Positions 1 through 64,000 of a DNA stretch of 64,000 nucleotides are shown here, in pieces. This DNA comes from Bacteroidales bacterium. GTDB taxonomy: Bacteria; Bacteroidota; Bacteroidia; Bacteroidales; UBA12481. The notes below the pieces were generated by a model. That model worked only from the letters and a program-made list of their open reading frames with translations, did no database searches and was not told the origin of the DNA. The translations under genes were made by a program, and so were the position numbers. Where the stretch lies: assembly GCA_041658425.1 (NCBI GenBank), contig JBBAAF010000002.1, positions 57,156 to 121,155 on the forward strand. Reading direction: 5' to 3'. Position 1 is the stretch's first letter, and every line of letters begins with the position of its first letter.

Positions 1-77
1 TTTTCAAAGGCATTCTGTCCTTCGTTATGTTCAATTCATCTTACAAGTACTTGCTTATGAGTGACATAGTCGAATAT

Positions 78-2039
78 TTAATTTGCCAATAACCTGATAT
101 CACTGATCTTTCTTGGCACCCAAACCTGCATCTGGCCTTCACCCCGGTTGGCCCAGGAGTAAAAAGGTATCGCGCTGATTTTCCGGATTTCAGATCTCAT
201 GGTCAAACCATCTTCAGAAATGGCGGCAACCGGGGCCTTCGCCTCCAGTACAACCACTCCATTTAATAATTCAGGTTTAAAACTGGCGGTAAAGGAGATA
301 TTATCAGGAACAACGATATTCATCGCCTTGCCTTCATTATCAGCATGTTCGAAACAATAAACCAGAGGACCTCTTTGCAGGGCAACCCGATTCCGGTCAT
401 CTTTCACCTCTTCGATAGCCACAATTCTGCGTACCGGCATTGGTAAATTCAATTCCACCAGGTCGCCTTTTTTCCATGCTTTTCTTATTACCGCGTAACC
501 ATTGACCATTGTATAAGTCGCTGGAATCCCATTCAATGACAAAGTAATTTTTTCGGAAGAATTATCCAGATAACGATATGTGTCACCCGGAACCGGCTGA
601 TTATTGGCCCAGCCCGGAACACGTATAAACAGATCAAATTCAACCTGTTTTTCTGGAATGACAGAAATCTGAACCTTACCATCCCAGGGGTAATTCGTTA
701 CCTGTTTTAACTGAACCTTTTTGTTATTGACAACAAAATTCACCGAGCTCCCGACAAAAAGATTCACCCATAGAGCATTGGAGGATTTTGCATAGATGTA
801 GTTGCCTACCGATTCAACCAGTCGGGCAATATTGGAGGGACAACAGGCTGTTCCAAACCATTCATCGCGGGAATCCTTCCCGGTTGATGCCAACGGATTT
901 CCATAGAAAAACCGATCCCCCTTCAGCGACAATCCGTCCAAAGCGCCATTGTAAAGGCTTCTTTCGAGAACATCAATATATTTACTTTCTCCGGTTAGCA
1001 GGTTCATCCTTTGATTCCAGAATACCATGCCTACCGAAGCGCAGGTTTCACAATAGGCTTCTTCGTTGGGCAAATCATAATCAACACTAAAACCTTCATT
1101 TCTGCCGGATGACCCGATGCCTCCGGTTATATACATGTTCCGGTAAACCACATCTTCCCAAACCTGCTTCATGGCATTCATGTATCCATCATCATTTTTT
1201 ACTGCAGCCACGTCGGCGGCCCCCGTATACACATACATGGCCCTTACCGCATGTCCCGTAATTTGCGTTTGCTCCTTCAACGGCAGCTTGTCCTGGCAAT
1301 AATCCTGGCTTCCCGGCCTTCTTTCAAAATAGCCGTGCCCCCGCTGCTCCAGGTACCATTCCGACAAGTCGAGGTAGCGCTTGTTACCGGTAGTCCGGTA
1401 AAGCTTAACGAGAGCCAGCTCAATTTCCTCATGCCCCGAAACCCAGTGCCGGTTTTGGAGCCGGAAAGTGGAATCAATATGGTTGGCTAAGCGGATCGCC
1501 ACATCAAGGAATTTCCTTTTTCCGGTGGTATTGTAATAAGCAACTGCCGCTTCAATTAAATGGCCTGCACAGTAATCCTCATGATAATCCATATTGGTCC
1601 AGCGTTTATTGAGTCCGGTTAACGTGTAATAGGTATTCAGATATCCGTCAGGCAATTGGGAAGCCGCGATTTTATCGATCCATTCGTCGGCCTTTTTCTC
1701 CAGCAAAGGATCGGGATGATTTTTCAACGAATAGGCCATCGCCTCCAGTGCTTTATACACATCAGAATCATCATAATAGATTCCCTCATGTTTTTCCCCT
1801 TTTTTTGCCGCCACCTTTTCAAAATTCCTGATACGCCCGGTCTTAACTTCCGTTTGATCAATACATACCGGAATGGTTACCGTGCTGACCGTGTATATCC
1901 GCGGCTTCCAGAAGTTGTCCTGGATTTCGACCTGCGAAAAGTTAACAGGCTCAATTTTTTGAAGTGAAGTTTGTGCTTCAATTCGAGTGTTAATCGATAT
2001 TAATAAAACTGAAGCCAAAGAGATTAATAATTTGTTCAT
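78..2039 (-). CDS. Glycoside hydrolase family 127-like (DUF1680, beta-L-arabinofuranosidase type), secreted
   Basis: 653-aa ORF with an N-terminal signal peptide. Carries motifs I associate with GH127/HypBA1-type enzymes: GHLIEAAVAYY, GHEEIELALVKLY, EAYCETCAS and the GTACCPSN cysteine cluster. Motif recognition only. Confidence 0.8.
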   Translation of the reverse strand: MNKLLISLASVLLISINTRIEAQTSLQKIEPVNFSQVEIQDNFWKPRIYTVSTVTIPVCIDQTEVKTGRIRNFEKVAAKKGEKHEGIYYDDSDVYKALEAMAYSLKNHPDPLLEKKADEWIDKIAASQLPDGYLNTYYTLTGLNKRWTNMDYHEDYCAGHLIEAAVAYYNTTGKRKFLDVAIRLANHIDSTFRLQNRHWVSGHEEIELALVKLYRTTGNKRYLDLSEWYLEQRGHGYFERRPGSQDYCQDKLPLKEQTQITGHAVRAMYVYTGAADVAAVKNDDGYMNAMKQVWEDVVYRNMYITGGIGSSGRNEGFSVDYDLPNEEAYCETCASVGMVFWNQRMNLLTGESKYIDVLERSLYNGALDGLSLKGDRFFYGNPLASTGKDSRDEWFGTACCPSNIARLVESVGNYIYAKSSNALWVNLFVGSSVNFVVNNKKVQLKQVTNYPWDGKVQISVIPEKQVEFDLFIRVPGWANNQPVPGDTYRYLDNSSEKITLSLNGIPATYTMVNGYAVIRKAWKKGDLVELNLPMPVRRIVAIEEVKDDRNRVALQRGPLVYCFEHADNEGKAMNIVVPDNISFTASFKPELLNGVVVLEAKAPVAAISEDGLTMRSEIRKISAIPFYSWANRGEGQMQVWVPRKISDIRLLAN

Positions 2040-2111
2040 GGTTTCGTATTTGACTGATTATTATATTCTTTAATTGTGTCTTCGGATCAATATAGGTCTT
2101 CTGATCATTAA

Positions 2112-4466
2112 TTATTCAACCAATATAGCCAGATCGATATATTGTCCGCCCCCTGTTTGGTGCGTGTGCACGGCCAAGGTATTGGTGCCCGGCCTCAAAG
2201 CTTTCTTAAGGGCTCCGGTCACCTGATGCAGCCGGTAATTGCCGTCGAACCCCTTGACACCGAGAATCTTTTGTCCGTTAACATACGCTTCTGTATCTTC
2301 ATCATGGCAGATCATCACCCCGCCGGTCTTCATTTCGTCACCATCATATTCAAAGGTTTTCCTTAACCAGATATCTCCGCTGGCCCAGTCGGTGCGGACT
2401 CTTTCATCCCCTTGGCCGAATGGTGCAAGGCCGGACCTCCACAACTTGTCATCAAAGTTTTCCGACGTCCAGCTGTCAGCAGGTTTGACTTCAGTATATT
2501 GATACGGTTTGCTTTGTTTGATATCCTGAACTGCTCCTACCAGCACTTTCCATTTGGCATCGACCACCTTAAGAGTTGGCTGGGTGGCTGTTGTTTCGTT
2601 GCGCTCATAGGCCGCCTGCCGTGAAGTGATTTCACGAATTTTCCTAATATCAAATTTTGGTCTGCGGTCGTAATAGTAAAGTCCGTTCTTTTCCTGTTCT
2701 ATATCTGTTAATTGGGTATAACAGAATCCAAACAGGTTTGGGTTATCAAGCATGGCGTTGATGGTTCCCTTGTACCGGGCATAGAATTCATCCAGGTTCT
2801 TTGGTCCGTTACCATAGCTCCACCCACCTTCCGTGGCCCAGCCGATACCGCCGATTTCACTGATCATGAAGGGTACACCCATGTCTGCCTGAGTCACAGT
2901 CTGCCCTGTATATCGTGCCGGGGCAATGGGCCCTTCGGGTGTGCCATTGAAATAATCGAGCCACTTCCTGCGAAGACGCAACGTGTCGCCCGTGTAATCA
3001 TGCGCATCCCTGACCTCAGGGTTGGGCAGCGTGTGCATCCAGCCACTGGACTCCAGCGCAGGCCGCGTGGGATCCACCGCCTTGGTCACATGCCAGATCA
3101 TCTGCTGAAGCTCTCCCGTATCCTCAAAATTCTCATTGAAGGCACACCAACCGATGATGGAGGGATGATTCCGGTCGCGCAGAAGGATCTCGGTCCATTC
3201 GTTGACGTATGCCGAAAAACCTTCCTTGTGGTTATCATCCCCGGCGTTGGGATATTCGCCCCAACAGAGGTAGCCGAGTCTGTCTGCCCAATACAAAAAC
3301 CTGGGCTCGAATACTTTTTGATGCAGGCGGGCACCGTTGTAGCCGCAAGCCATGCTCATCTCAATGTCTTTTTTCAGTGACTCATCAGTCGGCGCTGTCC
3401 AGAGTCCATCCGGATAAAACCCCTGATCGAGGATGAGGCGCTGAAAAACAGGTTTGCCGTTGACGAGAATTTTGCGGCCATCGATAGTGATCTTGCGAAG
3501 TCCGAAATAACTGGTTAGCTCATCTATCTTGGTATTTCCGCTCGACAGCGTGAATTTGAGATCGTACAGGAATGGTGTGCCGGGCTCCCAGAGCTTCTTC
3601 TCTTTAAGTGGAATCACCAGCCGGGCCTGCCATGGGCCGGCAGCCATAACTGTGCCCATTGACCGGCCATCCGCGAAGGCCTCGGCTTTAAGCGACAGAT
3701 CCTTGTCGGCACCATTGATTTTAAGATCGATAAATACCCTCGAGTTGTCGGGATCCGGTATTATCGAAATATTTTCGATAAACGATGATCCCACGGCTTC
3801 CAGCCAAACCGACTGCCATATTCCGGTAGAACGGGTGTAGAAGCAACTGTAACTCTGGTCGAAGCATTGTTTGCCACAGGGTTGCAAACCACTCCACATA
3901 TCGTCCAGAACCTTAACCACCAATTCGTTAGTCCCTTCTTTGAGAAATTTAGAGATGTCAAAACTGAACTCTACATTCTCGCCAGTGTGTGAACCAGCCA
4001 GCCGTCCGTTGATATATACCCAGGCCTTGTAATCCACACCACCAAAATGGAGCCTCAACCGCTTGCCATTCATAGCCTGCGGCACTTCGAAAGTACGCCG
4101 GTACCAAACATTTTTAAGCTTTTGGCTATTGCCCAGGCCGATACCTGAAAGTTTGCTTTCGGGACAAAAAGGGACAATGATCTTTGAATTGAGATCCTTG
4201 CCGTAAGTCAGGCCACGGAATTCACCGTCATCTGCCGTGTCGTTCTCGAACTGCCATACTCCGTTAAGCGTCAGCCAGTTATCACGTTGCAGGTCGGGCC
4301 GGGGGTGCTCTGGACGGGGAATTGTGACCAGCGGTCCGCCAGCCGGCTTCAACTCCTGCGCACCGGCAGGCAAAACCACCAGGAAAAAGAATGCAGTCAT
4401 TGCCTGTGTGTGCAAAACTGTGAAAAGGGTCCTTTTCGTTGCAATCTTTGTTTGTCCCTTATTCAT
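2112..4466 (-). CDS. Glycoside hydrolase family 2 enzyme with an extra C-terminal beta-sandwich
   Basis: 784-aa ORF. GH2-type TIM-barrel motifs are present (GYNGARLHQK, IIGWCAFNE with the NE acid/base pair). The hydrophobic signal begins at an internal Met (MTAFFFLVV), so the true start may lie 22 codons downstream of 4466. Confidence 0.8.
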   Translation of the reverse strand: MNKGQTKIATKRTLFTVLHTQAMTAFFFLVVLPAGAQELKPAGGPLVTIPRPEHPRPDLQRDNWLTLNGVWQFENDTADDGEFRGLTYGKDLNSKIIVPFCPESKLSGIGLGNSQKLKNVWYRRTFEVPQAMNGKRLRLHFGGVDYKAWVYINGRLAGSHTGENVEFSFDISKFLKEGTNELVVKVLDDMWSGLQPCGKQCFDQSYSCFYTRSTGIWQSVWLEAVGSSFIENISIIPDPDNSRVFIDLKINGADKDLSLKAEAFADGRSMGTVMAAGPWQARLVIPLKEKKLWEPGTPFLYDLKFTLSSGNTKIDELTSYFGLRKITIDGRKILVNGKPVFQRLILDQGFYPDGLWTAPTDESLKKDIEMSMACGYNGARLHQKVFEPRFLYWADRLGYLCWGEYPNAGDDNHKEGFSAYVNEWTEILLRDRNHPSIIGWCAFNENFEDTGELQQMIWHVTKAVDPTRPALESSGWMHTLPNPEVRDAHDYTGDTLRLRRKWLDYFNGTPEGPIAPARYTGQTVTQADMGVPFMISEIGGIGWATEGGWSYGNGPKNLDEFYARYKGTINAMLDNPNLFGFCYTQLTDIEQEKNGLYYYDRRPKFDIRKIREITSRQAAYERNETTATQPTLKVVDAKWKVLVGAVQDIKQSKPYQYTEVKPADSWTSENFDDKLWRSGLAPFGQGDERVRTDWASGDIWLRKTFEYDGDEMKTGGVMICHDEDTEAYVNGQKILGVKGFDGNYRLHQVTGALKKALRPGTNTLAVHTHQTGGGQYIDLAILVE

Positions 4467-6612
4467 GAACCATTGATATTTTGGAAGTTTTATTTGATTT
4501 CAATGCTATCCAAAGCACCAAATCATCCTTTTCAAGATTCCTGATTATCCCTGTGCTATAATCTTTTTCCCTGCTCAGGGTACGCCCATCCAACTGAACT
4601 GAAACATCTCCCGGATTCCATCCTTTTATCACAAAACAGACATTAACGACAGGTGACCCTTCACTTGCCAAAAGTTCCATCTCCAGTTTTTCCGCTTTGT
4701 TATCCGAACATTCGACAATATAAGCCCGTTGAGTCAGATCATAACCACTGCCACTAAACCCATCCCCCTTTATTTTCAGGGAAGGAGGCTGTGCCCAGGA
4801 TCGTGCCAGCGTGGCCAGTTCTTCGGGAGTTTGGGAAGAGGCGCCGTAGATCCAGGCTGACCAGTAGGTATTTACCGTTTTCATTTTAGGATCAGCCTGA
4901 TTCAAACTGCCTTCGCTTCCCGACTCGCGTGCTTTTATCACCTTTCCGGCTTCATCATGAAAGGGTGGCCCTCCCCATGCGAGCGAAAAATGAGAAGCCC
5001 TGTCGGGCTCCTGGCAATATCTCCCGTCAGATGGCAACTGTGCAACAGGCCAGTGGTTCCACCAGGGAAAATGAGAAGCATCGGGCCTTTGCTCAATACC
5101 ATAAACCGCCATATTGTTTCCAGGCTCAAAAATCATGAATGGCTTATACTGCGATTTCAGGTTAACGATCTGGATTACAGGATTAACAGGATTCTCTCCC
5201 TTCTTAAATACCGGGGCTCCATTTGCCCAGGAATACACGTGACTTTCACCCTTCAGATTAACCAGTGTCATGGCATCCAGATTCACATTGTCTTCGGGGC
5301 TTGTTCCCGGCTGGCAAAATGCAATGGCTTCGGATGGACCCAACGGTTCACCGGAAGTATATTGCACCACCTTCCTGATCCCGATTCCATCCGGATAAAA
5401 AGTATAATACTCATCCACACAGTCCGACCAGCCCGACTTTTCATCTACCTGTGATAATTGCTTCCTTATGCTGACGGGAATATACCGCCAGTGAACAACT
5501 ACCCTTGCAGGAGTGTTTTCGATTATTCTGACGTGTGAGTACAGACAATGCGGATCGATCATGTGCTCGAAACAGCCATTGATGGTATCGAAGTATTCAG
5601 CACTCTGATCTGCCATCCATTGCCCGTTCTCCATAACCCAGGCAGGAGAATAACGGGTACCCCTCCAAAACACAACCTTTATCGGAGAATTATCGAACTG
5701 AACAACAACATCTGCATAATCACCAACCCGGAAAAGCGCATCCCATTCCTCATAGAATTTCAATTTTGTATAATAGGCGCCAAACCGGCCGGGGCCTGCG
5801 GGACCGCTGGGCATAACCCTTTCGGGGATATCCGGTGGCAATGGATTCGCATGGGCCGCAAAATTGCGCTCAACCATTTCCGGCGTCAGGGCCCCTTCAT
5901 AGATCTTTATTTCATCATAAATTCCATCGAACGAAAACCAGGCAGGAAGTGTGGCATAGGCCCTGACAGGGTTTGAGGGAGCAGTCATCTCCCGGTTCAT
6001 TCCGATCAGCAAATCGGATTCCGGAGCCAGAACCAGTTTACCGGATATATTTAATTGCCCGGATAGGTTACCGTCGATATAAATCCTGAAGCCAGTCTTT
6101 TCATCCAACGTTGCAACCAGGTGTGTCCATTTTCTTAATGATATCCTTGCTTTCGACTCCAATCTCTGCCAGACTCCATTAACTGATGCAAAAATTCCGG
6201 CCTGTCCCTGTGGTCCGACACCAAAATGGAAACCTGCCTCTTCTTTCCGGTCCTGCGCCAGAATCGGGCACCAGTTCCACGGATAGGTTGCAGCTGCCAC
6301 CCATGCCTCACAGGAAAAGGATCCGGAGATTTTTGGGACTTTCTCAAATGAGCGCCTGATGACCGTGGTAAATCCATCGAATTTCAGTGCCTTCCCCTCA
6401 ACTCCGCCAACCAGTTTGTAATTTCCCTCGATGGAATCCCTGATGCCGGTAACCTGGTCGATAACCCTTCGTGAATCCTCGCGATCGAATTTCCACCGGG
6501 CCACTATCCCTGGGTTTTCCTGATCATTCATTTGGCCGATCCCGAACACACAATTAACCCCAATTAACCAGGCCATAACAAATGCCCCGAAATATTGCTT
6601 GTAGATGCTCAT
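4459..6612 (-). CDS. Secreted LamG/concanavalin-like domain protein with an uncharacterised C-terminal domain of about 470 aa
   Basis: 717-aa ORF with a signal peptide. The N-terminal 250 aa look like a LamG jelly-roll (KALKFDGFTT, WTHLVATLD, IYIDGNLSG, IKIYEGALTPEMV). I cannot place the remainder in a family. Co-directional with GH10 and GH2. Confidence 0.55.
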   Translation of the reverse strand: MSIYKQYFGAFVMAWLIGVNCVFGIGQMNDQENPGIVARWKFDREDSRRVIDQVTGIRDSIEGNYKLVGGVEGKALKFDGFTTVIRRSFEKVPKISGSFSCEAWVAAATYPWNWCPILAQDRKEEAGFHFGVGPQGQAGIFASVNGVWQRLESKARISLRKWTHLVATLDEKTGFRIYIDGNLSGQLNISGKLVLAPESDLLIGMNREMTAPSNPVRAYATLPAWFSFDGIYDEIKIYEGALTPEMVERNFAAHANPLPPDIPERVMPSGPAGPGRFGAYYTKLKFYEEWDALFRVGDYADVVVQFDNSPIKVVFWRGTRYSPAWVMENGQWMADQSAEYFDTINGCFEHMIDPHCLYSHVRIIENTPARVVVHWRYIPVSIRKQLSQVDEKSGWSDCVDEYYTFYPDGIGIRKVVQYTSGEPLGPSEAIAFCQPGTSPEDNVNLDAMTLVNLKGESHVYSWANGAPVFKKGENPVNPVIQIVNLKSQYKPFMIFEPGNNMAVYGIEQRPDASHFPWWNHWPVAQLPSDGRYCQEPDRASHFSLAWGGPPFHDEAGKVIKARESGSEGSLNQADPKMKTVNTYWSAWIYGASSQTPEELATLARSWAQPPSLKIKGDGFSGSGYDLTQRAYIVECSDNKAEKLEMELLASEGSPVVNVCFVIKGWNPGDVSVQLDGRTLSREKDYSTGIIRNLEKDDLVLWIALKSNKTSKISMVHE

Positions 6613-6674
6613 TTTACATATTATCCAATAAATGCCTAATGTCTAATCCCTATTATGGACGCAATTATGTGTCC

Positions 6675-7784
6675 CTACAATTTCAACCCGTTCAGGAATC
6701 CATAATAAGCCGGTTTCTTCCGGCACAGGCTATCGAACGGCAAAGGGCAGTCCCGCAATTTGAACATGGGCATAATCCAGCTGTTCGCATCGGACACCCC
6801 CCAGACGGTGATTCCATATCGCTGACCGGCCGGTACCGATTGTTTGTATACCTGCACCAGTGATTGGTATTTGTCCGATTGTTTTTTCAGCAATTCCGGC
6901 GTAAAAACCAGGCTGGTATCCCATTTCCAGTCGGAAATAAGAATGCTCACTTCCGATACATGAACCAATAATCCTGTGGCCGCAAGCCGTCGTAATCCAC
7001 TGGCAATTTCATCATCACTGGCCGATATTCCAATATGCATCTGCATCCCAAGCCCATGAATGGGTATTCCTCTTTTCTTAAAATCCTCCGCCAGTTTTAC
7101 AACCGCTTCAATCTTTTTCTGATATTTCGCGTATTGAAGATCAAAATCATTCAGGAAGAGCAGCACATCAGGATCAGCTTCATGTGCATATTGAAAAGCA
7201 CGGGCAATGTAATCCTTACCCAAATGTCTGGCCCAGAGGCTGCCCGGATTGTCTCCATGTGTCCCCTCTTCCATTCTGAGAGTGCCATCATCATGAAATG
7301 GCTCATTAACAACATCCCACGATGCAACTTTGCCTTTGTAATGTTTAACAACTGTTTGAATATGGGTTTTAAACAGGTTCTCCCAGGCAATCGAATCTCC
7401 CTGAAAATCTCTCAACCAGGCCATATTACTGAAGTCATGCCAAATCAGGGTAGTACCGTGAACCCGCTTATTATTTTTCAGTGCAAAATCAACGATAGTA
7501 TCCAGCGCTGAAAAATCGAACACTTTTTCCCCGGGATGCAGCGACTCAATTTTACCGGCATTTTCCGGAGTGATACTGTTGTACTCGTGCAGCACGATAT
7601 CACGGTAAGCACCATTTTCTTTCAATAAAACTTCTCCTGCAGCAACACCTACAGGAAAAGACGAGATAGATTGCAGACTTTCAGTTTTACCGGCCGGAAC
7701 CGTGGACCTGTGGTTGCAGGATACCAATACACAGACAATTAGTATGAACCCCGGTATAAAACAAGTTTTAATGGATTTCTTCAT
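6675..7784 (-). CDS. Glycoside hydrolase family 10 endo-beta-1,4-xylanase-like lipoprotein
   Basis: 369-aa ORF with a lipoprotein-type signal (LVSC). GH10 motifs are present: GTTLIWH, WDVVNEP (acid/base), GLGMQMH and VHVSEVS (nucleophile Glu position). Confidence 0.85.
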   Translation of the reverse strand: MKKSIKTCFIPGFILIVCVLVSCNHRSTVPAGKTESLQSISSFPVGVAAGEVLLKENGAYRDIVLHEYNSITPENAGKIESLHPGEKVFDFSALDTIVDFALKNNKRVHGTTLIWHDFSNMAWLRDFQGDSIAWENLFKTHIQTVVKHYKGKVASWDVVNEPFHDDGTLRMEEGTHGDNPGSLWARHLGKDYIARAFQYAHEADPDVLLFLNDFDLQYAKYQKKIEAVVKLAEDFKKRGIPIHGLGMQMHIGISASDDEIASGLRRLAATGLLVHVSEVSILISDWKWDTSLVFTPELLKKQSDKYQSLVQVYKQSVPAGQRYGITVWGVSDANSWIMPMFKLRDCPLPFDSLCRKKPAYYGFLNGLKL

Positions 7785-7786
7785 AA

Positions 7787-8590
7787 TTACAACTGATTAT
7801 TATACAGTTCATTAACCTCCCTGGAGGAAAGAGCGCGGTTATATACCCGGAAATCGCTTATATATCCGTTGAAGTGGAAAAAATCATCACACATTCCATA
7901 CCTTCCATAGCCAAGCGTAAATAATTCTTTTGTCGGAACAGATTTGAAGAAATCAGTATAAGTCGAATCGGAACCCAGGTTGTAATGCCGGTTCGTCATC
8001 TCAACTCCGTTTAAATATCCGGTATTTCCTGTAGCACTGACCACTGCCACAAAATGATACCATTTATCTTCTTCCAGATTTTCATTCGAATCAAAACAGA
8101 ACCGCTTATTGACAATGGTAAAATAGAGCTTTCGGTCGTTAATGTCCATCTTGTGCCCGACTTCCGCAATCATGCTATTGTGCGGACTGCCGGGATCCGA
8201 TTCGCCATAATAAAATATGGGTTGAATATCCCCGTCGAAAGCCCTGAATTTAAAGGTAACCGAAATGGTACCGAACTCAGGCTCTGATTTCAACCCCGCT
8301 TCAGTAATGAAGGATGGTATATCCAGAGAATCCTGTCCATCAAACTCAACAGCAGTTTTGTCACCGTCCGTGATCGCCCAGTTTACACCGTACAGTATAC
8401 CGTCGAAGTTATTCGGAGTGCAGTCCGAAGCAGTCGTACCACTCTGCTCATCAAATGAATAATGCAAAACCAGCCCGGAATCCGGATCATCACAATCCAG
8501 ATTAAAGGAATCCCTGCCGTCCTTATGGCACGCACTCATATAGGTGAAAGCAAGGATTGAACTGAATAAATACAAATTGCGCATGATCAT
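7787..8590 (-). CDS. LamG/concanavalin-like lectin-fold lipoprotein
   Basis: 267-aa ORF with a signal ending in Cys (YMSAC). Typical LamG end motif (GYISDFRVYNRALSSREV). Only 2 nt separate it from GH10. Confidence 0.55.
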   Translation of the reverse strand: MIMRNLYLFSSILAFTYMSACHKDGRDSFNLDCDDPDSGLVLHYSFDEQSGTTASDCTPNNFDGILYGVNWAITDGDKTAVEFDGQDSLDIPSFITEAGLKSEPEFGTISVTFKFRAFDGDIQPIFYYGESDPGSPHNSMIAEVGHKMDINDRKLYFTIVNKRFCFDSNENLEEDKWYHFVAVVSATGNTGYLNGVEMTNRHYNLGSDSTYTDFFKSVPTKELFTLGYGRYGMCDDFFHFNGYISDFRVYNRALSSREVNELYNNQL

Positions 8591-8604
8591 TGGGGTTTAA
8601 GTTC

Positions 8605-9300
8605 TCAGTGTGTTGTAAAACTTACCTGAATACCGTATCCTGTTCCTATGCTGTTTGTAGCATATGCTCTTGCATAATAAACAGTTGCGGGTAATAACCC
8701 GGTCAAAACACTCTTAAATGAGCCAGTATTTTTCCCGTCATTGGTCCTTGAACAGGAAATGGTCGGATTTTTCGCCGTGCTCCAGCAAACTCCGCGGGAT
8801 GTGACGGATGCACCTCCGCAAAAAACAACCTTTCCACCTGAAATTACACTGGTAGCGGTAATGTCTCCCACTTCGGATGTTTCTACCGTTGGTATGGTAC
8901 TCGTAGTGAAAAAATCCTGACTGCCATATCCGATCCCGACGGGATTAATCGCGTAGGCCCTTACATAATAGGCTGTGTCCTCCTCCAATCCATCAATAAA
9001 ACTGGTGAAGGTGCCGGAACCGTTACCATCAGCAGTCTTCGCATCATCAATTGTCGGGTTGCCTTCACGGTTCCAGCAAACACCGCGGGAGGTAATGGCC
9101 ACTGACCCTGTAAACAATACTTTTCCTCCGCTAATGGCAGTTGTGGCTGATATACCGGTAGTTTCAAGCGTCATAATAATGGGTAATGACGGTTCAGGTA
9201 ACTTTTCAGGAACCTTTTCACAACCCAGAATAACCATTGCCAGTAAACCGGTGATTATTCCAATCGTGATTTCAGATTTATGCCAGGCTTTTTTTTTCAC
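8605..9300 (-). CDS. Lipoprotein built from two tandem beta-sandwich (Fn3-like) repeats of about 95 aa
   Basis: 231-aa ORF with a lipobox (VILGC). The two internal repeats share ISGGKV, TSRGVCW, NPTI, YY.RAYA.N and G.GYG. Confidence 0.5.
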   Translation of the reverse strand: MKKKAWHKSEITIGIITGLLAMVILGCEKVPEKLPEPSLPIIMTLETTGISATTAISGGKVLFTGSVAITSRGVCWNREGNPTIDDAKTADGNGSGTFTSFIDGLEEDTAYYVRAYAINPVGIGYGSQDFFTTSTIPTVETSEVGDITATSVISGGKVVFCGGASVTSRGVCWSTAKNPTISCSRTNDGKNTGSFKSVLTGLLPATVYYARAYATNSIGTGYGIQVSFTTH

Positions 9301-9468
9301 CAGTTGAAATAATTACCACTACCAAATTTACAACTTGTAAACCTTAAGGGATTCATAAACATTACCTGGTTTATAAACTATCTTGACAATCTGAATGTAT
9401 TATGGGATGCGACTGTTTTATGTTGTGACCTTTATGTTTAAACTTGTAACAACTTAACTATCTGAAAA

Positions 9469-9978
9469 ATGAAAAGGCCATATATGAACCCTTACCTGGC
9501 CGGCACCATGCTCGGGCTTGTCCTGCTCATGGCCATGTACCTTTCCGGGCGGGGACTTGGTGCAAGCGGCGGTCTCAAATATTGCGTTGTGTCTGCAGTA
9601 GGTAATATTGCCCCATCGCATGCAGAAAAATCGATTTACTACAGTAAATATTTTGAAGGAGGCAAGAAACCGTTGAAAAACTGGCTGACCTTTGAAATAC
9701 TGGGTGTGGTGGCAGGAGGATTCCTGTCTGGTGCAGTATCCGGACGGCTCAAATTCAAAATCGAAAAATCCCCCAAAATTTCAAATTCACGCAGGTTGTT
9801 TTTCGCCTTTCTTGGTGGAGTTTTCTTTGTTTACGGGGCCCAGCTGGCCAGAGGCTGCACAAGTGGCGCCGCACTCTCAGGAATGGCCGTTCTTTCGGTT
9901 GCCGGATTTGTCACCATGATAGCCATTTTCGGATCAGCCTATCTTTTTGCATGGTTTTTCAGAAAAAACTGGATCTGA
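9469..9978 (+). CDS. YeeE/YedE-family sulfur-compound transporter, first half-protein
   Basis: 169-aa polytopic membrane ORF with the conserved Cys motif (ARGCTSGAALSG) typical of the YeeE/YedE sulphur-transport domain. Confidence 0.8.
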   Translation: MKRPYMNPYLAGTMLGLVLLMAMYLSGRGLGASGGLKYCVVSAVGNIAPSHAEKSIYYSKYFEGGKKPLKNWLTFEILGVVAGGFLSGAVSGRLKFKIEKSPKISNSRRLFFAFLGGVFFVYGAQLARGCTSGAALSGMAVLSVAGFVTMIAIFGSAYLFAWFFRKNWI

Positions 9979-9990
9979 TAAAAAAATAAT

Positions 9991-10593
9991 ATGGGACCCA
10001 TAACATCTTTAATATCAATGCCTGAATGGTTGGATCTATTAATCGCCCTGATCATTGGCATCGGTTTCGGATTTGCACTCGAACAGGCTGGCTTCTCATC
10101 AAGCCGGAAACTGGCCGGAATGTTTTACGGTTATGATACAACCGTCGTCAAGGTTTTCTTTACCGCAGCCATAGTCGCGCTGGTCGGCTCACAGTTTCTG
10201 AGCTACTTCGGTCTGCTGAACCTCAATCTTGTCTTTGTGAATGAGTTTTACGTTGCCGCTTCGATTGTCGGCGGAGTGATCATGGGCGCCGGATTTATCA
10301 TGGGAGGCTTCTGCCCGGGAACCGGATTATGCGCCCTTTCAATCGGCAAGATCGATGCCATGGTCTTTTTTACAGGAGGCCTGACCGGGGCGTTCCTGTT
10401 CGCTGAAACCTATCCCCTGATACAAAACCTGGCCAACGGATCCTATAAAGGCCCGGTAAAGATCAATGAAGTCCTGGGAATCTCTCCCGGACTGTTCACT
10501 TTTCTGTTGATCCTGGCTGCAGTGGCTATGTTCTCGCTGGCTGAGGCAGCTGAAAAAAGATTTGCCAGGCCCGATATTACCGACAATTTATAA
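9991..10593 (+). CDS. YeeE/YedE-family sulfur-compound transporter, second half-protein
   Basis: 200-aa polytopic membrane ORF with a second conserved Cys motif (GGFCPGTGLC). Starts 12 nt after the first half. Confidence 0.8.
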   Translation: MGPITSLISMPEWLDLLIALIIGIGFGFALEQAGFSSSRKLAGMFYGYDTTVVKVFFTAAIVALVGSQFLSYFGLLNLNLVFVNEFYVAASIVGGVIMGAGFIMGGFCPGTGLCALSIGKIDAMVFFTGGLTGAFLFAETYPLIQNLANGSYKGPVKINEVLGISPGLFTFLLILAAVAMFSLAEAAEKRFARPDITDNL

Positions 10594-10601
10594 TCAGCCA
10601 G

Positions 10602-11213
10602 ATGAATACAAGAGTGAAATTTTCGGTCGTGCTCTTATCCCTCGGATTGATCCTGGCTATCCTCCCTTCGCCTGCAAAGAGAATACTGAAGGCAAAACCG
10701 GAAAGACTGGTCTCCCTCCTTAACGATGAAAAATCGTGGTTTACCGCCGATCAGGTTGCCCGTTTTGTGGTAAGCGGTGACATTAACGTCAGAATCATCG
10801 ACCTCAGGCCTGAATCAGAATTCCGGAAGATGACCATTCCCGGTTCGGTTAACATACCCTATAATGAGTTTATAAAGAAGAATCCCGCATCCTTTCTCGC
10901 GGCTGGAGATGTGAAAAACATCCTGTGCTCAGATGTTGAACAGGAAGCGGCCAACGCGTTCATCCTCGCTAAAGGGTTGAACTTTAAAAACACTTATATT
11001 TTAAAAGGGAGTGTGAATGAATGGGTTAAAACAGTCATGAACAACAGCTTCTCCGGTGACAAGATAACGGCCAGGGAAAACGCGCTGTTTGAAACACGCA
11101 CAAGGGCCAGTAAGATGTACACAGATTTCAACAACATGCCCGACAGCCTGAAACAGAAATTCTTTGAATCCAGGCGCCTGGCCACAAAGAAACTCGATGG
11201 CGGTTGTGAATGA
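10602..11213 (+). CDS. Membrane-anchored or secreted single-domain rhodanese-like protein
   Basis: 203-aa ORF with an N-terminal hydrophobic anchor. Rhodanese-like layout (IIDLRPESEF, a candidate active-site Cys in ILCSDVEQEA, then ILKGSVNEW). Confidence 0.6.
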   Translation: MNTRVKFSVVLLSLGLILAILPSPAKRILKAKPERLVSLLNDEKSWFTADQVARFVVSGDINVRIIDLRPESEFRKMTIPGSVNIPYNEFIKKNPASFLAAGDVKNILCSDVEQEAANAFILAKGLNFKNTYILKGSVNEWVKTVMNNSFSGDKITARENALFETRTRASKMYTDFNNMPDSLKQKFFESRRLATKKLDGGCE

Positions 11214-12254
11214 TTATTCGAAATTATTGATATCCGCTTTGGAAAAAGGCAGCCATGACAACGCCGCTTTCTGGCTTACCATTTTATCATACATGAAGCT
11301 GTTGTTGCCATATTTAAGGGTACGCGCATCATAACCGAATAACCGGAGAAATGCGGTTGCAAAACCTGAATTGTGACCGGTACCGCAATATACAACTACC
11401 GTTTTATCAGCCGGTATGGAAGCCATTTCATCTGTAAAACCAAGTGTCGCCTCAGGTTTATACCGTATGGCCCCCGGAATATGGCCATCGTCATACTTGT
11501 CCTTTCTATCCAGATTGATGACAAAATACCTGGTGGGATCAGCAAAAACCTCATCTGCAGTGATTAGAATTCCGGAAGTTCCGGCAGCGAATAGTTTCGC
11601 GAATCTTGCAGTGCCTATTTCGGCTCCTGTACCGAGGCCAGTACCCAATTCAGGCATTCCTTTGGGAGCAGGTCTTTCATGCACGGTTTTTTCAAGACTT
11701 CCTTCAAATTTCCCCGAAACACCGCGGAGCCAGCCCTCGCTGGCACATTTAATATTCCAGGCACTCATGCCCCATCGCATGGCATAAACATTGCCATATC
11801 CCATCAGGCGGAGCAAGCAGGTGGTATAGCTCGAAACCTGACCGTCCTCACATACCATGATGATCTTGTCAAATTCAAAAGGCTTGATCCCTGACTCAAA
11901 ATATCCCGGAAGATCCTCGAATTTCTTATTTATTGAACCTTTTATATGTCCGGCAGAATAATCCGAAGCTTGCCTCAGATCAATAACCAGGATATTTTTT
12001 CCGAGGCTTTCGTGTACGATCGAAGCTTTTATCAGCGATGGAAAAACCTGACTGTTAACATAATCCCCGTTGTCCTCCAGATCTTTCAGCAATAACGAAG
12101 TCTCTTTTCCGATAGAAACCGGTTTGGAAACAGCTGCTGCTTCAACCGTTGCCGCAGGCTTATTTTCAGCTTTCTTTCCCGTACATCCGGCAAAAACCAG
12201 CAATACCATCAGCCCGGCAAGGTTGTGCAGAGGGTGATTCGGAATTCTTTTCAT
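11214..12254 (-). CDS. Tandem-rhodanese (sulfurtransferase-like) lipoprotein
   Basis: 346-aa ORF with a lipobox (LVFAGC). Two rhodanese domains, each with a loop Cys (MVCEDGQVSS and VVYCGTGHNSG). Its stop codon directly abuts the stop of the convergent gene at 11213. Confidence 0.75.
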   Translation of the reverse strand: MKRIPNHPLHNLAGLMVLLVFAGCTGKKAENKPAATVEAAAVSKPVSIGKETSLLLKDLEDNGDYVNSQVFPSLIKASIVHESLGKNILVIDLRQASDYSAGHIKGSINKKFEDLPGYFESGIKPFEFDKIIMVCEDGQVSSYTTCLLRLMGYGNVYAMRWGMSAWNIKCASEGWLRGVSGKFEGSLEKTVHERPAPKGMPELGTGLGTGAEIGTARFAKLFAAGTSGILITADEVFADPTRYFVINLDRKDKYDDGHIPGAIRYKPEATLGFTDEMASIPADKTVVVYCGTGHNSGFATAFLRLFGYDARTLKYGNNSFMYDKMVSQKAALSWLPFSKADINNFE

Positions 12255-12267
12255 ACCAGGGGTGCAA

Positions 12268-13359
12268 TTAAATTTTTACAGGTAGCTTGCCCTTATCAAA
12301 CCGAAGAGTTTCAATCCTTTCTCCGGTTTCATCATACTTGTATTGGGTGATGGCAACACCGGTTTCCGGATTATTGATGACATTCCGGTCCTTGTCCATA
12401 TTTTTCGACTCAACCAAAGCCCCGTGAGCGTCATAGGTGTAACGGGTTACTGGAACATTTTTACCGCTTAAATATTCATTATCCTGGTCATAATAAACGG
12501 TTTCCAACACGTAGCCGTTCTCATCGAAGGTATTGACCCGCTTCGACCAACCCCAGTAAAGATTTGACATCTGTCCTGTTACATTGAATACGCTGAACCT
12601 TTCCAGATCACCGTTTTCGTTTGGCTGAAAGGTAAAATATGATACTCCGATATCTCCGCAGTTCTCAGCGGTACAATTGTAGAGCGTGTCGGCCTTGTAA
12701 TTAGCCATTCGGGTTACATATCCTTTTTCATTATAGGTAAACCGGAGTTCATAAAACGGGCAAAAGGGATTCATCACAACCTCTTCATTGGCAAGATTAT
12801 ACCTTAGCTCACGAACCATTCCATCCGGCAATATGCTCCATACCCATGAATGGATTTTATTCTCATTTTCAACAGGCTTGCCATCTTTTTCATAAAATTT
12901 AAGGCCCGCACGGATACCGTTGGCATCAAGAGTATATTCTTCCCTGAACACCCCCGATGATTCAACAGGTTCATTATTTTTATTGAATAGGTGCCTGATT
13001 TGTTTATTGCCAGTGTATTCATATTCAATTTTTGCAGCACCGTCCTTCGAGGAATAACCCAATAAAACATTGTTCCGAACAAATTCAACTGATAACAGCC
13101 GTCCTGAATTATCATAGGTGAACTTATAACTGTTGATCGTCTTAGCCTGACCGGAAGTAAGCGGATGAACGCCTTTTTCGATATCATACGGGCTTTCCGA
13201 AAACTGAAGGCTGCGGTAATACTCCACGCCGGTATGAAGTTTTTCGGACCCGGCTTTATTGGCGCATGAAAGGATACCTGCTGCGATGAACATCATCACT
13301 AAAAATCGGATTACTGATCTGTTGAATTTCATATACTTTATTAGGTTTCGTTTAAACAA
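12268..13359 (-). CDS. YD-repeat-like mini-lipoprotein, paralog 1
   Basis: 363-aa ORF with a lipobox (GILSC). Reiterated YD-type repeats are present (YKFTYDNSGRL, RFTYNEKGYV, TFDENGYV, RYTYDAHGAL, QYKYDETGER). Confidence 0.6.
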   Translation of the reverse strand: MFKRNLIKYMKFNRSVIRFLVMMFIAAGILSCANKAGSEKLHTGVEYYRSLQFSESPYDIEKGVHPLTSGQAKTINSYKFTYDNSGRLLSVEFVRNNVLLGYSSKDGAAKIEYEYTGNKQIRHLFNKNNEPVESSGVFREEYTLDANGIRAGLKFYEKDGKPVENENKIHSWVWSILPDGMVRELRYNLANEEVVMNPFCPFYELRFTYNEKGYVTRMANYKADTLYNCTAENCGDIGVSYFTFQPNENGDLERFSVFNVTGQMSNLYWGWSKRVNTFDENGYVLETVYYDQDNEYLSGKNVPVTRYTYDAHGALVESKNMDKDRNVINNPETGVAITQYKYDETGERIETLRFDKGKLPVKI

Positions 13360-13409
13360 TATTACGATTTCAAACCTAAAATGTTCCCGTAACTGCTAAA
13401 AAAAGAAAT

Positions 13410-14483
13410 TTAAAAGCAGCAGCAGTTGGTAAGATCATACCTGATATTGACCGGTGCCCCGTCCTTATCGAAACGAAGCGTCTCTGTGCGGGTTCCAAAC
13501 TGGTCATATTTGTATACAGTCCTGCAAACCCGATTTTCAGGATTATTAAAAGGTTTCCTGTCCTTATCAAGGTTCCAGGTTTCAGTCTCTGCACCATGTT
13601 CGTCATAAGCATGCCGGATTATGGGTACCCTTTTTCCCCCGATATACTCACCATCCTGATCGTAAAACACAGATTCCAGGAGATAGCCGTTGCGGTCGAA
13701 TTTGTTGATCCTCTTTGACCATCCCCAATAAACATTTGAGGTGAGCCCGCTTGCATTGAAAACCGAAAAACGTAATACGTCCCCCTGGTCATCGGGCTCA
13801 AAAAGAAAATAGGAAACCCCTACTTCACCGCAGTTTTCCGCAGTGCAATTGTATAAGGTGTCGGCCTTGTAATTTGCCATCCGGGTTACATAGCCTTTTT
13901 CGTTATAGGTGAATCTTAATTCATAAAAGGGACAAAAGGGATTCAGTATCGTCTCTTTTCCGGTCAGGTCATACCGGAGTTCCCGCACCATCCCGTCAGG
14001 CAGAACTTCCCACCTGAAAGAATGAATCCTGTTCCTGTTTTCAACCGGCTCCCCATATTTGCCGAAGAATGTGACACCGGTTCGGGTGCCATTTGGGTCA
14101 AGGGAATACTCAGCCCTGAATACGCCGGCGACCTCAATGGGTTCGTTTTTGTAATTGAAATAGTATTTATTCTGTTTATTATCTGAATAAACATAGGTTA
14201 TTTTTGCTGCAAATCCCATTGATGAATAGCTGAGCAGCAAGTTGTTCCTGACATATTCGACAGACAAAATACGCCCTTTGTCGTCATAGGTAAACTTATA
14301 GCTGTTGATGGTTTTTGCCTTACGGGCGGAAAGAGGATGGATGCCCTTTTCCATGTCAAAGGGGGTTTGGCTGGTCAGCAGGTTCCTGTAGAATTTTACA
14401 TCGTTCCGATTGCCGTTATCTGTTGGATGGCTGGTGCACGATATCATTACTATTGCAAGTAAAACATATAGGTGTGAGCGCAT
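13410..14483 (-). CDS. YD-repeat-like mini-lipoprotein, paralog 2
   Basis: 357-aa ORF with a lipobox (MISC). Collinear with paralog 1 and includes an identical 39-aa block. Confidence 0.6.
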   Translation of the reverse strand: MRSHLYVLLAIVMISCTSHPTDNGNRNDVKFYRNLLTSQTPFDMEKGIHPLSARKAKTINSYKFTYDDKGRILSVEYVRNNLLLSYSSMGFAAKITYVYSDNKQNKYYFNYKNEPIEVAGVFRAEYSLDPNGTRTGVTFFGKYGEPVENRNRIHSFRWEVLPDGMVRELRYDLTGKETILNPFCPFYELRFTYNEKGYVTRMANYKADTLYNCTAENCGEVGVSYFLFEPDDQGDVLRFSVFNASGLTSNVYWGWSKRINKFDRNGYLLESVFYDQDGEYIGGKRVPIIRHAYDEHGAETETWNLDKDRKPFNNPENRVCRTVYKYDQFGTRTETLRFDKDGAPVNIRYDLTNCCCF

Positions 14484-14580
14484 TTCGATCCTTTATTCAA
14501 ATTGATTTCAATTAAATTTTGATGGTTTTTTAAGCACCAGGCTTTTAATTACCCCGGCCTGTACCGGTATGCAATATCCA

Positions 14581-15249
14581 TCAGTTTTGAATTTCCACGA
14601 TCCAGTTGCCGGCTTCTGAAATCTCGATCTCCACAAGGATCTCGAATTGCGTTGTCCTGAGTTTATTCCAGGCTTTATAGCGGATGGATCCTTTAAAGGG
14701 GAACATGACATCCTCAAACCCGAATTTCGGACTGAATTTTGTTTCCCTTCCGCTACTGCCCGAAAGTTGCATATCCTGAAAATCGGTTGACACGCCTCCC
14801 ATCGAATTCGGATAGAACCACACCTGGTTTTCGACACCTTGTTTATAAACACGCATCCTGCTCACATTGCGCTGGGTAATAACCTTGTACGGAGGAGGCA
14901 GAACCTCTTTTTGCCGGATGTCGTTTTCCCATATCCAGGTCCGCTGAACTTCCTTCCCGTTTTCCTTGAAGATGACAGTACCTTTTCCGTTCCTTAATCC
15001 CTTCTTCCAATATCCTACATAAACGGTACCATCATCGAATTCAGCCCTGCCCTCACCTTCAGGATATCCTGCGGAAAACCTGCCCTTATAATGGAAACGC
15101 CCCCAGGCTTCACCAGCGCCGTGAGCCAGTCCGTTCTTGCATTTCCCGATATAAACCGAGTCCAGTGAAGGAAGCAGAACCTTGCACTCCGATTGGGCCT
15201 GGTCCGAGATTGTAACAAACAAGGCAATGAATAATATTATAAGTTTCAT
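14581..15249 (-). CDS. Secreted MORN-repeat protein
   Basis: 222-aa ORF with a signal peptide. Three or four MORN-type repeats (YIGKCKNGLAHGAG, YKGRFSAGYPEGEG, YVGYWKKGLRNGKG). Confidence 0.7.
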   Translation of the reverse strand: MKLIILFIALFVTISDQAQSECKVLLPSLDSVYIGKCKNGLAHGAGEAWGRFHYKGRFSAGYPEGEGRAEFDDGTVYVGYWKKGLRNGKGTVIFKENGKEVQRTWIWENDIRQKEVLPPPYKVITQRNVSRMRVYKQGVENQVWFYPNSMGGVSTDFQDMQLSGSSGRETKFSPKFGFEDVMFPFKGSIRYKAWNKLRTTQFEILVEIEISEAGNWIVEIQN

Positions 15250-15318
15250 GTCTTAGAATTTTTTCGCGGGTTGCGTTATGCTCATGAATGGATCCCAAAA
15301 TCACGCTGCATATTACTT

Positions 15319-15357
15319 AAAAAAATGGAGAGGGCCATTTTCAGTCCCCCTCCATTT
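15319..15357 (-). terminator. Rho-independent terminator downstream of the minus-strand susD-like gene
   Basis: Read on the minus strand: GGAGGGGG, an 11-nt loop, CCCUCUCC, then AUUUUUUU. The single non-Watson-Crick position is a G-U wobble on the minus-strand RNA but an A-C mismatch on the plus strand, which fits minus-strand function. Confidence 0.65.
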
Positions 15358-15424
15358 ACTTTTCATCTTGATATTTACTAGAAACCTAATGCCGGAACAA
15401 TAGAAAACTCATATCCTTTTAGGC

Positions 15425-16891
15425 CTATTGAACACCTGTCCTGACATCCCACCACATTTTCTGGCCCCAAAAGTAATCTTTGATATTACCTTCGTATTCC
15501 TTTAAATTCACTGAATTCAGTCCAGCCTCGGTCAGTGGGTAAGGAAGCCTGAAAGGAGCGCGGTTATGGTCCGGAAAGGCACTGTTATAGGCCGGTGGAA
15601 GCAAGGGGACATCGGTCCTTCTGGCATCGGCCCAGGCTTCGTTATTCATCAGGAACAGGGCAAGATATTTCTGCGTATAGATCTTCTTGAGATCATCTGC
15701 ATTATTTTGCCATGCCACACCTTCAGTTGCCAGATAGGGGGCTATTGCAGCATCAGACACGCCATACTGTTGCATCGAAGCTGTAATCCCTTTTTCGTAT
15801 TCAGCCTGTGCAACTGCGGCCTGTCCTGTTCGCAAAGCGATTTCCGCTTTCAAAAAGCAAATCTCCGAATACCTGAAGAAACCGTCGTTAACATTATATT
15901 CATTACCTCCGGTGGGATTAGGATTGCCGCTTACAAATACCGGATTGAAATCAGAAATATCCTCCCTGATAAAAGGCGGAACAAAGCCGACCCTTTCAGA
16001 TCCCCTGTATTTGCCATCTGTTGTGGCCGGTACAAACCATATCGGCAGCCTTGGGTCATTGAAATTATTCAACAGGTCGACAACGATTTTTCCGCCACCT
16101 TCGTGATGGCAGCAATACCACCAGTACCAGAATCCCTCTTCCCAGGGAGAAGTACCGGGCCATCTGAGTTCGATGTTGTCGGCATTGCTTCCAAGTACCG
16201 GATAATCGGCAGGATTGCCAAACAATTCATTGATGATTGAGGTAGAAGTGGCGAGATCAACATTCGAAATCCTGACGGCAACTCTCAATCGAAGGGAATT
16301 GCAAAACATCTGCCACTTTGCGACATCGCCGCCATTCAGAACATCACCTTCTCCGATGGGATCATTGCCACCAGCCTTAAACAAATCAGCTGCCTTTTTC
16401 AAGTCATCAATGATCGCTTTGTAGATGTCTTCCTGCTTGTCAAATTTCGGCGCAATAATGCCCTCTGCAGCTTTTGAAGCTTCCGAATAAGGCATGTCAC
16501 GCCATTGATCGGTGGCAACCTGTGTCATCTGGGCCCTGAAAGTGAGGGCAGCTGCCAGCATATTTGTTTTACCGTCCTGTTCTGCTCCGGCGATGATTCT
16601 ATTTATGTTCGTCAGACCTGCGTAATAGCCTCCCCACTCTTCACCAACGGAAAGGTAAGACTGATTTCCTGCTCCAAGCCTGGAACCAACATAATTGGCA
16701 TGTTGTGCCCCCATGCTTCCAGGACTGAAATTTTCGCTGAAATTTACAATTACGGCACCAAAATGATTGGTTGTCGGTACCGAGGAAGGTTGATTGGGAT
16801 TGGTATTGTAGGTCTCAAAATTCTTCGTGCATGCCCCCAGCAGTGCCAGGCACATTATCAGAATGATCCCTATGTTCAATTGTTTTTTCAT
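15425..16891 (-). CDS. SusD/RagB-family outer-membrane glycan-binding lipoprotein
   Basis: 488-aa ORF with a lipobox (LGAC). Lies immediately downstream of a SusC-like gene and has the TPR-like SusD composition. Confidence 0.9.
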   Translation of the reverse strand: MKKQLNIGIILIMCLALLGACTKNFETYNTNPNQPSSVPTTNHFGAVIVNFSENFSPGSMGAQHANYVGSRLGAGNQSYLSVGEEWGGYYAGLTNINRIIAGAEQDGKTNMLAAALTFRAQMTQVATDQWRDMPYSEASKAAEGIIAPKFDKQEDIYKAIIDDLKKAADLFKAGGNDPIGEGDVLNGGDVAKWQMFCNSLRLRVAVRISNVDLATSTSIINELFGNPADYPVLGSNADNIELRWPGTSPWEEGFWYWWYCCHHEGGGKIVVDLLNNFNDPRLPIWFVPATTDGKYRGSERVGFVPPFIREDISDFNPVFVSGNPNPTGGNEYNVNDGFFRYSEICFLKAEIALRTGQAAVAQAEYEKGITASMQQYGVSDAAIAPYLATEGVAWQNNADDLKKIYTQKYLALFLMNNEAWADARRTDVPLLPPAYNSAFPDHNRAPFRLPYPLTEAGLNSVNLKEYEGNIKDYFWGQKMWWDVRTGVQ

Positions 16892-16938
16892 AATTCAATT
16901 TTTTAAGTTGTGGATTTAATCACTAGATCAACTGATAT

Positions 16939-19900
16939 TTAGAAGGATAATGCCAATTTCAGACCTAAGCTTCTTGAAGAAGGGATCTGCATCTGCTCAT
17001 ATCCCACACCGGCATTGCCGGTTCCAAAACCGGTCTCAGGATCAAGGTGAATATCGTTGGTCTTGTCGACATACAGCAAGGCCAGGTTCCTGGCAACAAA
17101 CGACACCCTTGCGGAATACATGCCCAGTTTCTTGGCAACTTTTCCAGGAAGGGTGTAACCAATGCTAAGCTCCCGCAATTTGATGAAAGATCCATCCATC
17201 ACCCAATATTCAGTCGTTCTCGCATATTGATTATAAAATTTCTGAGCGGTTACCCGTTTGGTATTCGGGGTACCGTCGGCCAGAACGCCCGGAACAACAA
17301 TACCGGTTTCCCTGACATTGGTAGCCCCTGTAAAAGGATCATTGAGGGTGAGGGAAGTGTTCCCAAACCTTGTGCCCCAGAATTTAGTACCACTTATGAT
17401 ATCACCGCCTTTGCGGCCGTCGATCAGGATGCCAAGATTGAATCCCTTATAGCTGAAGTTGTTCTGAAGGCCTCCGATCCAGTCGGGTGTGATGTTTCCA
17501 AGTTCAAAGTTACCGGGAGCATTTTGGGTAAGCCCGGCCGATGTTATAACCAGGTTACCCTGATCATCCCGCAGCCATTTCTGCCCCATGATAACCCCGT
17601 AGGGTTCTCCCGGTCTGGCTTCTATATAGGAACTCCACATGTCGGATATCCATAAAGATTCCAGATCACCATACAATTCATTGACTCTGTTATTGTTTTT
17701 TGCCCAGTTTAGTGTCAGGTCCCAGTTAAAGCCACCCTTCGACTGGATGACACTTGCTGAGAAAATCACCTCAACTCCTTTGTTTTCAATTTCGCCGGCA
17801 TTGATCAGCATGGAACTGTAACCTGCTGAAGTGGCAATGTCAACCGGCATGATCTGGTTCCGGGTTTTTAAATCGTAGTATGAAATATCGAGTTTAACCC
17901 GGTTATTGAAAAAGCGCATATCGAGACCAGCCTCGACCGAACCGGCGATTTCAGGTTTCAGGCCTACCGGCGGAAGGGTGCCCGGCAGGCTGAACATTGA
18001 TACTCCATTCCATGGAGATCCAATGGAATTGTAGGTTGCGGCAATCTGATAAGGACCGGTATCATTACCCACCTGGGCATAACTTGCTCTTACCTTGCCA
18101 TAGGAGAAGATCTTTGAATCGATCTTAAATGCATCTGTAAACACAAATCCCATGCTTACCGAAGGATAGAAATAGGACCAGCTATCCTTGGGCAACGACG
18201 AACTCCAGTCGTTACGTCCGGTTGCTCCCAGGAAGAGGTAGTTCTTATAAGAAAAGTTTACTGATCCAAGAACACTGTTTGTTACCTTCTTGGAATCGTA
18301 TTGAGAAACGCCGGGGGTTCCTGCAATGTTCCCTATGGTAAAGAAATCCGGTACCGTCAGGTTGTATGCATTAAGGCCCACTTCATGCCCTTCTTCAAGA
18401 CGGTAGTTAGCTCCGACAGTACCGTCGATCCGGAAATCTTCACCGATTTTCTTGTCAATCATGGCTAGGAAATCTGCATTGGTCTCCTGGGCAAATTTTT
18501 GGGTTTGCCAGAAATTACCGACCCCGTTGCCTTCATTACACTGGGCAAGCTTGATCTTTTTGCGCAACTCGTTATAATAATCAGTTCCGATCCTTCCTGT
18601 AAGAGTAATCCAATCTGCAATTTTATAATTTAAACTTGCATTGCCGAAAAAACGGTCCCTGGTTCTTGAGGCAGTGTTATGAAGCGATAAATAGGGATTG
18701 TCCATTTCGCCCAGAGAATAGGAATAGGTGTGGCCGAACTGATCGATTTCCTTCCAGTGTTCTTTAAGCGGTACTACGTCAACCTGGCGCTGGAACATTG
18801 CAAAAGTGGCAGCCGGGTTATCCCCGCCTCCGTCGTATCCCTGGCTTGGGAGGTTATTGCTGTGGTTATTCACATAGGTAAGGTTCGCCGAAGCTGACCA
18901 CTTATCCGATAACTTCAGGTCTCCGCTGACACTTGCCGTATTCTTGGTCAGATCGGTGTTGTAGACGGTACCCTTAATGTCATTGTTCGACAGAAATACC
19001 CTGATGGATCCGATATCGGAAGATTTTGACAGGGCAATCGAGTTATCGAGGTTGACTCCTGTTTCAAAGAAATCCTTCATATTATTCGGACGCGAAATCC
19101 ACAATTGGTCCTTACCGGTAAACTGGTCCAGCTTGAGACCTATATCCAACCGGGGTCCCCAGCTTCTGGGCTCACTGTCATTCACTCCGTTGCCCCAGCC
19201 ATCCACATAATTATATGAATATTTTTTGGCGAAATCCTGATAGGTAAGATTGGGATTACCCAATTCCGTTTTCTTTAGTTGCCAGTCATATTCGCTTCCG
19301 TACATCCCCCCGCCGTATGAATTCTGCCAGGTCGGGAAAATGCTTACGTTATCAAGGGTGACTGAACTGATCAGGTCGATTCCAAGCTTGTTCTTTGGTT
19401 GTGAACCCCTTTTCGTTGTGACAACAACAACGCCGTTGGCAGCGCGGCTGCCGTAAAGTGCGGCGGCGTTGGCCCCTTTCAGTACGCTCATCGACTCGAT
19501 GTTGCTCGGATCAAGGTCCATGGCCCCGTTGCCGTAATCCTGGCCTCCCCAGGCAGACATATCGGACGCGAAGTTGGTCATGGGGGTACCGTCAACGATC
19601 CATAACGGTTCGTTGTTACCGAACGAGTGGTTTCCACGGATGACAATCCTGGCTGAGGAGCCTACTGCACCGGTTGAATTGGTTACCTGCACCCCGGCGA
19701 TCTTTCCGGAGAGGGCGCTTACTATGTTTGTCGGCTTGACAGCATTTATTGCTTCATTACCAATATCCTGAACTGCATAACCAAGCGCCTTTTTTTCACG
19801 GCGAATTCCAAGGGCGGTAACAACCACCTCATCAAGGTTTATAACATCAGTTTCCAAACTGATATCATAATTGTTGGATGATGTTATTGGAACTTCCAGT

Positions 19901-20139
19901 TTACGGTAGCCTATTGATGAGAACACCAGGATGCCACCCTGACCCTGTATAGATAAAACAAACCGGCCGTCAACTCCGGTCGTGGTTCCATTTTGCGTCC
20001 CTTTTACCAAAACGGTTGCTGTTGGAATAGGCTGCTTATCTGCCGCAGAGGTGACTATTCCGGTCAATTGACGTGTCTGGCCGAAGAGAGTACCGGCAAA
20101 AAACACCGCCAACAGTACAAAAAATAGTTTTTGCTTCAT
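16939..20139 (-). CDS. SusC/RagA-family TonB-dependent transporter (no STN domain)
   Basis: 1066-aa ORF with a signal peptide. Carboxypeptidase-regulatory-like domain (GIVTSAADKQPIPTATVLVKG), TonB-box/plug region (VVVTALGIRREKKALGYAVQ) and a C-terminal barrel ending in F. Confidence 0.9.
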   Translation of the reverse strand: MKQKLFFVLLAVFFAGTLFGQTRQLTGIVTSAADKQPIPTATVLVKGTQNGTTTGVDGRFVLSIQGQGGILVFSSIGYRKLEVPITSSNNYDISLETDVINLDEVVVTALGIRREKKALGYAVQDIGNEAINAVKPTNIVSALSGKIAGVQVTNSTGAVGSSARIVIRGNHSFGNNEPLWIVDGTPMTNFASDMSAWGGQDYGNGAMDLDPSNIESMSVLKGANAAALYGSRAANGVVVVTTKRGSQPKNKLGIDLISSVTLDNVSIFPTWQNSYGGGMYGSEYDWQLKKTELGNPNLTYQDFAKKYSYNYVDGWGNGVNDSEPRSWGPRLDIGLKLDQFTGKDQLWISRPNNMKDFFETGVNLDNSIALSKSSDIGSIRVFLSNNDIKGTVYNTDLTKNTASVSGDLKLSDKWSASANLTYVNNHSNNLPSQGYDGGGDNPAATFAMFQRQVDVVPLKEHWKEIDQFGHTYSYSLGEMDNPYLSLHNTASRTRDRFFGNASLNYKIADWITLTGRIGTDYYNELRKKIKLAQCNEGNGVGNFWQTQKFAQETNADFLAMIDKKIGEDFRIDGTVGANYRLEEGHEVGLNAYNLTVPDFFTIGNIAGTPGVSQYDSKKVTNSVLGSVNFSYKNYLFLGATGRNDWSSSLPKDSWSYFYPSVSMGFVFTDAFKIDSKIFSYGKVRASYAQVGNDTGPYQIAATYNSIGSPWNGVSMFSLPGTLPPVGLKPEIAGSVEAGLDMRFFNNRVKLDISYYDLKTRNQIMPVDIATSAGYSSMLINAGEIENKGVEVIFSASVIQSKGGFNWDLTLNWAKNNNRVNELYGDLESLWISDMWSSYIEARPGEPYGVIMGQKWLRDDQGNLVITSAGLTQNAPGNFELGNITPDWIGGLQNNFSYKGFNLGILIDGRKGGDIISGTKFWGTRFGNTSLTLNDPFTGATNVRETGIVVPGVLADGTPNTKRVTAQKFYNQYARTTEYWVMDGSFIKLRELSIGYTLPGKVAKKLGMYSARVSFVARNLALLYVDKTNDIHLDPETGFGTGNAGVGYEQMQIPSSRSLGLKLALSF

Positions 20140-20421
20140 GGGTTAAATTTTACTTGTTTAAGTTTCTGACTATTCAACACGCTAAACTATCCTTAAGCAA
20201 AGGGAAAATAAATCACTTTGTTACCATCTTCATGTACTATCTTTGCACCGAGCCAGTGAACAATTTTGTGTAAACGAATAGCTGCCTGTTTAGCCGATAC
20301 TTACCCTGGATCATTCCTTTTCTTGTCGACTGAGGTTGGCATTTTTTTTGTTTTTTCCAGTCAATAGCCAATGATAGTCTGATGCCGTAATATTCTTTTA
20401 AGGATAAACATTCTAATCTGG

Positions 20422-20450
20422 TTTGGAAATTGAAAAAAGTTTTATTTTTA
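20422..20450 (+). promoter_or_regulatory. Candidate Bacteroidota sigma-A promoter (-33 TTTG, -7 TAnnTTTA)
   Basis: TTTG at 20422-20425 and TATTTTTA at 20443-20450, 17 nt apart, about 33 nt upstream of the lacI-like ATG. The -7 box misses the consensus at its last base. Confidence 0.3.
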
Positions 20451-20452
20451 CA

Positions 20453-20473
20453 CGCGTAAGTTACCGCGTAAGT
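20453..20473. promoter_or_regulatory. Direct repeat CGCGTAAGT x2 (period 12) containing the dyad GTAAGTTAC; candidate operator
   Basis: Copies at 20453-20461 and 20465-20473, ending 10 nt before the lacI-like start codon. Confidence 0.3.
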
Positions 20474-20482
20474 AAATTTAAA

Positions 20483-21368
20483 ATGAAACAAATTACGCAA
20501 GAAGATATCGCCCGGAAACTAAATGTCACCCGGATCACAGTGTCGAAAGCACTGAGGGATCATCCTGATATATCGGCCGCTATGAAGAAACGGGTGCTAC
20601 AGACCGCCGATGAGATGGGCTATTTGCCGAATCAGATTGCACAACAGTTAACCACCCGGACCACCAAAACCATCGGGGTGATTGTTCCCGATCTCGAAAA
20701 CAGCTTTTTCAGCCACGTGGTGAATAGCATTATCGATGCGGCAACCGATCGCGGTTACCAGATTTTACTCGCGGTGTCCAGGGAAAATGAGGAAATCGAG
20801 AAAAAGAACATCCGGAACCTGAGTGGTGTTCGATGATGACAAAGGGGTTCGCATGGCCATCGACCGGCTGGTTGTTGCCGGCTATTCACGTATCGCACAT
20901 TTTGCGGGGTATTCAACGACCAATATCGGAAAAGAAAGACTCGGGGGGTATAAGGCTGCCCTGATAAATAACAGCCTTATTGTCCGTGACAAGTGGATCA
21001 TTGAAGGAGGTTTTGAGCTGAACGACGGATATCATTCGTTCATGAAACTGTACGAACGGCATAATTTGCCGGAAATCGTACTAGCGGTAAACGACCGGGT
21101 GGCATTGGGCGCTTATAAAGCCATCAGGGAGCTGGGATTGCGCGTGCCTGAGGATATCGGGGTCGTTGGATTCGGCTTTACCGAAACGGCCGAAATGTTC
21201 AATCCTCCCTTATGCGTGATCAGTCAGGATCCCCGAAAAATGGGCCATCTTGCTGCCAACCGCCTCATGGATGAAATTCAGTCTTCATCAGTTTCAGGAG
21301 AAGAAATCAGAATTGATGAGACTTTTCAATGGAATAGTTCAGTTAAACAAAAAAATAGAGTGCAATGA
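20483..21368 (+). pseudogene. LacI-family regulator disrupted by an internal deletion and frameshift
   Basis: The HTH and early core (MKQITQEDIARKLNVTRITVSKALR ... IRNLSGVR stop at 20836) lie in one frame. The rest of the core (VFDDDKGVRMAIDRLVVAGYSRIAHFAG ...) lies in another frame starting at 20823. About 40 aa normally found between these blocks are missing. Confidence 0.75.
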
Positions 21369-22360
21369 AAAGAGTAGTTGTTACCGGTGCCGGTGGATTT
21401 ATCGGCGGTCACTTAGTAAAGGCCTTGATAGCAAAAGGTTATCACGTTCATGGTGTAGATAAGAAGCCGCTTAATCAATGGTATCAGGTTACCGAAGAGG
21501 CCGATAACCTGGTGCTCGACCTCACCACCAAAGAAAACTGCTATCAGGCGGTGAATGGATATCATGAAGTATTTAACCTCGCGGCCGATATGGGCGGGAT
21601 GGGTTTTATCGAAACCCACAAAGCCGATTGCATGTTGAGCGTTTTGATTAATACCCATTTGCTGATGGCGGCCCGGAATAAGGGGATCGACCGTTTCTTT
21701 TATGCTTCATCCGCCTGTGTATACAATGCTTCAAAACAAACAGACACCGATAATCCGGGACTACGCGAATCTGACGCTTATCCCGCTATGGCCGAGGATG
21801 GATATGGTTGGGAAAAGCTGTTCAGCGAGCGGATGTGCCGCCATTTCCATGAAGACTATGGAATTATTGTCAGGGTCGCCCGTTTTCACAATGTCTATGG
21901 ACCATACGGCACCTACGACGGCGGCCGGGAAAAGGCTCCCGCTGCCCTCTGCCGGAAAGTAATCGACGGGGAACTAAACGGGGTGAAGGACATCGTGATA
22001 TGGGGCGATGGCCATCAAACCCGGAGTTTTATGTACATCGATGATTGCATCAAGGGAATCCTGGCGATCATGTATAGCAATATCGAGGAACCTATCAATC
22101 TGGGCAGTAGTGAAATGGTATCGATCAACCAGCTGGCCGATATGGCCGAAGAAATTGGCGGGTTCAAACTGAACCGGTCGTACGACCTGAGCGCACCGAA
22201 AGGTGTTCGGGGCCGCAACAGCAAAAACACGCTGATCAGGCACTATTTGAATTGGGAGCCCTCGATTCCATTGATGGAAGGTCTGAAAAAAACCTATACC
22301 TGGATCCGGGAGCAGATGATCGAAGCCAAAGAATCCAACAAACACGTAAGGTTCAACTGA
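21365..22360 (+). CDS. GDP-mannose 3,5-epimerase-like NAD-dependent epimerase (extended SDR)
   Basis: 331-aa ORF with a GAGGFIGGHL Rossmann motif. Long collinear resemblance to GDP-mannose 3,5-epimerases as I recall them (RFFYASSAC.Y, RFHN.YGP.GT..GGREKAPAA.CRK, WGDG.QTRSF..IDDC, GVRGRNS.N). Its ATG overlaps the lacI-remnant stop (ATGA). Confidence 0.75.
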   Translation: MKRVVVTGAGGFIGGHLVKALIAKGYHVHGVDKKPLNQWYQVTEEADNLVLDLTTKENCYQAVNGYHEVFNLAADMGGMGFIETHKADCMLSVLINTHLLMAARNKGIDRFFYASSACVYNASKQTDTDNPGLRESDAYPAMAEDGYGWEKLFSERMCRHFHEDYGIIVRVARFHNVYGPYGTYDGGREKAPAALCRKVIDGELNGVKDIVIWGDGHQTRSFMYIDDCIKGILAIMYSNIEEPINLGSSEMVSINQLADMAEEIGGFKLNRSYDLSAPKGVRGRNSKNTLIRHYLNWEPSIPLMEGLKKTYTWIREQMIEAKESNKHVRFN

Positions 22361-23496
22361 TGATACCCCCGAAGAAGGTAATGGTCAGCGGCTGCTATGA
22401 TCTGCTGCACGTGGGTCATATCGCGTTTTTCAAAACGGCGGCCGCCTATGGAAAGTTGTATGTATTTCTGGGCCGCGACGAGAATATCCGTCAACTGAAA
22501 GGCCAGGCACCCTATTTCTCGCAGGAAGAGCGCAAATTCATGGTGGGTTCGATTAAATATGTTGAGGAGGCCGTAATATCAAGCGGAATGGGAATGATCG
22601 ATTTTGCTGATGATATGGCCAGGCTCAAACCCGATGTTTTCATCGTAAATTATGACGGCGGCTCGCAGGAAAAGAAAAGGCTATGTGAAAAACTCGGTGT
22701 GGAATATGTAGTGCTCGATCGTATTCCCGAGGAGGGATTGCCTGCCCGATCAAGCTCCGAAATCAAGGAAGAGCTGAGGTTCCCTTACCGCATCTGCATT
22801 GCCGGAGGCTGGATGGATCAGCCCTGGGTATCAGAAGTCCATCCGGGTTCTGTTGTGGTTGCCCAGATCTGGCCCACCATCGAATTCAACGACCGGAGTG
22901 GCATGGCAACCAGCTCCAGAAGCGTGGCCATTGAGTTATGGGGCAATCAGCTGCCGCAAGGCGATCCACTGCGCAATGCACAACTCCTTTTTGGAGCTGA
23001 AAACTTCCAGAAAACGTATGTCTCAGGTTCCCAGGATCATATTGGATTATTAAAACCCGGTGTTAACCGGCTTTATTACCACGGAAGCTACTGGCCGGAG
23101 AAGATTGAATCATCGATTGATCCTGATATCTGCGACTGGCTGTCGAGCGTCATACATCTCGTTCCCTTACGCCCCAGATCAGAAGGCTACAACCCTTTGC
23201 TGGATAAGCATCTGGATCAGGCTATCGTTAGGGAACTCGGCGAAGCGGGTGATAAATGCTGGGAAAGCATTGTCAGAAAAGATGTAATTGGCTTGGGCCG
23301 ATCAATGAAAGAGACTTTCCTGGCCTGGAAAAAGATGCTGCCATATACCGTGCCCGACTGGGTATTGCAGGAAATGGAAACCAAATACTTTCCGTATTAT
23401 CCGGGAGCCATTACTTCCGGAAGTGGCGGCGGCTATGTGATGGTGGCATCGGAGAAAGATGTTCCCGGGGCGGTTAAAATTCGTATAAAGTTTTAA
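22360..23496 (+). CDS. Fusion protein: cytidylyltransferase-fold nucleotidyltransferase (N-terminal) plus GHMP-family sugar kinase (C-terminal)
   Basis: I place the start at the ATG at 22360, which overlaps the upstream TGA; the ORF track begins at 22252. The N-terminal 130 aa carry an HxGH motif (LLHVGHIAFF). The C-terminal part has a GHMP motif II-like SGMATSS and a motif III-like SGSGGGYVMV. Confidence 0.65.
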   Translation: MIPPKKVMVSGCYDLLHVGHIAFFKTAAAYGKLYVFLGRDENIRQLKGQAPYFSQEERKFMVGSIKYVEEAVISSGMGMIDFADDMARLKPDVFIVNYDGGSQEKKRLCEKLGVEYVVLDRIPEEGLPARSSSEIKEELRFPYRICIAGGWMDQPWVSEVHPGSVVVAQIWPTIEFNDRSGMATSSRSVAIELWGNQLPQGDPLRNAQLLFGAENFQKTYVSGSQDHIGLLKPGVNRLYYHGSYWPEKIESSIDPDICDWLSSVIHLVPLRPRSEGYNPLLDKHLDQAIVRELGEAGDKCWESIVRKDVIGLGRSMKETFLAWKKMLPYTVPDWVLQEMETKYFPYYPGAITSGSGGGYVMVASEKDVPGAVKIRIKF

Positions 23497-23727
23497 ATTC
23501 TTAATTCGAATGCACCGGAGTGAAGGACCATTTCGATGACTTGGATGAGCAAACCTGGCGTAAATGAATCAATCTTGCTCCAAATTGCATGGGATATTAT
23601 GCCGCTAAATATTGTTTAGAACGATGGTACCGATTGGGAATTCCACGCCGGATTTAAGTTTCATAGAATTCCTTCGGACAAATCTTGAAATCGTTCCTTC
23701 TTGTAGCATTATTTTTATCTTCGCCCT

Positions 23728-24993
23728 ATGCCGCGTTTCGATAAAAATAAGACACTGACCCTGAGTGATGCCATCAAGGTGACACGGCCAAAATCCTTTA
23801 TGGTCATGGCTAAACCGATTGGACCGGTATGCAACCTGAATTGCACCTATTGCTATTATCTGGAAAAGGAGAAGCTGTATACTGATACCGGCAGTTTTAA
23901 AATGACCGGTGACGTATTGGAAAGCTATATCAAACAATTTATTGAATCACAAGAAGTTCCAATCATTACATTTACCTGGCAGGGTGGCGAACCCACTCTT
24001 CTGGGGCTCGAATTCTTTATTAAAGCAGTTGAACTTCAGCAAAAATACCGCGCAAGCAAGAAAATAGAAAATGCATTCCAAACCAATGGAACCCGTTTAA
24101 CGGAGGATTGGTGCCGTTTCTTTAAAAAGCACAATTTCCTGGTAGGGATTTCGATTGACGGCCCCGCCGAAATTCATGATAAATACCGCAAATCCAAATC
24201 GGGTAAGCCAACATATCAAGAGGTAATGAAAGGGATCCGGTTATTGAAAAGATTCCAGGTGGAGTTCAACACCCTTTCGGTAATCAATGATGCCAACGTG
24301 CTGAAACCTTTGGAAGTTTACCGGTTTCTCAAGAAGATCGGGAGCGGATACATTCAGTTCATCCCGATCGTTGAACGCCGGTCAGATATCGCGCCTCCCG
24401 ATGGCCTGACTCTGGTTTCACCCGCATACAGCGATCCTGCAAAACTGACCGATTGGTCGATAAGTGCCCGGCAATTTGGAAAATTTATGACTACGATTTT
24501 CGATGAATGGGTGCGGAATGATGTTGGCAAAGTATTTGTGCAGCTGTTTGATGTTACCCTGGCCAATTGGGTTGGTGCTCCTCCCGGCCTGTGTGTTTTT
24601 GCCGAAACCTGCGGGGAAGCAGCTGTGATGGAGCACAATGGCGATCTTTATTCGTGCGATCATTTCGTTTACACTGAATTTCTGCTTGGCAACATCCTTG
24701 AAACCCCGATGGGAGAAATGATGGCATCAGGCCGGCAGATTCAGTTTGGCAAGGACAAGCGCGATAACCTGCCCCGTCAATGCCTGATGTGTGATGTCCG
24801 GTTCGCCTGCCACGGCGGATGTCCCAAAAGCCGCATCGCCACAACTGAGGGAGGACAGCCCGGGCTCAATTGGCTGTGCGAAGGGTACAAATCTTTTTTC
24901 GAATACGTTAAACCGTACATGGATTTTATGGCTAACGAACTGGCTCACGAACGCCCGCCGGCTAATATTATGCATGCTTATCCTAACCAGTAA
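23728..24993 (+). CDS. Anaerobic sulfatase-maturating enzyme (radical SAM with SPASM domain)
   Basis: 421-aa ORF with CNLNCTYCYY (CX3CX2C) and GGEPTL. C-terminal Cys clusters (CDHF, CLMCDVRFACHGGCPK) are typical of anSME/AtsB-type maturases. Confidence 0.9.
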   Translation: MPRFDKNKTLTLSDAIKVTRPKSFMVMAKPIGPVCNLNCTYCYYLEKEKLYTDTGSFKMTGDVLESYIKQFIESQEVPIITFTWQGGEPTLLGLEFFIKAVELQQKYRASKKIENAFQTNGTRLTEDWCRFFKKHNFLVGISIDGPAEIHDKYRKSKSGKPTYQEVMKGIRLLKRFQVEFNTLSVINDANVLKPLEVYRFLKKIGSGYIQFIPIVERRSDIAPPDGLTLVSPAYSDPAKLTDWSISARQFGKFMTTIFDEWVRNDVGKVFVQLFDVTLANWVGAPPGLCVFAETCGEAAVMEHNGDLYSCDHFVYTEFLLGNILETPMGEMMASGRQIQFGKDKRDNLPRQCLMCDVRFACHGGCPKSRIATTEGGQPGLNWLCEGYKSFFEYVKPYMDFMANELAHERPPANIMHAYPNQ

Positions 24994-25063
24994 TCGTTCC
25001 TTTATGGATTTCTTCTTAACCCCGGAAACAGTATAGGATATGATGGAATTTACCAATAATTTA

Positions 25064-25071
25064 TACTTTTG
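25064..25071 (+). promoter_or_regulatory. Candidate -7 promoter box TACTTTTG (TAnnTTTG consensus)
   Basis: Perfect match to the Bacteroidota -7 consensus, 20 nt upstream of the GTG start of the ECF sigma gene. No convincing -33 TTTG at the canonical spacing. Confidence 0.3.
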
Positions 25072-25090
25072 GATAAACTAACCAACTGGA

Positions 25091-25654
25091 GTGAAGACCT
25101 CTGCACAGCTTTATGAAAATCTCCTCCTCAAAAGGATAAAAGAAGAGGATAAATCCGCTTTTTCCATCCTATTTTCTGCCTATTACGCTGATCTTGTTAT
25201 GTTCTCCACCACGTTTACTCATAATAAAAGTGTTGCAGAGGAAATCGTCCAGGACGTATTCGTCCGCTTTTGGGAAGGCCGACATGCTCTTAAAATTACA
25301 GGTTCCCTGAAATCATACCTATTGAAATCTGTCCAGAATGGCTGTATTGATTGGTTACGGCATATGAAAATGCGGCATGCCTATGAGCAGTATTTTGTGG
25401 AAAACAGTTCAGCTTTTGACAACGACAACGAGTCCTATCAGCTTTGTTCTGAATTACAGGAACGGATGCAGACCGCTTTGGAACACCTTCCAAAAGAAGT
25501 GGCGGAATCCTTTCTTAAGAATAGGTTTGAGGGTTTAGGTTATCAGGATATTGCAAAACTGCAGGGTGTCTCTGAAAGAACGGTCGAGGTACGCATTGGT
25601 AAGGCGTTGAGACTGCTACGGGAACATCTCCGGGACTATTTCATTACCATTTAA
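25091..25654 (+). CDS. ECF-type RNA polymerase sigma-70 family factor
   Basis: 187-aa ORF with a GTG start. Region 2 (AEEIVQDVFVRFWE) and a region 4 HTH (LGYQDIAKLQGVSERTVEVRIGKALRLL) are present. Confidence 0.85.
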   Translation: MKTSAQLYENLLLKRIKEEDKSAFSILFSAYYADLVMFSTTFTHNKSVAEEIVQDVFVRFWEGRHALKITGSLKSYLLKSVQNGCIDWLRHMKMRHAYEQYFVENSSAFDNDNESYQLCSELQERMQTALEHLPKEVAESFLKNRFEGLGYQDIAKLQGVSERTVEVRIGKALRLLREHLRDYFITI

Positions 25655-25718
25655 AAAAAGATGATTTTTCAATGTGGTTTTTTTAGTAAGAAACGTCTTT
25701 GATATTGAAAGGAATTAT

Positions 25719-26765
25719 ATGACTGAACTGGAACAAGAAATCATTGACCGTTTAATTGGCGCCTTTTTAGCCGGGAAAATGTCAGCGGAGGAACGAACTG
25801 CACTGGAGACCTGGATCCTCGAATCCGCAGAAAACAAGAATTATTTTCAGCAGGTGAAAAATATCTGGGAAGTTGCCTGCAGTGCTACTGAATTATCTCA
25901 GATTGATACCGGAAAGGCTCTGAAAAAAACCATGCACCGCATTTCCGGAGGCTGGAGACCGGTACGAATTGTGTCCGTTTTGCAAAAAGTTGCCGCAGTT
26001 CTCCTGCTGCCCTTACTGGCAGGCGGATACTTTTTGGGAGGATACCAAATGCTGAAGAAACAAAGGAAACAAGTGATCTATCATGAGGTCACGGCTTCTT
26101 CCGGAACCAGGTCCAGTTTAAATCTGGCTGACGGAACTATCGTGTGGTTAAACTCCGGAAGCCACATCAAGTATCCGGACAGGTTCACCGGCAATAACCG
26201 GTTGGTCTATCTTGAAGGGGAGGCTTTTTTTTCCGTCAAGGCAGATAAAACACATCCTTTTTACGTAGAAACAAATAAGCTCACCCTTAAAGCTACCGGA
26301 ACCCAGTTTAACCTTATGGCCTACCCGGGCAGTTCAGATCTTCAGGTGACTTTAGTGGAAGGCGCCGTAGATGTGTTTCATTCCGGAAAGGATAAGAAGC
26401 AAGCCTTAATCGGGACTTTACATCCTAACGAGCATCTTCGGTTCGATACCCTGAGTTCAGGTGTTAGCATAAATTCCGGTGATGTGTACAAATATTTCGC
26501 GTGGAAAGATGGGAAACTGATATTCCGCAATGAATCGCTGGCTGAGGTTGTCAAGGTCTTAAACAGGCTCTTTCATGCCGATATTACCATCATGGATAAA
26601 GACATTGAGGATTACCGGTACAGGGCAACATTCCGGGAGGAATCATTAAGTGATATCCTTTACCTCCTCAAAATGTCCTCCCCTATTAAATATCGCGAGA
26701 TAGCCAGCAAGGCTATGCCGGACGGATCATTTTCAAAAAGAAATATTCTAATTTATAAGAAATAA
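25719..26765 (+). CDS. FecR-family anti-sigma factor / transmembrane sensor
   Basis: I place the start at the Met 15 codons into the ORF (MTELEQEII). One central TM helix (VAAVLLLPLLAGGYFLGGY). Periplasmic FecR domain (LADGTIVWLNSGSHIKY, EGEAFFSV). Confidence 0.85.
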   Translation: MTELEQEIIDRLIGAFLAGKMSAEERTALETWILESAENKNYFQQVKNIWEVACSATELSQIDTGKALKKTMHRISGGWRPVRIVSVLQKVAAVLLLPLLAGGYFLGGYQMLKKQRKQVIYHEVTASSGTRSSLNLADGTIVWLNSGSHIKYPDRFTGNNRLVYLEGEAFFSVKADKTHPFYVETNKLTLKATGTQFNLMAYPGSSDLQVTLVEGAVDVFHSGKDKKQALIGTLHPNEHLRFDTLSSGVSINSGDVYKYFAWKDGKLIFRNESLAEVVKVLNRLFHADITIMDKDIEDYRYRATFREESLSDILYLLKMSSPIKYREIASKAMPDGSFSKRNILIYKK

Positions 26766-26938
26766 CAACAGATTACTAACCTTTTAAACCGAACAATATT
26801 ATGGATACAGGATGAACGCTTCAGCAGCGTTGACAAAAAAAAGGAAGAGTGCTGAAACACTCTCCCTTTAGAGATAGGTCAACTCAACATTTGGACGATT
26901 AAGCCGATGAATTATTAACCTAAATACTTTGCAAAACT

Positions 26939-35897: not shown

Positions 35898-38057
35898 ATG
35901 AAAAACAACAGGTGTCTTCTGTTTCCCAAGACAATGATTGGTGCAATTATTCTTGTTCTTGCCGTGCAGTGCCAAACTCCTGTACAATCCCCGAAAATCA
36001 CCCAGGCTGTTTCTCCTCAGCAGAAGAACCGGGACGCCCGGTCTTTTTTCCCGAAAGCCGATCTGATGAAAATCGGGGCATTTTACTATCCGGAGCAATG
36101 GCCCCGGGAGCAGTGGGCCCGCGATTTCAATAATATGGCGGGATATGGATTTGAATTCACACACCTCGCCGAATTTGCATGGACTTTTCTGGAGCCGGAA
36201 GAAGGGGTTTACGAGTTTAAGTGGCTGGACGAGGCTATCGACCTGGCGTTTAAAGCAGGTCTCAAGATCATATTGTGTACTCCTTCGCTCGCCCCTCCGG
36301 CTTGGATGGGGGAAAAATATCCGGAAATTTACCTGGTCGGATCAAATGGCCGGCGCAAGGAACACGGGATACGCGCAAATGCTTCATTATCCAATCCCCG
36401 GTATCAGGAATTCGTTGATAAAATCGTCTCGGCCTTAGCAGAGGGCTATGGCAAAGATCCCCGGATATGGGGCTGGCAACTTGATAATGAACCGCTTGCA
36501 ACACCCGACTACAGCCCTTCCGCACGGGCAGCATTCCAACGATGGCTTAAAGAGCGTTATAGCACGATCGATAAACTGAATGCCGTTTGGGTTGGAAGTT
36601 TCTGGAGTACCCGCTACGACAATTTTGAACAGGTTTTGATACCCAACGAAGCCATGAATGAGGAAGACAAACTCAGCCCTCACTCTTTGCTCGATTTCCA
36701 GCGATTCACGGCAGATATTACCGCCGGGTTTCTGAACCATCAGGCAGATATTCTCAGGAACCATATACTTCCGGAACAATGGGTCACCACAAATTTTATC
36801 AACGTCAGCACTTCTTCTGATCCTCGACTGTCGGATCATCTGGATTTTCCAACGTTTACGATGTATCCGGTAAGCGGGAAAAATGAATTGGGCGGTAATA
36901 ATTTCCGGACCGGTATCCCCTTCCGGATTTACGAAGCCTGCGATTATTATCGGCCGATCGCCGGAATAACTGGATTGATGGAACTTCAACCCGGCCAGGT
37001 CAACTGGGGTTCGGTAAATCCCCAGCTCCTTCCGGGTACGGTCCACATGTGGATCATGGAGGCATTCGGCGGAGGTTGTTCGTTCCTGTGCACTTACCGC
37101 TACCGGCATCCGATCCGGGGCAGCGAAATGTACCATGAGGGTATTGTAGGAACCGACGGAGTGACGCTTTCGCAAGGAGGCCGTGAATTTGTTCAGGCCA
37201 TCCAGGAAATAAAACAACTTCGCACCGGGTATGATCCGGCAGCACCCATCCCGGAGATCCTGGCCAAACGCAGAACCGCTCTGCTCTGGAGCCATGAGGT
37301 GATGTGGGATCTGGATATTCAAAAACAGTCCGTCATGTGGAACACCTGGAGACACCGGAATAATTATACGCTGGCAGTCAAATCTGCAGGGGCACCGATG
37401 GATTTCATCTCTGAAAAAGATGATTTTGATGCCTATCCATTTCTGATCGCACCTGCTTATCAACTGGTTGACAGCGTATTGGTCCGGAAATGGAAAACCT
37501 ACGCAGAAAATGGGGGACATCTGATCTTAACCTGCCGGACCGGACAAAAAGATAAGAACGGTCACTTTTTCGAGGCAGGCTGGGCTGCTCCTATCAGGCC
37601 TCTAATTGGCGCCGATCTTGATTTTTTTGATATGCTGGTGCCGGATATGTATGGTACGGTAAAGTCAAACAACATTAATTATCAGTGGAACACATGGGGT
37701 GAAGTACTGACTCCTCACAACGGCACTGAAGTTCTGGCAACCTACGCTGACCAGTATTATGCGGGAAAAGCAGCGGCAGTTACCCGCCGCCTGGGCAAGG
37801 GATCAGTCACTTTTATCGGTGTTGCCTCCAAAGACGGTTTGCTGGAACGTCAGCTTGTACGGGATGTATATGAAAGGGCGGGCGTCATGATTGAAGATCT
37901 TCCAAAAGGTGTTTTCATGGAATGGCGGGATGGATTTTTTGTTGCTGTAAACTATACCGATCAGGATTTCCGGATTCCAGTTCCGGCTAACGGGCATATC
38001 CTCGTGGGAAGCAATCCGCTAAAAACTGCACAGGCAATCGTGTGGACATTGAAATAA
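35898..38057 (+). CDS. Glycoside hydrolase family 42 beta-galactosidase-like, secreted
   Basis: I place the start at the ATG at 35898, because the ORF-track start at 35865 would overlap the upstream gene. Signal peptide present. GH42 N-domain pattern (FYYPEQWPREQW, HLAEFAWTFLEPEEGVYEFKWLDEAIDL, WQLDNEP). Confidence 0.85.
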   Translation: MKNNRCLLFPKTMIGAIILVLAVQCQTPVQSPKITQAVSPQQKNRDARSFFPKADLMKIGAFYYPEQWPREQWARDFNNMAGYGFEFTHLAEFAWTFLEPEEGVYEFKWLDEAIDLAFKAGLKIILCTPSLAPPAWMGEKYPEIYLVGSNGRRKEHGIRANASLSNPRYQEFVDKIVSALAEGYGKDPRIWGWQLDNEPLATPDYSPSARAAFQRWLKERYSTIDKLNAVWVGSFWSTRYDNFEQVLIPNEAMNEEDKLSPHSLLDFQRFTADITAGFLNHQADILRNHILPEQWVTTNFINVSTSSDPRLSDHLDFPTFTMYPVSGKNELGGNNFRTGIPFRIYEACDYYRPIAGITGLMELQPGQVNWGSVNPQLLPGTVHMWIMEAFGGGCSFLCTYRYRHPIRGSEMYHEGIVGTDGVTLSQGGREFVQAIQEIKQLRTGYDPAAPIPEILAKRRTALLWSHEVMWDLDIQKQSVMWNTWRHRNNYTLAVKSAGAPMDFISEKDDFDAYPFLIAPAYQLVDSVLVRKWKTYAENGGHLILTCRTGQKDKNGHFFEAGWAAPIRPLIGADLDFFDMLVPDMYGTVKSNNINYQWNTWGEVLTPHNGTEVLATYADQYYAGKAAAVTRRLGKGSVTFIGVASKDGLLERQLVRDVYERAGVMIEDLPKGVFMEWRDGFFVAVNYTDQDFRIPVPANGHILVGSNPLKTAQAIVWTLK

Positions 38058-38205
38058 CATTGCAGTAGAGGATCTCTGACCGGAGTTGCTGACAGTACTT
38101 CTACCCTTCCGGGCGGTGAAAATATGAAATGTCTTTGTCAGGTTAATCCTGGTTGCGCAATCACTGCACTTTCATGGGTCTGACAGGAAAAATGCTTCAA
38201 ACACT

Positions 38206-40596
38206 ATGAAACAAAATCGACGCATCAAAGAATTTAGAAAGTGGACCATGTTCTTAAGAGTCATTTATCCATTGCTTCTTTTGTTTATGCCAGCAGCAAA
38301 CTCCGGCATTAAAGCCCAAAACAAGGATGAACTTGACATTTCAAACTATTGCTCGGAAATTATTGTAAATGGTAACATAAAGGTCTCACTGTACACACAT
38401 ACCATGTTCAGGGTTCGCACATCTGAACTTAAAGGGGAAAAATTCCCTCCAAAATATGAAATCCCATTCCTGATCGGCAAACTTAGCAACTGGAAACCTG
38501 TATCATTTTCACAAAAGGAGGATAACGAATATCACTACATTGAAACCGACAGATTACAGATCAGGATATCGAAGCGTGACTGGTCATGGACGGTATGGAC
38601 ACCCGGAGGAGGAAAACAGATCTACCCGTCGGCAGGGAAAATTTATGGCATGTTTAAGGACGGCTATTCGGTTTTCGACAATGCCAGTGCATTTGATGAA
38701 AGGAACAAGAACAGCCGTTTTTCCCATTGGTTTTATAATCCCGCAACACAAAAGTATACTGATATTTACCTGTTCGAGGATTTGATATTTGATAAGTATT
38801 TTATCTATGGACCTGATTATCCCTCATTATTCAGTCAGTTTAACGAGCTTGTAGGACCTGAACCGATGCTCCCGATTAAAGGCTATGGATTCTTTCAGAC
38901 ACAGCATATTGGATGTTCGGGAAACCAGGAGAAATTGCTGGAACTCGCCCGTAAATTAAGAGAAAGAGATATTCCGTGTGACAACCTGATCATCGATTTT
39001 GAATGGGGTGACGGATGTCCAGGTGAGGATGAAAAATACTGGGGACAATCCCTGGATTGGTCTCCTGCCTATAGTAACCCTCTGACACCGAAACAGATGA
39101 TCGCCAAACTGGATTCCATGCATTTCAATGTCATGCTGATCCATCACAGTGCCCCGGATTTTTCTAACCGCGAGCTGGATACCCGCAGAAGGCCGGGTGA
39201 CTGGACCTCCAAGGTTTATCCGGAAAATGTGTGGTGGGAAAAATACCGGGAGAAGCTGGATATAGGCGTAAGCGGCACCTGGCAGGATACCCGCCAGAAT
39301 GATTTGACCGACGGATTGATCTGGTCGTGGACACAGAATTATATCGGACCTGAAAAAAGGGTCCTTTTTCTGGGCTGCAGGAAAATGATGGATTTGAATC
39401 CCTTTGAGCTGGAGCGTGACAATACCATTCCCGCCAATGACCTGATCGGTTCCCGGCGCTATCCCTTCAGATGGACAGAGGATGTGAGCAATACCTACCG
39501 CGAACTGAAATGGCACGTAAACGGCATCACAAATACCCATGGTTCGATGAAAGGCGTGAATTATATTACTGCCGATTGTTTTGGAAAGAACTGGAAGGTA
39601 CAGGCACGATGGAACCAGTTTATTGATTTCAACTCAGTTTCACGCTCTCACACATCCAAACCCTGGGAAATAATTACCGATTTCGGGGCGTTGGCAGAAA
39701 TTATGAATTTCAGGAAGAATGAGGTTCAGGAATCCCCTTCACTAGAGAAAACAGATCCTCTTCAAAACAATAAAGAGGTATTGGCAAAAACCGGACAAAC
39801 AGCAGAACCCAGTGTACGTATCCATCGAAAGCTCAGATACCGGCTTATCCCATACCTCTATTCAACAGCTTTTGTGAACTACCTGACCGGTTATCCGATC
39901 AGCCGGCCATTGCTTCTGGCATTTCCTAATGATCTGCACTGCAACAAAGATCAATGGCCTTTGCAATATATGTTTGGAGAGAATTTCCTGGTTGTCCCTG
40001 TTTATGCTGATTTCAACAGCATGGAAATTTATCTGCCCGAAGGATCAACATGGATTGACTATTGGGACAAAGCCGTATATAAAGGAGGACAGGTGATCGA
40101 TTATAATACTTCCGATATTGAGAAGCTTCCTTTGTTTGTCAGGTCCGGTTCAATCATACCTATGCGTAAAGAACAGAACTGGCTTGACACTGGAGAGATC
40201 TGGGATCCGCTGACGCTCGATATTTATCCCGACAGCACTTCTTCCTTTATATTGTATGAAGATGACAAGCGCACCACCTATTACCAAAAAGGGGAATTCA
40301 GCAAAACTACAATTTCTTGCCAGGCAGATCCTTCAGGAACAGAAATCAAAATCGGAGAGGCTGCAGGTGATTACAAAGGAAAACCTGAAAGCCGCAAAAT
40401 AGTTCTCCAGGTTAACCTGGTAGACAAGACTCCGGCCCAGGTGCAGGGAAATAAATGTAATATGGTAAAATGCAATAATTTGGATGGTATCAACGAAGCT
40501 AAATGCGGTTGGTTGTATGATAAGGAGACTAGGAGAGTATTAATAATAGTTGAAACAAAGACTTCTGAAAGTACTATCATTCAAATAATTAAATGA
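38206..40596 (+). CDS. Distant glycoside hydrolase family 31-like enzyme, secreted
   Basis: 796-aa ORF with a signal peptide. GH31-like landmarks (PIKGYGFFQTQ, IPCDNLIIDFEW, GTWQD, RRYPFRWTED, LPLFVRSGSIIPM), but the signature positions diverge (WQDTRQ rather than W.DMNE; ADCFG rather than DIGGF). Confidence 0.6.
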   Translation: MKQNRRIKEFRKWTMFLRVIYPLLLLFMPAANSGIKAQNKDELDISNYCSEIIVNGNIKVSLYTHTMFRVRTSELKGEKFPPKYEIPFLIGKLSNWKPVSFSQKEDNEYHYIETDRLQIRISKRDWSWTVWTPGGGKQIYPSAGKIYGMFKDGYSVFDNASAFDERNKNSRFSHWFYNPATQKYTDIYLFEDLIFDKYFIYGPDYPSLFSQFNELVGPEPMLPIKGYGFFQTQHIGCSGNQEKLLELARKLRERDIPCDNLIIDFEWGDGCPGEDEKYWGQSLDWSPAYSNPLTPKQMIAKLDSMHFNVMLIHHSAPDFSNRELDTRRRPGDWTSKVYPENVWWEKYREKLDIGVSGTWQDTRQNDLTDGLIWSWTQNYIGPEKRVLFLGCRKMMDLNPFELERDNTIPANDLIGSRRYPFRWTEDVSNTYRELKWHVNGITNTHGSMKGVNYITADCFGKNWKVQARWNQFIDFNSVSRSHTSKPWEIITDFGALAEIMNFRKNEVQESPSLEKTDPLQNNKEVLAKTGQTAEPSVRIHRKLRYRLIPYLYSTAFVNYLTGYPISRPLLLAFPNDLHCNKDQWPLQYMFGENFLVVPVYADFNSMEIYLPEGSTWIDYWDKAVYKGGQVIDYNTSDIEKLPLFVRSGSIIPMRKEQNWLDTGEIWDPLTLDIYPDSTSSFILYEDDKRTTYYQKGEFSKTTISCQADPSGTEIKIGEAAGDYKGKPESRKIVLQVNLVDKTPAQVQGNKCNMVKCNNLDGINEAKCGWLYDKETRRVLIIVETKTSESTIIQIIK

Positions 40597-40686
40597 TGGG
40601 GAATTGGAAACTTGAATAGGGAAAAAAATTAAAGGACTTAAGTCCTTCAAAACGATTTTAAATCAACCATAATGAAAAAAAGATAA

Positions 40687-41769
40687 ATGAAAAATATACA
40701 CCGAAGATCCTTTCTAAAGTCAGGTGCGTTATCATTATCCGGACTCATGCTCCCAGGTACCGTTCTGACATTTTGCAAAGAAGGATCTTTAATTAAGGAT
40801 TTTAAGAAGAGGTTTAAAGACAAAACATTGGGTTGTTTCATGGGTGCGGCCATTGGAGACTCAATGGGCGGACCTGTAGAATGCCAGCATTACCTGAGGA
40901 TCAGAAAATATGCCGGCAATTTTAATGATCTTCTGCCATTTGGAAAACCAATTTCTTTTTTTGATCCCCCCGGAAATGGATGGGCTCAACGAAGGGACCC
41001 CGGAACTATTACCGACGATACATATATCAGGATTGATTTGCTGAACTTCTTCCTCCATGTTAACCCACCTTATTCTGCCGAGAAACTGGTAGAATATCTC
41101 CTTGAAAATTCTGATTTTTCGGGATGGTGGGAACCACCTAAGAACCAATTGAATCGGATTAAAAATGGTGAATTCCCAGCGAAAAATGCCCGGCAGTTTA
41201 TGGATATCCTTTCAGCAGTTGTTGCTGGTCAATCGGCTGCCTTCAAAAATGATGCATCAATCGATTCAGTTGTTAAAACTGTCCTAGATAATTCCGGTGA
41301 TAAGACTAGAAAATTGTTTGAGCGGGCCATCAACATAGGGCTTGACTCGCAATCGGCCGATAAACTCTACGATAACCTTTATGCACACGCTTCTGTTGCT
41401 AATTCGACACATACTGGTGAATATAACAGGCCTGAAGGCCCTCTCCCACCCGTGGAAGATATCAAATATAGTGAAAATGAATGCTCTTCAATAGCATTTG
41501 CTGAGCAGCAGCCATGGGCGCTTGCTTACCTTGTATTTGGCAATGGGGATCCGGAAAAAACGCTCCTCACAGCTGTCAAAGGAGGAAGAGACGCCGACAG
41601 TATTGCTACAAATACAGCTTCCTGGCTTGGTGCTTTATATGGATTATCAGTATGGCCTGAGAAATGGATCTCTGCTGTACTGAGATCGAATCTTGTGGAT
41701 TTCGATTTAATGAAACTTGGCGATAAGCTGGCTGAAAAAGCTCTGCGACAGGGATTTGTTCAACTTTAG
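40687..41769 (+). CDS. Tat-exported ADP-ribosylglycohydrolase (ARH/DraG)-fold protein
   Basis: 360-aa ORF with the twin-arginine motif HRRSFLK (nt 40699-40719). ARH N-terminal metal-site block (GCFMGAAIGDSMGGPVE) and C-terminal block (GGRDADSIATNTASWLGALYG). Confidence 0.8.
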   Translation: MKNIHRRSFLKSGALSLSGLMLPGTVLTFCKEGSLIKDFKKRFKDKTLGCFMGAAIGDSMGGPVECQHYLRIRKYAGNFNDLLPFGKPISFFDPPGNGWAQRRDPGTITDDTYIRIDLLNFFLHVNPPYSAEKLVEYLLENSDFSGWWEPPKNQLNRIKNGEFPAKNARQFMDILSAVVAGQSAAFKNDASIDSVVKTVLDNSGDKTRKLFERAINIGLDSQSADKLYDNLYAHASVANSTHTGEYNRPEGPLPPVEDIKYSENECSSIAFAEQQPWALAYLVFGNGDPEKTLLTAVKGGRDADSIATNTASWLGALYGLSVWPEKWISAVLRSNLVDFDLMKLGDKLAEKALRQGFVQL

Positions 41770-41824
41770 ACTTGAATTTATAATATTATTCTATTGAAAC
41801 ATTAATCATTTAAACCTCATCATT

Positions 41825-44140
41825 ATGAAATCAAAGAAATTGATAAGTGTTATACTTCTGTTAATATGCATTGCATATTCTCATGGTACTTATTCCCAGT
41901 CCTCAAATGAAAAGTTAACAGGAAAGACACTCGTGGCTGAAATGAGATCGTATAATGGCAGGACAACTTTGTTTATTAACGGGCAACCGCACGATGGAAT
42001 TTTCTGTTCAACACTAGCCAGCAATAAGCAGGAATTCATAGAAGCTGGATTTGATGTATTTAATATTATAGATGGAGGTAATCCGTGGGTTTCTGATAGT
42101 CTCTACGATTTCCAGGAAACTGATGAATATAACCTGGATAATATAATTGACAATTTCCTTCAGGAGAAACCTGACGCAAAGATCATTGTAAGGCTTTCAT
42201 ATGGGTATCCAAGAAACTTTTGGTGGGCTGTTGAGCATAAAGACCAGCAAGCAGTACCACATTGGAGAGATTTGGGCCGTAAAATGCCATCCTATGCATC
42301 CCTTAAATGGCGAGAAGAAGCCGGTAAGGCGTTGGAGATCACGGTCAGGCATCTGGAGGAGAAGTTTGGCAACAACATTATTGGATATCTTCCGGGAAAC
42401 GGAAGCTGTGGGGAGAATTTTGAACAGTATGCCTTTACTGAAATTGGCGATCGTTTTATTAATGGATATCAGATGGGTGATTACAGTGAACCCATGCAGC
42501 AGGCATATCGTGAGTATGTAAAAGATAAATACAAAACGATTCAGGCTGTTAACGATGTTTATCGATTAAACCTGCAGTCATTCAGTGAATTGAAGATACC
42601 GGAACCTGACCGGAGGCTGAATGCCACATTTGGGATCCTCAGGTCAATCAGCAATGAACAGGCTGTTATTGACTACTTTGAGATTTTTAACCGCCAGGTT
42701 TACGAAACAGTGGCTCATTTTGCAAATAAGATCAAAGAAGCTACCAACCATAATAAACTTGTATTTGTCTTTTACGGATATAACTGGCTTGAACAGCCGA
42801 GGGGTGGAGTAACACAATCGAGAAGCGGTCATGTCAATCTGGAAGAAATGATCTCCTGTCCGGATGTAGACTATATTGCAGCCCCCTACGAGTATTCATT
42901 CCGTCAGCTGGAAGGAGTTGTATCATCACAAGGGGTAGTTGGTAGTGTCATCAGACGGGGGAAGCAATTTCTTCATGAATTGGACGGTTACACATACCTG
43001 GCAAAGTACTGGCTATCGGAGCATCATAATCCAACAACAGCAGCTGAGAGTGTTAATTTATTACGCCGCGACCTTACCAAAGCGCTTATGGATGGAGCTT
43101 CTGCCTGGTTTATGGATCCTGTCGCCGGAGGCCTGTATAATAGCCCGATGGGTGAAGAGCTGAAAAGAACCCTTGAAATGGGCCGCAAAATATATTTCGA
43201 TGCAGGCGTAGATAATCGCCAGGTGGCTGTTGTTTTACAGTCACGGGATGGCTTTTATTACAGGGAAGGTGAATCACTGCGTTCACCACTTATCCAGCAA
43301 TTCAAACAGTTTGAACTGGAACGCATGGGACTTGGCTACGACGATCTGATGTTGGAAGACCTGAAATATCTCGATCCAAAATCAACTGAACAATATAAAT
43401 TCTGGATTTTCCCAAGCTCAGTCCATTTTGATGATGCACAGCTTGAACTGATTAAAAAGCATTGTATGCGTAACGGGAATCATATACTGTGGGTTTATGC
43501 TCCGGGAGCAGTTTCAGAAAAAGGTATTGATCTCCAACGTATGGAAATGATAACCGGGTTTAAATATGGGTACACCATGGAGCAGGGAGAACTGGCCGTT
43601 AAAACCATCGAGGGAGGACAGGGATATCTTGCCGGAAGGAAATCTCCAATCGTTTATGGAACCTATGGAGAACTTTCACCTGATTTCATTAATTATTATT
43701 CTTCTCTTCGTCATTATCCCGGTTCTGATGTCGGATTCAGTGTAAGCCCCAGGTTCTATGTTAAAGAAGCAGATAATATTCTGGGATATATGCCAGATAT
43801 AGCAGATCAGCCTGCCGGATTGGCAGTAAAAAACATGGGTAACTGGGTCTCAGTCTATAGTGCTGCACCTCTTGTCCCCAAAATCATTTTAAGAAATATT
43901 GCCAGAGTGGCTGGTTGCCACGTCTATACTGACTTCCTCGGACAAACTTATCAAAGTCAGAACTATGTTGGCTTTTTTGCACATGAAACTGGTATCTGCA
44001 ACTTCAAACTGCCATACCGCTCCAGGATTACTGACGTTTATAATAATAAGGTAATTGCAGAAGATGCTGACTCTTTTAGTATTTATCTCCGGGTCAACGA
44101 TGCCGTATTGTTTAACTACGAACCTGCCATATCAAAATAA
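41825..44140 (+). CDS. Secreted protein of unknown family, tandem paralog A (possibly a TIM-barrel glycosidase-like fold)
   Basis: 771-aa ORF with a signal peptide. I recognise no family motif. Its paralog follows directly downstream. Confidence 0.6.
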   Translation: MKSKKLISVILLLICIAYSHGTYSQSSNEKLTGKTLVAEMRSYNGRTTLFINGQPHDGIFCSTLASNKQEFIEAGFDVFNIIDGGNPWVSDSLYDFQETDEYNLDNIIDNFLQEKPDAKIIVRLSYGYPRNFWWAVEHKDQQAVPHWRDLGRKMPSYASLKWREEAGKALEITVRHLEEKFGNNIIGYLPGNGSCGENFEQYAFTEIGDRFINGYQMGDYSEPMQQAYREYVKDKYKTIQAVNDVYRLNLQSFSELKIPEPDRRLNATFGILRSISNEQAVIDYFEIFNRQVYETVAHFANKIKEATNHNKLVFVFYGYNWLEQPRGGVTQSRSGHVNLEEMISCPDVDYIAAPYEYSFRQLEGVVSSQGVVGSVIRRGKQFLHELDGYTYLAKYWLSEHHNPTTAAESVNLLRRDLTKALMDGASAWFMDPVAGGLYNSPMGEELKRTLEMGRKIYFDAGVDNRQVAVVLQSRDGFYYREGESLRSPLIQQFKQFELERMGLGYDDLMLEDLKYLDPKSTEQYKFWIFPSSVHFDDAQLELIKKHCMRNGNHILWVYAPGAVSEKGIDLQRMEMITGFKYGYTMEQGELAVKTIEGGQGYLAGRKSPIVYGTYGELSPDFINYYSSLRHYPGSDVGFSVSPRFYVKEADNILGYMPDIADQPAGLAVKNMGNWVSVYSAAPLVPKIILRNIARVAGCHVYTDFLGQTYQSQNYVGFFAHETGICNFKLPYRSRITDVYNNKVIAEDADSFSIYLRVNDAVLFNYEPAISK

Positions 44141-44296
44141 TTGTGGAAATGTTATTTGGCAGGTATGATCAGGACATGAAATCGGTTGTGATTACCGCCA
44201 TTGCTGAAAGTTCAAAAGAAACTCAGATAATCCTCAGTAAATAATAGCAGAACTGCTATCAAAAAAATAGATTATATCATTAATTGTCAGAATATT

Positions 44297-46600
44297 ATGA
44301 AAGCTTTTGATCTCACGGGACTGGTAATTGCGTTACTTATCACCTCATTTTTACATCAGGCCTATTCACAGCCTTCAGATAAAAAGGCGCTTGTTGCTGA
44401 GATGAAATCGTATAACGGCAGAACAACCTTATTCATCAACGGGCAGCCCCACGACGGCATTTTTTGCTCCACCCGGGCGGGTAACAGGCAGGATTTCATC
44501 GATGCCGGATTTGATATATTTAATATAATAGATGGTGGTAATCCCTGGGTTGCCGATAGCCTTTACGATTTCCAGGAAACTGATGAGTATAACCTGGATA
44601 AGCTCATCACGGATTTCCTGTTCGGGAAACCCGATGCAAAAATTATCGTCAGGCTTGGATACGGATATCCCAGAAATTTCTGGTGGGCCGTTGAGAATAA
44701 AGACGAGCAGGCAGTACCGCACTGGCGAAACTTTGGCCGTAAAATGCCATCCTATGCATCACTGAAATGGCGCGAAGAAGCCGGAAAAGCACTGGAAGTC
44801 ACCGTCAGGCATCTGGAAGAGAGGTTTGGCAATAATATCATCGGATATCTTCCCGGAAACGGAAGCTGCGCAGAGAATTTTGAACAGTATGCCTACACGG
44901 AAATCGCTGACCGATACACCAATGGATATCAGATGGGCGATTACAGTGAACCCATGCAGCGGGCTTATCGGGCTTATGTAAAAGACAAATACAAAACTAT
45001 CGATGCCATCAATAGTATTTACGGACTTAAATTACAGTCATTCAGCGAATTAAAGATTCCAGAGGTGGATCAAAGGTTGAATGCAGGAATTGGAATTCTA
45101 CGGTCAATAAGGGATGAGCAGGCTGTTCTCGATTACTATGAGATTTTTAACCGGCAGGTGTATGAAACAGTCGTTTTTTTTGCAAAGAAGGTAAAAGAAG
45201 CCACAAACCGCAACAAGCTGGTGTTTGTCTTTTACGGGTATAACTGGGTTGAACAGCCTAGCGGGGGCATAACCCAGGCCCGAAGCGGACATGTCAACCT
45301 GGAGGAGGTGATCTCCTGCCCTGATGTGGATTATATCGCCGCCCCCTATGAATACTCATTCCGTCAGCTGGAAGGCGTGGTCTCAGGGCAAGGAGTGGTA
45401 GGAAGCGTTATCAGGAGAGGGAAGCAATATCTGCATGAATTTGATGGTTCAACTTATCTGAAAAACTGCTGGCCATCGGATCACCATAATCCTACAACGC
45501 CTGCTGAGAGCGGAAATTTACTGCGCCGCGATATGACCAAGGCCCTTATGGAAGGGACTTCCCTCTGGTTCATGGATCTTGCAGGCGGGATGTTCAGCAG
45601 TCCTGCAATGATCAGTGAGCTGAAGAAGACTCTGACAATCGGACGCGAGATCTATTTCAAGGCGGGGTTCGACAACCGGCAGGTGGCAGTGGTTCTGCAG
45701 TCACGCGATGGTTTTTACTATCGTGAGGGTGAAGCTTTGCGTGCTCCACTGATCCAGCAATTCAAACAATTTGAATTGGAGCGGATGGGTCTGGGGTATG
45801 ATGATCTTTTACTGGAAGACCTGAAATATCTGGATCCGAAATCAACTGAACAATATAAAGTCTGGATTTTCCCCAGTTCAGTGCATTTCGATGACTCACA
45901 GCTTGAACTGATCAAAAAACATTGCATGCGCAATGGGAATCATATTTTATGGGTCTATGCTCCGGGAGCCTTATCAGAAGCAGGAATCGACCTCCGGCGA
46001 ATGGAACAGATTACCGGTTTCAAGTACGGTTATACTATGGAACCGGGAGAGCTCGCCGTTAAAACCATTGAGGGAGGACAGGGATATCTCGCCGGGCGAA
46101 AATCGCCAATCGTTTACGGAACCTATGGTGAACTGTCTCCGGATTTCATCAATTACTACTCCTCATTGCGGCATTACCCCGGCTCGGATGTCGGATTCAG
46201 TGTCAGCCCCAGGTTTTATATTACTGAGGCAGACCATATTCTGGGGTATTTGCCTGATATTAAGAACCAGCCAGCCGGATTTGCCGTGAAAAACATGGGG
46301 AACTGGGTTTCAGTATACAGTGCTGCACCCCTTGTACCAAAAATCATTTTGCGAAATATTGCCCGGACCGCCGGTTGTCATGTGTATACTGACTTTCCCG
46401 GACAAACCTATCAGAGTCAGAACTACGTCGGCTTTTTTGCCCATGAAACAGGGACCTGCACCATCAAACTGCCTTACCGGTCCAGGGTTACTGATGTTTA
46501 TAACAACCTGGTAATTTCAGAGGGAACCAGCACCTTCAGCATAAATCTACAGGTAAATGACGCCGTTCTGTTTAACTATGAACCTGATAAATCGAAATAA
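44297..46600 (+). CDS. Secreted protein of unknown family, tandem paralog B
   Basis: 767-aa ORF with a signal peptide. Collinear with paralog A along its whole length, roughly 80-90 percent amino-acid identity by eye after the signal peptide. Confidence 0.6.
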   Translation: MKAFDLTGLVIALLITSFLHQAYSQPSDKKALVAEMKSYNGRTTLFINGQPHDGIFCSTRAGNRQDFIDAGFDIFNIIDGGNPWVADSLYDFQETDEYNLDKLITDFLFGKPDAKIIVRLGYGYPRNFWWAVENKDEQAVPHWRNFGRKMPSYASLKWREEAGKALEVTVRHLEERFGNNIIGYLPGNGSCAENFEQYAYTEIADRYTNGYQMGDYSEPMQRAYRAYVKDKYKTIDAINSIYGLKLQSFSELKIPEVDQRLNAGIGILRSIRDEQAVLDYYEIFNRQVYETVVFFAKKVKEATNRNKLVFVFYGYNWVEQPSGGITQARSGHVNLEEVISCPDVDYIAAPYEYSFRQLEGVVSGQGVVGSVIRRGKQYLHEFDGSTYLKNCWPSDHHNPTTPAESGNLLRRDMTKALMEGTSLWFMDLAGGMFSSPAMISELKKTLTIGREIYFKAGFDNRQVAVVLQSRDGFYYREGEALRAPLIQQFKQFELERMGLGYDDLLLEDLKYLDPKSTEQYKVWIFPSSVHFDDSQLELIKKHCMRNGNHILWVYAPGALSEAGIDLRRMEQITGFKYGYTMEPGELAVKTIEGGQGYLAGRKSPIVYGTYGELSPDFINYYSSLRHYPGSDVGFSVSPRFYITEADHILGYLPDIKNQPAGFAVKNMGNWVSVYSAAPLVPKIILRNIARTAGCHVYTDFPGQTYQSQNYVGFFAHETGTCTIKLPYRSRVTDVYNNLVISEGTSTFSINLQVNDAVLFNYEPDKSK

Positions 46601-46635
46601 GTAAATCTGACTAAACCATTCAGAGATTTGATAAG

Positions 46636-47967
46636 ATGAGCAATGGCAATGATGAAGGCCTGAAAAGGGAAATTGGCGTTGTAGGATTAGCCTCCAACGC
46701 CATCAACAGCATTGTAGGCGGTGGAATTTTCGTGTTGCCTGCGATTGTTGCAGGCATGATGGGACCTTCAGCTATTGTAGCTTATCTTATTTGTGGAGTC
46801 GCGGTAATCCTGATAACACTCTGCTTTGCCGAGATTGGAAGCAAGGTAATTGCAAGCGGCGGAGCTTATGCTTATGTAGAAGCGGCTTTTGGAATTTTTG
46901 CCGGATTTCTGACAAATACCTTGTTCTGGTTCGGGTTCGGCGTTCTGAGTGATGCTGCAATTGCAAACGCTATGGCGGATATGCTGGCCATAAATTTTCC
47001 TGCTTTTAATTTACCATTCTTCAGAGCGCTGTTTTTTTTGCTCATATATACGGGATTTACCCTGGTCAATATCAGAGGGGTTAAACAAGGTATCAATATG
47101 GTTAAAATCAATACTCTTATCAAACTGATCCCTCTGTTGGTATTGATTACCTACGGGTGGGCCGGCGTATCGGCAAAGAACCTGCAATGGTCGCAGCTGC
47201 CTGCACTCAAAGATATTGGCGAGGTATCTCTGATCCTGTTCTTTGCTTTTGCGGGCGGGGAGATGGCTTTGAACAACAGCGGTGAAATAAAAAATCCCAG
47301 GCGCACTGTACCTTTCGGATTACTGCTGGGTATTGGAACAGTTGTTATTTTTTATGTATTGATTCAAACCATTTCGCAGGGCGTGCTTGGGCCGGAACTG
47401 GCGTTAAACAAGGAGGCTCCGCTTGCCGCAGTTGCCAAAAGGCTGATGGGCGGATTTGGATCTGCATTAATGATTTCAGGAGCCGTGATTTCCATTTTCG
47501 GAGCCTTAAGCGGAGGGGTTTTATCTTACCCGAGGTTATTGTTCGCCGGATCAAGGAATAACCTTTTACCGGTATTCCTTGCCAAAATCCATCCGAGGTT
47601 TGCAACGCCGTACTGGGCTATCTGCACCTATTCCGTGCTGGTTCTGATCTTTACAATATCTGGTGGTTTTAAGCAATTAGTTATCGTTTCCAGCGCATCC
47701 CTTCTGTTGATTTACCTGGCTGTGGTGCTGTCAACCATAAAACTGAGGCTTAAAAAGGATCCTTTGCCCCCAGGAACTTTTAAACTCCCCGGAGGGATCA
47801 TTATACCTTCTGTCACCCTCGTCCTGATCGTCTGGTTATTATCCCGTTTAACCAAAAATGAAGCCATAGGGATCGCCTTGATGATTCTTGCATTGACTCT
47901 TATTTATCTCATAATGAAATTAATAAAAACAAATCAGCATTCTACACAGCAAAATAAACTCCCATGA
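46636..47967 (+). CDS. APC-superfamily amino-acid permease
   Basis: 443-aa ORF with about 12 hydrophobic helices and the N-terminal GGGIFVLPA motif typical of amino-acid/polyamine permeases. Its stop overlaps the GH3 start (ATGA at 47964-47967). Confidence 0.8.
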   Translation: MSNGNDEGLKREIGVVGLASNAINSIVGGGIFVLPAIVAGMMGPSAIVAYLICGVAVILITLCFAEIGSKVIASGGAYAYVEAAFGIFAGFLTNTLFWFGFGVLSDAAIANAMADMLAINFPAFNLPFFRALFFLLIYTGFTLVNIRGVKQGINMVKINTLIKLIPLLVLITYGWAGVSAKNLQWSQLPALKDIGEVSLILFFAFAGGEMALNNSGEIKNPRRTVPFGLLLGIGTVVIFYVLIQTISQGVLGPELALNKEAPLAAVAKRLMGGFGSALMISGAVISIFGALSGGVLSYPRLLFAGSRNNLLPVFLAKIHPRFATPYWAICTYSVLVLIFTISGGFKQLVIVSSASLLLIYLAVVLSTIKLRLKKDPLPPGTFKLPGGIIIPSVTLVLIVWLLSRLTKNEAIGIALMILALTLIYLIMKLIKTNQHSTQQNKLP

Positions 47968-50348
47968 CATCACTGCTAAAAAAAAGGGTCGAAGCAAAGA
48001 TTATCAGAGTATTTATATGCCTGATTTTATTTTTGCCTTCCTGTAAGGATCAACCTAAAAACAAGGTCGACGAAAAATATAAGGATCCGTCTGTTCCAAT
48101 AAAGGCACGGGTTGAGAGTCTCCTCAGCCAAATGACGCTGGAAGAAAAAGTGGCACAAACCCTTGGGTACTGGCGCCATTTTAAGAATGATATGCTTGAT
48201 GCGGAAGGGGACTTCAGTCCGGAGAAAGCAAAGGCATTGTTCAATGACGGCAACGGAATCGGGCAGATCAGCCTGCATTATGATGAAGGCGGCGGGAAAA
48301 ATGCCAAAGGAATGGCTGAACTGACCAACCAGATGCAGAAATTCATTATCAGTAATAACAGGCTGGGCATCCCTGCCCTTTTTCACGGTGAATTGCTGCA
48401 CGGCCATGCAGCTCTCGACGGGACAAGCTTTCCCGTGCCGATTGGTATGGCATCAACCTGGGATACAGCCCTGGTTAAAAAACTTTACAGTATGGCGGCC
48501 GAAGAGGCCAGGTCCAGGGGATTGCACCTTGCCCTGACCCCGGTCCTTGATGTAGCCAGGGAACCCCGCTGGGGAAGAGTCGAGGAAACTTTCGGCGAAG
48601 ACCCGTTTCTGATAGCCCAAATGGGTATTGCTGTTATCAATGGGTTCCAGGGCGACAGGGCCTATTCCGACAAGAAGCACCTTTTTGGAACATTGAAGCA
48701 TTTTGGTGCACACGGGGTTCCGGAAAATGGTTCAAATTGCTCACCTGCAGATATCTCCGAAAGAACCCTGAGAGAAGTTCACCTCTATCCCTTTAAAGAG
48801 GTTGTTCAGAAAGCGCATGTAAAAAGCATCATGGCATCATACAATGAAATTGATGGAGTGCCTTCTCATGCAAACAAATGGCTGCTTCGAAAAGTACTTC
48901 GCCAGGAATGGGGATTTGATGGCTTCGTGGTTTCTGATTACCAGGGAGTAAAAGAAATTAACCTCTTGCATTCGGTTGCAGAAAACTTTAAGGAAGCAGC
49001 CAACCTGGCAATAAATGCCGGTGTGAATTTCGAATTACCTGATCCTTATGCTTACCCATTTATTAAAGAATTGGTTAAAGAAGGAAAGGTGAAAGAATCT
49101 GTTCTGGATGATTTGGTAAGGGCCAATTTGACTGCCAAATTTGAGATGGGACTATTTGATGACCCCTATGTCGACCCTGAAAAGGCTGAGATTATTGTCG
49201 GAAGTAAAAAAAACGGAGTGCTGGCCCTGGAGGCCGCAAGGGAGGTCATAACCTTACTCAAAAATGAAGGGAATATTGTCCCTTTAAACAGGGAAAAGTT
49301 CAAAACAATTGCAGTAATAGGACCGAATGCCAATGTGGAGTTACTTGGCGGATACAGTGGAATTCCCAAAAAAGTATCGACGGTTTTACAGGGGATCAAA
49401 GAAAAAGTTGGTGACCGGATAAAAGTTTTATACAGCGAGGGTTGCAAAATAACAGTTGGCGGAAGCTGGGCCAGCGATACCGTAACCCTGAGCAAACCGG
49501 ATGAAGATGTACCTCGAATCAAAGAAGCGGTCAGGATAGCCCTTCAGAGTGATATTGTTGTTCTGGCGATAGGGGGAAATGAACAGACCTCCCGCGAGGC
49601 CTGGGATAAAAACCACATGGGAGACAGGGCCAGCCTGGAACTCGTTGGCATGCAGAACGAACTGGTAAAAGCAATAATAGCAGTTGGTAAACCTGTAGTT
49701 GTCCTGCTTTTTAACGGAAGTCCGCTGGCCATAAATGAAATCAGCAAATCAGTGCCGGCGATATTCGAATGTTGGTATCTCGGCCAGGCAACAGGTGAAG
49801 CAGTTGCAGATGTGCTTTTCGGAGATTTTAATCCGGGCGGCAGGCTGCCCATATCCATTCCGCGTTCCGCCGGTCATATACCCGATTATTACAATTATAA
49901 GCCTTCTGCCAGGAGAGGCTATTTGTTTGCTGATATAACTCCTTTATATCCATTTGGTTATGGACTTAGTTATACAACCTTTAAAATAAAAAACCTGAGA
50001 ATAGAAAAACCAATAATTAATAAAGATGAGAGTACCAGGGTTATGGTCGATGTAACAAATACAGGTGAAAGGGAAGGACATGAGGTTGTACAGATGTATA
50101 TCAGGGACTCTTTCAGTTCAGTCACACGCCCCGTAAAGGAATTGAAAGGGTTCGCCAAAGTATTCCTGGAACCTGGTGAAACAAAAACAATTACATTGGA
50201 GATAATTCCTGAATTATTGTCATTTTACGATATTGACATGAACTATATTGTGGAACCCGGGGAGTTTGCCATAATGGTTGGATCCTCATCCAGGGATGAA
50301 GATCTGATCAAAGCTGTTCTGACTGTAAAAAGCGGTAATAAAAAATAA
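47964..50348 (+). CDS. Glycoside hydrolase family 3 beta-glucosidase/xylosidase-like lipoprotein
   Basis: 794-aa ORF with a lipobox (FLPSC). GH3 motifs (KHFGAHG, GFVVSDY nucleophile Asp) and a C-terminal Fn3-like domain. Confidence 0.9.
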   Translation: MTSLLKKRVEAKIIRVFICLILFLPSCKDQPKNKVDEKYKDPSVPIKARVESLLSQMTLEEKVAQTLGYWRHFKNDMLDAEGDFSPEKAKALFNDGNGIGQISLHYDEGGGKNAKGMAELTNQMQKFIISNNRLGIPALFHGELLHGHAALDGTSFPVPIGMASTWDTALVKKLYSMAAEEARSRGLHLALTPVLDVAREPRWGRVEETFGEDPFLIAQMGIAVINGFQGDRAYSDKKHLFGTLKHFGAHGVPENGSNCSPADISERTLREVHLYPFKEVVQKAHVKSIMASYNEIDGVPSHANKWLLRKVLRQEWGFDGFVVSDYQGVKEINLLHSVAENFKEAANLAINAGVNFELPDPYAYPFIKELVKEGKVKESVLDDLVRANLTAKFEMGLFDDPYVDPEKAEIIVGSKKNGVLALEAAREVITLLKNEGNIVPLNREKFKTIAVIGPNANVELLGGYSGIPKKVSTVLQGIKEKVGDRIKVLYSEGCKITVGGSWASDTVTLSKPDEDVPRIKEAVRIALQSDIVVLAIGGNEQTSREAWDKNHMGDRASLELVGMQNELVKAIIAVGKPVVVLLFNGSPLAINEISKSVPAIFECWYLGQATGEAVADVLFGDFNPGGRLPISIPRSAGHIPDYYNYKPSARRGYLFADITPLYPFGYGLSYTTFKIKNLRIEKPIINKDESTRVMVDVTNTGEREGHEVVQMYIRDSFSSVTRPVKELKGFAKVFLEPGETKTITLEIIPELLSFYDIDMNYIVEPGEFAIMVGSSSRDEDLIKAVLTVKSGNKK

Positions 50349-50353
50349 GGCAC

Positions 50354-52714
50354 ATGCAAAAACTAACTCTGTTCATTGCGGTGATTTTGACAAGATTTAC
50401 AGCCAGTGCGCAGCCCCGACCTGATCACCTGTTTTTTAAAGACCGGTTGCAACCGCTTTCCGGAGATAATATCTTTAAAACCGAGGGATATTTCAACTGG
50501 TGCACTTCAATCATCAAAGGGGATGACGGGAAATACCACCTTTTCTACTCCCGCTGGAAGAGTGAATATTCGTTCAACGGCTGGTTAACGCACTCCGAGA
50601 TAGCCCATGCTGTTTCAACCAATCCAGCCGGTCCCTGGAAGTACAAAGAAACCGTGTTAATGGGCCGCGGGAAAGGACACTGGGATGCAATTAACGCCCA
50701 TAATCCCAAGATCGAACATTTCGAAGGGAAGTATTACCTGTATTATATTTCAACCAATCTGGGCGATAAGGCTTACTCTGCCCAGGACTTGATTGAAACA
50801 GCCCAAACCGGTGATTCGCACCCAAACTGGAAGATCCTGCGACCCAACCAGCGTACGGGTGTTGCAGTTGCCAATACAATCGATGGACCCTGGAAGCGGA
50901 TGAATCAACCATTGATAGAGCCATCGGGGCCTATCACTACCCTGACAGTAAATCCGGCCATTACACAAGGAAAAGACGGCAAGTATTACCTGATCGTAAA
51001 AGGTGACAAACCCAATGAAACCCGCTTCATCAGAAACCAGGCCATTGCCATTTCCGATTCGCCGGCCGGACCGTTCGTCATGCAGCCCAAACCGGTCATT
51101 GACTATCTCGATACAGAGGATATGTCGATGTGGTACGATACAAAAAGAGATTTTTTCTATGGGGTATTTCATGCCCATACATTCATTGGAATGGTGAGCT
51201 CACCGGATGGGCTGAACTGGAAAAAGGCTACCGAATTTTGCCTGATGAACAAAAGACTTCCTTTGACTGATGGATCGGAGATTATCCCGGAATACCTGGA
51301 ACGTCCGTTTGTTTATCAGGAGGATGGCGAGCCCCTGGTGCTAAGTATGGCCGTCAAAAAAGGGGATGAATCTTATATCGTTTTTGTTCCTGTTAAAGAA
51401 AACAAGATACCGGTTCCGAATAAAAGACAGCTAGCCTGGCAGGAAGCTGAGATGGGGGCCATATTTCACTATGATCTGCATGTATTCGATGGGCAGAAAT
51501 ACGAGCAGGATGGTAATCGCATCAACCCGGTTCCCGACTATCAGATTTTCAATCCCAAACAGCTTGATACTGACCAATGGATCAAGGCGGCTAAAGATGC
51601 CGGTTTTACTTTTGCCCTGCTGACGGCTACTCACGAAACCGGATTTGCCCTTTATCAGTCGGAAGTGAATCCGTATTGCATGAAAGCGCTTAAATATCAG
51701 GACGGTAAAGGTGATCTGGTCCGCGATTTCGTGAATTCGTGCCGGAAATACGGAATCAAACCCGGCATCTATCTGGGCATCCGGTGGAATTCTTTTTTAG
51801 GGGTACACGATTTTAAAGTGAACGGAGAAGGAACATTCCGCGTAAATCGACAGAAATGGTACAACGCAATGGTTGAGGGTATGGTGAAGGAGATTTGTAC
51901 CCATTACGGAGAATTGTTTGAGATCTGGTTCGATAGGGGTGCTGATTCTCCTGAGAATGGTGCACCCGACGTGTTGCCTATCGTGCAGCAGTATCAGCCT
52001 AATTGCCTGTTTTACCACAACAAACAGCTGGCCGAAGCCCGGTGGGGAGGTTCCGAAACGGGTACCGTGAGCTATCCATGCTGGGCCACTTTTCCTTATC
52101 CTGATTGTTCAGCAGGTGTTCATGGTGAGATTGCGGAAAACGATTTTCAATTACTGAAAGAAGGTGATCTGAATGGAAAATACTGGATGCCGGCCATGTC
52201 CGATGTACCCCTTCGCGGCTTCAATGGGCATCACGAATGGTTCTGGGAACCGGGCGATGAAGTAAATATCTTTCCGCTGGACAGTCTGATGGATATGTAT
52301 TATAAGTCGGTTGGCCGCAATTCCACTTTGATCATGGGATTGACGCCAGATTCCACCGGGTTACTGCCGGAACCGGATGTAAAGCGATTGAAGGAATGGG
52401 GTGATGAAATCAAACAGAGATTCTCAAACCCGGTTGCAACTAATTCAGGAAAGGGAAAAATAACAGAATTGAAGCTAGATAAGAAGAGAAAAATCAGTCA
52501 TGTAGTCATTCAGGAGGATATATCGCAAGGTGAACGGATCCGCAAGTATTCGGTTGAGGCATTTATCAATGGCAAGTGGATAACCCTCTGCGAAGGGGAA
52601 TCGGTCGGACATAAGCGTATTCAACAGTTTAAACCTGTTGATTGCCAGCGTTTAAGACTTGTTGTTAATGATGCGGTTGCCGAACCGGTTATAAAGAATT
52701 TATCTGTTTATTAG
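50354..52714 (+). CDS. Fusion protein: GH43-like beta-propeller domain, GH29 alpha-L-fucosidase domain and a discoidin-like domain
   Basis: 786-aa ORF. The N-terminal 350 aa look like a propeller (DDGKYHLFYSRW, AHNPKIEHFEGKYYLYYIS, GKDGKYYLIVKG). From about nt 51400 there is a GH29-like TIM barrel (AEMGAIFHYD, LLTATHETGFALYQS, IWFD). The C-terminal 100 aa look like an F5/8 type C domain. Confidence 0.65.
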   Translation: MQKLTLFIAVILTRFTASAQPRPDHLFFKDRLQPLSGDNIFKTEGYFNWCTSIIKGDDGKYHLFYSRWKSEYSFNGWLTHSEIAHAVSTNPAGPWKYKETVLMGRGKGHWDAINAHNPKIEHFEGKYYLYYISTNLGDKAYSAQDLIETAQTGDSHPNWKILRPNQRTGVAVANTIDGPWKRMNQPLIEPSGPITTLTVNPAITQGKDGKYYLIVKGDKPNETRFIRNQAIAISDSPAGPFVMQPKPVIDYLDTEDMSMWYDTKRDFFYGVFHAHTFIGMVSSPDGLNWKKATEFCLMNKRLPLTDGSEIIPEYLERPFVYQEDGEPLVLSMAVKKGDESYIVFVPVKENKIPVPNKRQLAWQEAEMGAIFHYDLHVFDGQKYEQDGNRINPVPDYQIFNPKQLDTDQWIKAAKDAGFTFALLTATHETGFALYQSEVNPYCMKALKYQDGKGDLVRDFVNSCRKYGIKPGIYLGIRWNSFLGVHDFKVNGEGTFRVNRQKWYNAMVEGMVKEICTHYGELFEIWFDRGADSPENGAPDVLPIVQQYQPNCLFYHNKQLAEARWGGSETGTVSYPCWATFPYPDCSAGVHGEIAENDFQLLKEGDLNGKYWMPAMSDVPLRGFNGHHEWFWEPGDEVNIFPLDSLMDMYYKSVGRNSTLIMGLTPDSTGLLPEPDVKRLKEWGDEIKQRFSNPVATNSGKGKITELKLDKKRKISHVVIQEDISQGERIRKYSVEAFINGKWITLCEGESVGHKRIQQFKPVDCQRLRLVVNDAVAEPVIKNLSVY

Positions 52715-52738
52715 ACTGTAAAACATAAGAATAGCCAA

Positions 52739-53191
52739 ATGAGAAACTGGAATTATCTGAAGCGCCCGGTTGGTGCAGGTTTACTGGCAACATCATTGAT
52801 GTCAGTACTTTCATCCTGCAGTTCAGCCGTTCAAAAATTGGATGGGAAAAGCTTTGTTCCGATGCTTCTTCAAAAAGGCACAACGGATAAAGGCAGGAAT
52901 CTCTACTGGCATTTTCCCAACAACTGGGGGCCGACCGGTCCGGGAATCGCAACTACCAGCACCATACGAAGCAGCGACTGGAAGCTTATTTACTGGTATG
53001 AAAACCAGCATTTTCAATTGTTTAACATCCTTGAAGACATTGGTGAACTTCACAACCTGGCTGGTGAAAATCAGAAGAAAGTGAAAGAACTGGCAAAGGA
53101 ATTGGGGCAATATCTCCGCAGTGTGGATGCACAGCGTCCAATATTCAAGAGCACCGGAAAACCGGTTCCCTGGCCTGATGAATTGATTTAG
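52739..53191 (+). pseudogene. Sulfatase remnant: a lipoprotein-type signal joined directly to a sulfatase C-terminal subdomain
   Basis: 150-aa ORF. Residues 30-150 match the C-terminal part of S1 sulfatases (DGKSFVPMLLQ, LYWHFP, RSSDWKLIYW, LFNILEDIGELHNLA). The whole catalytic N-domain, including the FGly motif, is absent. Confidence 0.7.
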
Positions 53192-53213
53192 AATGTCTTA
53201 AAACAAACTTATC

Positions 53214-55742
53214 ATGAGATTCTTTAGGAAAGAACTTCTGCTGGGCCTTGCTGCTGTTCCGTTTACCATTCCGCAAAGTTGCCGGATGGAGCCGATCAGG
53301 CCTAACATTATTTATATACTGGCAGATGACCTTGGGTACGGCGATTTATGTTGTTACGGCGCAACAAAGGTTACAACCCCGAATTGTGATCGTTTAGCAA
53401 AAGAGGGAATGCGTTTTACCGATGCTCATAGTAGTTCGGCAGTGTCGACCCCTACACGATATGGAATACTCACCGGGCAGTATTGCTGGCGCAGTTGGTT
53501 GAAAAATTGGGTATTATGGGAAAATATGCCGCTTTTAATAGATACTTCCAGGCTAACGGTTGCAAGCATGCTGAAACAGGTGGGTTACACTACCGGCTGC
53601 ATTGGGAAATGGCACCTGGGCTGGGGAAATAATCCAGATCACGAATGGACCGGTGAGGTGAAACCCGGCCCGCGGGAAGTTGGTTTCGATTATTATTTCG
53701 GTGTCCCCCATAGCCATAATTCACCTGCCTATTTGCAGGTATTCATGGAAAACAGCCACATAGTCGGATTAAATCCGGGAGAAGACCTTCATGATGAGGC
53801 AATCATAAAAAGGGTTCAAAGAAATCCGGATGAGACTGCGATAAACCTCTCCGATCGGGCAGTACGATTTATTGAGGATAATAAGGATAAACCCTTCTTT
53901 CTTTATTATCCGGTAGTGAATATCCATTCCCCACTTACACCGAATCCCCGTTTTCAGGGTAAAAGCGATGCCGGGCTTTATGGCGATTTTATAGCTGAAT
54001 TCGATTGGGCGGTGGGTGAAATACTTGAAACCCTGGATCGGCTGGGACTTTCGGAAAAGACGATAATCATTTTAACCAGCGATAATGGCGCTTCTTCTGA
54101 AGCAGCCGCTTTCGGCCTCAAATCCAATGCTCCCTGGCGGGGAGAAAAATGCCAGATCTATGAAGGGGGACACCGGGTACCATTCATCGTGCGATGGCCC
54201 GGCAAGATCAAACCCGGTACCATCAGTGACGAAACAACTTGTCTGACCGATTTCATGGCCACCAGTGCTGCAATTGTGGGATATACTCTTCCCGGAAATG
54301 CCGCGGAGGACAGCTATAATATGTTGCCAGTGCTGCTGGGTAAAAAAATCGACAAACCGGTCAGGGAGTCGACCATACATCATTCTCTTTCAGGCATGTT
54401 CGCGATCCGTCAAGGGAAGTGGAAACTCATAGAAGGTCTGGGGGATGGCGGTCCGGAAATCGGACCGGCAACTGATGCCAGTGCTGAAGGCAAACCGGAG
54501 ATGGATGCTTCTAACGGTAAATTCAAAGATCTGATTTACTATTTTCCTCCCCCGCCCCAACCGGCACCAGGAGATCCTGAGGGGCAATTGTATGACCTGG
54601 AAAATGATCCCGGAGAAACTAAAAACCTTTGGAATGAACAACCTGAAATTGTTTTAAAACTTCAGCAATTATTGGAGAAAACTAAACGGACTGAATCAGA
54701 TTTCGACAAACCGGTTAAGAAAAGCAGAACAGTTGTAACAATTAAAAAGGACCGGTTTTATATCAATGATCAGATCACATACCCCGGACGTTTTTGGAAG
54801 GAGAACAAAATTGAAGGCCTTTTAATGAACTCCAGGATGGTTCAGGGAATCTTTGATGACCTTAATCCTCAAACAATTAATAAATGGATCTATCCCGACA
54901 CCAGAAAATGGGATCCGGACCGGAATTCAAATGAGTTTGTACTCAATATGAAAAAATGGTACGATTACGGGCTCCTCTCTTTCACAATTAACCTGCAGGG
55001 AGGCAGTCCTCAGGGATATTCACAGGAACAGCCGTGGTTAAATTCTGCGTATACCTATGATGGTAAGCTGCGTCCGGAATATATGGAACGGCTGGAACGT
55101 ATTCTGAACAAGGCCGATGAAATAGGAATGGTCCCCATACTCGGCCTGTTCTATTTCGGACAGGACCAACGGCTGCAGGATGAAACTGCAATAATGAATG
55201 CCATTGACCATGTTCTGGAATGGCTGTTTGACAGGAATTACCGTAATATTCTGATAGAGATCAATAATGAGTGCAATGTTAAATACGACCATGACATCCT
55301 TAAGCCAGACAGGGTGCATGAACTGATTGAATATGTTAAGCGGAAGAATAGAAACGGCTTCTGTTATTATGCAGGGACCAGCTATGGCGGCAGGTTCATC
55401 CCGCTTACGAATGTAGTTAAGGCTTCCGATTTCATTCTGCTGCACGGTAATGGAGAAAAGAATCCCGATAACATACTTGCCATGGTGCAGAAGACAAGGG
55501 TCGTGCCTGGATATACACCAAAACCGATTTTATTCAATGAAGATGACCATTTCGATTTTAATAAGGATTGGAATAACTTTACTGCTGCCGTAACCGGGTA
55601 TGCATCATGGGGATACTTTGATTACCGAATGAAAGACGAGCCCTATGAAGCTGGCTATCAAAGCATACCGGTTGATTGGGGAATAAACTCCGAAAGAAAG
55701 AAGTCCTTTTTTAATTTGCTGAAACAAATCACGGGATATTAA
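53214..55742 (+). CDS. Ser-type S1 sulfatase fused to a TIM-barrel-like (clan GH-A-like) C-terminal domain of about 340 aa
   Basis: 842-aa ORF. Sulfatase domain (IIYILADDLGYGD, SSSAVSTPTRYGILTG, GKWHLG, LTSDNG) runs to about residue 495. The C-terminal domain contains an IEINNEC block (Glu686 at nt 55269-55271). Confidence 0.8.
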   Translation: MRFFRKELLLGLAAVPFTIPQSCRMEPIRPNIIYILADDLGYGDLCCYGATKVTTPNCDRLAKEGMRFTDAHSSSAVSTPTRYGILTGQYCWRSWLKNWVLWENMPLLIDTSRLTVASMLKQVGYTTGCIGKWHLGWGNNPDHEWTGEVKPGPREVGFDYYFGVPHSHNSPAYLQVFMENSHIVGLNPGEDLHDEAIIKRVQRNPDETAINLSDRAVRFIEDNKDKPFFLYYPVVNIHSPLTPNPRFQGKSDAGLYGDFIAEFDWAVGEILETLDRLGLSEKTIIILTSDNGASSEAAAFGLKSNAPWRGEKCQIYEGGHRVPFIVRWPGKIKPGTISDETTCLTDFMATSAAIVGYTLPGNAAEDSYNMLPVLLGKKIDKPVRESTIHHSLSGMFAIRQGKWKLIEGLGDGGPEIGPATDASAEGKPEMDASNGKFKDLIYYFPPPPQPAPGDPEGQLYDLENDPGETKNLWNEQPEIVLKLQQLLEKTKRTESDFDKPVKKSRTVVTIKKDRFYINDQITYPGRFWKENKIEGLLMNSRMVQGIFDDLNPQTINKWIYPDTRKWDPDRNSNEFVLNMKKWYDYGLLSFTINLQGGSPQGYSQEQPWLNSAYTYDGKLRPEYMERLERILNKADEIGMVPILGLFYFGQDQRLQDETAIMNAIDHVLEWLFDRNYRNILIEINNECNVKYDHDILKPDRVHELIEYVKRKNRNGFCYYAGTSYGGRFIPLTNVVKASDFILLHGNGEKNPDNILAMVQKTRVVPGYTPKPILFNEDDHFDFNKDWNNFTAAVTGYASWGYFDYRMKDEPYEAGYQSIPVDWGINSERKKSFFNLLKQITGY

Positions 55743-55750
55743 GAAAAACC

Positions 55751-57124
55751 ATGAAACAACCACTTCAATCTCTAAGAAACAACCTGATATTATCATCTTT
55801 CGCGATAAGTGTATCTGCCATGATAATGTTCGGTTCATGTCATCAAACCCAACCGGAATCCAAAGGAAAAGCCCTCACCACTGAGCATTTGCAGGCCGCC
55901 GGTGATGGTGCAGCTGATTCGATTCGTCGTGAATGGTTTCGTCAGGCACATTTTGGAATGTTTATTCACATGGGAGCTTACTCAGTGGCTGCCAGGGGAG
56001 AATGGGTAATGAACAGGGAACTTATTCCCTTTGAAGAGTACAAGGAAAAATATGCGGAAAAATTTACGGCAGAGAATTTTGATCCTGAAAAATGGGTTGA
56101 AATTGCCATAAATGCCGGCATGAAATACATTGTCTTTGGAGCACGGCATCATGACGGTTTTTGCCTGTGGGATACCAGGACAAAAGAATTCAATTCCATG
56201 AATTACGGACCAAAAAAGGACCTTGTACGGCTTTTTGTGGATGCTGTCAGAAAATCAGGGTTAAAGGTGGGGCTATATTATTCTGCGGCCGATTGGACTC
56301 ATCCGGATTATCCTCCTTTTGAAAGGGACTGGCCCACAACCTGGCGCAGTGAAGAGGCACGTATACGATTTGTAGAATTTTATAAAAGCCAGGTAAGGGA
56401 GTTAATGACAAATTATGGTAAGATAGATATTCTGTGGTGGGATGGCACTGCTCCTGAAGATGGACTCGAAGGGGAGGCAATCAATAAGGAAGTATATAAA
56501 CTTCAACCCGGAATATTAATAAATAACCGGAATGGTGAACCCTTTGATTTTGGAACCCCTGAGAATGTAATTAAAGAAGGAGCCAGGGGAAGACCATGGG
56601 AAACTTGCCTGACCATGAACGACAACTGGGGTTATCATGCTACAGACCACAATTTTAAAAGTTCCAAAGAGGTAATAAAATCACTGATCAGATGTGTTTC
56701 GCTCGGAGGTAACCTCTTGTTGAATGTTGGTCCGAAGCCTGATGGGACATTCCCTGAGGAATCTATAAAGATTCTAGCGGAAGTCGGTGATTGGCTTAAA
56801 AAAAATCACGAATTCATCGATGGGCAGACCGGCAGGTCTGATTTTACTGATCTTTGGAACAATAGTCTGATTCCTACGGTAAAGGGGAATAAATTTTATC
56901 TGCACTTTAATAATCCGCCTGCTGACGGGGAATTTTGCTATGCGGAAATTAGGAACGAAGTCCTTTCAGTTAAATTTCTGGAAACAGGTAAGTGTATTGA
57001 ATTTAAAAAAACCGGACCCAGGTTATTTCTATTAAACCTCCCCAAATTTGATGAAAACAAGATCACAACGGTTGTTATTGAAGTAAAGGGAAAACTTGAA
57101 GTAGCACAGATCAGGACTGATTGA
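55751..57124 (+). CDS. Glycoside hydrolase family 29 alpha-L-fucosidase lipoprotein
   Basis: 457-aa ORF with a lipobox (FGSC). GH29 motifs are present (WFRQAHFGMFIHMGAYSV, GARHHDGFCLWDT, ILWWD). Confidence 0.9.
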   Translation: MKQPLQSLRNNLILSSFAISVSAMIMFGSCHQTQPESKGKALTTEHLQAAGDGAADSIRREWFRQAHFGMFIHMGAYSVAARGEWVMNRELIPFEEYKEKYAEKFTAENFDPEKWVEIAINAGMKYIVFGARHHDGFCLWDTRTKEFNSMNYGPKKDLVRLFVDAVRKSGLKVGLYYSAADWTHPDYPPFERDWPTTWRSEEARIRFVEFYKSQVRELMTNYGKIDILWWDGTAPEDGLEGEAINKEVYKLQPGILINNRNGEPFDFGTPENVIKEGARGRPWETCLTMNDNWGYHATDHNFKSSKEVIKSLIRCVSLGGNLLLNVGPKPDGTFPEESIKILAEVGDWLKKNHEFIDGQTGRSDFTDLWNNSLIPTVKGNKFYLHFNNPPADGEFCYAEIRNEVLSVKFLETGKCIEFKKTGPRLFLLNLPKFDENKITTVVIEVKGKLEVAQIRTD

Positions 57125-57219
57125 TATATATGTTACTGAATCCATGGGATATAAGTGAAAACACTATGATCATACATGATTTTCATGAATTTCAGATTAA
57201 CTAATTTAAAAACTTTAAT

Positions 57220-59139
57220 ATGAAAACTATTAAATGGCTGATAATTAGTGTCTTATTTTGTTTACCAAGCATTCTTTGCGGGCAGGAAAATAATGAAAGG
57301 AACATCTTCAGTGATGTAAATGATAACCAACTGGCTAATGGAGAAAAATTTATATTCTGGGAAACTAAACAAAAGTATTCCAGAACATATTATGTGGATA
57401 TAAAAAATCTTCGTGCATCGGATACGAATGATGGGTCTGAAAAAAAACCTTTTAAAACCATCTCAAAAGCTGCGGAAATACTTAACCCCGGAGAAAGGGT
57501 AATTATCAGGGAAGGAACATATAGGGAAGCAATTCATCCGTTACAGGGGGGCAAGAGTTCTGAGGAAATGATCACTTATGAAGCAGAAAAAAATGCAAAA
57601 GTTATTGTAAGTGGATCAATAATTTTAAAATCGGAGGAATGGACAGAAGGCAAGGGATGGGATTATGCCAGGGATATTGATGTGAATGAGAAAAATAAGA
57701 CTGCGGGAATTAAGATCTGGCAATTTGACTTTCACCCTGAGGACTTCATGGGATATAATCCATTTGGAATGGTTAATTTATTACATGAACGTGAAGCTAT
57801 GGATTTCAAAGAAGTAATTCCCGATCCTTATTTTAAACGGCGTGGAATGGTTTTTCTTGATGGAAAACCACTGGAGCAAGTACTATCACCAACTGCATTG
57901 TTATTGAAAAAGGAAGGTGCATTCTGGGTAGAACATAATGGCATGAGAATCCATGTTAGGTTTCCGGGAGATAAGGGCCCAGGTGATTTTTTAATTGAAG
58001 CGACTGCAAAAGAACAGGTCTTCGTACCCAAACATTATGGATTTGGATATATTAAGATTAATGGGATTACTTTCCGGCACTGTGGAAATGGGTTCCCTGT
58101 ACCACAGCGAGGAATGGTTTCTTCCAATCGTGGTCACCACTGGATTATTGAGAACTGTACAATTGAGTGGGCAAATTCCCTGGGAATGGATATAGGAAAT
58201 GAAATGTGGTATACAACTCCTCAGCCCCTGATCGGTTTTCACATTGTTAGAAACAACATAATCAGACAATGCGGTATTGGAGGGTTGGAAGGATACAGAG
58301 GTATTAGTTTATTGATTGAAGATAACTTGTTTGAAAATATCGGATGGCAGGATGCGGAATTTGCCTGGGAATCAGGAGCAATTAAGCTTCACAGGGCAGA
58401 GAATTGCCTGATCAGGAGAAACGTTTTCAGGTACATTATCCATGCGCCTGGATTATGGTTGGATTATCTTTCGAATAAAAATTGCCGCATCACGAAGAAT
58501 GTTTTTTCAGATATCACCACTGCGTTAGGCGCGTTATATGTAGAAGCAAGCGTACATGATTGTGTTATAGATCATAATATAATTCACAGAGTGAAGGGTC
58601 CCTCCTGGATAGCAGTGGGTTACGACCCGGGAGGGAATGGCTGTATAGGAAGTGGAACGGATAGTGTCAGGTTTGAAAACAACCTGATAATTGATATAGA
58701 AAATACCGGGTATGCCTCTTTTCTTGATGAATGGCAGACTAACCGGATGGTACTCAACAGAGGAGGAATTGCACGGTTTCACAAGGTGACTGATAATATC
58801 TTTATTAACTGCGGGAAACATGCTATCGAATTCCCCAATGAATTTAATTATGCAGATGGGAATGTTTACAGTAAGATGCCTCCAGGCTACATTAAAATAA
58901 AACATCCTGAGCCTAATCTCAAGCTTGACATGGAAACCAGTCAGCTGCTATTTGGATGGGAAAAGAAAGGCAGCATACAAGTAATTGATGCAACACTTGA
59001 TACAGAATTACTGGAGCTTTCATTACTGGTTGCTCCGGACACCGCAAATAAAATTATCAAAGCTGGCCCATTCAGGATAAATGGCACAATGAAGAATATC
59101 AACATTGATCCAAGAAAAGGAAATAAGTCCGACCTATGA
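57220..59139 (+). CDS. Secreted right-handed parallel beta-helix protein (DUF1565/pectate-lyase-fold-like)
   Basis: 639-aa ORF with a signal peptide. N-terminal DUF1565-like motif (ASDTNDGSEKKPFKTISKAAEILNPGERVIIREGTYRE), followed by reiterated N/I/G-rich coils (IENCTIEW, IVRNNIIRQCG, IEDNLFENIG, IRRNVF, ITKNVF, IDHNIIH, FENNLIIDI, VTDNIFINCG). Confidence 0.7.
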   Translation: MKTIKWLIISVLFCLPSILCGQENNERNIFSDVNDNQLANGEKFIFWETKQKYSRTYYVDIKNLRASDTNDGSEKKPFKTISKAAEILNPGERVIIREGTYREAIHPLQGGKSSEEMITYEAEKNAKVIVSGSIILKSEEWTEGKGWDYARDIDVNEKNKTAGIKIWQFDFHPEDFMGYNPFGMVNLLHEREAMDFKEVIPDPYFKRRGMVFLDGKPLEQVLSPTALLLKKEGAFWVEHNGMRIHVRFPGDKGPGDFLIEATAKEQVFVPKHYGFGYIKINGITFRHCGNGFPVPQRGMVSSNRGHHWIIENCTIEWANSLGMDIGNEMWYTTPQPLIGFHIVRNNIIRQCGIGGLEGYRGISLLIEDNLFENIGWQDAEFAWESGAIKLHRAENCLIRRNVFRYIIHAPGLWLDYLSNKNCRITKNVFSDITTALGALYVEASVHDCVIDHNIIHRVKGPSWIAVGYDPGGNGCIGSGTDSVRFENNLIIDIENTGYASFLDEWQTNRMVLNRGGIARFHKVTDNIFINCGKHAIEFPNEFNYADGNVYSKMPPGYIKIKHPEPNLKLDMETSQLLFGWEKKGSIQVIDATLDTELLELSLLVAPDTANKIIKAGPFRINGTMKNINIDPRKGNKSDL

Positions 59140-60617
59140 TACCACAACCATTTGCCCCTGCTGCTCTAAGTATTTCTGCAACAATTATTGTATTAGCCTG
59201 TGCAGGTTCTGAAAAACTTTCCGGACAAGTTCAGCCGAAGCCTAATGTATTATTTATTGTTATGGATGATCTTCGTACAGAATTGGGCTGCTATGGATCT
59301 GTGATGGTGAAATCACCCAACATCGATCGGTTAGCAAATCAAGGTGTAATGTTTAACAGGGCCTACTGTCAGCAGGCTATCTGTATGGCCTCAAGGGCTA
59401 GTTTGTTCACCGGATTAATGCCGACAAAAAACCACATATATACTTCTCTATCAGTTGATAGCCTTATGCCAAAAGTACTTACCCTGAACAAATACTTCAG
59501 CCAAAATGATTACAATGTAGCAGGGATAGGGAAACTATATCATTACAAAGAAGATCATATTAAACAGTTTGGCGAAACCTGGCTTGAAGATGAACCTGGT
59601 TCAAGGGAAACGGGCAGGGGCTATCTGACTCCTGAAGCCATTAGCCAGATTGAAAACGAGAAAGGCCCGGCATGGGAAATTGCAGACGTCATGGATAATG
59701 AATACCGGGATGGTTTTTATGCTGAATGGGCCGTACAGAAACTTGGGGAACTGAAACAAACTAACCAGCCATTCTTTTTGGGTATAGGTTTCAGAAAGCC
59801 ACACCTCCCTTTTTGTGCACCCAAAAAATACTGGGACCTATATCCTCACGACAGCATTATTCTGGCTGAGAATCCCTTTTATCCGGAAAACGGTTCTGTT
59901 CATGGTTGGAATAATTCAGTTGAACTTAGAACATATACCAATATTCCTGACGGGAATGAACCGATTTCAGATGAAACCTCCAGGATGCTCATTCATGGCT
60001 ATTACGCCTGCGTTTCCTACGTTGATGCACAGGTTGGCATAGTCCTGAATGCGCTTGACAGCTTGGGATTGGCTCAAAATACCATTGTTGTGCTCTTAGG
60101 CGATAATGGATGGAAACTTGGGGAACATGGTATGTGGGGCAAGCATACTAACTTTGAACTTGATACCAATGTACCTTTGATTATTAGAGCTCCCGGTATG
60201 GCCAACGGCAAACAGTCTGCGTCATTTGTACAAGTTCTCGACATTTATCCCACACTATGCAGTTTATGTGAATTGAATATACCTGAAAATATCGATGGAA
60301 TTAACCTGATACCAGTCCTCCAGAATCCTTCCAAGGCAGTCAGAAATGAAGCCTTCAGTTTATGGCCTTCCAATGAAACCATAGATACTGATTCCATTCA
60401 TGTGATCTTAGGTTTTTCGATACGAACCAATGATTTTAGGTATATCGAATGGACACATCTGGCCTCAGGTAAAGTTGTCTCCAGGGAATTGTACGATCAT
60501 AGGAATGATCCCGGTGAAAATAAGAATGTATCGAAATTACAACAATACAGGAAAACGCTCAGGCAATTGTCCACTAGGCTTGAATTTATTTTATCCAGTC
60601 AGCCAAAAAACCAATGA
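59136..60617 (+). CDS. S1 sulfatase, iduronate-2-sulfatase-like, with a C-x-A-x-R FGly motif
   Basis: 493-aa ORF with FIVMDDLR, QQAICMASRASLFTG, GIGKLYH and LLGDNGW. Its ATG overlaps the upstream stop (ATGA). Confidence 0.9.
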   Translation: MIPQPFAPAALSISATIIVLACAGSEKLSGQVQPKPNVLFIVMDDLRTELGCYGSVMVKSPNIDRLANQGVMFNRAYCQQAICMASRASLFTGLMPTKNHIYTSLSVDSLMPKVLTLNKYFSQNDYNVAGIGKLYHYKEDHIKQFGETWLEDEPGSRETGRGYLTPEAISQIENEKGPAWEIADVMDNEYRDGFYAEWAVQKLGELKQTNQPFFLGIGFRKPHLPFCAPKKYWDLYPHDSIILAENPFYPENGSVHGWNNSVELRTYTNIPDGNEPISDETSRMLIHGYYACVSYVDAQVGIVLNALDSLGLAQNTIVVLLGDNGWKLGEHGMWGKHTNFELDTNVPLIIRAPGMANGKQSASFVQVLDIYPTLCSLCELNIPENIDGINLIPVLQNPSKAVRNEAFSLWPSNETIDTDSIHVILGFSIRTNDFRYIEWTHLASGKVVSRELYDHRNDPGENKNVSKLQQYRKTLRQLSTRLEFILSSQPKNQ

Positions 60618-60711
60618 ATATAAGGTGTTCAAAAACCGCATTGTAGGAATTCTGTTCAATTCAGGGTAAGAACCAGTAATTCAGCTTTAGAAAAAGTAAA
60701 TAACAAATAAT

Positions 60712-62280
60712 ATGAATGAAATGAAAAGAAAAATAAATTGTTTAAAAGTGCTATCAACAGCCAGTTTGATGATTACAGGCACTTTGGTTTCATGTCATAC
60801 TGAATCCAAAGATGTTATTGGGAAAATCAAAAGTAAATCCAATATTTTATTTTTATTTGCCGACGACCAGAGGGCAGATGCACTGGGAGCCACGGGTAAT
60901 ACTTATATCAATACCCCAAATATCGATAATCTTGCGAAGACAGGTGTTCGTTTCTCCAATTGTTATGTGATGGGGGGGCATCATGGGGCGATTTGCGCAC
61001 CCAGTCGGGCCATGCTGTTGAGTGGAAAAAACTTGTTCCATGTGTATGACGTGCTGGACGGTGTTAAAACAATGCCAATGCATTTTGCTCAAAATGGCTA
61101 CGAAACTTTTGGTACCGGGAAATGGCACAACGGAGGTAAAACTTTCGAAGCTTCATTCCAAAAAGGTAAAAACGTGTTTCTGGGAGGAATGTGCAATCAT
61201 TATATTGTCCCCTGCCAGGATTTAGGTCCGGATGGAAAATTATCGGAACCGGTGAATAAGGGTTACTCAACAGATCTTTTTGCCCAGGCAGCGATGGATT
61301 TTATCAACGAATATGCCAACGGTAAGAAGGAAAAACCCTTCTTCTGCTATGTAGCATTTACAGCACCTCATGACCCGCGTTCACCACGTGAAGATTACAT
61401 TGGGATGTATCCCGATGAGTCAATACCAGTACCTGGTAACTTTATGAAGCTTCATCCATTCGCATTCGATCAGCTAGATATCAGGGACGAAACCCTTGCC
61501 CCATGGCCTCGTACACCGGAAATCATCCAGGCATCGTTAGCGGATTATTATGCGTTGATCTCACACCTGGATGCTAAAGTTGGAGAAATCATCGAAACCT
61601 TAAAAAAGAATAGTTTGTATGACAAAACAATTATCATATATTCCGCCGATAACGGATTAGCAATCGGCAGTCATGGTTTGCTGGGAAAACAAAGTCTGTA
61701 TGAAGACTGTATGAAAGTACCATTGATATTCACTGGCCCGGGAATTCCAAAAGCAAAAGTTTCAGACGCACTTGTTTACCTGTATGATATTTTTCCAACC
61801 CTGAGTAACCTTAGTAAATTACCAGTCCCTGAAGGAATCGACGGGAAAGATATTACTCCGGTTATCAGGGGAACAGCGGAAGGGGTTCGAACATCTCTGT
61901 ATACCGTTTACCGAAATACTGTCCGTGCGGTCCGAACCAAAGAATGGAAACTGATTCGCTATCCTGAACGGAACTACACCCAACTTTTCAATCTTGAAAA
62001 AGATCCGTTGGAGATCAATAATCTTGCAGCGCGACCCGAATACCAAACCAAAGTATATGAAATGATGGATATTCTGAAAGATTGGTATATGGCAACCGAT
62101 GATACAGCATCCTTAACACCTAAAACTATTTTACCTTTGGAATACGACTATAAAAAATTGAAACAGGTACCCGATGAGAACCAGCCTGAATATATTTTGA
62201 AGAAGTACTTTAATAAAGTGAAAATATATGATCCTGTTGAATCGGGTGTGAATGAAAGATCTGAAAAAAGCCCCTATTAA
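60712..62280 (+). CDS. S1 sulfatase (Cys-type, CAPSR)
   Basis: 522-aa ORF with a lipoprotein-like signal (LVSC), plus LFLFADDQRAD, GAICAPSRAMLLSG, GTGKWH and YSADNG. The last 25 codons or so appear to derive from a beta-helix gene remnant. Confidence 0.9.
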   Translation: MNEMKRKINCLKVLSTASLMITGTLVSCHTESKDVIGKIKSKSNILFLFADDQRADALGATGNTYINTPNIDNLAKTGVRFSNCYVMGGHHGAICAPSRAMLLSGKNLFHVYDVLDGVKTMPMHFAQNGYETFGTGKWHNGGKTFEASFQKGKNVFLGGMCNHYIVPCQDLGPDGKLSEPVNKGYSTDLFAQAAMDFINEYANGKKEKPFFCYVAFTAPHDPRSPREDYIGMYPDESIPVPGNFMKLHPFAFDQLDIRDETLAPWPRTPEIIQASLADYYALISHLDAKVGEIIETLKKNSLYDKTIIIYSADNGLAIGSHGLLGKQSLYEDCMKVPLIFTGPGIPKAKVSDALVYLYDIFPTLSNLSKLPVPEGIDGKDITPVIRGTAEGVRTSLYTVYRNTVRAVRTKEWKLIRYPERNYTQLFNLEKDPLEINNLAARPEYQTKVYEMMDILKDWYMATDDTASLTPKTILPLEYDYKKLKQVPDENQPEYILKKYFNKVKIYDPVESGVNERSEKSPY

Positions 62281-62420
62281 AACCCTCTCAAAAGCTACTG
62301 AGATATAAAAGCCTGAAGAAAAGGTAATTATTAGGGGACGAACAAACAGAGTTGCTATTGATCCTGAACAAGAAGGCGGAATTTATGGGGAAAAGTTAAC
62401 TATAGAAATTATTGGATACC
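62206..62420 (+). pseudogene. Remnant of a beta-helix (DUF1565-like) gene, paralogous to codons 55-125 of the 57220 gene
   Basis: Nucleotide and peptide similarity to 57390-57600 (PIKTLSKATEI-stop-KPEEKVIIRGRTNRVAIDP against PFKTISKAAEILNPGERVIIREGTYREAIHP). There is a 1-nt indel and an in-frame TAA at 62306-62308. No signal peptide and no helix body follow. Confidence 0.65.
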
Positions 62421-62462
62421 AATATTTTATTCTAATTGTTTTTCTAACGAATAATTTGAAAC

Positions 62463-64000
62463 ATGAATTATTTTTGCTCATACCTTCGTCCATCAAATTG
62501 TTTTCTTGCGTTATCAGTTCTTATGACTAACTGTACTGGGATTAAAAATGATAAACCTAAAAATATAAGTACTAATACCGAAAAACCCAACATCATTTAT
62601 ATTCTTGCAGATGACCTTGGTTATGGTGATTTGAGAAGCTTAAATCCTGATTCACGTATCCCGACGCCTAATATGGATAAAATTGTGCGGGAAGGGGTTC
62701 ATTTTACCGATGCTCATTCCAGTTCTGCAGTATGCACGCCTACCCGTTATGGAATACTTACTGGCAGATATGCTTTTCGGACGAGATTAAAAAATGGTGT
62801 ACTTTGGGGTTATTCAACATCATTAATTGAGCCTGGTAGAACAACTGTTGCTTCTTTTTTGAAAGAGAAAGGATACCAAACCGCCTGCATCGGCAAATGG
62901 CATCTGGGGCTCGATTGGAGCAAAAAAGACAGCACTAAAGCAATTCCTGATGTCCAGGGAGGTGACCAGATCCCTTCAAATTTTGACGACAATGTTGATT
63001 ATATCAAACCTGTAAAAGGAGACCCATCTGACCATGGTTTTGATAATTCATTGATTATTCCGGCCTCCCTGGACATGTATCCATACTGCTATATACGCAA
63101 TGGGATTGTGGTTGAAGCGCCGACCTTTTATACAGAAGGAAAGAACCAGGATGTTGATGGCCGGGGAGTTTTTTGGCGGGCTGGTAAAATGTCACCAAGC
63201 TTCGATTTTTTTAAGGTATTACCAACCTTTGTTGATTCGGCCTGTGCCTATATATCGAGTGCTGGTAAGCACAACAAACCCTTCTTTTTATATCTGTCAT
63301 TACCGGCACCTCATACTCCATGGCTTCCAACTCTGGAATTTAAAGGACGTTCATCAGCTGGAAAATACGGTGATTATGTAGCAATGGTGGATGAAATGCT
63401 CGGAAAGGTGCTTGAAACAGTTAAAAATGCAAATATTGATGATAATACACTTGTCATTGTCACGTCCGATAACGGATCGGACTGGGGGCCATCCGACATA
63501 GAAGAAACTGGTCATCGCGCCAATTACCACTTTAAAGGACAAAAAGCCGATATATATGAAGCCGGACACCGGATACCATTTGTTGCCCGATGGAAAGGAA
63601 TTATCCCTGCCGGGCTTGCTTCCGAGGAGGTAATGTGTACAACTGATCTTATGGGAACCCTTGCCGGTATGCTGCATCAAACGGTTCCGGAAGGTGCTGG
63701 CGAGGATAGTTATAATCTTTGGCCGGCTTTTGTCGGTGAAGTTAGTTATTCGCCAATACGGGAAGCCACCATTCATCATTCCCTGGATGGGTTTTTCTCC
63801 ATCAGAAAAGGAAAATGGAAACTCACTCCCTATCTTGGTTCCGGGGGATTCACTATACCAAAAGTGATTAAACCTCAGAAAGGTGAAGCCCCCGGTACTT
63901 TATACGATATGGGAAAAGACCCTCAGGAACAAGTTAACCTTTATAGCCAATATCCGGATATAGTCCAGAAATTATCCGAACTTTTGGAACTTTATAAATC
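62463..64000 (+). CDS. S1 sulfatase (Cys-type, CTPTR), 3' end truncated by the window edge
   Basis: Open frame from the ATG at 62463 to the window end; it is absent from the ORF track because no stop is reached. My own translation gives MNYFCSYLRPSNCF..., IIYILADDLGYGD, SSSAVCTPTRYGILTG and GKWHLG. It is paralogous to the sulfatase domain at 53214. Confidence 0.85.
   Translation, partial: MNYFCSYLRPSNCFLALSVLMTNCTGIKNDKPKNISTNTEKPNIIYILADDLGYGDLRSLNPDSRIPTPNMDKIVREGVHFTDAHSSSAVCTPTRYGILTGRYAFRTRLKNGVLWGYSTSLIEPGRTTVASFLKEKGYQTACIGKWHLGLDWSKKDSTKAIPDVQGGDQIPSNFDDNVDYIKPVKGDPSDHGFDNSLIIPASLDMYPYCYIRNGIVVEAPTFYTEGKNQDVDGRGVFWRAGKMSPSFDFFKVLPTFVDSACAYISSAGKHNKPFFLYLSLPAPHTPWLPTLEFKGRSSAGKYGDYVAMVDEMLGKVLETVKNANIDDNTLVIVTSDNGSDWGPSDIEETGHRANYHFKGQKADIYEAGHRIPFVARWKGIIPAGLASEEVMCTTDLMGTLAGMLHQTVPEGAGEDSYNLWPAFVGEVSYSPIREATIHHSLDGFFSIRKGKWKLTPYLGSGGFTIPKVIKPQKGEAPGTLYDMGKDPQEQVNLYSQYPDIVQKLSELLELYK

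Follow-up and report, generated by a model that had tools for sequence, protein, structure and literature searches.

Within a 64,000-nt stretch of bacterial DNA (the window), a gene for a GDP-mannose 3,5-epimerase (GME) homologue and a gene that fuses a nucleotidyltransferase to a kinase stand in tandem on the forward strand, behind the two pieces of a broken LacI-family regulator gene. The locus comprises the following features:

16939-20139 and 15425-16891, SusC/SusD pair, divergent, upstream of the LacI-GME-fusion string
20217..20245, + strand, candidate Bacteroidetes-type promoter (TTTG...TAnnTTTG), a pattern match and weak evidence
20483..20836, + strand, N-terminal fragment of a LacI-family regulator (HTH and start of the sugar-binding domain), a pseudogene piece (PF00356, E = 7e-12)
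20823..21368, + strand, C-terminal fragment of the LacI-family regulator, in another frame (PF13377, E = 2.4e-25)
21365..22360, + strand, GME homologue, extended SDR, 331 aa (phmmer, diagnostic residues)
22360-23496, + strand, nucleotidyltransferase-kinase fusion, 378 aa (ORF list, orthologue alignment)
22360..22773, + strand, fusion N-domain, nucleotidyltransferase of HxGH cytidylyltransferase fold, proposed L-galactose-1-phosphate guanylyltransferase (PF01467, TIGR00125, Foldseek)
22774..23496, + strand, fusion C-domain, GHMP sugar kinase of reduced length from the fucokinase clade, proposed 1-kinase for beta-L-galactose (or L-fucose) (profile A2, Foldseek)
23728-24993, anaerobic sulfatase maturase (561 bits, cut-off 484)

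The N-terminal LacI fragment aligns with residues 1-117 of intact orthologues of 338-340 aa and then ends; about 43 codons are gone between the two fragments, with a change of frame (alignment A3), and the stop of the C-terminal fragment overlaps the GME start (ATGA, 21365-21368). As the repressor gene is disrupted in the window, the GME-fusion pair may be constitutively expressed. The candidate promoter sits in the divergent intergenic region 5' of the string; its pattern occurs three times in the window, close to the expected 2.8, and by count it is not significant; only the position is suggestive. No excess of sigma-70-like promoters or of terminators was found within 20100-23760. Downstream of the maturase lies an ECF sigma/anti-sigma/SusC/SusD PUL with GH29 and sulfatase genes, the GH29 enzymes being ordinary fucosidases. 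The pair stands between two PULs and beside a sulfatase maturase, as originally described.

The epimerase is a GME homologue

The ORF at 21365-22360 lies exactly where the original prediction placed a GME-like gene. Its product matches Arabidopsis GME (AtGME, PDB 2c59) at E = 1.5e-95 in phmmer and at 47% identity (150 of 316 aligned positions); the next SDR class follows at about 1e-29. The NAD-binding GxxGxxG/A motif is present as GAGGFIG (residues 8-14), and S116, Y147 and K151 form a [ST]xnYx3K catalytic triad equivalent to AtGME S143/Y174/K178. Judged against the diagnostic residues of AtGME (PMC8787198), the protein also carries the Cys/Lys acid-base pair (C118/K190, AtGME C145/K217) and keeps counterparts of the Cys-acidifying R306, the diphosphate-binding R243 and N203. 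R282/R284 (in GVRGRNS), R220 and N176 are invariant in 78 of 78 sequences, and the acid-base pair, like every other listed diagnostic residue, is invariant among the aligned full-length orthologues. GDP-fucose synthase has a His in place of this Cys/Lys pair, and GalE has no equivalent (PMC8787198). By its sequence, the window epimerase is a bona fide GME homologue, and its 47% identity to AtGME supports a predicted interconversion of GDP-D-mannose with GDP-L-galactose or GDP-L-gulose; the only characterised bacterial GME shows a similar identity of 50.5% (PMC6678494). The same residues (Gly motif, S/Y/K triad, Cys/Lys pair and arginines) are identical in the plant enzyme of the Smirnoff-Wheeler pathway and in Methylacidiphilum fumariolicum GM35E. 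The assumption that GME is uncommon in bacteria does not hold, as bacterial metagenomes contain at least 8000 clusters of GME homologues (90% identity) at E<=1e-40.

A nucleotidyltransferase of HxGH fold joined to a shortened GHMP kinase

The GME stop codon (TGA, 22358-22360) and the fusion ATG have base 22360 in common, a one-base overlap that agrees with the predicted coupling of the two genes. The mechanical ORF list also allows an earlier start, a TTG at 22252; orthologues begin MxxKKVMVSGC (alignment A1), so 22360 is the real start. Residues 9-137 match PF01467 (CTP_transf_like; 46.4 bits, cut-off 21), and the N-domain exceeds the TIGR00125 cut-off at 49.1 bits. The HxGH motif reads H17-V-G-H20, with both histidines invariant in A1, and R130-S-S-S-E-I-K136 (S132, S133 and K136 invariant) corresponds to the C-terminal, ISSTxIR-like phosphate-binding motif of the PF01467 HIGH superfamily. 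Sequence matches in the PDB include ECT, TagD and 3glv, and Foldseek returned 3glv, TagD, Fom1 and HldC (TMt 0.65-0.86). The domain fits none of the named equivalogs tested (TagD, RfaE domain II, PPAT and ECT), with 45.6 bits against a cut-off of 181.5 for TIGR02199, 39.9 against 165.4 for TIGR01518 and 33.4 against 521 for PRK11316. The HxGH/PF01467 enzymes known to us depend on CTP or ATP; we propose GTP here only because the partner enzymes are GDP-specific, and a GTP-dependent member acting on a sugar-1-phosphate would represent a new specificity.

The C-terminal ~240 residues of the window protein have no match in Pfam or NCBIfam. Three lines nevertheless identify them as GHMP-kinase related: the family profile A2 matches PDB entries for the fucokinase of Bacteroides Fkp (9iip, 9.3e-17), 3k85 (9e-10), WcbL (8e-8) and mevalonate kinases; distant family members match PF08544 (GHMP_kinases_C); and an AlphaFold model of the fusion, mediocre at pLDDT 72.5 and below 50 at residues 177-230, finds WcbL (4usk), Fkp (9iit, 9iip) and BT 3k85 among its Foldseek matches. 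The domain order foreseen in the original prediction, an HxGH domain and then a GHMP kinase, is thereby borne out. The closest solved relative is the L-fucokinase half of Fkp, whose residues R592, W599, D601, E751, Q761 and D762 correspond to R144, W151, D153, E214, Q225 and D226, all invariant among close orthologues. In Fkp, W599 stacks on C4-C6 of fucose, D601 contacts the C3 and C4 hydroxyls and D762 is the general base; these sugar-binding and catalytic residues are all conserved in the kinase domain. Two pocket positions differ (T602 to Q154 and W760 to S224), and as W760 neighbours the catalytic Asp, the sugar pocket is not identical. GHMP motif 3 (GxGGGG) appears as SGSGGGY (353-359). 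A canonical full-length GHMP N-domain and a PxGSGLGSSA phosphate-binding loop were not found in this domain of only ~240 aa; the loop instead reads R-S-G-M-A-T-S-S-R (179-187; G181, A183, S185 and S186 invariant), and the distance from motif 1 to the QD motif is about 52 residues against about 140 in Fkp. Compared with an ordinary GHMP N-domain, some 90 residues are missing, in the stretch from motif 1 to the phosphate-binding loop, and with a mediocre model besides, loss or change of kinase activity is conceivable.

Gene neighbourhoods of the pair

The fusion is encoded by at least 584 species genomes. We analysed its context in the 80 closest genome hits and two hand-picked loci (at least 61% identity), counting over 81 loci with our own crude ORF calling and clustering in genomes that are mostly MAGs. 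In 77 of the 81, GME is the gene immediately 5' of the fusion and has the same orientation, with gaps mostly of 21 nt or less. Within five genes of the pair we found GH29 (45 loci), LacI (44), ManC (20), FucP (16), a RhaM mutarotase (14) and GH95 (8), and 61 of the 81 loci have at least one of GH29, GH95, FucP or RhaM. The FucP neighbour scores 610 bits to TIGR00885 (cut-off 280) and the ManC neighbour 327 bits to TIGR01479. FucP, GH29, GH95 and an Fkp-like kinase are equally signatures of fucose use. No glycosyltransferase, flippase, polymerase or capsule family recurs among 290 near-neighbour positions.

Locus L040 has the order LacI, then GME-fusion-ManC-FucP-RhaM-GH29, and the operons of L071 and L016 (isolate Maribellus sp. 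YY47) resemble it; all three hold the full set of permease, mutarotase, kinase, two nucleotidyltransferases, epimerase and repressor. The nearest solved relative of the operon GH29 is the exo-alpha-L-galactosidase 7ljj/7lnp (E = 7e-91, 2e-86 and 1e-149 for GH29s of three loci), which far outscores ordinary fucosidases. Other members of the kinase family (P0138) are fusions of a RhaM mutarotase, a nucleotidyltransferase and the kinase, a link between the kinase and a free sugar whose anomer matters.

A proposed GDP-based route for L-galactose

We propose, with a probability of roughly 0.6, that GME and the fusion are the conserved centre of an L-galactose pathway that is catabolic, GDP-based and Leloir-like (L-galactose to L-Gal-1-P, GDP-L-Gal, GDP-Man and Man-1-P). 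GH29 (and GH95) exo-alpha-L-galactosidases would free L-galactose, a FucP-type permease would import it and a RhaM-type mutarotase would set the anomer. The C-terminal mini-GHMP kinase would then phosphorylate O1 to give beta-L-Gal-1-P, the HxGH domain would convert this with GTP to GDP-beta-L-galactose and PPi, and the GME homologue would epimerise C3 and C5 to yield GDP-alpha-D-mannose. ManC, running in reverse with PPi, would release mannose-1-phosphate and GTP, and phosphomannomutase and mannose-6-phosphate isomerase would lead on to fructose-6-P, at a net cost of one ATP per L-galactose and with zero net redox change. A LacI-family repressor would control the operon. The window would encode only the kinase, nucleotidyltransferase and epimerase steps, beside the broken LacI gene; as its 64,000 nt contain no ManC, FucP, mutarotase or L-galactosidase-type GH29, the remaining functions must lie elsewhere in this genome.

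The support is comparative-genomic throughout, and we infer from it which sugar is used (L-galactose rather than L-fucose), that GTP is the nucleotide, which way the flux runs and how the operon is regulated. L-galactose is favoured as it alone leads to a product usable by ManC and central metabolism (GDP-Man, then Man-1-P). The earlier suggestion that the plant pathway runs backwards here, from an L-hexose through kinase, nucleotidyltransferase and GME to GDP-D-mannose for catabolism or salvage, gains support from the pairing of GME and fusion, the catabolic neighbours and the Fkp-like sugar residues.

Alternative roles for the pair

The genes might instead serve an anabolic salvage in which imported L-fucose and/or L-galactose become GDP-L-fucose or GDP-L-galactose, donors from which the cell would build surface glycans of its own, with GME balancing the GDP-Man and GDP-L-Gal pools and flux ending in glycosyltransferases, not glycolysis. 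We regard this as unlikely, though it has points in its favour: Fkp, which the fusion parallels in architecture and conserved residues, does exactly so in Bacteroides; Gmd or a GT2 glycosyltransferase is fused to other kinase-family members, a sign that in other lineages the family serves biosynthesis; the literature gives bacterial GMEs biosynthetic roles in LPS and antibiotics; and only 20 of the 81 loci have ManC, whose step would make the route catabolic, next to the pair. Against salvage speak the neighbours actually found (LacI repressor, glycoside hydrolases, permease and mutarotase), the lack of any recurrent glycosyltransferase, flippase or polymerase family at the 290 positions, and the location of ManC right after the fusion in GME-containing operons, which fits recycling of GDP-Man better than its de novo synthesis. 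The logic could also hold with another nucleotide, the HxGH domain making CDP- or ADP-L-galactose (or -L-fucose) for the GME homologue, or the adjacent ManC-type enzyme activating the L-sugar-1-P while the HxGH domain has another role. The nearest relatives of the N-domain are indeed CTP- or ATP-dependent (ECT, TagD, RfaE domain II/HldC) and it falls below every equivalog cut-off, but this variant is improbable given that the epimerase keeps every GDP-specific GME diagnostic residue, including the diphosphate-binding Arg, at 47% identity, that its partner ManC is a GDP-mannose enzyme, and that about 60 loci hold fusion and GME without ManC, where the fusion must supply the GME substrate.

L-fucose as the substrate, passing through GDP-L-fucose to GDP-6-deoxy-D-mannose (GDP-D-rhamnose) or another 6-deoxy sugar by way of the GME homologue, would account for the classical fucose markers (the FucP equivalog, GH29 and GH95), for the retained Fkp-type pocket with its Trp stacking on C4-C6 and for the ordinary GH29 fucosidases and sulfatases in the window's PUL. 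Fkp accepts L-galactose and yields GDP-L-Gal, yet prefers L-fucose 100-fold. We nonetheless consider an L-fucose route very doubtful: we know of no energy route via GDP-D-rhamnose or D-rhamnose-1-P, ManC and GME suit hexose chemistry, the GH29 linked to the operon falls in the clade of alpha-L-galactosidases and not in fucosidase clades, and Ser at the W760 position changes the pocket. The original prediction also offered synthesis of an activated heptose or capsule sugar, in which an HddA/HldE-like heptose-phosphate kinase would act with an adenylyltransferase. Heptose kinases (3k85, WcbL, 4n3o) and HldC do appear among the structural and sequence relatives, and TIGR02199 (rfaE_dom_II) matches weakly, far below its cut-off. 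This reading is barely credible, as Fkp scores far above the heptose kinases, the fucose-stacking Trp is present here and is Gly in 3k85, Pfam finds no PfkB domain in the fusion, capsule, LPS and glycosyltransferase genes do not recur nearby and GME plays no part in heptose pathways.

Comparison with known systems

The original prediction had likened the fusion to Fkp in logic with differing parts, and the comparison holds. Bacteroides fragilis Fkp (L-fucokinase/GDP-L-fucose pyrophosphorylase; PDB 5yys, 9iit, 9iip) likewise joins an N-terminal sugar-1-P nucleotidyltransferase to a C-terminal GHMP anomeric kinase, and the kinase halves are homologous. Fkp, however, has 949 aa against 378, its nucleotidyltransferase is an NTP_transferase domain with a beta-helix, non-homologous to the HxGH/PF01467 fold (the fusion has no Fucokinase or NTP_transferase match in Pfam or NCBIfam), its phosphate-binding loop is Gly-rich where the fusion has SGMATSS, and it serves glycan decoration, whereas the fusion is paired with GME within LacI/GH/permease operons. 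HldE/RfaE also fuses a sugar kinase to an HxGH-fold sugar-1-P nucleotidyltransferase, but its kinase is N-terminal and of PfkB/ribokinase fold.

Like the Leloir pathway (GalM-GalK-GalT-GalE) and the GNB/LNB pathway of bifidobacteria, the proposed L-galactose route would take its sugar through a mutarotase, a GHMP-type anomeric kinase, activation with a nucleotide and an NDP-sugar epimerase to a common hexose-1-phosphate, and its genes share an operon with a permease and a repressor of the LacI family. It would differ in being GDP-based, with a 3,5-epimerase and an L-hexose substrate, where the Leloir pathway is UDP-based with a 4-epimerase, and in using two pyrophosphorylases (the HxGH domain and ManC) instead of a uridylyltransferase exchange. 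Plant GMEs serve ascorbate and cell-wall synthesis; here the reverse, catabolic direction is proposed. The only bacterial route for L-galactose catabolism known to us is the oxidative one of Bacteroides vulgatus, reportedly described by Hobbs et al. in 2014, with an L-galactose dehydrogenase, a lactonase and an L-galactonate dehydrogenase. It shares the presumed substrate and the phylum, but oxidises the sugar to D-tagaturonate without nucleotide sugars, a chemistry entirely unlike the one proposed.

Significance and distribution

L-galactose is a constituent of red-algal galactans (porphyran, agar precursors), of rhamnogalacturonan-II in plants and of certain glycans from invertebrates and microbes, and the exo-alpha-L-galactosidases that release it have been recognised only recently. 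In the literature we found no paper describing a GDP-linked L-galactose route, in keeping with the original view of it as undescribed. We rate at about even odds the wider claim that an undescribed GDP-dependent Leloir-like L-galactose catabolism is widely distributed across Bacteroidota, Ignavibacteriota and part of the Planctomycetota, and that it includes the first bacterial 1-kinase dedicated to L-galactose (in the form of a minimal GHMP kinase), the first HxGH-fold guanylyltransferase and a catabolic GME that runs the first plant ascorbate-pathway steps backwards. If true, this would be a third Leloir-type pathway in bacterial sugar metabolism; it would account for a 'plant' GME in thousands of environmental bacteria and give a function to a family whose present labels are 'cytidyltransferase-like' and even 'FAD synthase'. 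It would also yield compact enzymes with which GDP-L-galactose and other GDP-L-sugars could be made in one pot, the supply of GDP-L-sugars being named a bottleneck in the GME literature, and the GME-fusion pair could mark L-galactose use when PUL-rich bacteria are annotated. The genomes that bear the module come mostly from sediments, fens, lakes and digesters.

Gene organization

A single co-directional gene string spans window positions 20483-23496 on the plus strand:

20483-20836 and 20823-21368, +, LacI-family regulator in two reading frames
21365-22360, +, extended-SDR gene, a GDP-mannose 3,5-epimerase (GME) homologue of 331 amino acids
22360-23496, +, nucleotidyltransferase-kinase fusion gene, 378 amino acids

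Consecutive genes overlap, at an ATGA (21365-21368) and at base 22360. The latter is common to the TGA of the GME gene and the ATG of the fusion gene, an overlap that the original prediction had described; its gene coordinates were exact on ORF check. A mechanical list gave the fusion a longer ORF from a TTG at 22252; we rejected this start, since MxxKKVMVSGC opens the protein in 35 orthologues. The predicted placement between two polysaccharide utilisation loci (PULs) and beside a sulfatase maturase also holds: a divergent SusC/SusD pair lies upstream across a 340-nt intergenic region, an anaerobic sulfatase maturase (561 bits, cut-off 484) begins 231 nt downstream of the fusion, and an ECF-sigma/anti-sigma/SusC/SusD PUL with GH42, GH31, GH3, GH43-GH29, GH29 and three S1 sulfatases is likewise found downstream. 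A promoter and terminator scan returned nothing exceeding shuffled expectation, and the Bacteroidetes promoter motif occurs at chance frequency across the window.

The epimerase retains the distinguishing residues of GME

In a phmmer search of all PDB sequences, the epimerase matched Arabidopsis GME (AtGME) best (E=1.5e-95), ahead of another plant GME (8sg0, 1e-93), with GDP-fucose synthase, UDP-xylose synthase and GalE at 1e-29 or worse. The window protein is 47% identical to AtGME (150/316 residues); the corresponding value for the only characterised bacterial GME is 50.5% (PMC6678494). Eight AtGME positions set GMEs apart from both GDP-fucose synthase and GalE (S143, Y174, K178, C145, K217, R306, R243 and N203; PMC8787198), and all have equivalents in the window protein (S116, Y147, K151, C118, K190, R282/284, R220 and N176) that are invariant across every full-length operon-linked orthologue aligned. 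GME had been expected to be uncommon in bacteria. Clustering at 90% identity instead gives at least 8000 groups of homologues with E<=1e-40, many already named 'GDP-D-mannose 3',5'-epimerase' by JGI, and the GME literature credits bacterial GMEs with lipopolysaccharide or antibiotic synthesis.

The fusion joins an HxGH nucleotidyltransferase to a mini fucokinase-type kinase

The predicted order of an HxGH domain followed by a GHMP kinase is borne out, the former by a direct Pfam match and the latter by profile and fold comparison. Residues 9-137 match PF01467 (46.4 bits, cut-off 21) and TIGR00125, and the HxGH (H17-H20) and R-S-S-S-x-I-K motifs are invariant in orthologues of this domain. It reaches no equivalog model, scoring 45.6 against a cut-off of 181.5 for RfaE domain II and 39.9 against 165.4 for TagD; its PDB relatives include ethanolamine-phosphate and glycerol-3-phosphate cytidylyltransferases, 3glv, Fom1 and HldC. 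Databases name the fusion 'cytidyltransferase-like protein' or, in some NCBI records, 'FAD synthase'. We dismissed the latter identity, as the name reflects just the PF01467 fold common to archaeal RibL.

The C-terminal ~240 residues (~139-378) have no match in Pfam or NCBIfam, and single-sequence phmmer of the fusion against the PDB returned matches to the N-terminal domain alone, so that kinship of the C-terminal domain was seen solely with a family profile and a fold search. A profile built from 35 diverse members and searched against PDB sequences found as its best match the fucokinase part of Bacteroides fragilis Fkp, the bifunctional L-fucokinase/GDP-L-fucose pyrophosphorylase (9iip, E=9.3e-17; also 5yys and 9iit), followed by the heptose kinases 3k85 (9e-10), WcbL (8e-8) and 4n3o, and then by mevalonate kinases. 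Foldseek concurs, returning WcbL, Fkp and 3k85 for an AlphaFold model of moderate quality that we read for fold class only (pLDDT 72.5 overall, falling under 50 at residues 121-139 and 177-230).

In Fkp, R592 stabilizes the leaving group, W599 stacks on fucose C4-C5-C6, D601 binds the C3- and C4-OH, Q761 binds the C4-OH, and D762 is the general base; the D762A and E751A variants are dead (PMC11982464). The window fusion has equivalents of all six, with R144, W151 and D153 in PYRICIAGGWMDQPW, E214 in AEN, and Q225 and D226 in GSQDH, and each is invariant in close orthologues. The domain is ~90 residues below the normal length of a GHMP N-domain and has SGMATSS as its phosphate loop, and we therefore describe it as a non-canonical, 'mini' fucokinase-type kinase.

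Exhaustive phmmer against 1.84 billion representatives placed the C-terminal domain in 567 clusters at 50% identity, comprising stand-alone ~240-aa proteins, ~378-aa fusions and larger fusions, some of which reach PF08544 (GHMP_kinases_C). The larger proteins join it to a RhaM-family mutarotase and nucleotidyltransferase (P0138), GDP-mannose 4,6-dehydratase Gmd (P0193), a GT2 glycosyltransferase (P0129), a PNP_UDP_1 phosphorylase and nucleotidyltransferase (P0161) or tandem nucleotidyltransferase domains (P0121). This variety suggests a broader, unstudied mini-fucokinase family with catabolic and biosynthetic uses.

The GME-fusion pair is linked to fucose- and galactose-type catabolic genes

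Scanning 185,579 species with one genome each, we found the fusion encoded in at least 584 genomes. The best 80 of these are mostly Bacteroidales, including the Prolixibacteraceae Draconibacterium, Maribellus, Mariniphaga, Tangfeifania and Sunxiuqinia, together with MAGs labelled Rikenellaceae; Ignavibacteriota/Melioribacteraceae and one Sedimentisphaerales are also among them, and habitats are mostly sediments, fens, lakes and digesters. For the best-80 loci and two further loci we called ORFs (ATG starts only), clustered them by single linkage and identified representatives of recurrent clusters by Pfam and NCBIfam. The resulting counts, given as loci out of 81 with the family within five genes of the fusion, cover close orthologues (>=61% identity), mostly from MAGs.

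GME lies directly upstream of the fusion on the same strand in 77/81 loci, where mostly <=21 nt separate the two genes. Recurrent neighbours are GH29 (45/81), LacI (44/81), ManC-type mannose-1-phosphate guanylyltransferase (20/81), the permease FucP (16/81; 610 bits to TIGR00885, cut-off 280), RhaM-family mutarotase (14/81), GH27-like (12/81), AP_endonuc_2 (12/81), GFO_IDH_MocA (9/81), GH95 (8/81), Amidohydro_2 (8/81) and esterases, and 61/81 loci have at least one of GH29, GH95, FucP and RhaM. Complete operons occur at L040 (LacI, then GME-fusion-ManC-FucP-RhaM-GH29), L071 (GH29-GME-fusion-GH29-FucP-RhaM-ManC-LacI) and L016, from the isolate Maribellus sp. YY47 (LacI, then GME-fusion-x-ManC-FucP-RhaM).

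The alternative that the pair makes an activated heptose or serves capsule synthesis draws on the heptose kinases among the structural relatives of the kinase domain. Fkp nevertheless outscores these enzymes in the profile search, and the Trp common to Fkp and the window fusion is Gly in the heptose kinase 3k85. The other 102 near neighbours are mainly more glycoside hydrolases and transporters, and we dismissed the heptose/capsule reading, glycosyltransferase and capsule families being absent from the 25 most frequent families listed among these neighbours.

Two further features recur around these operons. AP_endonuc_2 (a xylose-isomerase-like TIM barrel), Amidohydro_2 and GFO_IDH_MocA genes lie nearby at L002, L019, L047, L081 and other loci; Amidohydro_2 is the family to which L-fucono-1,5-lactonase belongs, and together the three may oxidise, in a parallel route, a sugar released alongside, for instance L-fucose. 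In ~10 genomes the opposite strand near the operon encodes a ~203-aa protein that matches nothing in Pfam (for example, L027 14528-15139 (-)).

A proposed GDP-based route for L-galactose

Metabolically, L-galactose alone fits the combination of GME and ManC, because GDP-L-Gal would be converted to GDP-Man and then to Man-1-P; GDP-L-fucose would yield GDP-D-rhamnose, for which we know of no catabolic fate. The nearest solved relative of the operon-linked GH29 enzymes is an exo-alpha-L-galactosidase (7ljj/7lk7/7lnp, and 7snk), matched at 7e-91 (L057), 2e-86 (L040) and 1e-149 (L001), compared with 1e-57 to 7e-75 for the runner-up PDB entries and 1e-38 to 7e-61 for classical fucosidases (1hl8). 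Release of L-galactose from desulfated porphyran oligosaccharides by GH29 enzymes is documented in a preprint (bioRxiv 10.64898/2026.05.19.726164, citing Robb et al.), and Fkp phosphorylates L-galactose and forms GDP-L-Gal, with an affinity 100-fold below that for fucose (PMC11982464).

From the observed family assignments, residue conservation and gene linkage, all of them computational evidence, we infer the sugar, nucleotide, flux direction and regulation of a route in which L-galactose would be imported by FucP, anomerised by the RhaM-type mutarotase, 1-phosphorylated by the mini-GHMP domain, guanylylated by the HxGH domain and 3,5-epimerised by GME, with pyrophosphorolysis by ManC regenerating GTP. 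Such a route would be a Leloir pathway analogue that runs on GDP-sugars, and would take in reverse the first committed steps by which plants reach ascorbate through L-galactose. In the plant forward direction GME works against its equilibrium (PMC8787198); the direction proposed here, in which GME would acquire a new physiological role, therefore has the equilibrium on its side. Each component belongs to a known superfamily, and in its logic the pathway follows Leloir and Fkp; the domain architecture of the fusion is new, and for an HxGH fold the putative guanylyl specificity probably is too. In the full-text literature searched, coverage of which is incomplete so that absence is no proof, we found no description of the fusion, an L-galactokinase or a bacterial GDP-L-galactose catabolic route.

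The window carries the core pair with a disrupted regulator

The window contains GME and the fusion alone: tblastn across the 64 kb found no ManC, FucP, RhaM, GH95 or L-galactosidase-type GH29, and its separate GH29 (55751-57124) is of ordinary fucosidase type (best PDB match 6gn6), outside the L-galactosidase clade. Position beside the sulfatase maturase and between GH29- and sulfatase-rich PULs is circumstantial evidence that fits a sulfated fucose- or galactose-containing source glycan. Compared with intact 338-340-aa orthologues, the window LacI lacks ~43 codons and shifts frame near 20830, so that the gene is a pseudogene or the assembly is at fault. Should the lesion be real, it could derepress the core pair, whose expression from the promoter region ahead of LacI may then be constitutive. 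The closest relative, L083 (98% GME identity), has the same downstream layout, and its contig stops 147 nt upstream of GME, short of LacI.

Other features of the surrounding PULs are as follows:

9469-12254, split YeeE/YedE-type sulfur transporter, its two ORFs each matching one half of PF04143, followed by two rhodanese-domain genes in a small sulfur-handling cluster between PULs
12268-15249, small genes carrying traces of MORN and RHS repeats, located downstream of SusD in the upstream PUL and presumably encoding its surface lipoproteins, and including a 357-aa ORF (13410-14483) with no Pfam match
32085-35890, SDR gene and two glycine dehydrogenase subunit-like genes right after the downstream SusC/SusD; the GcvP-like pair matches GDC-P and GcvP2_C/Aminotran_5, unusual content for a PUL
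40687-41769, ADP-ribosylglycohydrolase-family gene amid the GH42, GH31 and GH42-like genes of the downstream PUL
50354-52714, one protein joining GH43-like and GH29 (Alpha_L_fucos) regions
52739-53191, 150-aa ORF with only a C-terminal SGSH_C sulfatase domain, which may be a gene fragment, just before a full sulfatase (53214-55742)

Follow-up and report, generated by a model that had tools for sequence, protein, structure and literature searches.

Gene content of the locus

The window, by which we mean the whole analysed stretch of 64,000 nucleotides, carries a run of 23 co-directional open reading frames at positions 25091-64000 of the plus strand, as an earlier note made from this DNA had stated. 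The ORF listing of the window gives 22 complete plus-strand ORFs spanning 25091-62280, and the frame 3 translation adds the 23rd, a sulfatase running from 62463 to the window end. The short spacers and 4-nt overlaps (at 47964-47967 and 59136-59139) were also recovered: spacing ranges from -4 to 195 nt, and most spacers are below 100 nt. At about 20 kb both GC skew and AT skew flip sign, coinciding with the switch in gene orientation. Family calls were made from Pfam and NCBIfam profile matches, with nearest solved relatives taken from the PDB, and agree for the most part with those made earlier. The 39-kb region is a real PUL of an uncultured sediment Bacteroidales bacterium; its content is mostly ordinary for a PUL, and an SDR and a two-subunit glycine decarboxylase stand out. 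The genes and signals for regulation, uptake and sulfatase maturation are the following:

23728-24993, plus strand: anaerobic sulfatase-maturating enzyme (anSME; radical SAM/SPASM; Pfam Radical_SAM and SPASM)
25091-25654, plus strand: ECF-type sigma factor, Bacteroidetes subfamily (Sigma70_r2/r4_2; TIGR02985 149.7 bits, cut-off 126.4)
25674-26765, plus strand: FecR-type anti-sigma factor (FecR and FecR_C)
26939-30349, plus strand: SusC-like TonB-dependent transporter with N-terminal STN (STN, CarbopepD_reg_2, Plug, beta-barrel; TIGR04056 862 bits)
30369-31889, plus strand: SusD-like lipoprotein (SusD-like_3 and SusD_RagB; lipobox at the N-terminus)
31899-31932, plus strand: terminator- or attenuator-like hairpin (stem of 15 bp followed by a T-run, immediately 3′ of susD)

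The proposed sigma/anti-sigma gating of a SusC/SusD PUL is confirmed by the full trans-envelope signalling set of ECF sigma factor, FecR and STN-bearing SusC. These three proteins make up a trans-envelope signalling switch, and oligosaccharides are imported by SusC/SusD. The anSME gene (NCBIfam NF010308 561 bits, cut-off 484; TIGR03942 512, cut-off 349) precedes the sigma gene by 97 nt on the same strand; it belongs to the system and should be counted with the PUL.

Exported glycosidases and sulfatases

Signal peptides, in many cases lipoprotein ones, are present on the PUL enzymes, namely the GH42, the GH31, the two GH42-like proteins, the GH3, the GH43-like/GH29 fusion, the GH29, the GH120-like protein and the four S1 sulfatases. 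Together with an ARH-fold protein and a sulfatase remnant they are encoded as follows:

35898-38057, plus strand: GH42 glycosidase, signal peptide (Glyco_hydro_42 3e-109 and 42M)
38206-40596, plus strand: divergent GH31, signal peptide (Pfam GH31 domains; PDB 6JR8, 7KMP, 2XVG, 5JOU)
40687-41769, plus strand: ARH-fold protein, Tat-exported, deletion allele (PF03747; RRSFLK motif)
41825-44140, plus strand: predicted GH42-like three-domain glycosidase, paralog 1, signal peptide (weak partial GH42 match)
44297-46600, plus strand: predicted GH42-like glycosidase, paralog 2 (82% identical to paralog 1 at the amino-acid level)
47964-50348, plus strand: GH3 lipoprotein, beta-glucosidase or beta-xylosidase type (GH3 N, C and Fn3-like)
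50354-52714, plus strand: fusion of GH43-like beta-propeller, GH29 alpha-L-fucosidase domain and F5/8-type C domain (domain matches)
52739-53191, plus strand: sulfatase remnant (SGSH_C alone; FGly motif absent)
53214-55742, plus strand: Ser-type S1 sulfatase, STPTR motif (Sulfatase 8.6e-54)
55751-57124, plus strand: GH29 alpha-L-fucosidase lipoprotein (Alpha_L_fucos 7e-92)
57220-59139, plus strand: beta-helix glycosidase, GH120-like (Beta_helix; PDB 3VST xylosidase)
59136-60617, plus strand: S1 sulfatase, CMASR motif (6HHM, E 6.6e-98)
60712-62280, plus strand: S1 sulfatase, CAPSR motif (Pfam and motif)
62463-64000 (reaching the window end), plus strand: S1 sulfatase, CTPTR motif, S1_15-like (7OZE, 6S20, E about 1e-70)

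The GH42 gene starts at ATG 35898, 7 nt past the end of the GcvPB gene, in agreement with the public gene call. The GH31 has alpha-xylosidases and a dextranase-type enzyme as nearest relatives, with a strongly divergent catalytic domain. For the beta-helix protein the earlier assignment stands and can be narrowed to GH120-like, as it matches the 3VST xylosidase across residues 66-329 (E 4.6e-26).

The two paralogs of 770 aa had been called unknown. The model of paralog 1 (pLDDT 86.6) matches in Foldseek a GH35 glucosyltransferase, GH42 and GH164 with E values from 1e-29 to 1e-16, and residues E197 and E385, invariant in the alignment, are found at the expected acid/base and nucleophile places. 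The paralogs resemble the three-domain clan GH-A glycosidases of GH42, GH35 and GH164 in predicted fold (TM about 0.6, E down to 4e-29), whereas they are only about 13% identical to these and the Pfam GH42 model is reached over just 100 residues. Their wider family comprises 718 representative clusters at E <= 1e-30, for which neither a match to a named family was made nor a characterised member found. Judged from the predicted structure, the paralogs are exported glycosidases of an uncharacterised GH42-like family with a conserved candidate pair of catalytic glutamates.

The sulfatase remnant noticed before is a protein of 150 aa in which signal peptide and lipobox are joined directly to the C-terminal subdomain. 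Each of the four S1 sulfatases retains its FGly motif and all four are accompanied by the adjacent anSME; in particular the Ser-type sulfatase fits with the radical-SAM maturase encoded just upstream of the locus. The Ser-type sulfatase, of 842 aa, includes a C-terminal extension of 340 aa, the putative TIM part named earlier, without a match in Pfam or among PDB sequences. The sulfatase at 59136 has as nearest solved relative the xylose-2-sulfatase P18_S1_7 (6HHM) of the Formosa agariphila ulvan PUL (PMC9096561), and the nearest solved relatives of the sulfatase at 62463 are S1_15 Gal/GalNAc-6-sulfatases.

The model of the ARH-fold protein (pLDDT 87.6) matches the fold of DraG/ARH3. Compared with 29 of 29 aligned relatives the gene lacks 123 nt (41 codons) at about 41203, cleanly and in frame, so that counting 22 intact genes in the locus was too generous. 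The deletion takes out the most conserved motif of the family, and this allele is probably inactive. Twin-arginine motifs are present in 21 of the 30 aligned family members, and ARH homologues are flanked by GH95, GH42, GHL10-like and GH106-like genes. Homologues of the ARH-fold protein and of the 770-aa paralogs occur in glycan-degrading clusters of several phyla; the ARH-fold and GH42-like proteins are exported enzyme families travelling with glycoside hydrolases. The only report of ARH-family genes inside SusC/SusD loci that we found in the literature concerns Rus, the ribose utilisation systems of Bacteroidetes, which in some cases include ADP-ribosylglycohydrolases (bioRxiv 10.1101/574913). 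Unlike these systems the present locus lacks genes for ribokinase, nucleoside hydrolase and RusR, and its ARH subfamily is exported by Tat and found in association with GH29, GH31, GH95 and GHL10-like genes.

Substrate of the locus

A sulfated fucose-bearing glycan had been proposed as substrate, and the two GH29 domains, the four FGly sulfatases and the anSME agree with this. The description as fucan-like is too narrow, since the xylose-2-sulfatase relative, the S1_15 relatives and the GH120-like protein indicate xylose and galactose sulfate no less than fucose. Going by family-level and nearest-relative specificities alone, we infer a sulfated heteroglycan or glycoconjugate with alpha-L-fucose, 6-sulfated beta-galactose and 2-sulfated xylose, possibly also with alpha-xylose or alpha-glucose. 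No endo-acting enzyme was identified in the locus, and the glycan would be dismantled mostly through exo-acting steps.

Martens et al. are said to have described, in 2008, host O-glycan PULs of Bacteroides thetaiotaomicron regulated by ECF sigma and anti-sigma factors. The present locus is similar to these in its ECF sigma factor, FecR-type anti-sigma factor, SusC with N-terminal STN and SusD, and also in its fucosidases, beta-galactosidase-type enzymes and S1 sulfatases and in its reliance on anSME. It differs by the absence of the hexosamine and sialic acid families GH20, GH33, GH84 and GH89, by the additional SDR-GcvPA-GcvPB, ARH-fold and GH42-like proteins, and by the presence of GH31, GH120-like, GH3 and xylose-2-sulfatase-like enzymes, indicative of a glycan of plant or algal type. 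With the ulvan PUL of Formosa agariphila and with fucoidan loci it shares many S1 sulfatases interleaved with exo-glycosidases (PMC9096561), the sulfatase at 59136 being closest to the ulvan endo-xylose-2-sulfatase and GH29 enzymes being common to the fucoidan loci. In contrast to the ulvan PUL, ulvan lyase, GH78, GH88 and GH105 were not found, and the Pfam search, for which no reliable model of endo-fucanases exists, returned no recognisable endo-fucanase in the locus. The sigma/anti-sigma regulation and the host, an uncultured sediment Bacteroidales bacterium, also set it apart from marine algal sulfated-polysaccharide PULs. Among the matches of the window GH31 is 5JOU, which is BoGH31A of the Bacteroides ovatus xyloglucan utilisation locus. 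Common to both loci are GH31, a beta-galactosidase, GH3, a GH43-like domain and fucosidases, the exo-acting set expected for a Fuc-Gal-Xyl side chain on a Glc backbone. Here, however, the endo-glucanase (GH5, GH9, GH74) is absent, sulfatases are present, the regulator is of another type and the catalytic domain of the GH31 has diverged strongly.

The glycine decarboxylase genes and their neighbourhoods

At least seven genes had been regarded as unexpected in a PUL. This count does not hold: three of the seven, namely the two paralogs and the ARH-fold protein, are exported and glycosidase-like, and the permease is absent from the related loci compared, leaving only SDR-GcvPA-GcvPB as true non-CAZyme content.

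32085-32879, plus strand: classical SDR oxidoreductase, cytoplasmic (adh_short_C2 1.7e-63)
32907-34301, plus strand: GcvPA, glycine decarboxylase P-protein subunit 1 (GDC-P; NF001696 465 bits, cut-off 364)
34319-35890, plus strand: GcvPB, glycine decarboxylase P-protein subunit 2 (NF003346 549 bits, cut-off 441)
46636-47967, plus strand: APC-family amino-acid permease, inner membrane (AA_permease_2 1.9e-42)

Both P-protein subunits score above the NCBIfam equivalog cut-offs, in line with the GcvPA/PB-like call made before. GcvPA matches 1WYT_A (E 4e-56) and GcvPB matches 1WYT_B (E 9e-87), the latter with the PLP-lysine motif NLHKTF retained in the alignment. In subunit structure, equivalog-level matches and PLP-lysine motif they are like the Thermus thermophilus P-protein (1WYT) and Bacillus subtilis gcvT-gcvPA-gcvPB, but gcvT and gcvH do not adjoin them and a glycine riboswitch was not found at the genes; their partner is an SDR, elsewhere also an NAD-kinase-like gene, and they sit among exported glycosidases. 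The window, like each of the 11 further GcvPB contexts that were examined, lacks GcvT and GcvH, so that a complete glycine cleavage system is an assumption; this speaks against the reading favoured below. The SDR has no specific equivalog match in NCBIfam. Its orthologues (53-80% identical) are found beside GcvPA/PB in the loci L020, L021, L022, L027, L112 and L113 and near them in L024 and L034, making it an orthologous partner of GcvPA/PB across lineages. The permease has no NCBIfam equivalog match and a weak match to FrlA, and a homologue is absent from every related locus compared. We count this non-conserved permease, and the lack of a peptidase, amidase or other glycine-releasing enzyme within the window, against the reading favoured below.

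By sequence comparison the locus belongs to a conserved PUL type of uncultured sediment or estuarine Bacteroidales, the related loci showing 64-80% amino-acid identity. In syntenic relatives the identities to the window are 64-67% for SusC, 70% for SusD, 72-80% for SDR, 71-80% for GcvPA, 80-87% for GcvPB, 64-65% for GH31, 61-66% for ARH, 71-74% for GH42-like, 75% for GH3 (L002) and 66-68% for GH29 (L002, L003, L031, L033). The genes for SDR, GcvPA, GcvPB, GH31, GH42-like and GH42 or GH2 are found grouped again elsewhere, in three or more different orders: SDR-GH2-GcvPA-GcvPB-TBDR divergent from GH31 and a GH42-like gene in L027, GcvPB-GH31-x-x-SDR-GH42-like-GH42 in L034, and SDR-GcvPA-GcvPB-GH42 lacking susCD in L113 and L021. 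GH42 orthologues (67-74% identical) stand immediately 3′ of GcvPB in L021 and L113 and are present in L034; GH31 orthologues adjoin the GH42-like gene in L002, L027, L031, L035 and L042 and share a locus with it, non-adjacent, in L034 and L041.

The same operon is old and exists also outside PULs. SDR-GcvPA-GcvPB, with or without the NAD-kinase-like gene, is also seen where glycan genes are few or missing (L025, L026, L112), so that its link to the PUL could be historical and not functional. Outside the Bacteroidales lineage of the locus GcvPA-GcvPB adjoin proline-specific peptidases, and in other phyla the same pair lies beside DPP-IV, S28, M24 and M3 peptidases, which fits a catabolic role for peptide-released glycine.

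Transcription units and interpretation

The hairpin 3′ of susD folds with -24.7 kcal/mol and weakens the idea of a single continuous transcription unit. Hairpins occupy the post-susD position also in L020 and L022. The strong hairpin may part susCD from the remaining genes, which speaks against the reading favoured below. Possibly, though rather doubtfully, the locus is a mosaic composed of three or more transcription units sharing a strand and perhaps serving more than one glycan, namely the susCD switch, the SDR-Gcv-GH42-GH31-ARH-GH42-like-GH3 block and the GH29/sulfatase/GH120 block. The spacers that precede SDR, GH31, paralog 2 and the last sulfatase, 148-195 nt long, would agree with this, as would the differing combinations of blocks (GH29-(ARH)-GH42-like with sulfatases in L003 and L031, SDR-Gcv-GH42 alone in L113) and the local decay and remodelling seen in the ARH deletion, the sulfatase remnant and the tandem duplication. 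However, the locus scan gave no second convincing terminator, promoter-like and terminator-like sites are as frequent as in shuffled sequence, the other spacers are mostly short with two overlaps, and the full order is largely kept in CAYQQR010000007.1. Moreover, PULs often carry a hairpin after susD with the downstream genes still co-induced.

We consider it equally doubtful that SDR-GcvPA-GcvPB is merely the ordinary P-protein operon of the lineage, with its own promoter past the susD terminator and no glycan role, around which PUL genes gathered by chance or for expression. The hairpin and a 150-nt spacer do stand 5′ of the SDR gene, GcvPB is 70-75% identical to annotated GcvPB of Rhodothermaceae, Gemmatimonadota and other phyla, the operon is found in peptidase-rich or unrelated contexts, and the closest relatives (80-87% identity) could owe their synteny to recent common descent alone; most GcvPB contexts compared come from CAZyme-rich organisms, making coincidental neighbours likelier. 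Yet the tie to the same orthologous glycosidases outlasts rearrangement in the more distant L027 and L034, secreted enzymes are inserted within the operon (a sulfatase in L020, GH2 in L027), and in three loci, one without susCD, the exported GH42 begins 3-30 nt past GcvPB. Conserved but shuffled neighbourhoods thus strengthen the proposed link, tempered by the operon's occurrence without glycan genes in other phyla.

The amino-acid-like substituent suggested before is just one reading, as the P-protein looks ordinary (about 70% identical across phyla) and the operon also exists outside glycan loci. In its strong form, a glycine-type substituent or aglycone handled after import, possibly via the APC permease, by the SDR and a function-altered P-protein-like decarboxylase, it is improbable: gcvT and gcvH are never beside SDR and GcvPA/PB in 12 contexts while the SDR is kept, often with an NAD-kinase-like partner, NCBIfam scores exceed the cut-offs just modestly and the PUL holds a permease weakly matching FrlA (some APC transporters carry sugar-amino-acid conjugates), but conservation with ordinary GcvPB and the retained PLP site give no sign of new specificity, the permease occurs in this locus alone, no enzyme detaching a substituent was identified, and we found no literature connecting these genes with glycans.

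We therefore favour, at an even chance, an exo-acting PUL that is under ECF sigma/anti-sigma control, serves for a sulfated heteroglycan or glycoconjugate of the Fuc/Gal/Xyl kind and is functionally linked to a cytoplasmic glycine-catabolic module. We infer the nature of this link: the cytoplasmic SDR and P-protein would be functionally tied to substrate use, their genes being transcribed from a separate promoter or by read-through past the susD hairpin. In the simplest case growth on the substrate would deliver glycine or a glycine-yielding compound, for instance from a glycine-rich glycopeptide or proteoglycan remnant, and the P-protein would feed this substrate-derived glycine into the glycine cleavage system.

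Gene array and its regulation

The window contains 22 complete ORFs on the plus strand between positions 25091 and 62280, followed by a sulfatase ORF, number 23, which starts at 62463 and extends to the window end. Adjacent ORFs either overlap by 4 nt or are separated by up to 195 nt. ORF listing and translation thus bear out the array of 23 plus-strand ORFs described in the earlier note, which had been made from the sequence alone, and almost every family assigned there is backed by Pfam and NCBIfam. The same DNA is contained in the public metagenome contig ERZ27247322. The following members of the locus, including the gene directly upstream of the array, are used below.

Features of the locus (window positions)
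23728-24993, plus strand: anaerobic sulfatase-maturating enzyme (radical SAM and SPASM; NF010308, 561 bits against 484), directly upstream of the sigma factor gene
Plus strand: ECF sigma factor (TIGR02985, 150 bits against a cut-off of 126)
Plus strand: FecR-type anti-sigma factor (FecR and FecR_C domains)
26939-30349, plus strand: SusC-like TonB-dependent transporter (TIGR04056, 862 bits, SusC signature) with STN extension (PF07660, 32 bits against 28.4)
30369-31889, plus strand: SusD-like lipoprotein (SusD-like_3 and SusD_RagB), adjoining susC
32085-35890, plus strand: classical SDR, GcvPA and GcvPB
35898-38057, plus strand: GH42, full domain by Pfam
Plus strand: divergent GH31
40687-41769, plus strand: ARH-family protein
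41825-44140 and 44297-46600, plus strand: two 770-aa paralogs
Plus strand: APC permease, GH3, GH43-like propeller-GH29, sulfatase remnant, sulfatase with an unassigned C-terminal part of 340 aa, GH29, beta-helix protein and three more sulfatases

The adjacent susC/susD pair (Pfam, NCBIfam) identifies the locus as a polysaccharide utilization locus (PUL), and the CAZymes linked to it on the same strand are GH42, GH31, GH3, two GH29, a GH43-like domain, a GH120-like protein and S1 sulfatases. The gating by sigma and anti-sigma factor claimed in the earlier note is matched by the detected ECF sigma factor, FecR-type anti-sigma factor and N-terminal STN extension of SusC, the three components of a PUL with trans-envelope signalling. 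Scans with promoter and terminator consensus sequences gave as many sites as in shuffled sequence, and only the hairpin directly after susD (31899-31932) stands out; a strong hairpin is also found at this place in the homologous loci L020 and L022. The Rfam search of the whole window at gathering thresholds returned no element, including no glycine riboswitch, and in a search of 31850-32150 at E <= 10 the matches were nothing but noise at the hairpin, with no riboswitch before the SDR-Gcv genes.

Five more plus-strand genes (20423-24993) lie immediately upstream of the array, and the sign of GC and AT skew flips at about 20 kb, coinciding with the change in gene orientation. Among these genes a LacI-family regulator is broken up: its HTH lies in one ORF (20423-20836) and its ligand-binding region in a second (20823-21368) that overlaps the first. 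The break suggests either a frameshift or a misassembly. Between LacI and the maturase (21365-23496), on the strand of the PUL, are genes for an NAD-dependent sugar epimerase/reductase, weakly similar to GDP-fucose synthase, and for a cytidylyl/adenylyltransferase-like protein. A second PUL, oriented away from the first, occupies 78-20139 and looks like one for xylan or an arabinose-containing plant glycan.

Features of the second PUL (window positions)
16939-20139, minus strand: SusC
15425-16891, minus strand: SusD-like_2
6675-7784, minus strand: GH10
Minus strand: two LamG-domain proteins
2112-4466, minus strand: GH2
78-2039, minus strand: GH127

The stretch 9469-12254 between the two PUL regions holds a fragment of a YeeE/YedE-type sulfur-transport protein (9469-9978), a protein with two rhodanese domains (11214-12254) and two small ORFs; next along are proteins with RHS repeats (12268-13359) and MORN repeats (14581-15249).

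Sulfatases, glycosidases and the substrate

The array encodes two GH29 domains and four sulfatases with C/S-x-P/A-x-R motifs. One of these motifs is of the serine type (STPTR) and the others are of the cysteine type, and we therefore regard the maturase at 23728-24993 as functionally part of the locus. Among solved structures, those nearest to the sulfatases belong to S1_7 (xylose-2-sulfate) and S1_15 (Gal/GalNAc-6-sulfate). The sulfatase whose gene is overlapped by 4 nt by that of the beta-helix protein has P18_S1_7 (6HHM, E 6.6e-98), an ulvan endo-xylose-2-sulfatase (PMC9096561), as its closest solved relative. The last sulfatase in the array is S1_15-like and related to Gal/GalNAc-6-sulfatases. 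In searches run without dedicated endo-fucanase or SulfAtlas models, no endo-fucanase of GH107, GH168, GH174 or GH187 and no S1_17 or S1_25 sulfatase was recognised.

The only PDB sequence match of the beta-helix protein is the GH120 xylosidase XylC (3VST, E 4.6e-26, residues 66-329 of 639); an assignment as polysaccharide lyase was rejected, the Pfam lyase matches being below threshold. GH31 is closest to alpha-xylosidase and dextranase-type enzymes, chiefly via its C-terminal domains. A function as sulfoquinovosidase was discarded, since YihQ-type matches are weak (E 1e-10, C-terminal domain only) and far below the alpha-xylosidase-type matches. For the C-terminal region of the sulfatase fusion (residues 500-842 of the 53214-55742 protein), called a TIM domain in the earlier note, no Pfam or PDB sequence match was found.

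Taken by their sequence relationships, these genes support a sigma/anti-sigma-gated PUL for a sulfated heteroglycan or glycoconjugate of fucose, galactose and xylose. The sulfated, fucose-bearing glycan proposed before agrees with the two GH29 domains and the sulfatases and is too narrow as a description of the substrate.

The GH42-like paralogs

The two 770-aa paralogs share 82% identity, and each has a signal peptide. They touch PF02449 only at residues 217-316 (26.7 bits for 41825-44140 and 25.7 bits for 44297-46600) and have no match to 42M, and are thus not full-length GH42 proteins. An AlphaFold model (pLDDT 86.6) matches three-domain glycosidases of GH35, GH42 and GH164 (Foldseek, E 4e-29 to 1e-16) at a sequence identity of about 13%. 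In the model a TIM barrel carries two candidate catalytic glutamates, as in clan GH-A: E197 follows the strand 185-192 and E385 is located at the end of the strand 381-386, that is after strands 4 and 7, and both are invariant in 31 aligned sequences. Judged by the model, the paralogs probably belong to an uncharacterised family of retaining glycosidases rather than to the non-CAZyme genes. A very rare family, as it appeared from a word-indexed search with 42 clusters, was dismissed: the exhaustive search yielded 718 representative clusters at E <= 1e-30, and only the close subfamily of the paralogs is small.

The ARH-fold protein

The protein encoded at 40687-41769 scores 91.6 bits against PF03747 (cut-off 26.2), and its model (pLDDT 87.6) matches DraG, ARH3 and MJ1187 with a Foldseek probability of 1.0. 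D58, E65, T109-D110-D111, D302, D304 and S305, among them the acidic metal-site residues, are invariant in 30 sequences. The fold and the conservation of the acidic residues expected at the binuclear metal site place the protein in the ARH family. Its relatives range over Bacteroidota, Planctomycetota, Opitutaceae and Chloroflexota. The twin-arginine motif, RRSFLK in the window protein, is present in 21 of the 30 aligned members, and in other Bacteroidota MAGs the neighbouring genes encode GHL10-like, GH95, GH42 and GH106-like proteins and FAD or GFO-type oxidoreductases. Because of the export signal and the glycosidase neighbours, ADP-ribose appears an unlikely substrate of such an exported enzyme, and we argue for an extracytoplasmic one.

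Some members of the subfamily, such as P0081 and P0112 from Planctomycetota, bear a sialate O-acetylesterase domain (PF03629) as a fusion, one more connection of the subfamily with glycan processing. Elsewhere (L002 8554-9975 and 16045-19160, L007 11148-12569, start of L033) the ARH gene is accompanied by genes for a PF12831 FAD-dependent oxidoreductase, a GHL10-like protein and an Sde182 nucleoside-hydrolase-like protein, all of which are absent from the window.

In the window allele a deletion of 123 nt (41 codons) at about 41203 takes out the near-invariant segment QGGGGGWWQP...LC.IWK, which in the relatives is flanked by a direct ATATCC repeat, and the allele as sequenced is probably inactive. 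An intact orthologue is the 405-aa protein of CAYQQR010000007.1. Together with the sulfatase remnant and the split LacI gene the deletion shows that the region has undergone some decay.

The SDR-GcvPA-GcvPB module and related loci

The seven genes which the earlier note had found unexpected in a PUL shrink to three, SDR, GcvPA and GcvPB, the two paralogs being probable GH42-like glycosidases by their model. GcvPA and GcvPB reach 465 bits (against 364) and 549 bits (against 441) with the NCBIfam equivalogs of the glycine decarboxylase P-protein. The PLP-lysine motif NLHKTF of GcvPB aligns with 1WYT_B, and the protein is 70-75% identical to GcvPB-named proteins of Rhodothermaceae, Gemmatimonadota and others. 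In other phyla the pair stands next to genes for DPP-IV, S28, M24, M3 and S8 peptidases, and for this reason it looks like an ordinary catabolic P-protein. H-, T- and L-proteins are encoded neither in the window nor in 11 other GcvPA/PB contexts, and gcvT and gcvH were never adjacent to the pair in the contexts compared. SDR orthologues across the contexts are 53-80% identical; in seven contexts they are adjacent to the Gcv genes or one gene away and in two more within 8 kb, and L025 has a weaker homologue (46% identical) about 6 kb off. With respect to function, NCBIfam and PDB gave only generic classical-SDR matches.

In six contexts from several phyla the gene after GcvPB encodes an NAD-kinase-like protein of about 370 aa (PF01513/PF20143, weak DAGK_cat; L020 11682-12806, L022 11239-12375, L024, L025, L110, L112). 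The window has no such gene.

Gene orders in related loci
CAYQQR010000007.1 (uncultured Bacteroidaceae; proteins 65-80% identical to those of the window): FecR-SusC-SusD-SDR-sulfatase-GcvPA-GcvPB-NAD-kinase-like-sulfatase-GH2-GH140-like-GH31-FAD oxidoreductase-ARH-GH42-like-GH3-...-GH29
SDBV01001453.1: sigma-FecR-SusC-SusD-SDR-GcvPA-GcvPB-NAD-kinase-like-GH95-like-sulfatase-GH2-GH140-like-sulfatases-GH31-...-GH29-GH42-like
Bacteroides sp. SM23_62: GH29-ARH-GH42-like-sulfatase
L027 (shared proteins only 52-58% identical): SDR-GH2-GcvPA-GcvPB-TonB receptor, divergent from GH31 and GH42-like
L034: GcvPB-GH31-GH95-like-x-SDR-GH42-like-GH42
L021 and L113: SDR-GcvPA-GcvPB-GH42, without susCD
L020: sulfatase inserted between SDR and GcvPA

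The window locus thus represents a PUL type that is conserved in relatives, and this type is carried by the MAGs GCA_964420035.1 and GCA_004196275.1 in addition to the source assembly. Of the non-CAZyme genes, for which the earlier note proposed a comparison of neighbourhoods, SDR-GcvPA-GcvPB recur beside glycosidases in rearranged order, and the APC permease was found in none of the related loci compared. The L027 cluster (13409-22307) adjoins a phage-type integrase, a primase-like gene and a type I restriction-modification system and may lie at the edge of a mobile island. In L021 (3614-7725) a set of corrinoid methyltransferase genes (B12-binding protein, URO-D/MtaA-like protein, S-methyltransferase domain, CobW) stands immediately before SDR-GcvPA-GcvPB-GH42-GH95, and this position hints at a link of the Gcv module with methylated-sugar or one-carbon metabolism.

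On balance the comparative evidence slightly favours a functional tie of SDR, GcvPA and GcvPB to the PUL. Our best guess is that glycine arriving with the substrate would be catabolised via GcvPA/GcvPB. A serious rival, which we consider possible though clearly less probable, is that a housekeeping operon hitch-hikes and merely neighbours the PUL genes. The SDR-Gcv operon does occur elsewhere without these glycosidases; a strong hairpin lies after susD in the window, L020 and L022; neither a glycine riboswitch (Rfam, window) nor a glycine-releasing enzyme is present; and the Gcv-glycosidase association was not found described, a ribose-utilisation preprint being all that literature searches for PULs or fucoidan degradation involving Gcv or ARH genes turned up. 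However, L027 still pairs the Gcv genes with GH31 and GH42-like at its low identity and in other order, L034 keeps GcvPB, GH31, SDR, GH42-like and GH42 together in yet another, GH42 follows GcvPB in L021 and L113 even without susCD, and in L020 a sulfatase sits inside the SDR-GcvPA interval. Because of these rearranged, susCD-free and interrupted arrangements, we prefer a link to the glycosidases over inherited synteny.

A more specific form of the functional tie is rather improbable, namely that SDR, GcvPA, GcvPB, GH31, GH42-like and GH42/GH2, together with ARH, form a dedicated pathway. The substrate would then be of an undescribed class, sulfated glycans linked to glycine or a glycine-rich peptide or carrying either as a decoration. 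ARH1 and ARH3 cleave ribose-arginine and ribose-serine bonds; by analogy the Tat-exported ARH protein could represent a new metal-dependent family cutting a sugar-amino-acid or furanoside linkage in the periplasm, and the P-protein would dispose of the glycine so released. Least supported, and quite unlikely, is a dedicated pathway for an amino-acid-type substituent of the glycan.

Significance

PULs for sulfated algal or detrital glycans are a main carbon-recycling route of sediment and marine Bacteroidota, and most of their enzymes are still unassigned. Should the Gcv link amount to no more than synteny, the locus would be an ordinary PUL in a state of some decay. The P-protein/SDR module turns up repeatedly, and in rearranged order, beside particular glycosidases; this suggests that glycan breakdown is connected with glycine or one-carbon metabolism, a connection of which we found no prior description. 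The Tat-exported ARH branch almost certainly does not act on ADP-ribose, and this type of locus offers a GH42-like family that is large and uncharacterised and whose candidate catalytic pair is intact.

Follow-up and report, generated by a model that had tools for sequence, protein, structure and literature searches.

Within the window, by which we mean the whole stretch of 64,000 nucleotides of Bacteroidales DNA that was analysed, all genes from 25091 to 62280 lie on the plus strand. An adjacent SusC/SusD pair (SusC at 26939, SusD at 30369), a regulator and carbohydrate-active enzymes on this one strand together constitute a PUL. The gene studied here, which encodes a protein with an ADP-ribosylglycohydrolase (ARH) fold, lies among the following features:

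25091..31889, plus strand: head of the locus, with an ECF sigma factor, a FecR-type anti-sigma factor, a SusC-like TonB receptor with an STN domain and a SusD-like protein
32907..34301 and 34319..35890, plus strand: glycine dehydrogenase in two subunits, GcvPA/GcvPB-like (PF02347, E = 2.4e-51; PF21478)
38206..40596, plus strand: GH31-family gene with a Sec signal peptide, the conserved upstream neighbour in the related loci L001 and L003
40687..41769, plus strand: the ARH gene
41825..44140, plus strand: 771-aa secreted protein with a weak match to the GH42 TIM barrel, the downstream neighbour, 71-72% identical in the related loci L001 and L002
44297..46600, plus strand: tandem paralogue (767 aa) of the 771-aa protein, 82% identical to it
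46636..47967, plus strand: APC amino-acid permease, among GH genes

After SusD, the order is SDR, the two-subunit glycine-dehydrogenase-like pair, GH42, GH31 and the ARH gene, which is followed by the two 770-aa paralogues, the APC amino-acid permease, GH3 and a GH43/GH29-like protein. The locus ends, in order, with a sulfatase fragment, a sulfatase, GH29, a beta-helix protein and two more sulfatases. The substrate of this PUL is a sulfated glycan that probably contains fucose. A radical-SAM/SPASM gene, which could encode a sulfatase maturase, lies upstream.

Both 770-aa paralogues have signal-peptide-like N-termini, match GH42 with an E-value of about 5e-6 and gave no NCBIfam hit; they probably represent an undescribed glycoside-hydrolase family. 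An earlier note on this DNA, made from the sequence alone, had placed the ARH gene between a GH31-like gene and two unknown secreted proteins. The GH31 gene upstream and the two secreted proteins downstream were indeed found, but the latter are not wholly unknown given their weak GH42 match. The glycine dehydrogenase pair sits inside the PUL, between SDR and GH42, and neither GcvT nor GcvH was seen among the larger ORFs of the window. Such a pair and an APC permease are unusual for a glycan locus, and they might point to an amino-acid-decorated substrate.

A second, separate SusC/SusD PUL occupies the minus strand (15425..20139 and 78..8590), with GH10, GH2, GH127 and Laminin_G_3 proteins; it is unrelated and of the xylan or arabinan type. 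Promoter and terminator scans around the ARH gene returned nothing above background except a hairpin in the 90-nt spacer between GH31 and the ARH gene. This hairpin is a near-perfect palindrome at 40629..40650 (core AAGGACTTAAGTCCTT), which the terminator scan reported on the minus strand only.

The ARH gene is a genuine ORF of 360 aa, starting at the first ATG after a stop codon. Its product was matched in two stretches by PF03747 (ADP_ribosyl_GH) with an E-value of 9e-26 and 91.6 bits, compared with a gathering score of 26.2. Scores for the NCBIfam models of DraG (TIGR02662, 33.4 versus 337 bits) and Tri1 (NF041672, 29.7 versus 490 bits) were below the respective cut-offs. The features within the gene are as follows:

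40699..40719, plus strand: twin-arginine motif HRRSFLK, aa 5-11, with the h-region extending to about aa 29
40843..40881, plus strand: ARH block 1, GAAIGDSMGGPVE, aa 53-65, in which E65 corresponds to DraG E28 and ARH3 Glu41
41011..41022, plus strand: ARH block 2, TDDT, aa 109-112, with the metal ligands T109, D110 and D111 corresponding to DraG T59/D60/D61
41191..41193, plus strand: codon CGG for R169, a position occupied by Gly in 95 of 95 relatives, so that the substitution is specific to the window lineage
41204..41209, plus strand: deletion junction with the sole remaining copy of ATATCC, the 6-nt direct repeat that flanks the missing 123 nt in L003 and L001
41581..41601, plus strand: ARH block 4, GGRDADS / GGRDADSIATNTASWLGALYG, from aa 299, with D302/D304/S305 corresponding to DraG D243/D245/T246

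The metal site was mapped by aligning a profile of 98 relatives to solved structures (R. rubrum DraG residues are numbered as the chain index minus 5). In this profile-to-PDB alignment, all seven metal-site residues were present in the window protein: E65, T109, D110, D111, D302, D304 and S305. The role of these residues in the binuclear metal site of DraG/ARH3-type enzymes has been described, and ARH3 Glu41 is the catalytic 'Glu flap' residue (PMC7050489). Loss of metal ligands on proper alignment, which the earlier note had raised as a reason to abandon its reading, was thus not observed relative to DraG. R301, which precedes the DxD(S/T) block, is invariant in the family of the window gene, whereas other ARHs have Gly at that place. 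Of the four conserved blocks expected in an ARH, the Gly-rich substrate loop (G-N-G-A-x-M-R type), located between blocks 2 and 4, is missing from the window protein. The earlier description of both diagnostic metal-site blocks therefore stands as far as their presence and ligands are concerned, but it is incomplete, with one of the four ARH blocks gone.

The N-terminus of the window protein, MKNIHRRSFLKSGALSLSGLMLPGTVLTFC, consists of the twin-arginine motif, a mildly hydrophobic h-region rich in Gly, Ser and Leu, and Cys30. The stretch that follows HRRSFLK is SGALSLSGLMLPGTVLTF, and we scored the whole as agreeing with the Tat motif [ST]-R-R-x-F-L-K and the weakly hydrophobic h-region expected after it. 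Cys30 is part of LTFC, which could be a lipobox, though an atypical one. Because an RR-x-hydrophobic motif was found in 60 of the 67 relatives whose sequence extends 35 or more residues upstream of block 1, the twin-arginine motif of the window protein is not a chance match; the signal pointed out in the earlier note is present at aa 5-11 and is shared by most of its family. The remaining seven relatives resemble truncated gene calls that start inside the h-region, and a Cys at a lipobox-like position occurs in 39 of the 67. Another 27 relatives have short N-termini, some of them cut gene calls and some (P0083, P0099) apparently genuinely cytoplasmic. Judged from these sequences, the predicted twin-arginine signal is a conserved trait of the family. 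By analogy with other Tat-exported metalloproteins, Tat export would suit a protein that needs Mn or Mg to be loaded in the cytoplasm.

A structure prediction, proposed in the earlier note, was made for the closest intact relative, P0002, and the AF2 model reached a pLDDT of 91.9. Foldseek searches with this model gave MJ1187, Tri1, ARH3 and DraG as top matches, and all 50 top PDB matches were ARH-fold proteins. The window protein (AF2 pLDDT 90.2) and P0002 are both predicted to adopt the all-alpha orthogonal-bundle ARH fold.

The window protein is shorter than its homologues (360 versus 386-420 aa). Alignments with 22 and then about 97 relatives placed the difference in a single clean gap: after ...ARQFMDI, the window protein lacks 41 residues (QGGGGGWWQPLAIIHAGNIKKAYEVTSELCSIWKTGLAKNI in P0002) and picks up again at LSAVVAG. 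The missing block (QGGGGGWWQP...IWK...) is present in every other near-full-length relative (about 97). In DNA alignments with the two closest loci, L003 and L001, exactly 123 nt are missing, in frame. Such an exact deletion between short ATATCC direct repeats is the signature of replication slippage or microhomology-mediated deletion. The missing block was not found in the rest of the window, which contains no second ARH gene. G169R lies five residues upstream of the junction.

Within the block, 14 of 41 positions are at least 90% conserved, compared with 71 of 311 elsewhere, and it ranks 27th among 312 sliding windows of 41 aa by conservation. The deleted residues correspond, in the P0002 model from AF2, to the loop 172-182, the two helices that come next (183-188 and 193-206) and the first part of helix 210-225. 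The full-length profile aligned the family consensus kqGGgggwwqpvail with SSSCGAAMRIYPLGIV of MJ1187 (1T5J), where the loop reads CGAAMR, in a segment that we take to be the canonical ARH G-N-G-A-x-M-R loop. MJ1187 was the only solved structure to which the Gly-rich loop aligned by sequence, and it did so with the full-length profile only; a profile of the central region alone gave nothing significant against ARH3 and DraG for the deleted block. The deleted block is accordingly read, from sequence, as putatively equivalent to the ARH substrate loop together with two helices, and its equivalence to ARH3 Gly133-Gly138 is drawn from motif order, the MJ1187 alignment and the GNGxxMR motif. In ARH3, Gly133, Ser134, Tyr135 and Gly138 of the Gly-rich loop contact adenosine and pyrophosphate, and the equivalent residue ARH1 Gly130 is absolutely conserved (PMC6309922).

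The family is rare. A phmmer search with P0002 against 1.84 billion representatives returned 17 sequences at E ≤ 1e-30, 112 at 1e-10 and 566 at 1e-3, and a family-pattern scan of genome contigs was dominated by distant Streptomyces ARHs of about 25% identity. One family member, P0056, belongs to Flavivirga eckloniae. Gene order close to the ARH gene is conserved. L003 has GH31 followed by ARH, and L001 has GH2, GH140-like, GH31, an FAD oxidoreductase, ARH, the 771-aa protein (71% identical), GH3 and GHL10, and then a Sde182 nucleoside-hydrolase-like gene, GH29 and a beta-helix protein. In L002, a sulfatase and GH29 precede ARH, which is followed by a 761-aa protein (72% identical) and sulfatases. 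The order GH31, ARH and GH42-like protein of about 770 aa recurs in other Bacteroidota, but conservation of the 771-aa downstream partner does not extend to the planctomycete locus L086; the pairing of ARH with this protein is specific to Bacteroidota.

More distant members, from Planctomycetota and another Bacteroidota MAG, lie beside GHL10, PF12831 FAD oxidoreductases, GH42 and GH39/GH106, as well as a 3-keto-disaccharide-hydrolase-like protein and sulfatases. One member that has no signal peptide adjoins biosynthetic genes (sulfotransferase, epimerase, GT41). The PF12831 FAD-dependent oxidoreductase (about 460-473 aa) recurs at or near ARH genes in both Bacteroidota and Planctomycetota (L001 8572..9993, L005 6531..7904, L086 11247..12668); the window locus lacks it. 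Repeated neighbours of ARH genes also include GHL10-like and Sde182 nucleoside-hydrolase-like genes. Two members are fusions: P0081 joins the ARH domain to a SASA carbohydrate esterase, and P0120 combines a Sec signal, an N-terminal module of 240 aa, an ARH domain that contains GGGGGWW and, at the C-terminus, a malectin domain.

Because GH and sulfatase loci of two or more phyla repeatedly contain members, because the exported form predominates, because the Gly-rich loop has Trp-Trp in place of Ala/Met-Arg and the DxDS block is preceded by an invariant Arg, and because P0081 carries a SASA esterase fusion and P0120 a malectin domain, a carbohydrate-directed activity is a reasonable hypothesis, for which the family would be a credible candidate. 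The particular linkages suggested in the earlier note (furanosyl, ribosyl-type or sugar-amino-acid) are guesses. Intact members would be made in the cytoplasm, probably be loaded there with two metal ions, and then reach the periplasm or the cell surface, already folded, through Tat export; some may be lipid-anchored. The loci that encode them would serve the breakdown of sulfated, fucose-containing glycans. In an oligosaccharide that has been imported, the enzymes would most likely hydrolyse a bond at the anomeric carbon of one of the sugars by means of the conserved Glu/Asp binuclear metal site, with the family-specific Gly-rich loop QGGGGGWW in place of the pyrophosphate-binding loop of true ADP-ribosylhydrolases. 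We infer the export with metals and the carbohydrate substrate of intact members, the latter from genomic context and the fusions. That intact members such as P0002 and P0003 are the first carbohydrate-active ARH-fold enzymes, cutting a linkage in a sulfated, fucose-containing marine glycan, is a tentative proposal which we hold to be possible rather than probable.

Because the Gly-rich substrate loop was lost by deletion, the window copy is a probable inactive remnant. The 123-nt in-frame deletion between two ATATCC repeats would have removed this loop together with the two helices behind it, and G169R, at an invariant Gly, would be further damage. We therefore infer a loss of activity; if expressed and assayed, the window protein would probably be dead or unstable. 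The gene is most likely a recently inactivated allele that is still an open frame. Gene decay is not unusual in this region, as the window also holds two truncated genes:

52739..53191, plus strand: C-terminal fragment of a sulfatase (PF16347), 150 aa, aligning to residues 373-488 of a 493-aa sulfatase
20823..21368, plus strand: truncated LacI-type regulator, 181 aa, GTG start, with the C-terminal half of the periplasmic-binding-protein domain and no DNA-binding domain

The sulfatase remnant neighbours intact sulfatases. A separate observation concerns P0085, which, compared with the near-identical P0045 (metagenomic), lacks, in frame, 2 aa of the Gly loop and 88 aa beyond it; these reflect either recurrent decay in the family or metagenome-assembly artefacts. 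Overall, the account that fits best, to which we assign a probability of roughly 0.6, is an exported, carbohydrate-directed ARH subfamily whose copy in the window was inactivated by the 123-nt deletion. The glycan-directed reading of the earlier note holds up as a reasonable hypothesis for the family, through the fold, the Tat motif, the GH and sulfatase loci, the fusions and the changed loop, but not for the window copy, with its deleted loop and G169R.

Several observations count against inactivation and would fit a shortened protein that still functions, with the 41-aa block a dispensable excursion, the metal site kept and the specificity the same or altered. The reading frame is intact, the deletion being a multiple of three, and all seven metal-site residues are retained. 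Pairwise dN/dS between the window gene and its closest orthologue is 0.13, similar to the 0.105 of the adjacent GH31 gene, but at a dS of 0.56 this value mostly reflects history that predates a recent deletion; a relative-rate count gave 24 substitutions on the window branch versus 19 on that of P0002, which are similar numbers. Neither dN/dS nor this count discriminates between relaxed and continuing selection. AF2 modelled the shortened protein with a pLDDT of 90.2 and with helix 165-171 running continuously into the remainder of the next helix, although AF2 is insensitive to destabilising deletions. Against these points, the block is absent from the window protein alone among about 98 near-full-length relatives, 14 of its residues are nearly invariant and it includes what corresponds to the ARH substrate loop, and G169R adds a change at an invariant Gly, so that we consider a functional shortened protein unlikely. 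A deletion that arose in assembly or sequencing, with a full-length gene in the organism, is quite improbable. The exact window protein was found on one contig only, and the internal deletions of metagenomic P0085 relative to its close relative may likewise have a technical cause, but a repeat of 6 nt is much too short for an assembly graph to collapse on it, the exact deletion between short direct repeats is what replication slippage classically leaves, and the window lineage also carries G169R beside the junction.

The family as a whole could instead be a genuine extracytoplasmic hydrolase of ADP-ribose or nucleotide sugars, either scavenging ribose from NAD/ADP-ribose compounds, a role proposed for the ADP-ribosylglycohydrolases of Bacteroidetes rus loci, or removing toxin-placed ADP-ribose from envelope targets. 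Its catalytic metal site does not differ from that of ARH enzymes, ADP-ribosylglycohydrolases have been reported in rus-type PULs (10.1101/574913), and the nucleoside-hydrolase-like Sde182 gene occurs in two related loci. This reading is distinctly improbable, since no ribokinase or rus-type gene was present among window ORFs of at least 150 aa, no ADP-ribosyltransferase gene lies nearby, the scores for DraG (33 versus 337 bits) and Tri1 (30 versus 490 bits) are low, GGGGGWW takes the place of the pyrophosphate and adenine loop, and the fusions are to carbohydrate, not nucleotide, modules. The narrower readings of the window protein as a Tri1-like immunity protein or as a DraG were rejected because of scores far under the cut-offs and the genomic context.

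To our knowledge, and in the papers searched, ADP-ribose conjugates inside cells are the substrates of every ARH-fold enzyme characterised so far. From these, the subfamily described here is set apart by its predicted export, its conserved position beside GHs and sulfatases in two phyla, the fusion of some members to carbohydrate modules and its remodelled loop, and it offers a concrete starting point in the search for a new catalytic scaffold that acts in marine glycan turnover. If the tentative proposal of carbohydrate-active ARH-fold enzymes is true, intact members would cut a linkage that is not handled by classical glycoside hydrolases and would found a new enzyme family, of which the window copy would be a decayed allele. 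Lacking the loop, the window copy is the wrong one to express, and the intact orthologues P0002 and P0003 are preferable. The deletion also illustrates that an open, well-annotated ORF in a PUL can still be a dead gene.

In the literature searched, there was no report of an ARH-fold glycan hydrolase, and the nearest systems were the ADP-ribosylglycohydrolases that occur in the ribose-utilisation (rus) PULs of Bacteroidetes (Glowacki et al., bioRxiv 10.1101/574913). Like the window locus, these are SusC/SusD loci of Bacteroidota with ARH-family genes, none of which has a demonstrated activity. Rus PULs are, however, defined by ribokinases, a ribose transporter and RusR, whereas the window locus is without these and has GH31, GH42, GH3, GH29 and sulfatases instead; neither a PfkB ribokinase nor a ribose transporter was found among the 45 window ORFs of at least 150 aa. 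The eukaryotic enzymes ARH3 and ARH1 share with the family the fold, the binuclear Mg site and the catalytic Glu flap (PMC6309922, PMC7050489) at about 14-18% identity, but the family does not conserve their loop residues for adenine stacking and pyrophosphate binding, and the window copy has lost these positions by deletion.

Among proteins of known structure, the archaeal MJ1187 (PDB 1T5J), whose substrate is unknown, was the best match both by profile (E = 2.4e-20) and by structure (Foldseek E = 2e-11, TM to target 0.79); unlike the family, it has no signal peptide, carries the loop CGAAMR and has no known role in glycan breakdown. The ADP-ribosylarginine hydrolase immunity protein Tri1 (PDB 6DRE) was the second-best Foldseek hit and has the same ARH fold, but the window protein scored only 30 versus 490 bits with NF041672, and no ADP-ribosyltransferase toxin gene is adjacent. 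DraG (PDB 2WOC, 3G9D) shares the all-alpha ARH fold (Foldseek TM to target 0.77), and blocks 1, 2 and 4 align residue for residue, all Mn ligands included. DraG is cytoplasmic and acts on the ADP-ribosyl-arginine of nitrogenase, whereas the family has QGGGGGWW at the position of DraG's Gly-rich loop (the window copy being without any loop), an extra invariant Arg before DxD(S/T), a Tat signal and a PUL context.

Follow-up and report, generated by a model that had tools for sequence, protein, structure and literature searches.

Two adjacent genes, designated X1 and X2, in the 64,000-nucleotide stretch of DNA analysed here (the window) probably encode paralogous, exo-acting glycoside hydrolases of an uncharacterised family related to GH42, GH35 and GH14, which would act with retention and serve a sulfated-glycan PUL. 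X1 and X2 are distant relatives of the GH42, GH35 and GH14 TIM-barrel glycosidases, judged from sequence profiles and a structural model. The wider family comprised more than 3,000 representative clusters, the close clade being rare; it is large and uncharacterised, with members known from uncultured bacteria only.

The tandem pair and its locus

Both open reading frames were intact (Table 1). BLASTP alignment of the two proteins showed them to be collinear, with 633/772 identities (82%) and six gap positions, which agrees with the 80-90% identity estimated by eye in the earlier note; the nucleotide identity was 77.6%. The first 100 amino acids were the most divergent part (67% identity), residues 101-500 shared 78-86% and residues 501-700 shared 92%, so that both the divergent signal peptides and the especially conserved C-terminal part described previously were recovered. 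The motifs quoted at that time (QQFKQFELERMGLGYDDL, HCMRNGNHILWVYAPGA, ITGFKYGYTME, PIVYGTYGELSPDF...SPRFY, GNGSC.ENFEQY and KQ.LHE.DG) were all found in X1 and X2. Promoter-like and terminator-like sites between 40500 and 47200 were not commoner than in shuffled sequence.

Table 1. Features of X1, X2 and their neighbours (positions in the window)
Feature	Coordinates	Strand	Basis
GH42 of the window, separate from X1/X2	35865-38057		
Divergent GH31 alpha-glycosidase, recurrent family neighbour	38206..40596	+	Pfam GH31 domains
ADP-ribosylglycohydrolase-fold protein, directly upstream of X1	40687..41769	+	Pfam PF03747
X1 (copy 1), 771 aa, derived paralogue	41825..44140	+	Intact ORF
X1 predicted signal peptide, aa 1-24, MKSKKLISVILLLICIAYSHGTYS before Q	41825..41896	+	Hydrophobic core and terminal YS before Q; predicted cleavage
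X1 (beta/alpha)8 barrel, aa 35-462	41927..43210	+	DSSP on AF2 model; hhalign to GH42
X1 barrel strands b1 59-63, b2 78-81, b3 119-123, b4 185-189, b5 312-315, b6 350-355, b7 381-386, b8 426-431 (residues)			DSSP, AF2 model
X1 Glu197 codon (GAG), proposed general acid or acid/base	42413..42415	+	Conservation; codon checked
X1 substitution cluster, residues 382-438 (strand 7, loop, helix 7, strand 8)	42968..43138	+	
X1 Glu385 codon (GAA), proposed nucleophile (or base)	42977..42979	+	Conservation; codon checked
X1 domain B, aa 463-640, alpha/beta, equivalent of GH42 'trimerisation' domain	43211..43744	+	hhalign
X1 domain C, aa 641-771, C-terminal beta-sandwich	43745..44137	+	DSSP, Foldseek
X1/X2 intergenic spacer, 156 nt, AT-rich	44141..44296	n/a	Sequence read
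X2 (copy 2), 767 aa, keeps ancestral state in post-nucleophile loop	44297..46600	+	Intact ORF
X2 predicted signal peptide, aa 1-24, MKAFDLTGLVIALLITSFLHQAYS before Q	44297..44368	+	Predicted cleavage
X2 Glu193 codon, equivalent of X1 Glu197	44873..44875	+	BLASTP alignment, sequence
X2 Glu381 codon, equivalent of X1 Glu385	45437..45439	+	BLASTP alignment, sequence

The N-termini of X1 and X2 were hydrophobic and signal-peptide-like, both ending in YS before a Gln. The X1 signal region had a Cys at position 15, outside a lipobox context; that of X2 had no Cys and X2 is therefore not a lipoprotein. Both sequences resemble substrates of signal peptidase I, in keeping with the secreted proteins proposed earlier, and the location of X1 and X2 is probably periplasmic.

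The pair was located inside a SusC/SusD locus. This locus encoded an ECF sigma factor, an anti-sigma factor, SusC, SusD, an SDR, two GcvP-like proteins, GH42, GH31, the ADP-ribosylglycohydrolase-like protein, a permease, GH3, a GH43/GH29-like protein, sulfatases, GH29 and a beta-helix protein. The ADP-ribosylglycohydrolase-fold protein carried a twin-arginine signal (RRSFLK) at its N-terminus, and the nearest solved relatives of the divergent GH31 matched chiefly its C-terminal part. GH31, ADP-ribosylglycohydrolase-like, GH29, sulfatase and SusC/D genes recurred around family members in independent loci from several phyla. A GH31 gene adjoined the family member or was at most three genes away in the window, the P0001 contig, L001, L002/L009, L011, L012 and L007, and an ADP-ribosylglycohydrolase-like gene occupied the same upstream position as in the window in the P0001 contig, L001 and L005. 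The surroundings of family members L004, L014 and L015 were free of carbohydrate genes.

Fold and family relationships

Pfam analysis gave X1/X2 a partial GH42 match (26.7 bits against a gathering score of 21) spanning profile positions 140-237 of 376, approximately 100 positions, and no full family assignment. PF08532 (GH42M) was not detected by Pfam in either protein, Pfam GH35 did not match them and a search of NCBIfam returned no match, which bears out the earlier view that no clear CAZy family could be assigned. Pfam GH14 was sub-threshold on X2 (18.7 bits) and near-threshold on the relative P0045 (26.8 against 27 bits), and one relative carried the annotation 'family 14 glycosylhydrolase'. 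When compared with PDB sequences, the family profile matched GH42 at 3e-10 and GH14 beta-amylase at 1.7e-7. An hhalign comparison of the family with the window's own GH42 gave 96.5% probability, and comparison with a GH42 alignment gave 98.1% probability (E 8.8e-14) over 560 columns and all three domains. Domain B, the best-conserved domain within the close family, aligned to the GH42M region of both, supporting the resemblance to the GH42 middle domain that had been suspected.

The AF2 model of X1 (pLDDT 87.1, pTM 0.90) was least confident around residues 199-205, beside Glu197. Residues 643-767 of the model were all-beta by DSSP. The Foldseek check proposed in the earlier note gave full-length matches to the GH35 enzymes IaSGT (3e-27) and GlmA (1e-21) and to GH42 (1e-26 to 1e-18), followed by GH164 and GH151 (1e-15); the alignments to the three-domain GH42 and GH35 enzymes included domain C. 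TM scores were ~0.6 for GH35/GH42 and ~0.5 for GH164/GH151, at 10-16% identity overall. A close relative that had been characterised or solved was not found, the nearest structures by Foldseek being 11-16% identical.

X1 and X2 were compared with GH42 beta-galactosidases/alpha-L-arabinopyranosidases (the one encoded in the window, and examples such as 1KWG, 4UNI and 5XB7). The identity was only 11-16%. Both groups have a TIM barrel, an alpha/beta 'trimerisation' domain and a beta-sandwich, a Glu after strand 4 and another on strand 7, and a helical insert after strand 4 with the pattern D-Y-S-x-x-x-x-x-A-[FY]-R-x-[WFY]-[LV]-x-x-[KR]-Y. They differ in the acid motif, which is N-E in GH42 and G-E-W on a longer loop in the family (G-E-N in X1/X2), and in the strand-7 motif, which is M-E-Q-x-P-G in GH42 and K-x-W-L-x-E-x-D in the X1/X2 family. 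GH14 beta-amylase (B. cereus 1B90) shares with X1/X2 a G-G-x-x-G-E acid loop, the helical insert that follows it and a Glu on strand 7; however, it is an inverting enzyme acting on alpha-1,4-glucan, and it consists of one barrel, to which a starch-binding domain may be joined, and has no GH42-type domains B and C. The group with GH42-like architecture also includes GH164 beta-mannosidase (7OMI), GH151 alpha-L-fucosidase (6TVK) and the 'GH42-like' exo-carrageenase GH167 (6PTM, 9WHD), the last of which has the post-strand-4 helix of X1/X2 (E 1e-3 to 1e-2). These were far weaker matches than GH42/GH35 and lacked family-level sequence similarity to X1/X2. 'GH42-like' genes have been described in carrageenan loci (PMC5943477, PMC6923384).

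The GH35 beta-1,2-glucosyltransferase IaSGT (7VKW-7VL5) and exo-beta-D-glucosaminidase GlmA (5GSL, 6JOW, 8OUG) have the domain order of X1/X2 and were among the best structural matches (TM 0.58-0.63), at 11-15% identity. As IaSGT was both the best Foldseek match and the sole single-sequence PDB match, X1 and X2 could, like IaSGT, be mainly transglycosylases, in which case they would remodel periplasmic oligosaccharides. We consider this very improbable: the identity to IaSGT was just 13-15%, its E-values were barely better than those of GH42 hydrolases, the sequence-level match was confined to a 53-residue helical insert common to GH42, GH14, GH50 and GH167, and the genes are placed in a catabolic PUL with exo-hydrolases.

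Predicted catalytic residues and mechanism

Conservation was scored in 40 family sequences and in 137 diverse wide-family relatives with only 22-46% identity to X1. The conserved acidic motifs singled out in the earlier note were found to hold the pair of carboxylates that the family conserves best, E197 and E385: E197 was kept in 40/40 family and 135/137 wide-family sequences and E385 in 39/40 and 134/137 respectively. Glu197 belongs to a G-x-G-x-x-G-E motif on the loop that follows strand 4. Glu385 ends strand 7 and belongs to a K-x-[WFY]-[LIV]-x-E-x-D motif, in which D387 was kept in all 137 wide-family sequences. Arg123 (93%), His336 (96%), Tyr357 (99%) and Trp428 (93%) were also conserved among the 137; the strand-end placement of these residues was taken from DSSP on the AF2 model. 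The likely catalytic pair, from conservation and the model, is Glu197 and Glu385. E363, which hhalign placed opposite the GH42 nucleophile, was rejected as the nucleophile because Gly occupies this position in 117/137 relatives.

Conservation of both carboxylates and of the GH-A-like residues at 93-100% across such distant sequences, together with strong purifying selection, makes it highly improbable that X1 and X2 are non-catalytic carbohydrate-binding proteins or pseudo-enzymes on a glycosidase scaffold, even though the barrel was recognised by Pfam only in part.

The clan GH-A retaining signature consists of Arg, His, Tyr, Glu and Trp at strands 3, 5, 6, 7 and 8. The GH-A-like set in X1 (Arg123 on b3, His336 on b5, Tyr357 on b6 and Trp428 on b8), among which the Glu pair is predicted to be set, predicts a retaining double displacement. 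Glu197 would be the acid or acid/base and Glu385 the nucleophile, and the substrate would be a non-reducing-end pyranoside, either beta-D or alpha-L. The stereochemical outcome is the least secure step, because the family has G, A, D, E or W where clan GH-A enzymes canonically have an Asn in front of the acid Glu, and because the acid loop resembles that of beta-amylase. The family profile segment 'vpgggscgEwf' aligned without gaps to 'LSGGPAGELRY' of B. cereus GH14 (in the 1.7e-7 match above), and the Glu of its SGGPAGE motif is the GH14 catalytic acid. The acid Glu of GH14 is 8 residues beyond strand 4, as is Glu197 in the X1 model. These features, with the Pfam GH14 matches and the annotated relative, would fit inverting, beta-amylase-like exo-glycosidases in which Glu197 is the general acid and Glu385 the general base, and which attack an axial linkage (alpha-D or beta-L), unlike the retaining beta-glycosidases of the GH42 type. 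This is unlikely, as the GH14 likeness was limited to residues 120-239, whereas the three-domain architecture, the best full-length structural matches (GH35 and GH42) and the residues conserved at strands 3, 5, 6, 7 and 8 point to clan GH-A retaining enzymes. The distant clan GH-A-like hydrolase guessed at earlier stands at the level of fold but not at the acid loop, which is GH14-like rather than canonical.

As retaining exo-hydrolases, X1 and X2 would trim oligosaccharides brought in by the SusC/SusD pair, probably working in sequence with the adjacent GH31, GH29 fucosidases, GH3, GH42 and sulfatases on a glycan that may be sulfated and fucose-containing.

Duplication and divergence of X1 and X2

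Comparison of X1 with X2 gave a dS of 1.86 and a dN/dS of 0.055, and in the tree X1 grouped with P0001 and X2 with P0003. By these sequence comparisons the duplication is old and predates a speciation, and both copies are kept under strong purifying selection. No gene conversion tracts were detected between them; because synonymous divergence was equally saturated in the C-terminal part (pS 0.67-0.68) and runs of identical nucleotides reached at most 26 nt, the higher C-terminal identity is attributed to constraint, not conversion.

Of 39 fixed differences between the X1 and X2 types, 13 were within the 57-residue stretch 382-438, where approximately three were expected. X1 departed from the family by S389Y, K393A, P397L, L433V and M437L, replacing residues 92-100% conserved elsewhere in the close family, and by C395Y, replacing a residue held by 67% of it; X2 had the family consensus at all six positions. 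On this alignment evidence the divergence is asymmetric, X1 being the derived copy near the predicted active site and X2 keeping the ancestral loop. Sub-functionalisation had been proposed for the pair. That proposal is supported only in part: both copies are constrained and the duplication predates a speciation, but the asymmetric divergence is closer to what neo-functionalisation of a single copy would give. The remodelled loop after the nucleophile suggests that X1 may have an altered aglycone or +1-subsite preference.

That the copies are redundant, kept for dosage or robustness with equal specificity and neutral differences, is possible though doubtful. They were 82% identical, the family-invariant residues (both catalytic Glu included) were the same in each and they shared the clade-specific change W198N. 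Against this, both lineages have passed through at least one speciation at low dN/dS since the old duplication, whose dS is saturated, and the X1 type replaced highly conserved residues right after the nucleophile, in the cluster described above. One related contig also had two copies, with a second GH31 gene between them.

The X1/X2 gene pair and its duplication

The two copies of the duplicated, putatively secreted protein, X1 and X2 (X denotes either copy or a homologue elsewhere), were found to be intact, collinear open reading frames separated by an AT-rich spacer of 156 nt, as the earlier note had described. BLASTP alignment showed 82% identity (633/772) between the two proteins with six gap positions; nucleotide identity was 77.6%. 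Amino acid identity was 67% over the first 100 residues, 78–86% over residues 101–500 and 92% over residues 501–700, which agreed with the divergent N-terminal part and the especially conserved C-terminal part claimed in that note, and all of the motifs quoted there were present in both proteins. Both N-termini had a basic start and a hydrophobic core followed by ..YS|Q, which would fit cleavage by signal peptidase I; Gln at position +1 of the cleavage site is common in Bacteroidota. A lipoprotein assignment was rejected, as Cys15 of X1 had no lipobox context and X2 had no N-terminal Cys. A promoter and terminator scan of 40,500–47,200, spacer included, revealed nothing above the shuffled expectation. 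Despite their adjacency and the old age of both, X1 and X2 differed in G+C content (42.1% and 46.7% respectively, compared to 44.9% for the window).

Features of the window and of the X1 protein (positions in the window are in nucleotides; aa, residues in X1 numbering; conservation is that in the wide-family alignment, n = 137)
Feature	Position	Strand	Description
Second glycan locus	78–20139	-	divergently oriented
Rhodanese and sulfur-transport genes	9469–12254		within second glycan locus
SusD/SusC pair of second locus	15425–20139
LacI-type ORF	20823–21368		181 aa, periplasmic-binding domain only
Radical-SAM/SPASM protein	23728–24993		just upstream of ECF sigma factor
SDR	32085–32879		within 32085–35890
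GcvP-like PLP enzyme, two subunits	32907–34301 and 34319–35890		divergent
ADP-ribosylglycohydrolase-fold protein	40687–41769		directly upstream of X1
X1	41825–44140	+	intact ORF, 771 aa
Asn codon after acid Glu, X1	42416–42418
X2	44297–46600	+	intact ORF, 767 aa
Asn codon after acid Glu, X2	44876–44878
APC-family amino-acid permease	46636–47967		stop overlaps GH3 start (47964)
GH43/GH29-like protein	50354–52714		786 aa
SGSH_C ORF	52739–53191		150 aa, just upstream of full 842-aa sulfatase
X1 barrel	about aa 35–462		eight-stranded (beta/alpha)8, AlphaFold2 model
X1 alpha/beta domain	aa 463–640		AlphaFold2 model
X1 beta-sandwich	aa 641–771		AlphaFold2 model
R123	aa 123		end of strand 3; 93%
E197	aa 197		loop after strand 4; 135/137
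H336	aa 336		after strand 5; 96%
D349, P354, Y357	aa 349, 354, 357		strand 6 and just after; 98–99%
K380	aa 380		strand 7; 97%
E385	aa 385		end of strand 7 (residues 381–386 in model); 134/137
D387	aa 387		just after strand 7; 137/137
R415	aa 415		helix 7; 96%
W428, D431	aa 428, 431		strand 8; 93%, 91%

Comparison of the two genes gave a dS of 1.86, at which synonymous sites are saturated, and a dN/dS of 0.055, uniform along the gene; these values argue for an old duplication with both copies under constraint. Gene conversion was considered as the source of the conserved C-terminal part. This was rejected, since saturation of synonymous sites was uniform and no stretch of identical nucleotides exceeded 26 nt, and the conservation is attributed to selection. 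A neighbour-joining tree grouped X1 with the relative P0001 (88%) and X2 with P0003 (86%), and the sister clade (P0005–P0008) was single-copy wherever its context was known. The contig of P0001 (JGI sample 3300075153), the closest relative, had the same gene order and also encoded two copies, with a second GH31 between them (X1-GH31-X2). The presence of two copies on this contig indicates that the duplication predates speciation from the P0001 lineage. Either a GH31 and X unit would have been duplicated and the second GH31 then lost in the window, or a GH31 would have been gained in the relative.

Fixed differences between the paralogue lineages were concentrated in residues 382–438, directly after the putative nucleophile, where 13 of 39 were found and about 3 were expected. 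The X1-type changes S389Y, K393A, P397L, L433V and M437L were at positions 92–100% conserved in the rest of the close family, and C395Y replaced the majority residue (67%) there; X2 retained the conserved residues at 389, 393, 395, 397, 433 and 437. At the level of sequence this is evidence for a change in X1 close to the putative active site, and it falls short of proving a different specificity. Sub-functionalisation of the two copies, as the earlier note had proposed, is plausible, but the divergence is asymmetric and lies on the X1 side.

Fold and family assignment

The curated libraries barely recognised X1 and X2. Their scores against Pfam GH42 (PF02449) were 26.7 and 25.7 bits (cut-off 21), and the matches reached only profile positions 138–237 of 376 (100 positions), such that neither protein had a full-length match to the GH42 catalytic domain; the true GH42 of the window matched positions 2–376 at 3e-109. 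The scores against Pfam GH14 (PF01373) were 12.5 and 18.7 bits, below the cut-off of 27. No Pfam match at E ≤ 1 was found to the GH42 middle ‘trimerisation’ domain (PF08532), nor to the GH35 catalytic domain (PF01301), the likeness to GH35 being structural only. NCBIfam gave no match for either protein, and the sole match in a single-sequence search of the PDB was a 53-residue helix in common with the GH35 beta-1,2-glucosyltransferase IaSGT.

The more sensitive methods were clear on the fold. In the PDB, a profile built from 40 family sequences matched beta-galactosidases of GH42 at 3e-10 and beta-amylases of GH14 at 1.7e-7. Using hhalign, a 96.5% probability was obtained against the window's own bona fide GH42 and 98.1% (E 8.8e-14, 560 columns) against a 24-sequence GH42 alignment, which spanned the barrel and the ‘trimerisation’ domain, to which residues 463–700 aligned, and continued into the C-terminal domain. 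The AlphaFold2 model of X1 was confident (pLDDT 87.1, pTM 0.90) and comprised a barrel, an alpha/beta domain and a beta-sandwich. A Foldseek search of the PDB with this model gave matches over the full length to IaSGT (3e-27), many GH42 enzymes (1e-26 to 1e-18), the GH35 GlmA exo-glucosaminidases (1e-21) and then GH164 and GH151 (1e-15), with TM scores of about 0.6 for GH35/GH42 and about 0.5 for GH164/GH151, and 10–16% identity overall.

The proposal that X1 and X2 are distant clan GH-A-like hydrolases, whose middle domain resembles that of GH42 and which fit no clear family, was supported by hhalign, the model and Foldseek, and Pfam gave only the partial GH42 and sub-threshold GH14 matches. 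Used as proxies for CAZy/dbCAN, the searches of Pfam, NCBIfam and PDB sequences and the Foldseek comparison with PDB structures revealed no family-level match. X1 and X2 are therefore members of a glycosidase group with GH42-like architecture and, as judged by these proxies for CAZy, appear by sequence to fall outside every characterised family in it. GH167, which contains the ‘GH42-like’ genes of carrageenan loci, was rejected since the match was only about 1e-3 and was limited to one helix. At family level X1 and X2 appear to be new, inside a fold group that is well known; their acid loop is unusual, and the genes around them form a striking and conserved neighbourhood.

The close clade, defined as at least 43% identity, is rare; 28 clusters were found among 5.8 billion proteins, and a set of 185,579 species genomes yielded 6 loci. 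All six were in metagenome-assembled genomes, assigned to Bacteroidales, Acidobacteriaceae, Planctomycetota, Phycisphaeraceae and one unclassified bacterium. In metagenomes, by contrast, the wider family is large; a cut-off of E ≤ 1e-30 gave 3,365 representative clusters, and E ≤ 1e-3 gave 6,888. Its matches were mostly full length, and in some members the N-terminal part contained CBM4_9-like modules or repeats of the S-layer homology (SLH) type. Named members were nearly all from metagenome-assembled genomes, and the source names of those looked up, ‘hypothetical’ or ‘beta-galactosidase’, were uninformative. No solved structure of the family was found in the PDB sequence and Foldseek searches, and the literature searched contained no description of it or of its conserved gene module. 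With >3,000 representative clusters at the stricter threshold, the assignment of a single activity would give a function to thousands of genes, among them those of Bacteroidota, Acidobacteriota, Planctomycetota and Verrucomicrobiota from sediment, soil and gut-type sources.

Putative catalytic residues and the acid loop

Conservation was analysed in a wide-family alignment of X1, X2 and 135 representatives that were 22–46% identical to X1. The clan GH-A pattern is Arg/Glu/His/Tyr/Glu/Trp, in which the carboxylates follow strands 4 and 7, and strands 3, 5, 6 and 8 bear the Arg, His, Tyr and Trp, respectively. In the X1 model R123, E197, H336, Y357, E385 and W428 (93–99% conserved) were located at or after the strand ends, and appear to reproduce this pattern. 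E197 would be the acid/base and E385, on strand 7, the putative nucleophile; the two acidic motifs singled out in the earlier note contain these two residues. In the hhalign alignment it was E363 of X1 that lay opposite the GH42 nucleophile. This register was rejected because the position is Gly in 117/137 relatives and, at strands 6–8, strands of X were set against GH42 helices; E385 (98%) and D387 (100%) are the conserved acidic residues at strand 7 of the model.

In contrast to clan GH-A, the X family did not have the canonical Asn before the acid Glu. The GH42-type Asn-Glu motif was replaced by C-G-E-N in X1, C-A-E-N in X2 and G-E-W in the family consensus, and the preceding residue across the family was G, A, D, E or W. 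The acid Glu was instead on a longer loop, for which the family profile aligned without gaps to the Bacillus cereus beta-amylase motif SGGPAGE; the catalytic-acid loop of GH14 (G-G-P-A-G-E) was thus recognisable in the family profile. The Glu of this motif is the catalytic acid of GH14, an inverting enzyme. A retaining mechanism for X1 and X2 would be the likelier by a moderate margin, since their residue set resembles that of GH-A and their architecture that of GH42/GH35. The pLDDT of the X1 model was low at residues 199–205, the part of the acid loop beside E197. The combination of a GH-A-like residue set and a GH14-like acid loop makes the family a useful test case for the relation of retaining and inverting barrels.

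The residue following the acid Glu was Trp in 132/137 wide-family sequences and Asn throughout the duplicated clade. X1, X2 and the three sequences closest to them carried this Asn, and the replacement of Trp is a rare clade-specific change adjoining the putative active site.

Gene neighbourhood and likely role

X1 and X2 were located within a SusC/SusD locus with the gene order ECF sigma factor and anti-sigma factor, SusC, SusD, SDR, two GcvP-like genes, GH42, GH31, ADP-ribosylglycohydrolase-like gene, X1, X2, APC permease, GH3, GH43/GH29-like protein, sulfatases, GH29 and beta-helix protein. A divergent GH31 adjoined X or was ≤3 genes away in seven loci (the window, the P0001 contig and the further loci carrying X homologues L001, L002/L009, L011, L012 and L007), and in L007 the stop of X overlapped the GH31 start. 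An ADP-ribosylglycohydrolase-fold gene was directly upstream of X in four Bacteroidales loci (the window, the P0001 contig, L001 and L005). The protein encoded in the window had a twin-arginine export signal (MKNIHRRSFLKSGA...), and an exported enzyme of this fold is unusual in a glycan locus.

Sulfatases and GH29 fucosidases recurred around X. The Acidobacteriaceae locus L002/L009 and the similarly organised L011 and L012 encoded X and GH31 together with a TonB-dependent receptor, GH2, a GntR regulator, an SDR and a PLP enzyme, the last being of one of two kinds, a GcvP-like protein of two subunits or a class-III aminotransferase; L011 and L012 also encoded sulfatases. The SDR and GcvP-like pair was beside GH31 and X in the window, the P0001 contig and L002/L009, and in L011/L012 the class-III aminotransferase took the place of the GcvP-like protein. 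This suggests that the locus also processes an amine-bearing unit. The amino-acid permease gene downstream of X2 was also present in the P0001 contig.

On the simplest reading, X would act in the periplasm, where it would trim oligosaccharides taken up from a sulfated, fucose-containing glycan, presumably in sequence with GH31. The tight linkage of X to GH31, sulfatases and fucosidases makes the family a candidate for an unassigned step in the breakdown of sulfated, fucose-rich glycans, the turnover of which affects carbon storage in sediments. The contexts of the distant subfamily members P0029 and P0037 and of the members P0019 and P0025 had no consistent carbohydrate theme. Additionally, the neighbours of the X homologue in L014 (9274–13662) were a 3-keto-disaccharide hydrolase-like gene and a DUF4185 gene, with neither GH31 nor sulfatases at its flanks, a hint that the targets of the family may include more than one glycan.

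A more specific joint reading would have X1 and X2 belong to a new GH family bridging GH42 and GH14, with a GH42-type three-domain scaffold and a beta-amylase-type acid loop that lacks the GH-A Asn. No known family would cover their specificity, which might be for a sugar, sulfated or amino-substituted, of a fucose-containing sulfated glycan. The divergent GH31 would be an obligate partner, a PLP enzyme and an SDR would process the released unit in later steps, and X1 and X2 would differ in +1-subsite preference. Taken as a whole, we regard this combination as unlikely.

Several other features of the window were observed. The 786-aa protein had a weak GH43-like N-terminal part and a weak GH29 alpha-L-fucosidase-like C-terminal part, and may be a fusion enzyme. 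The 150-aa ORF matched only a C-terminal sulfatase domain (SGSH_C) and, as it is beside a full sulfatase, is likely a gene fragment or remnant. The LacI-type ORF apparently lacked the DNA-binding N-terminus, and may encode a truncated regulator or have a miscalled start. The radical-SAM/SPASM protein is similar to anaerobic sulfatase-maturating enzymes, as would be expected if the sulfatases of the locus are activated in an anaerobe. The second glycan locus had a SusD/SusC pair of its own along with genes for GH127, GH2, two laminin-G-like proteins and GH10, and was broken up by the rhodanese and sulfur-transport genes.
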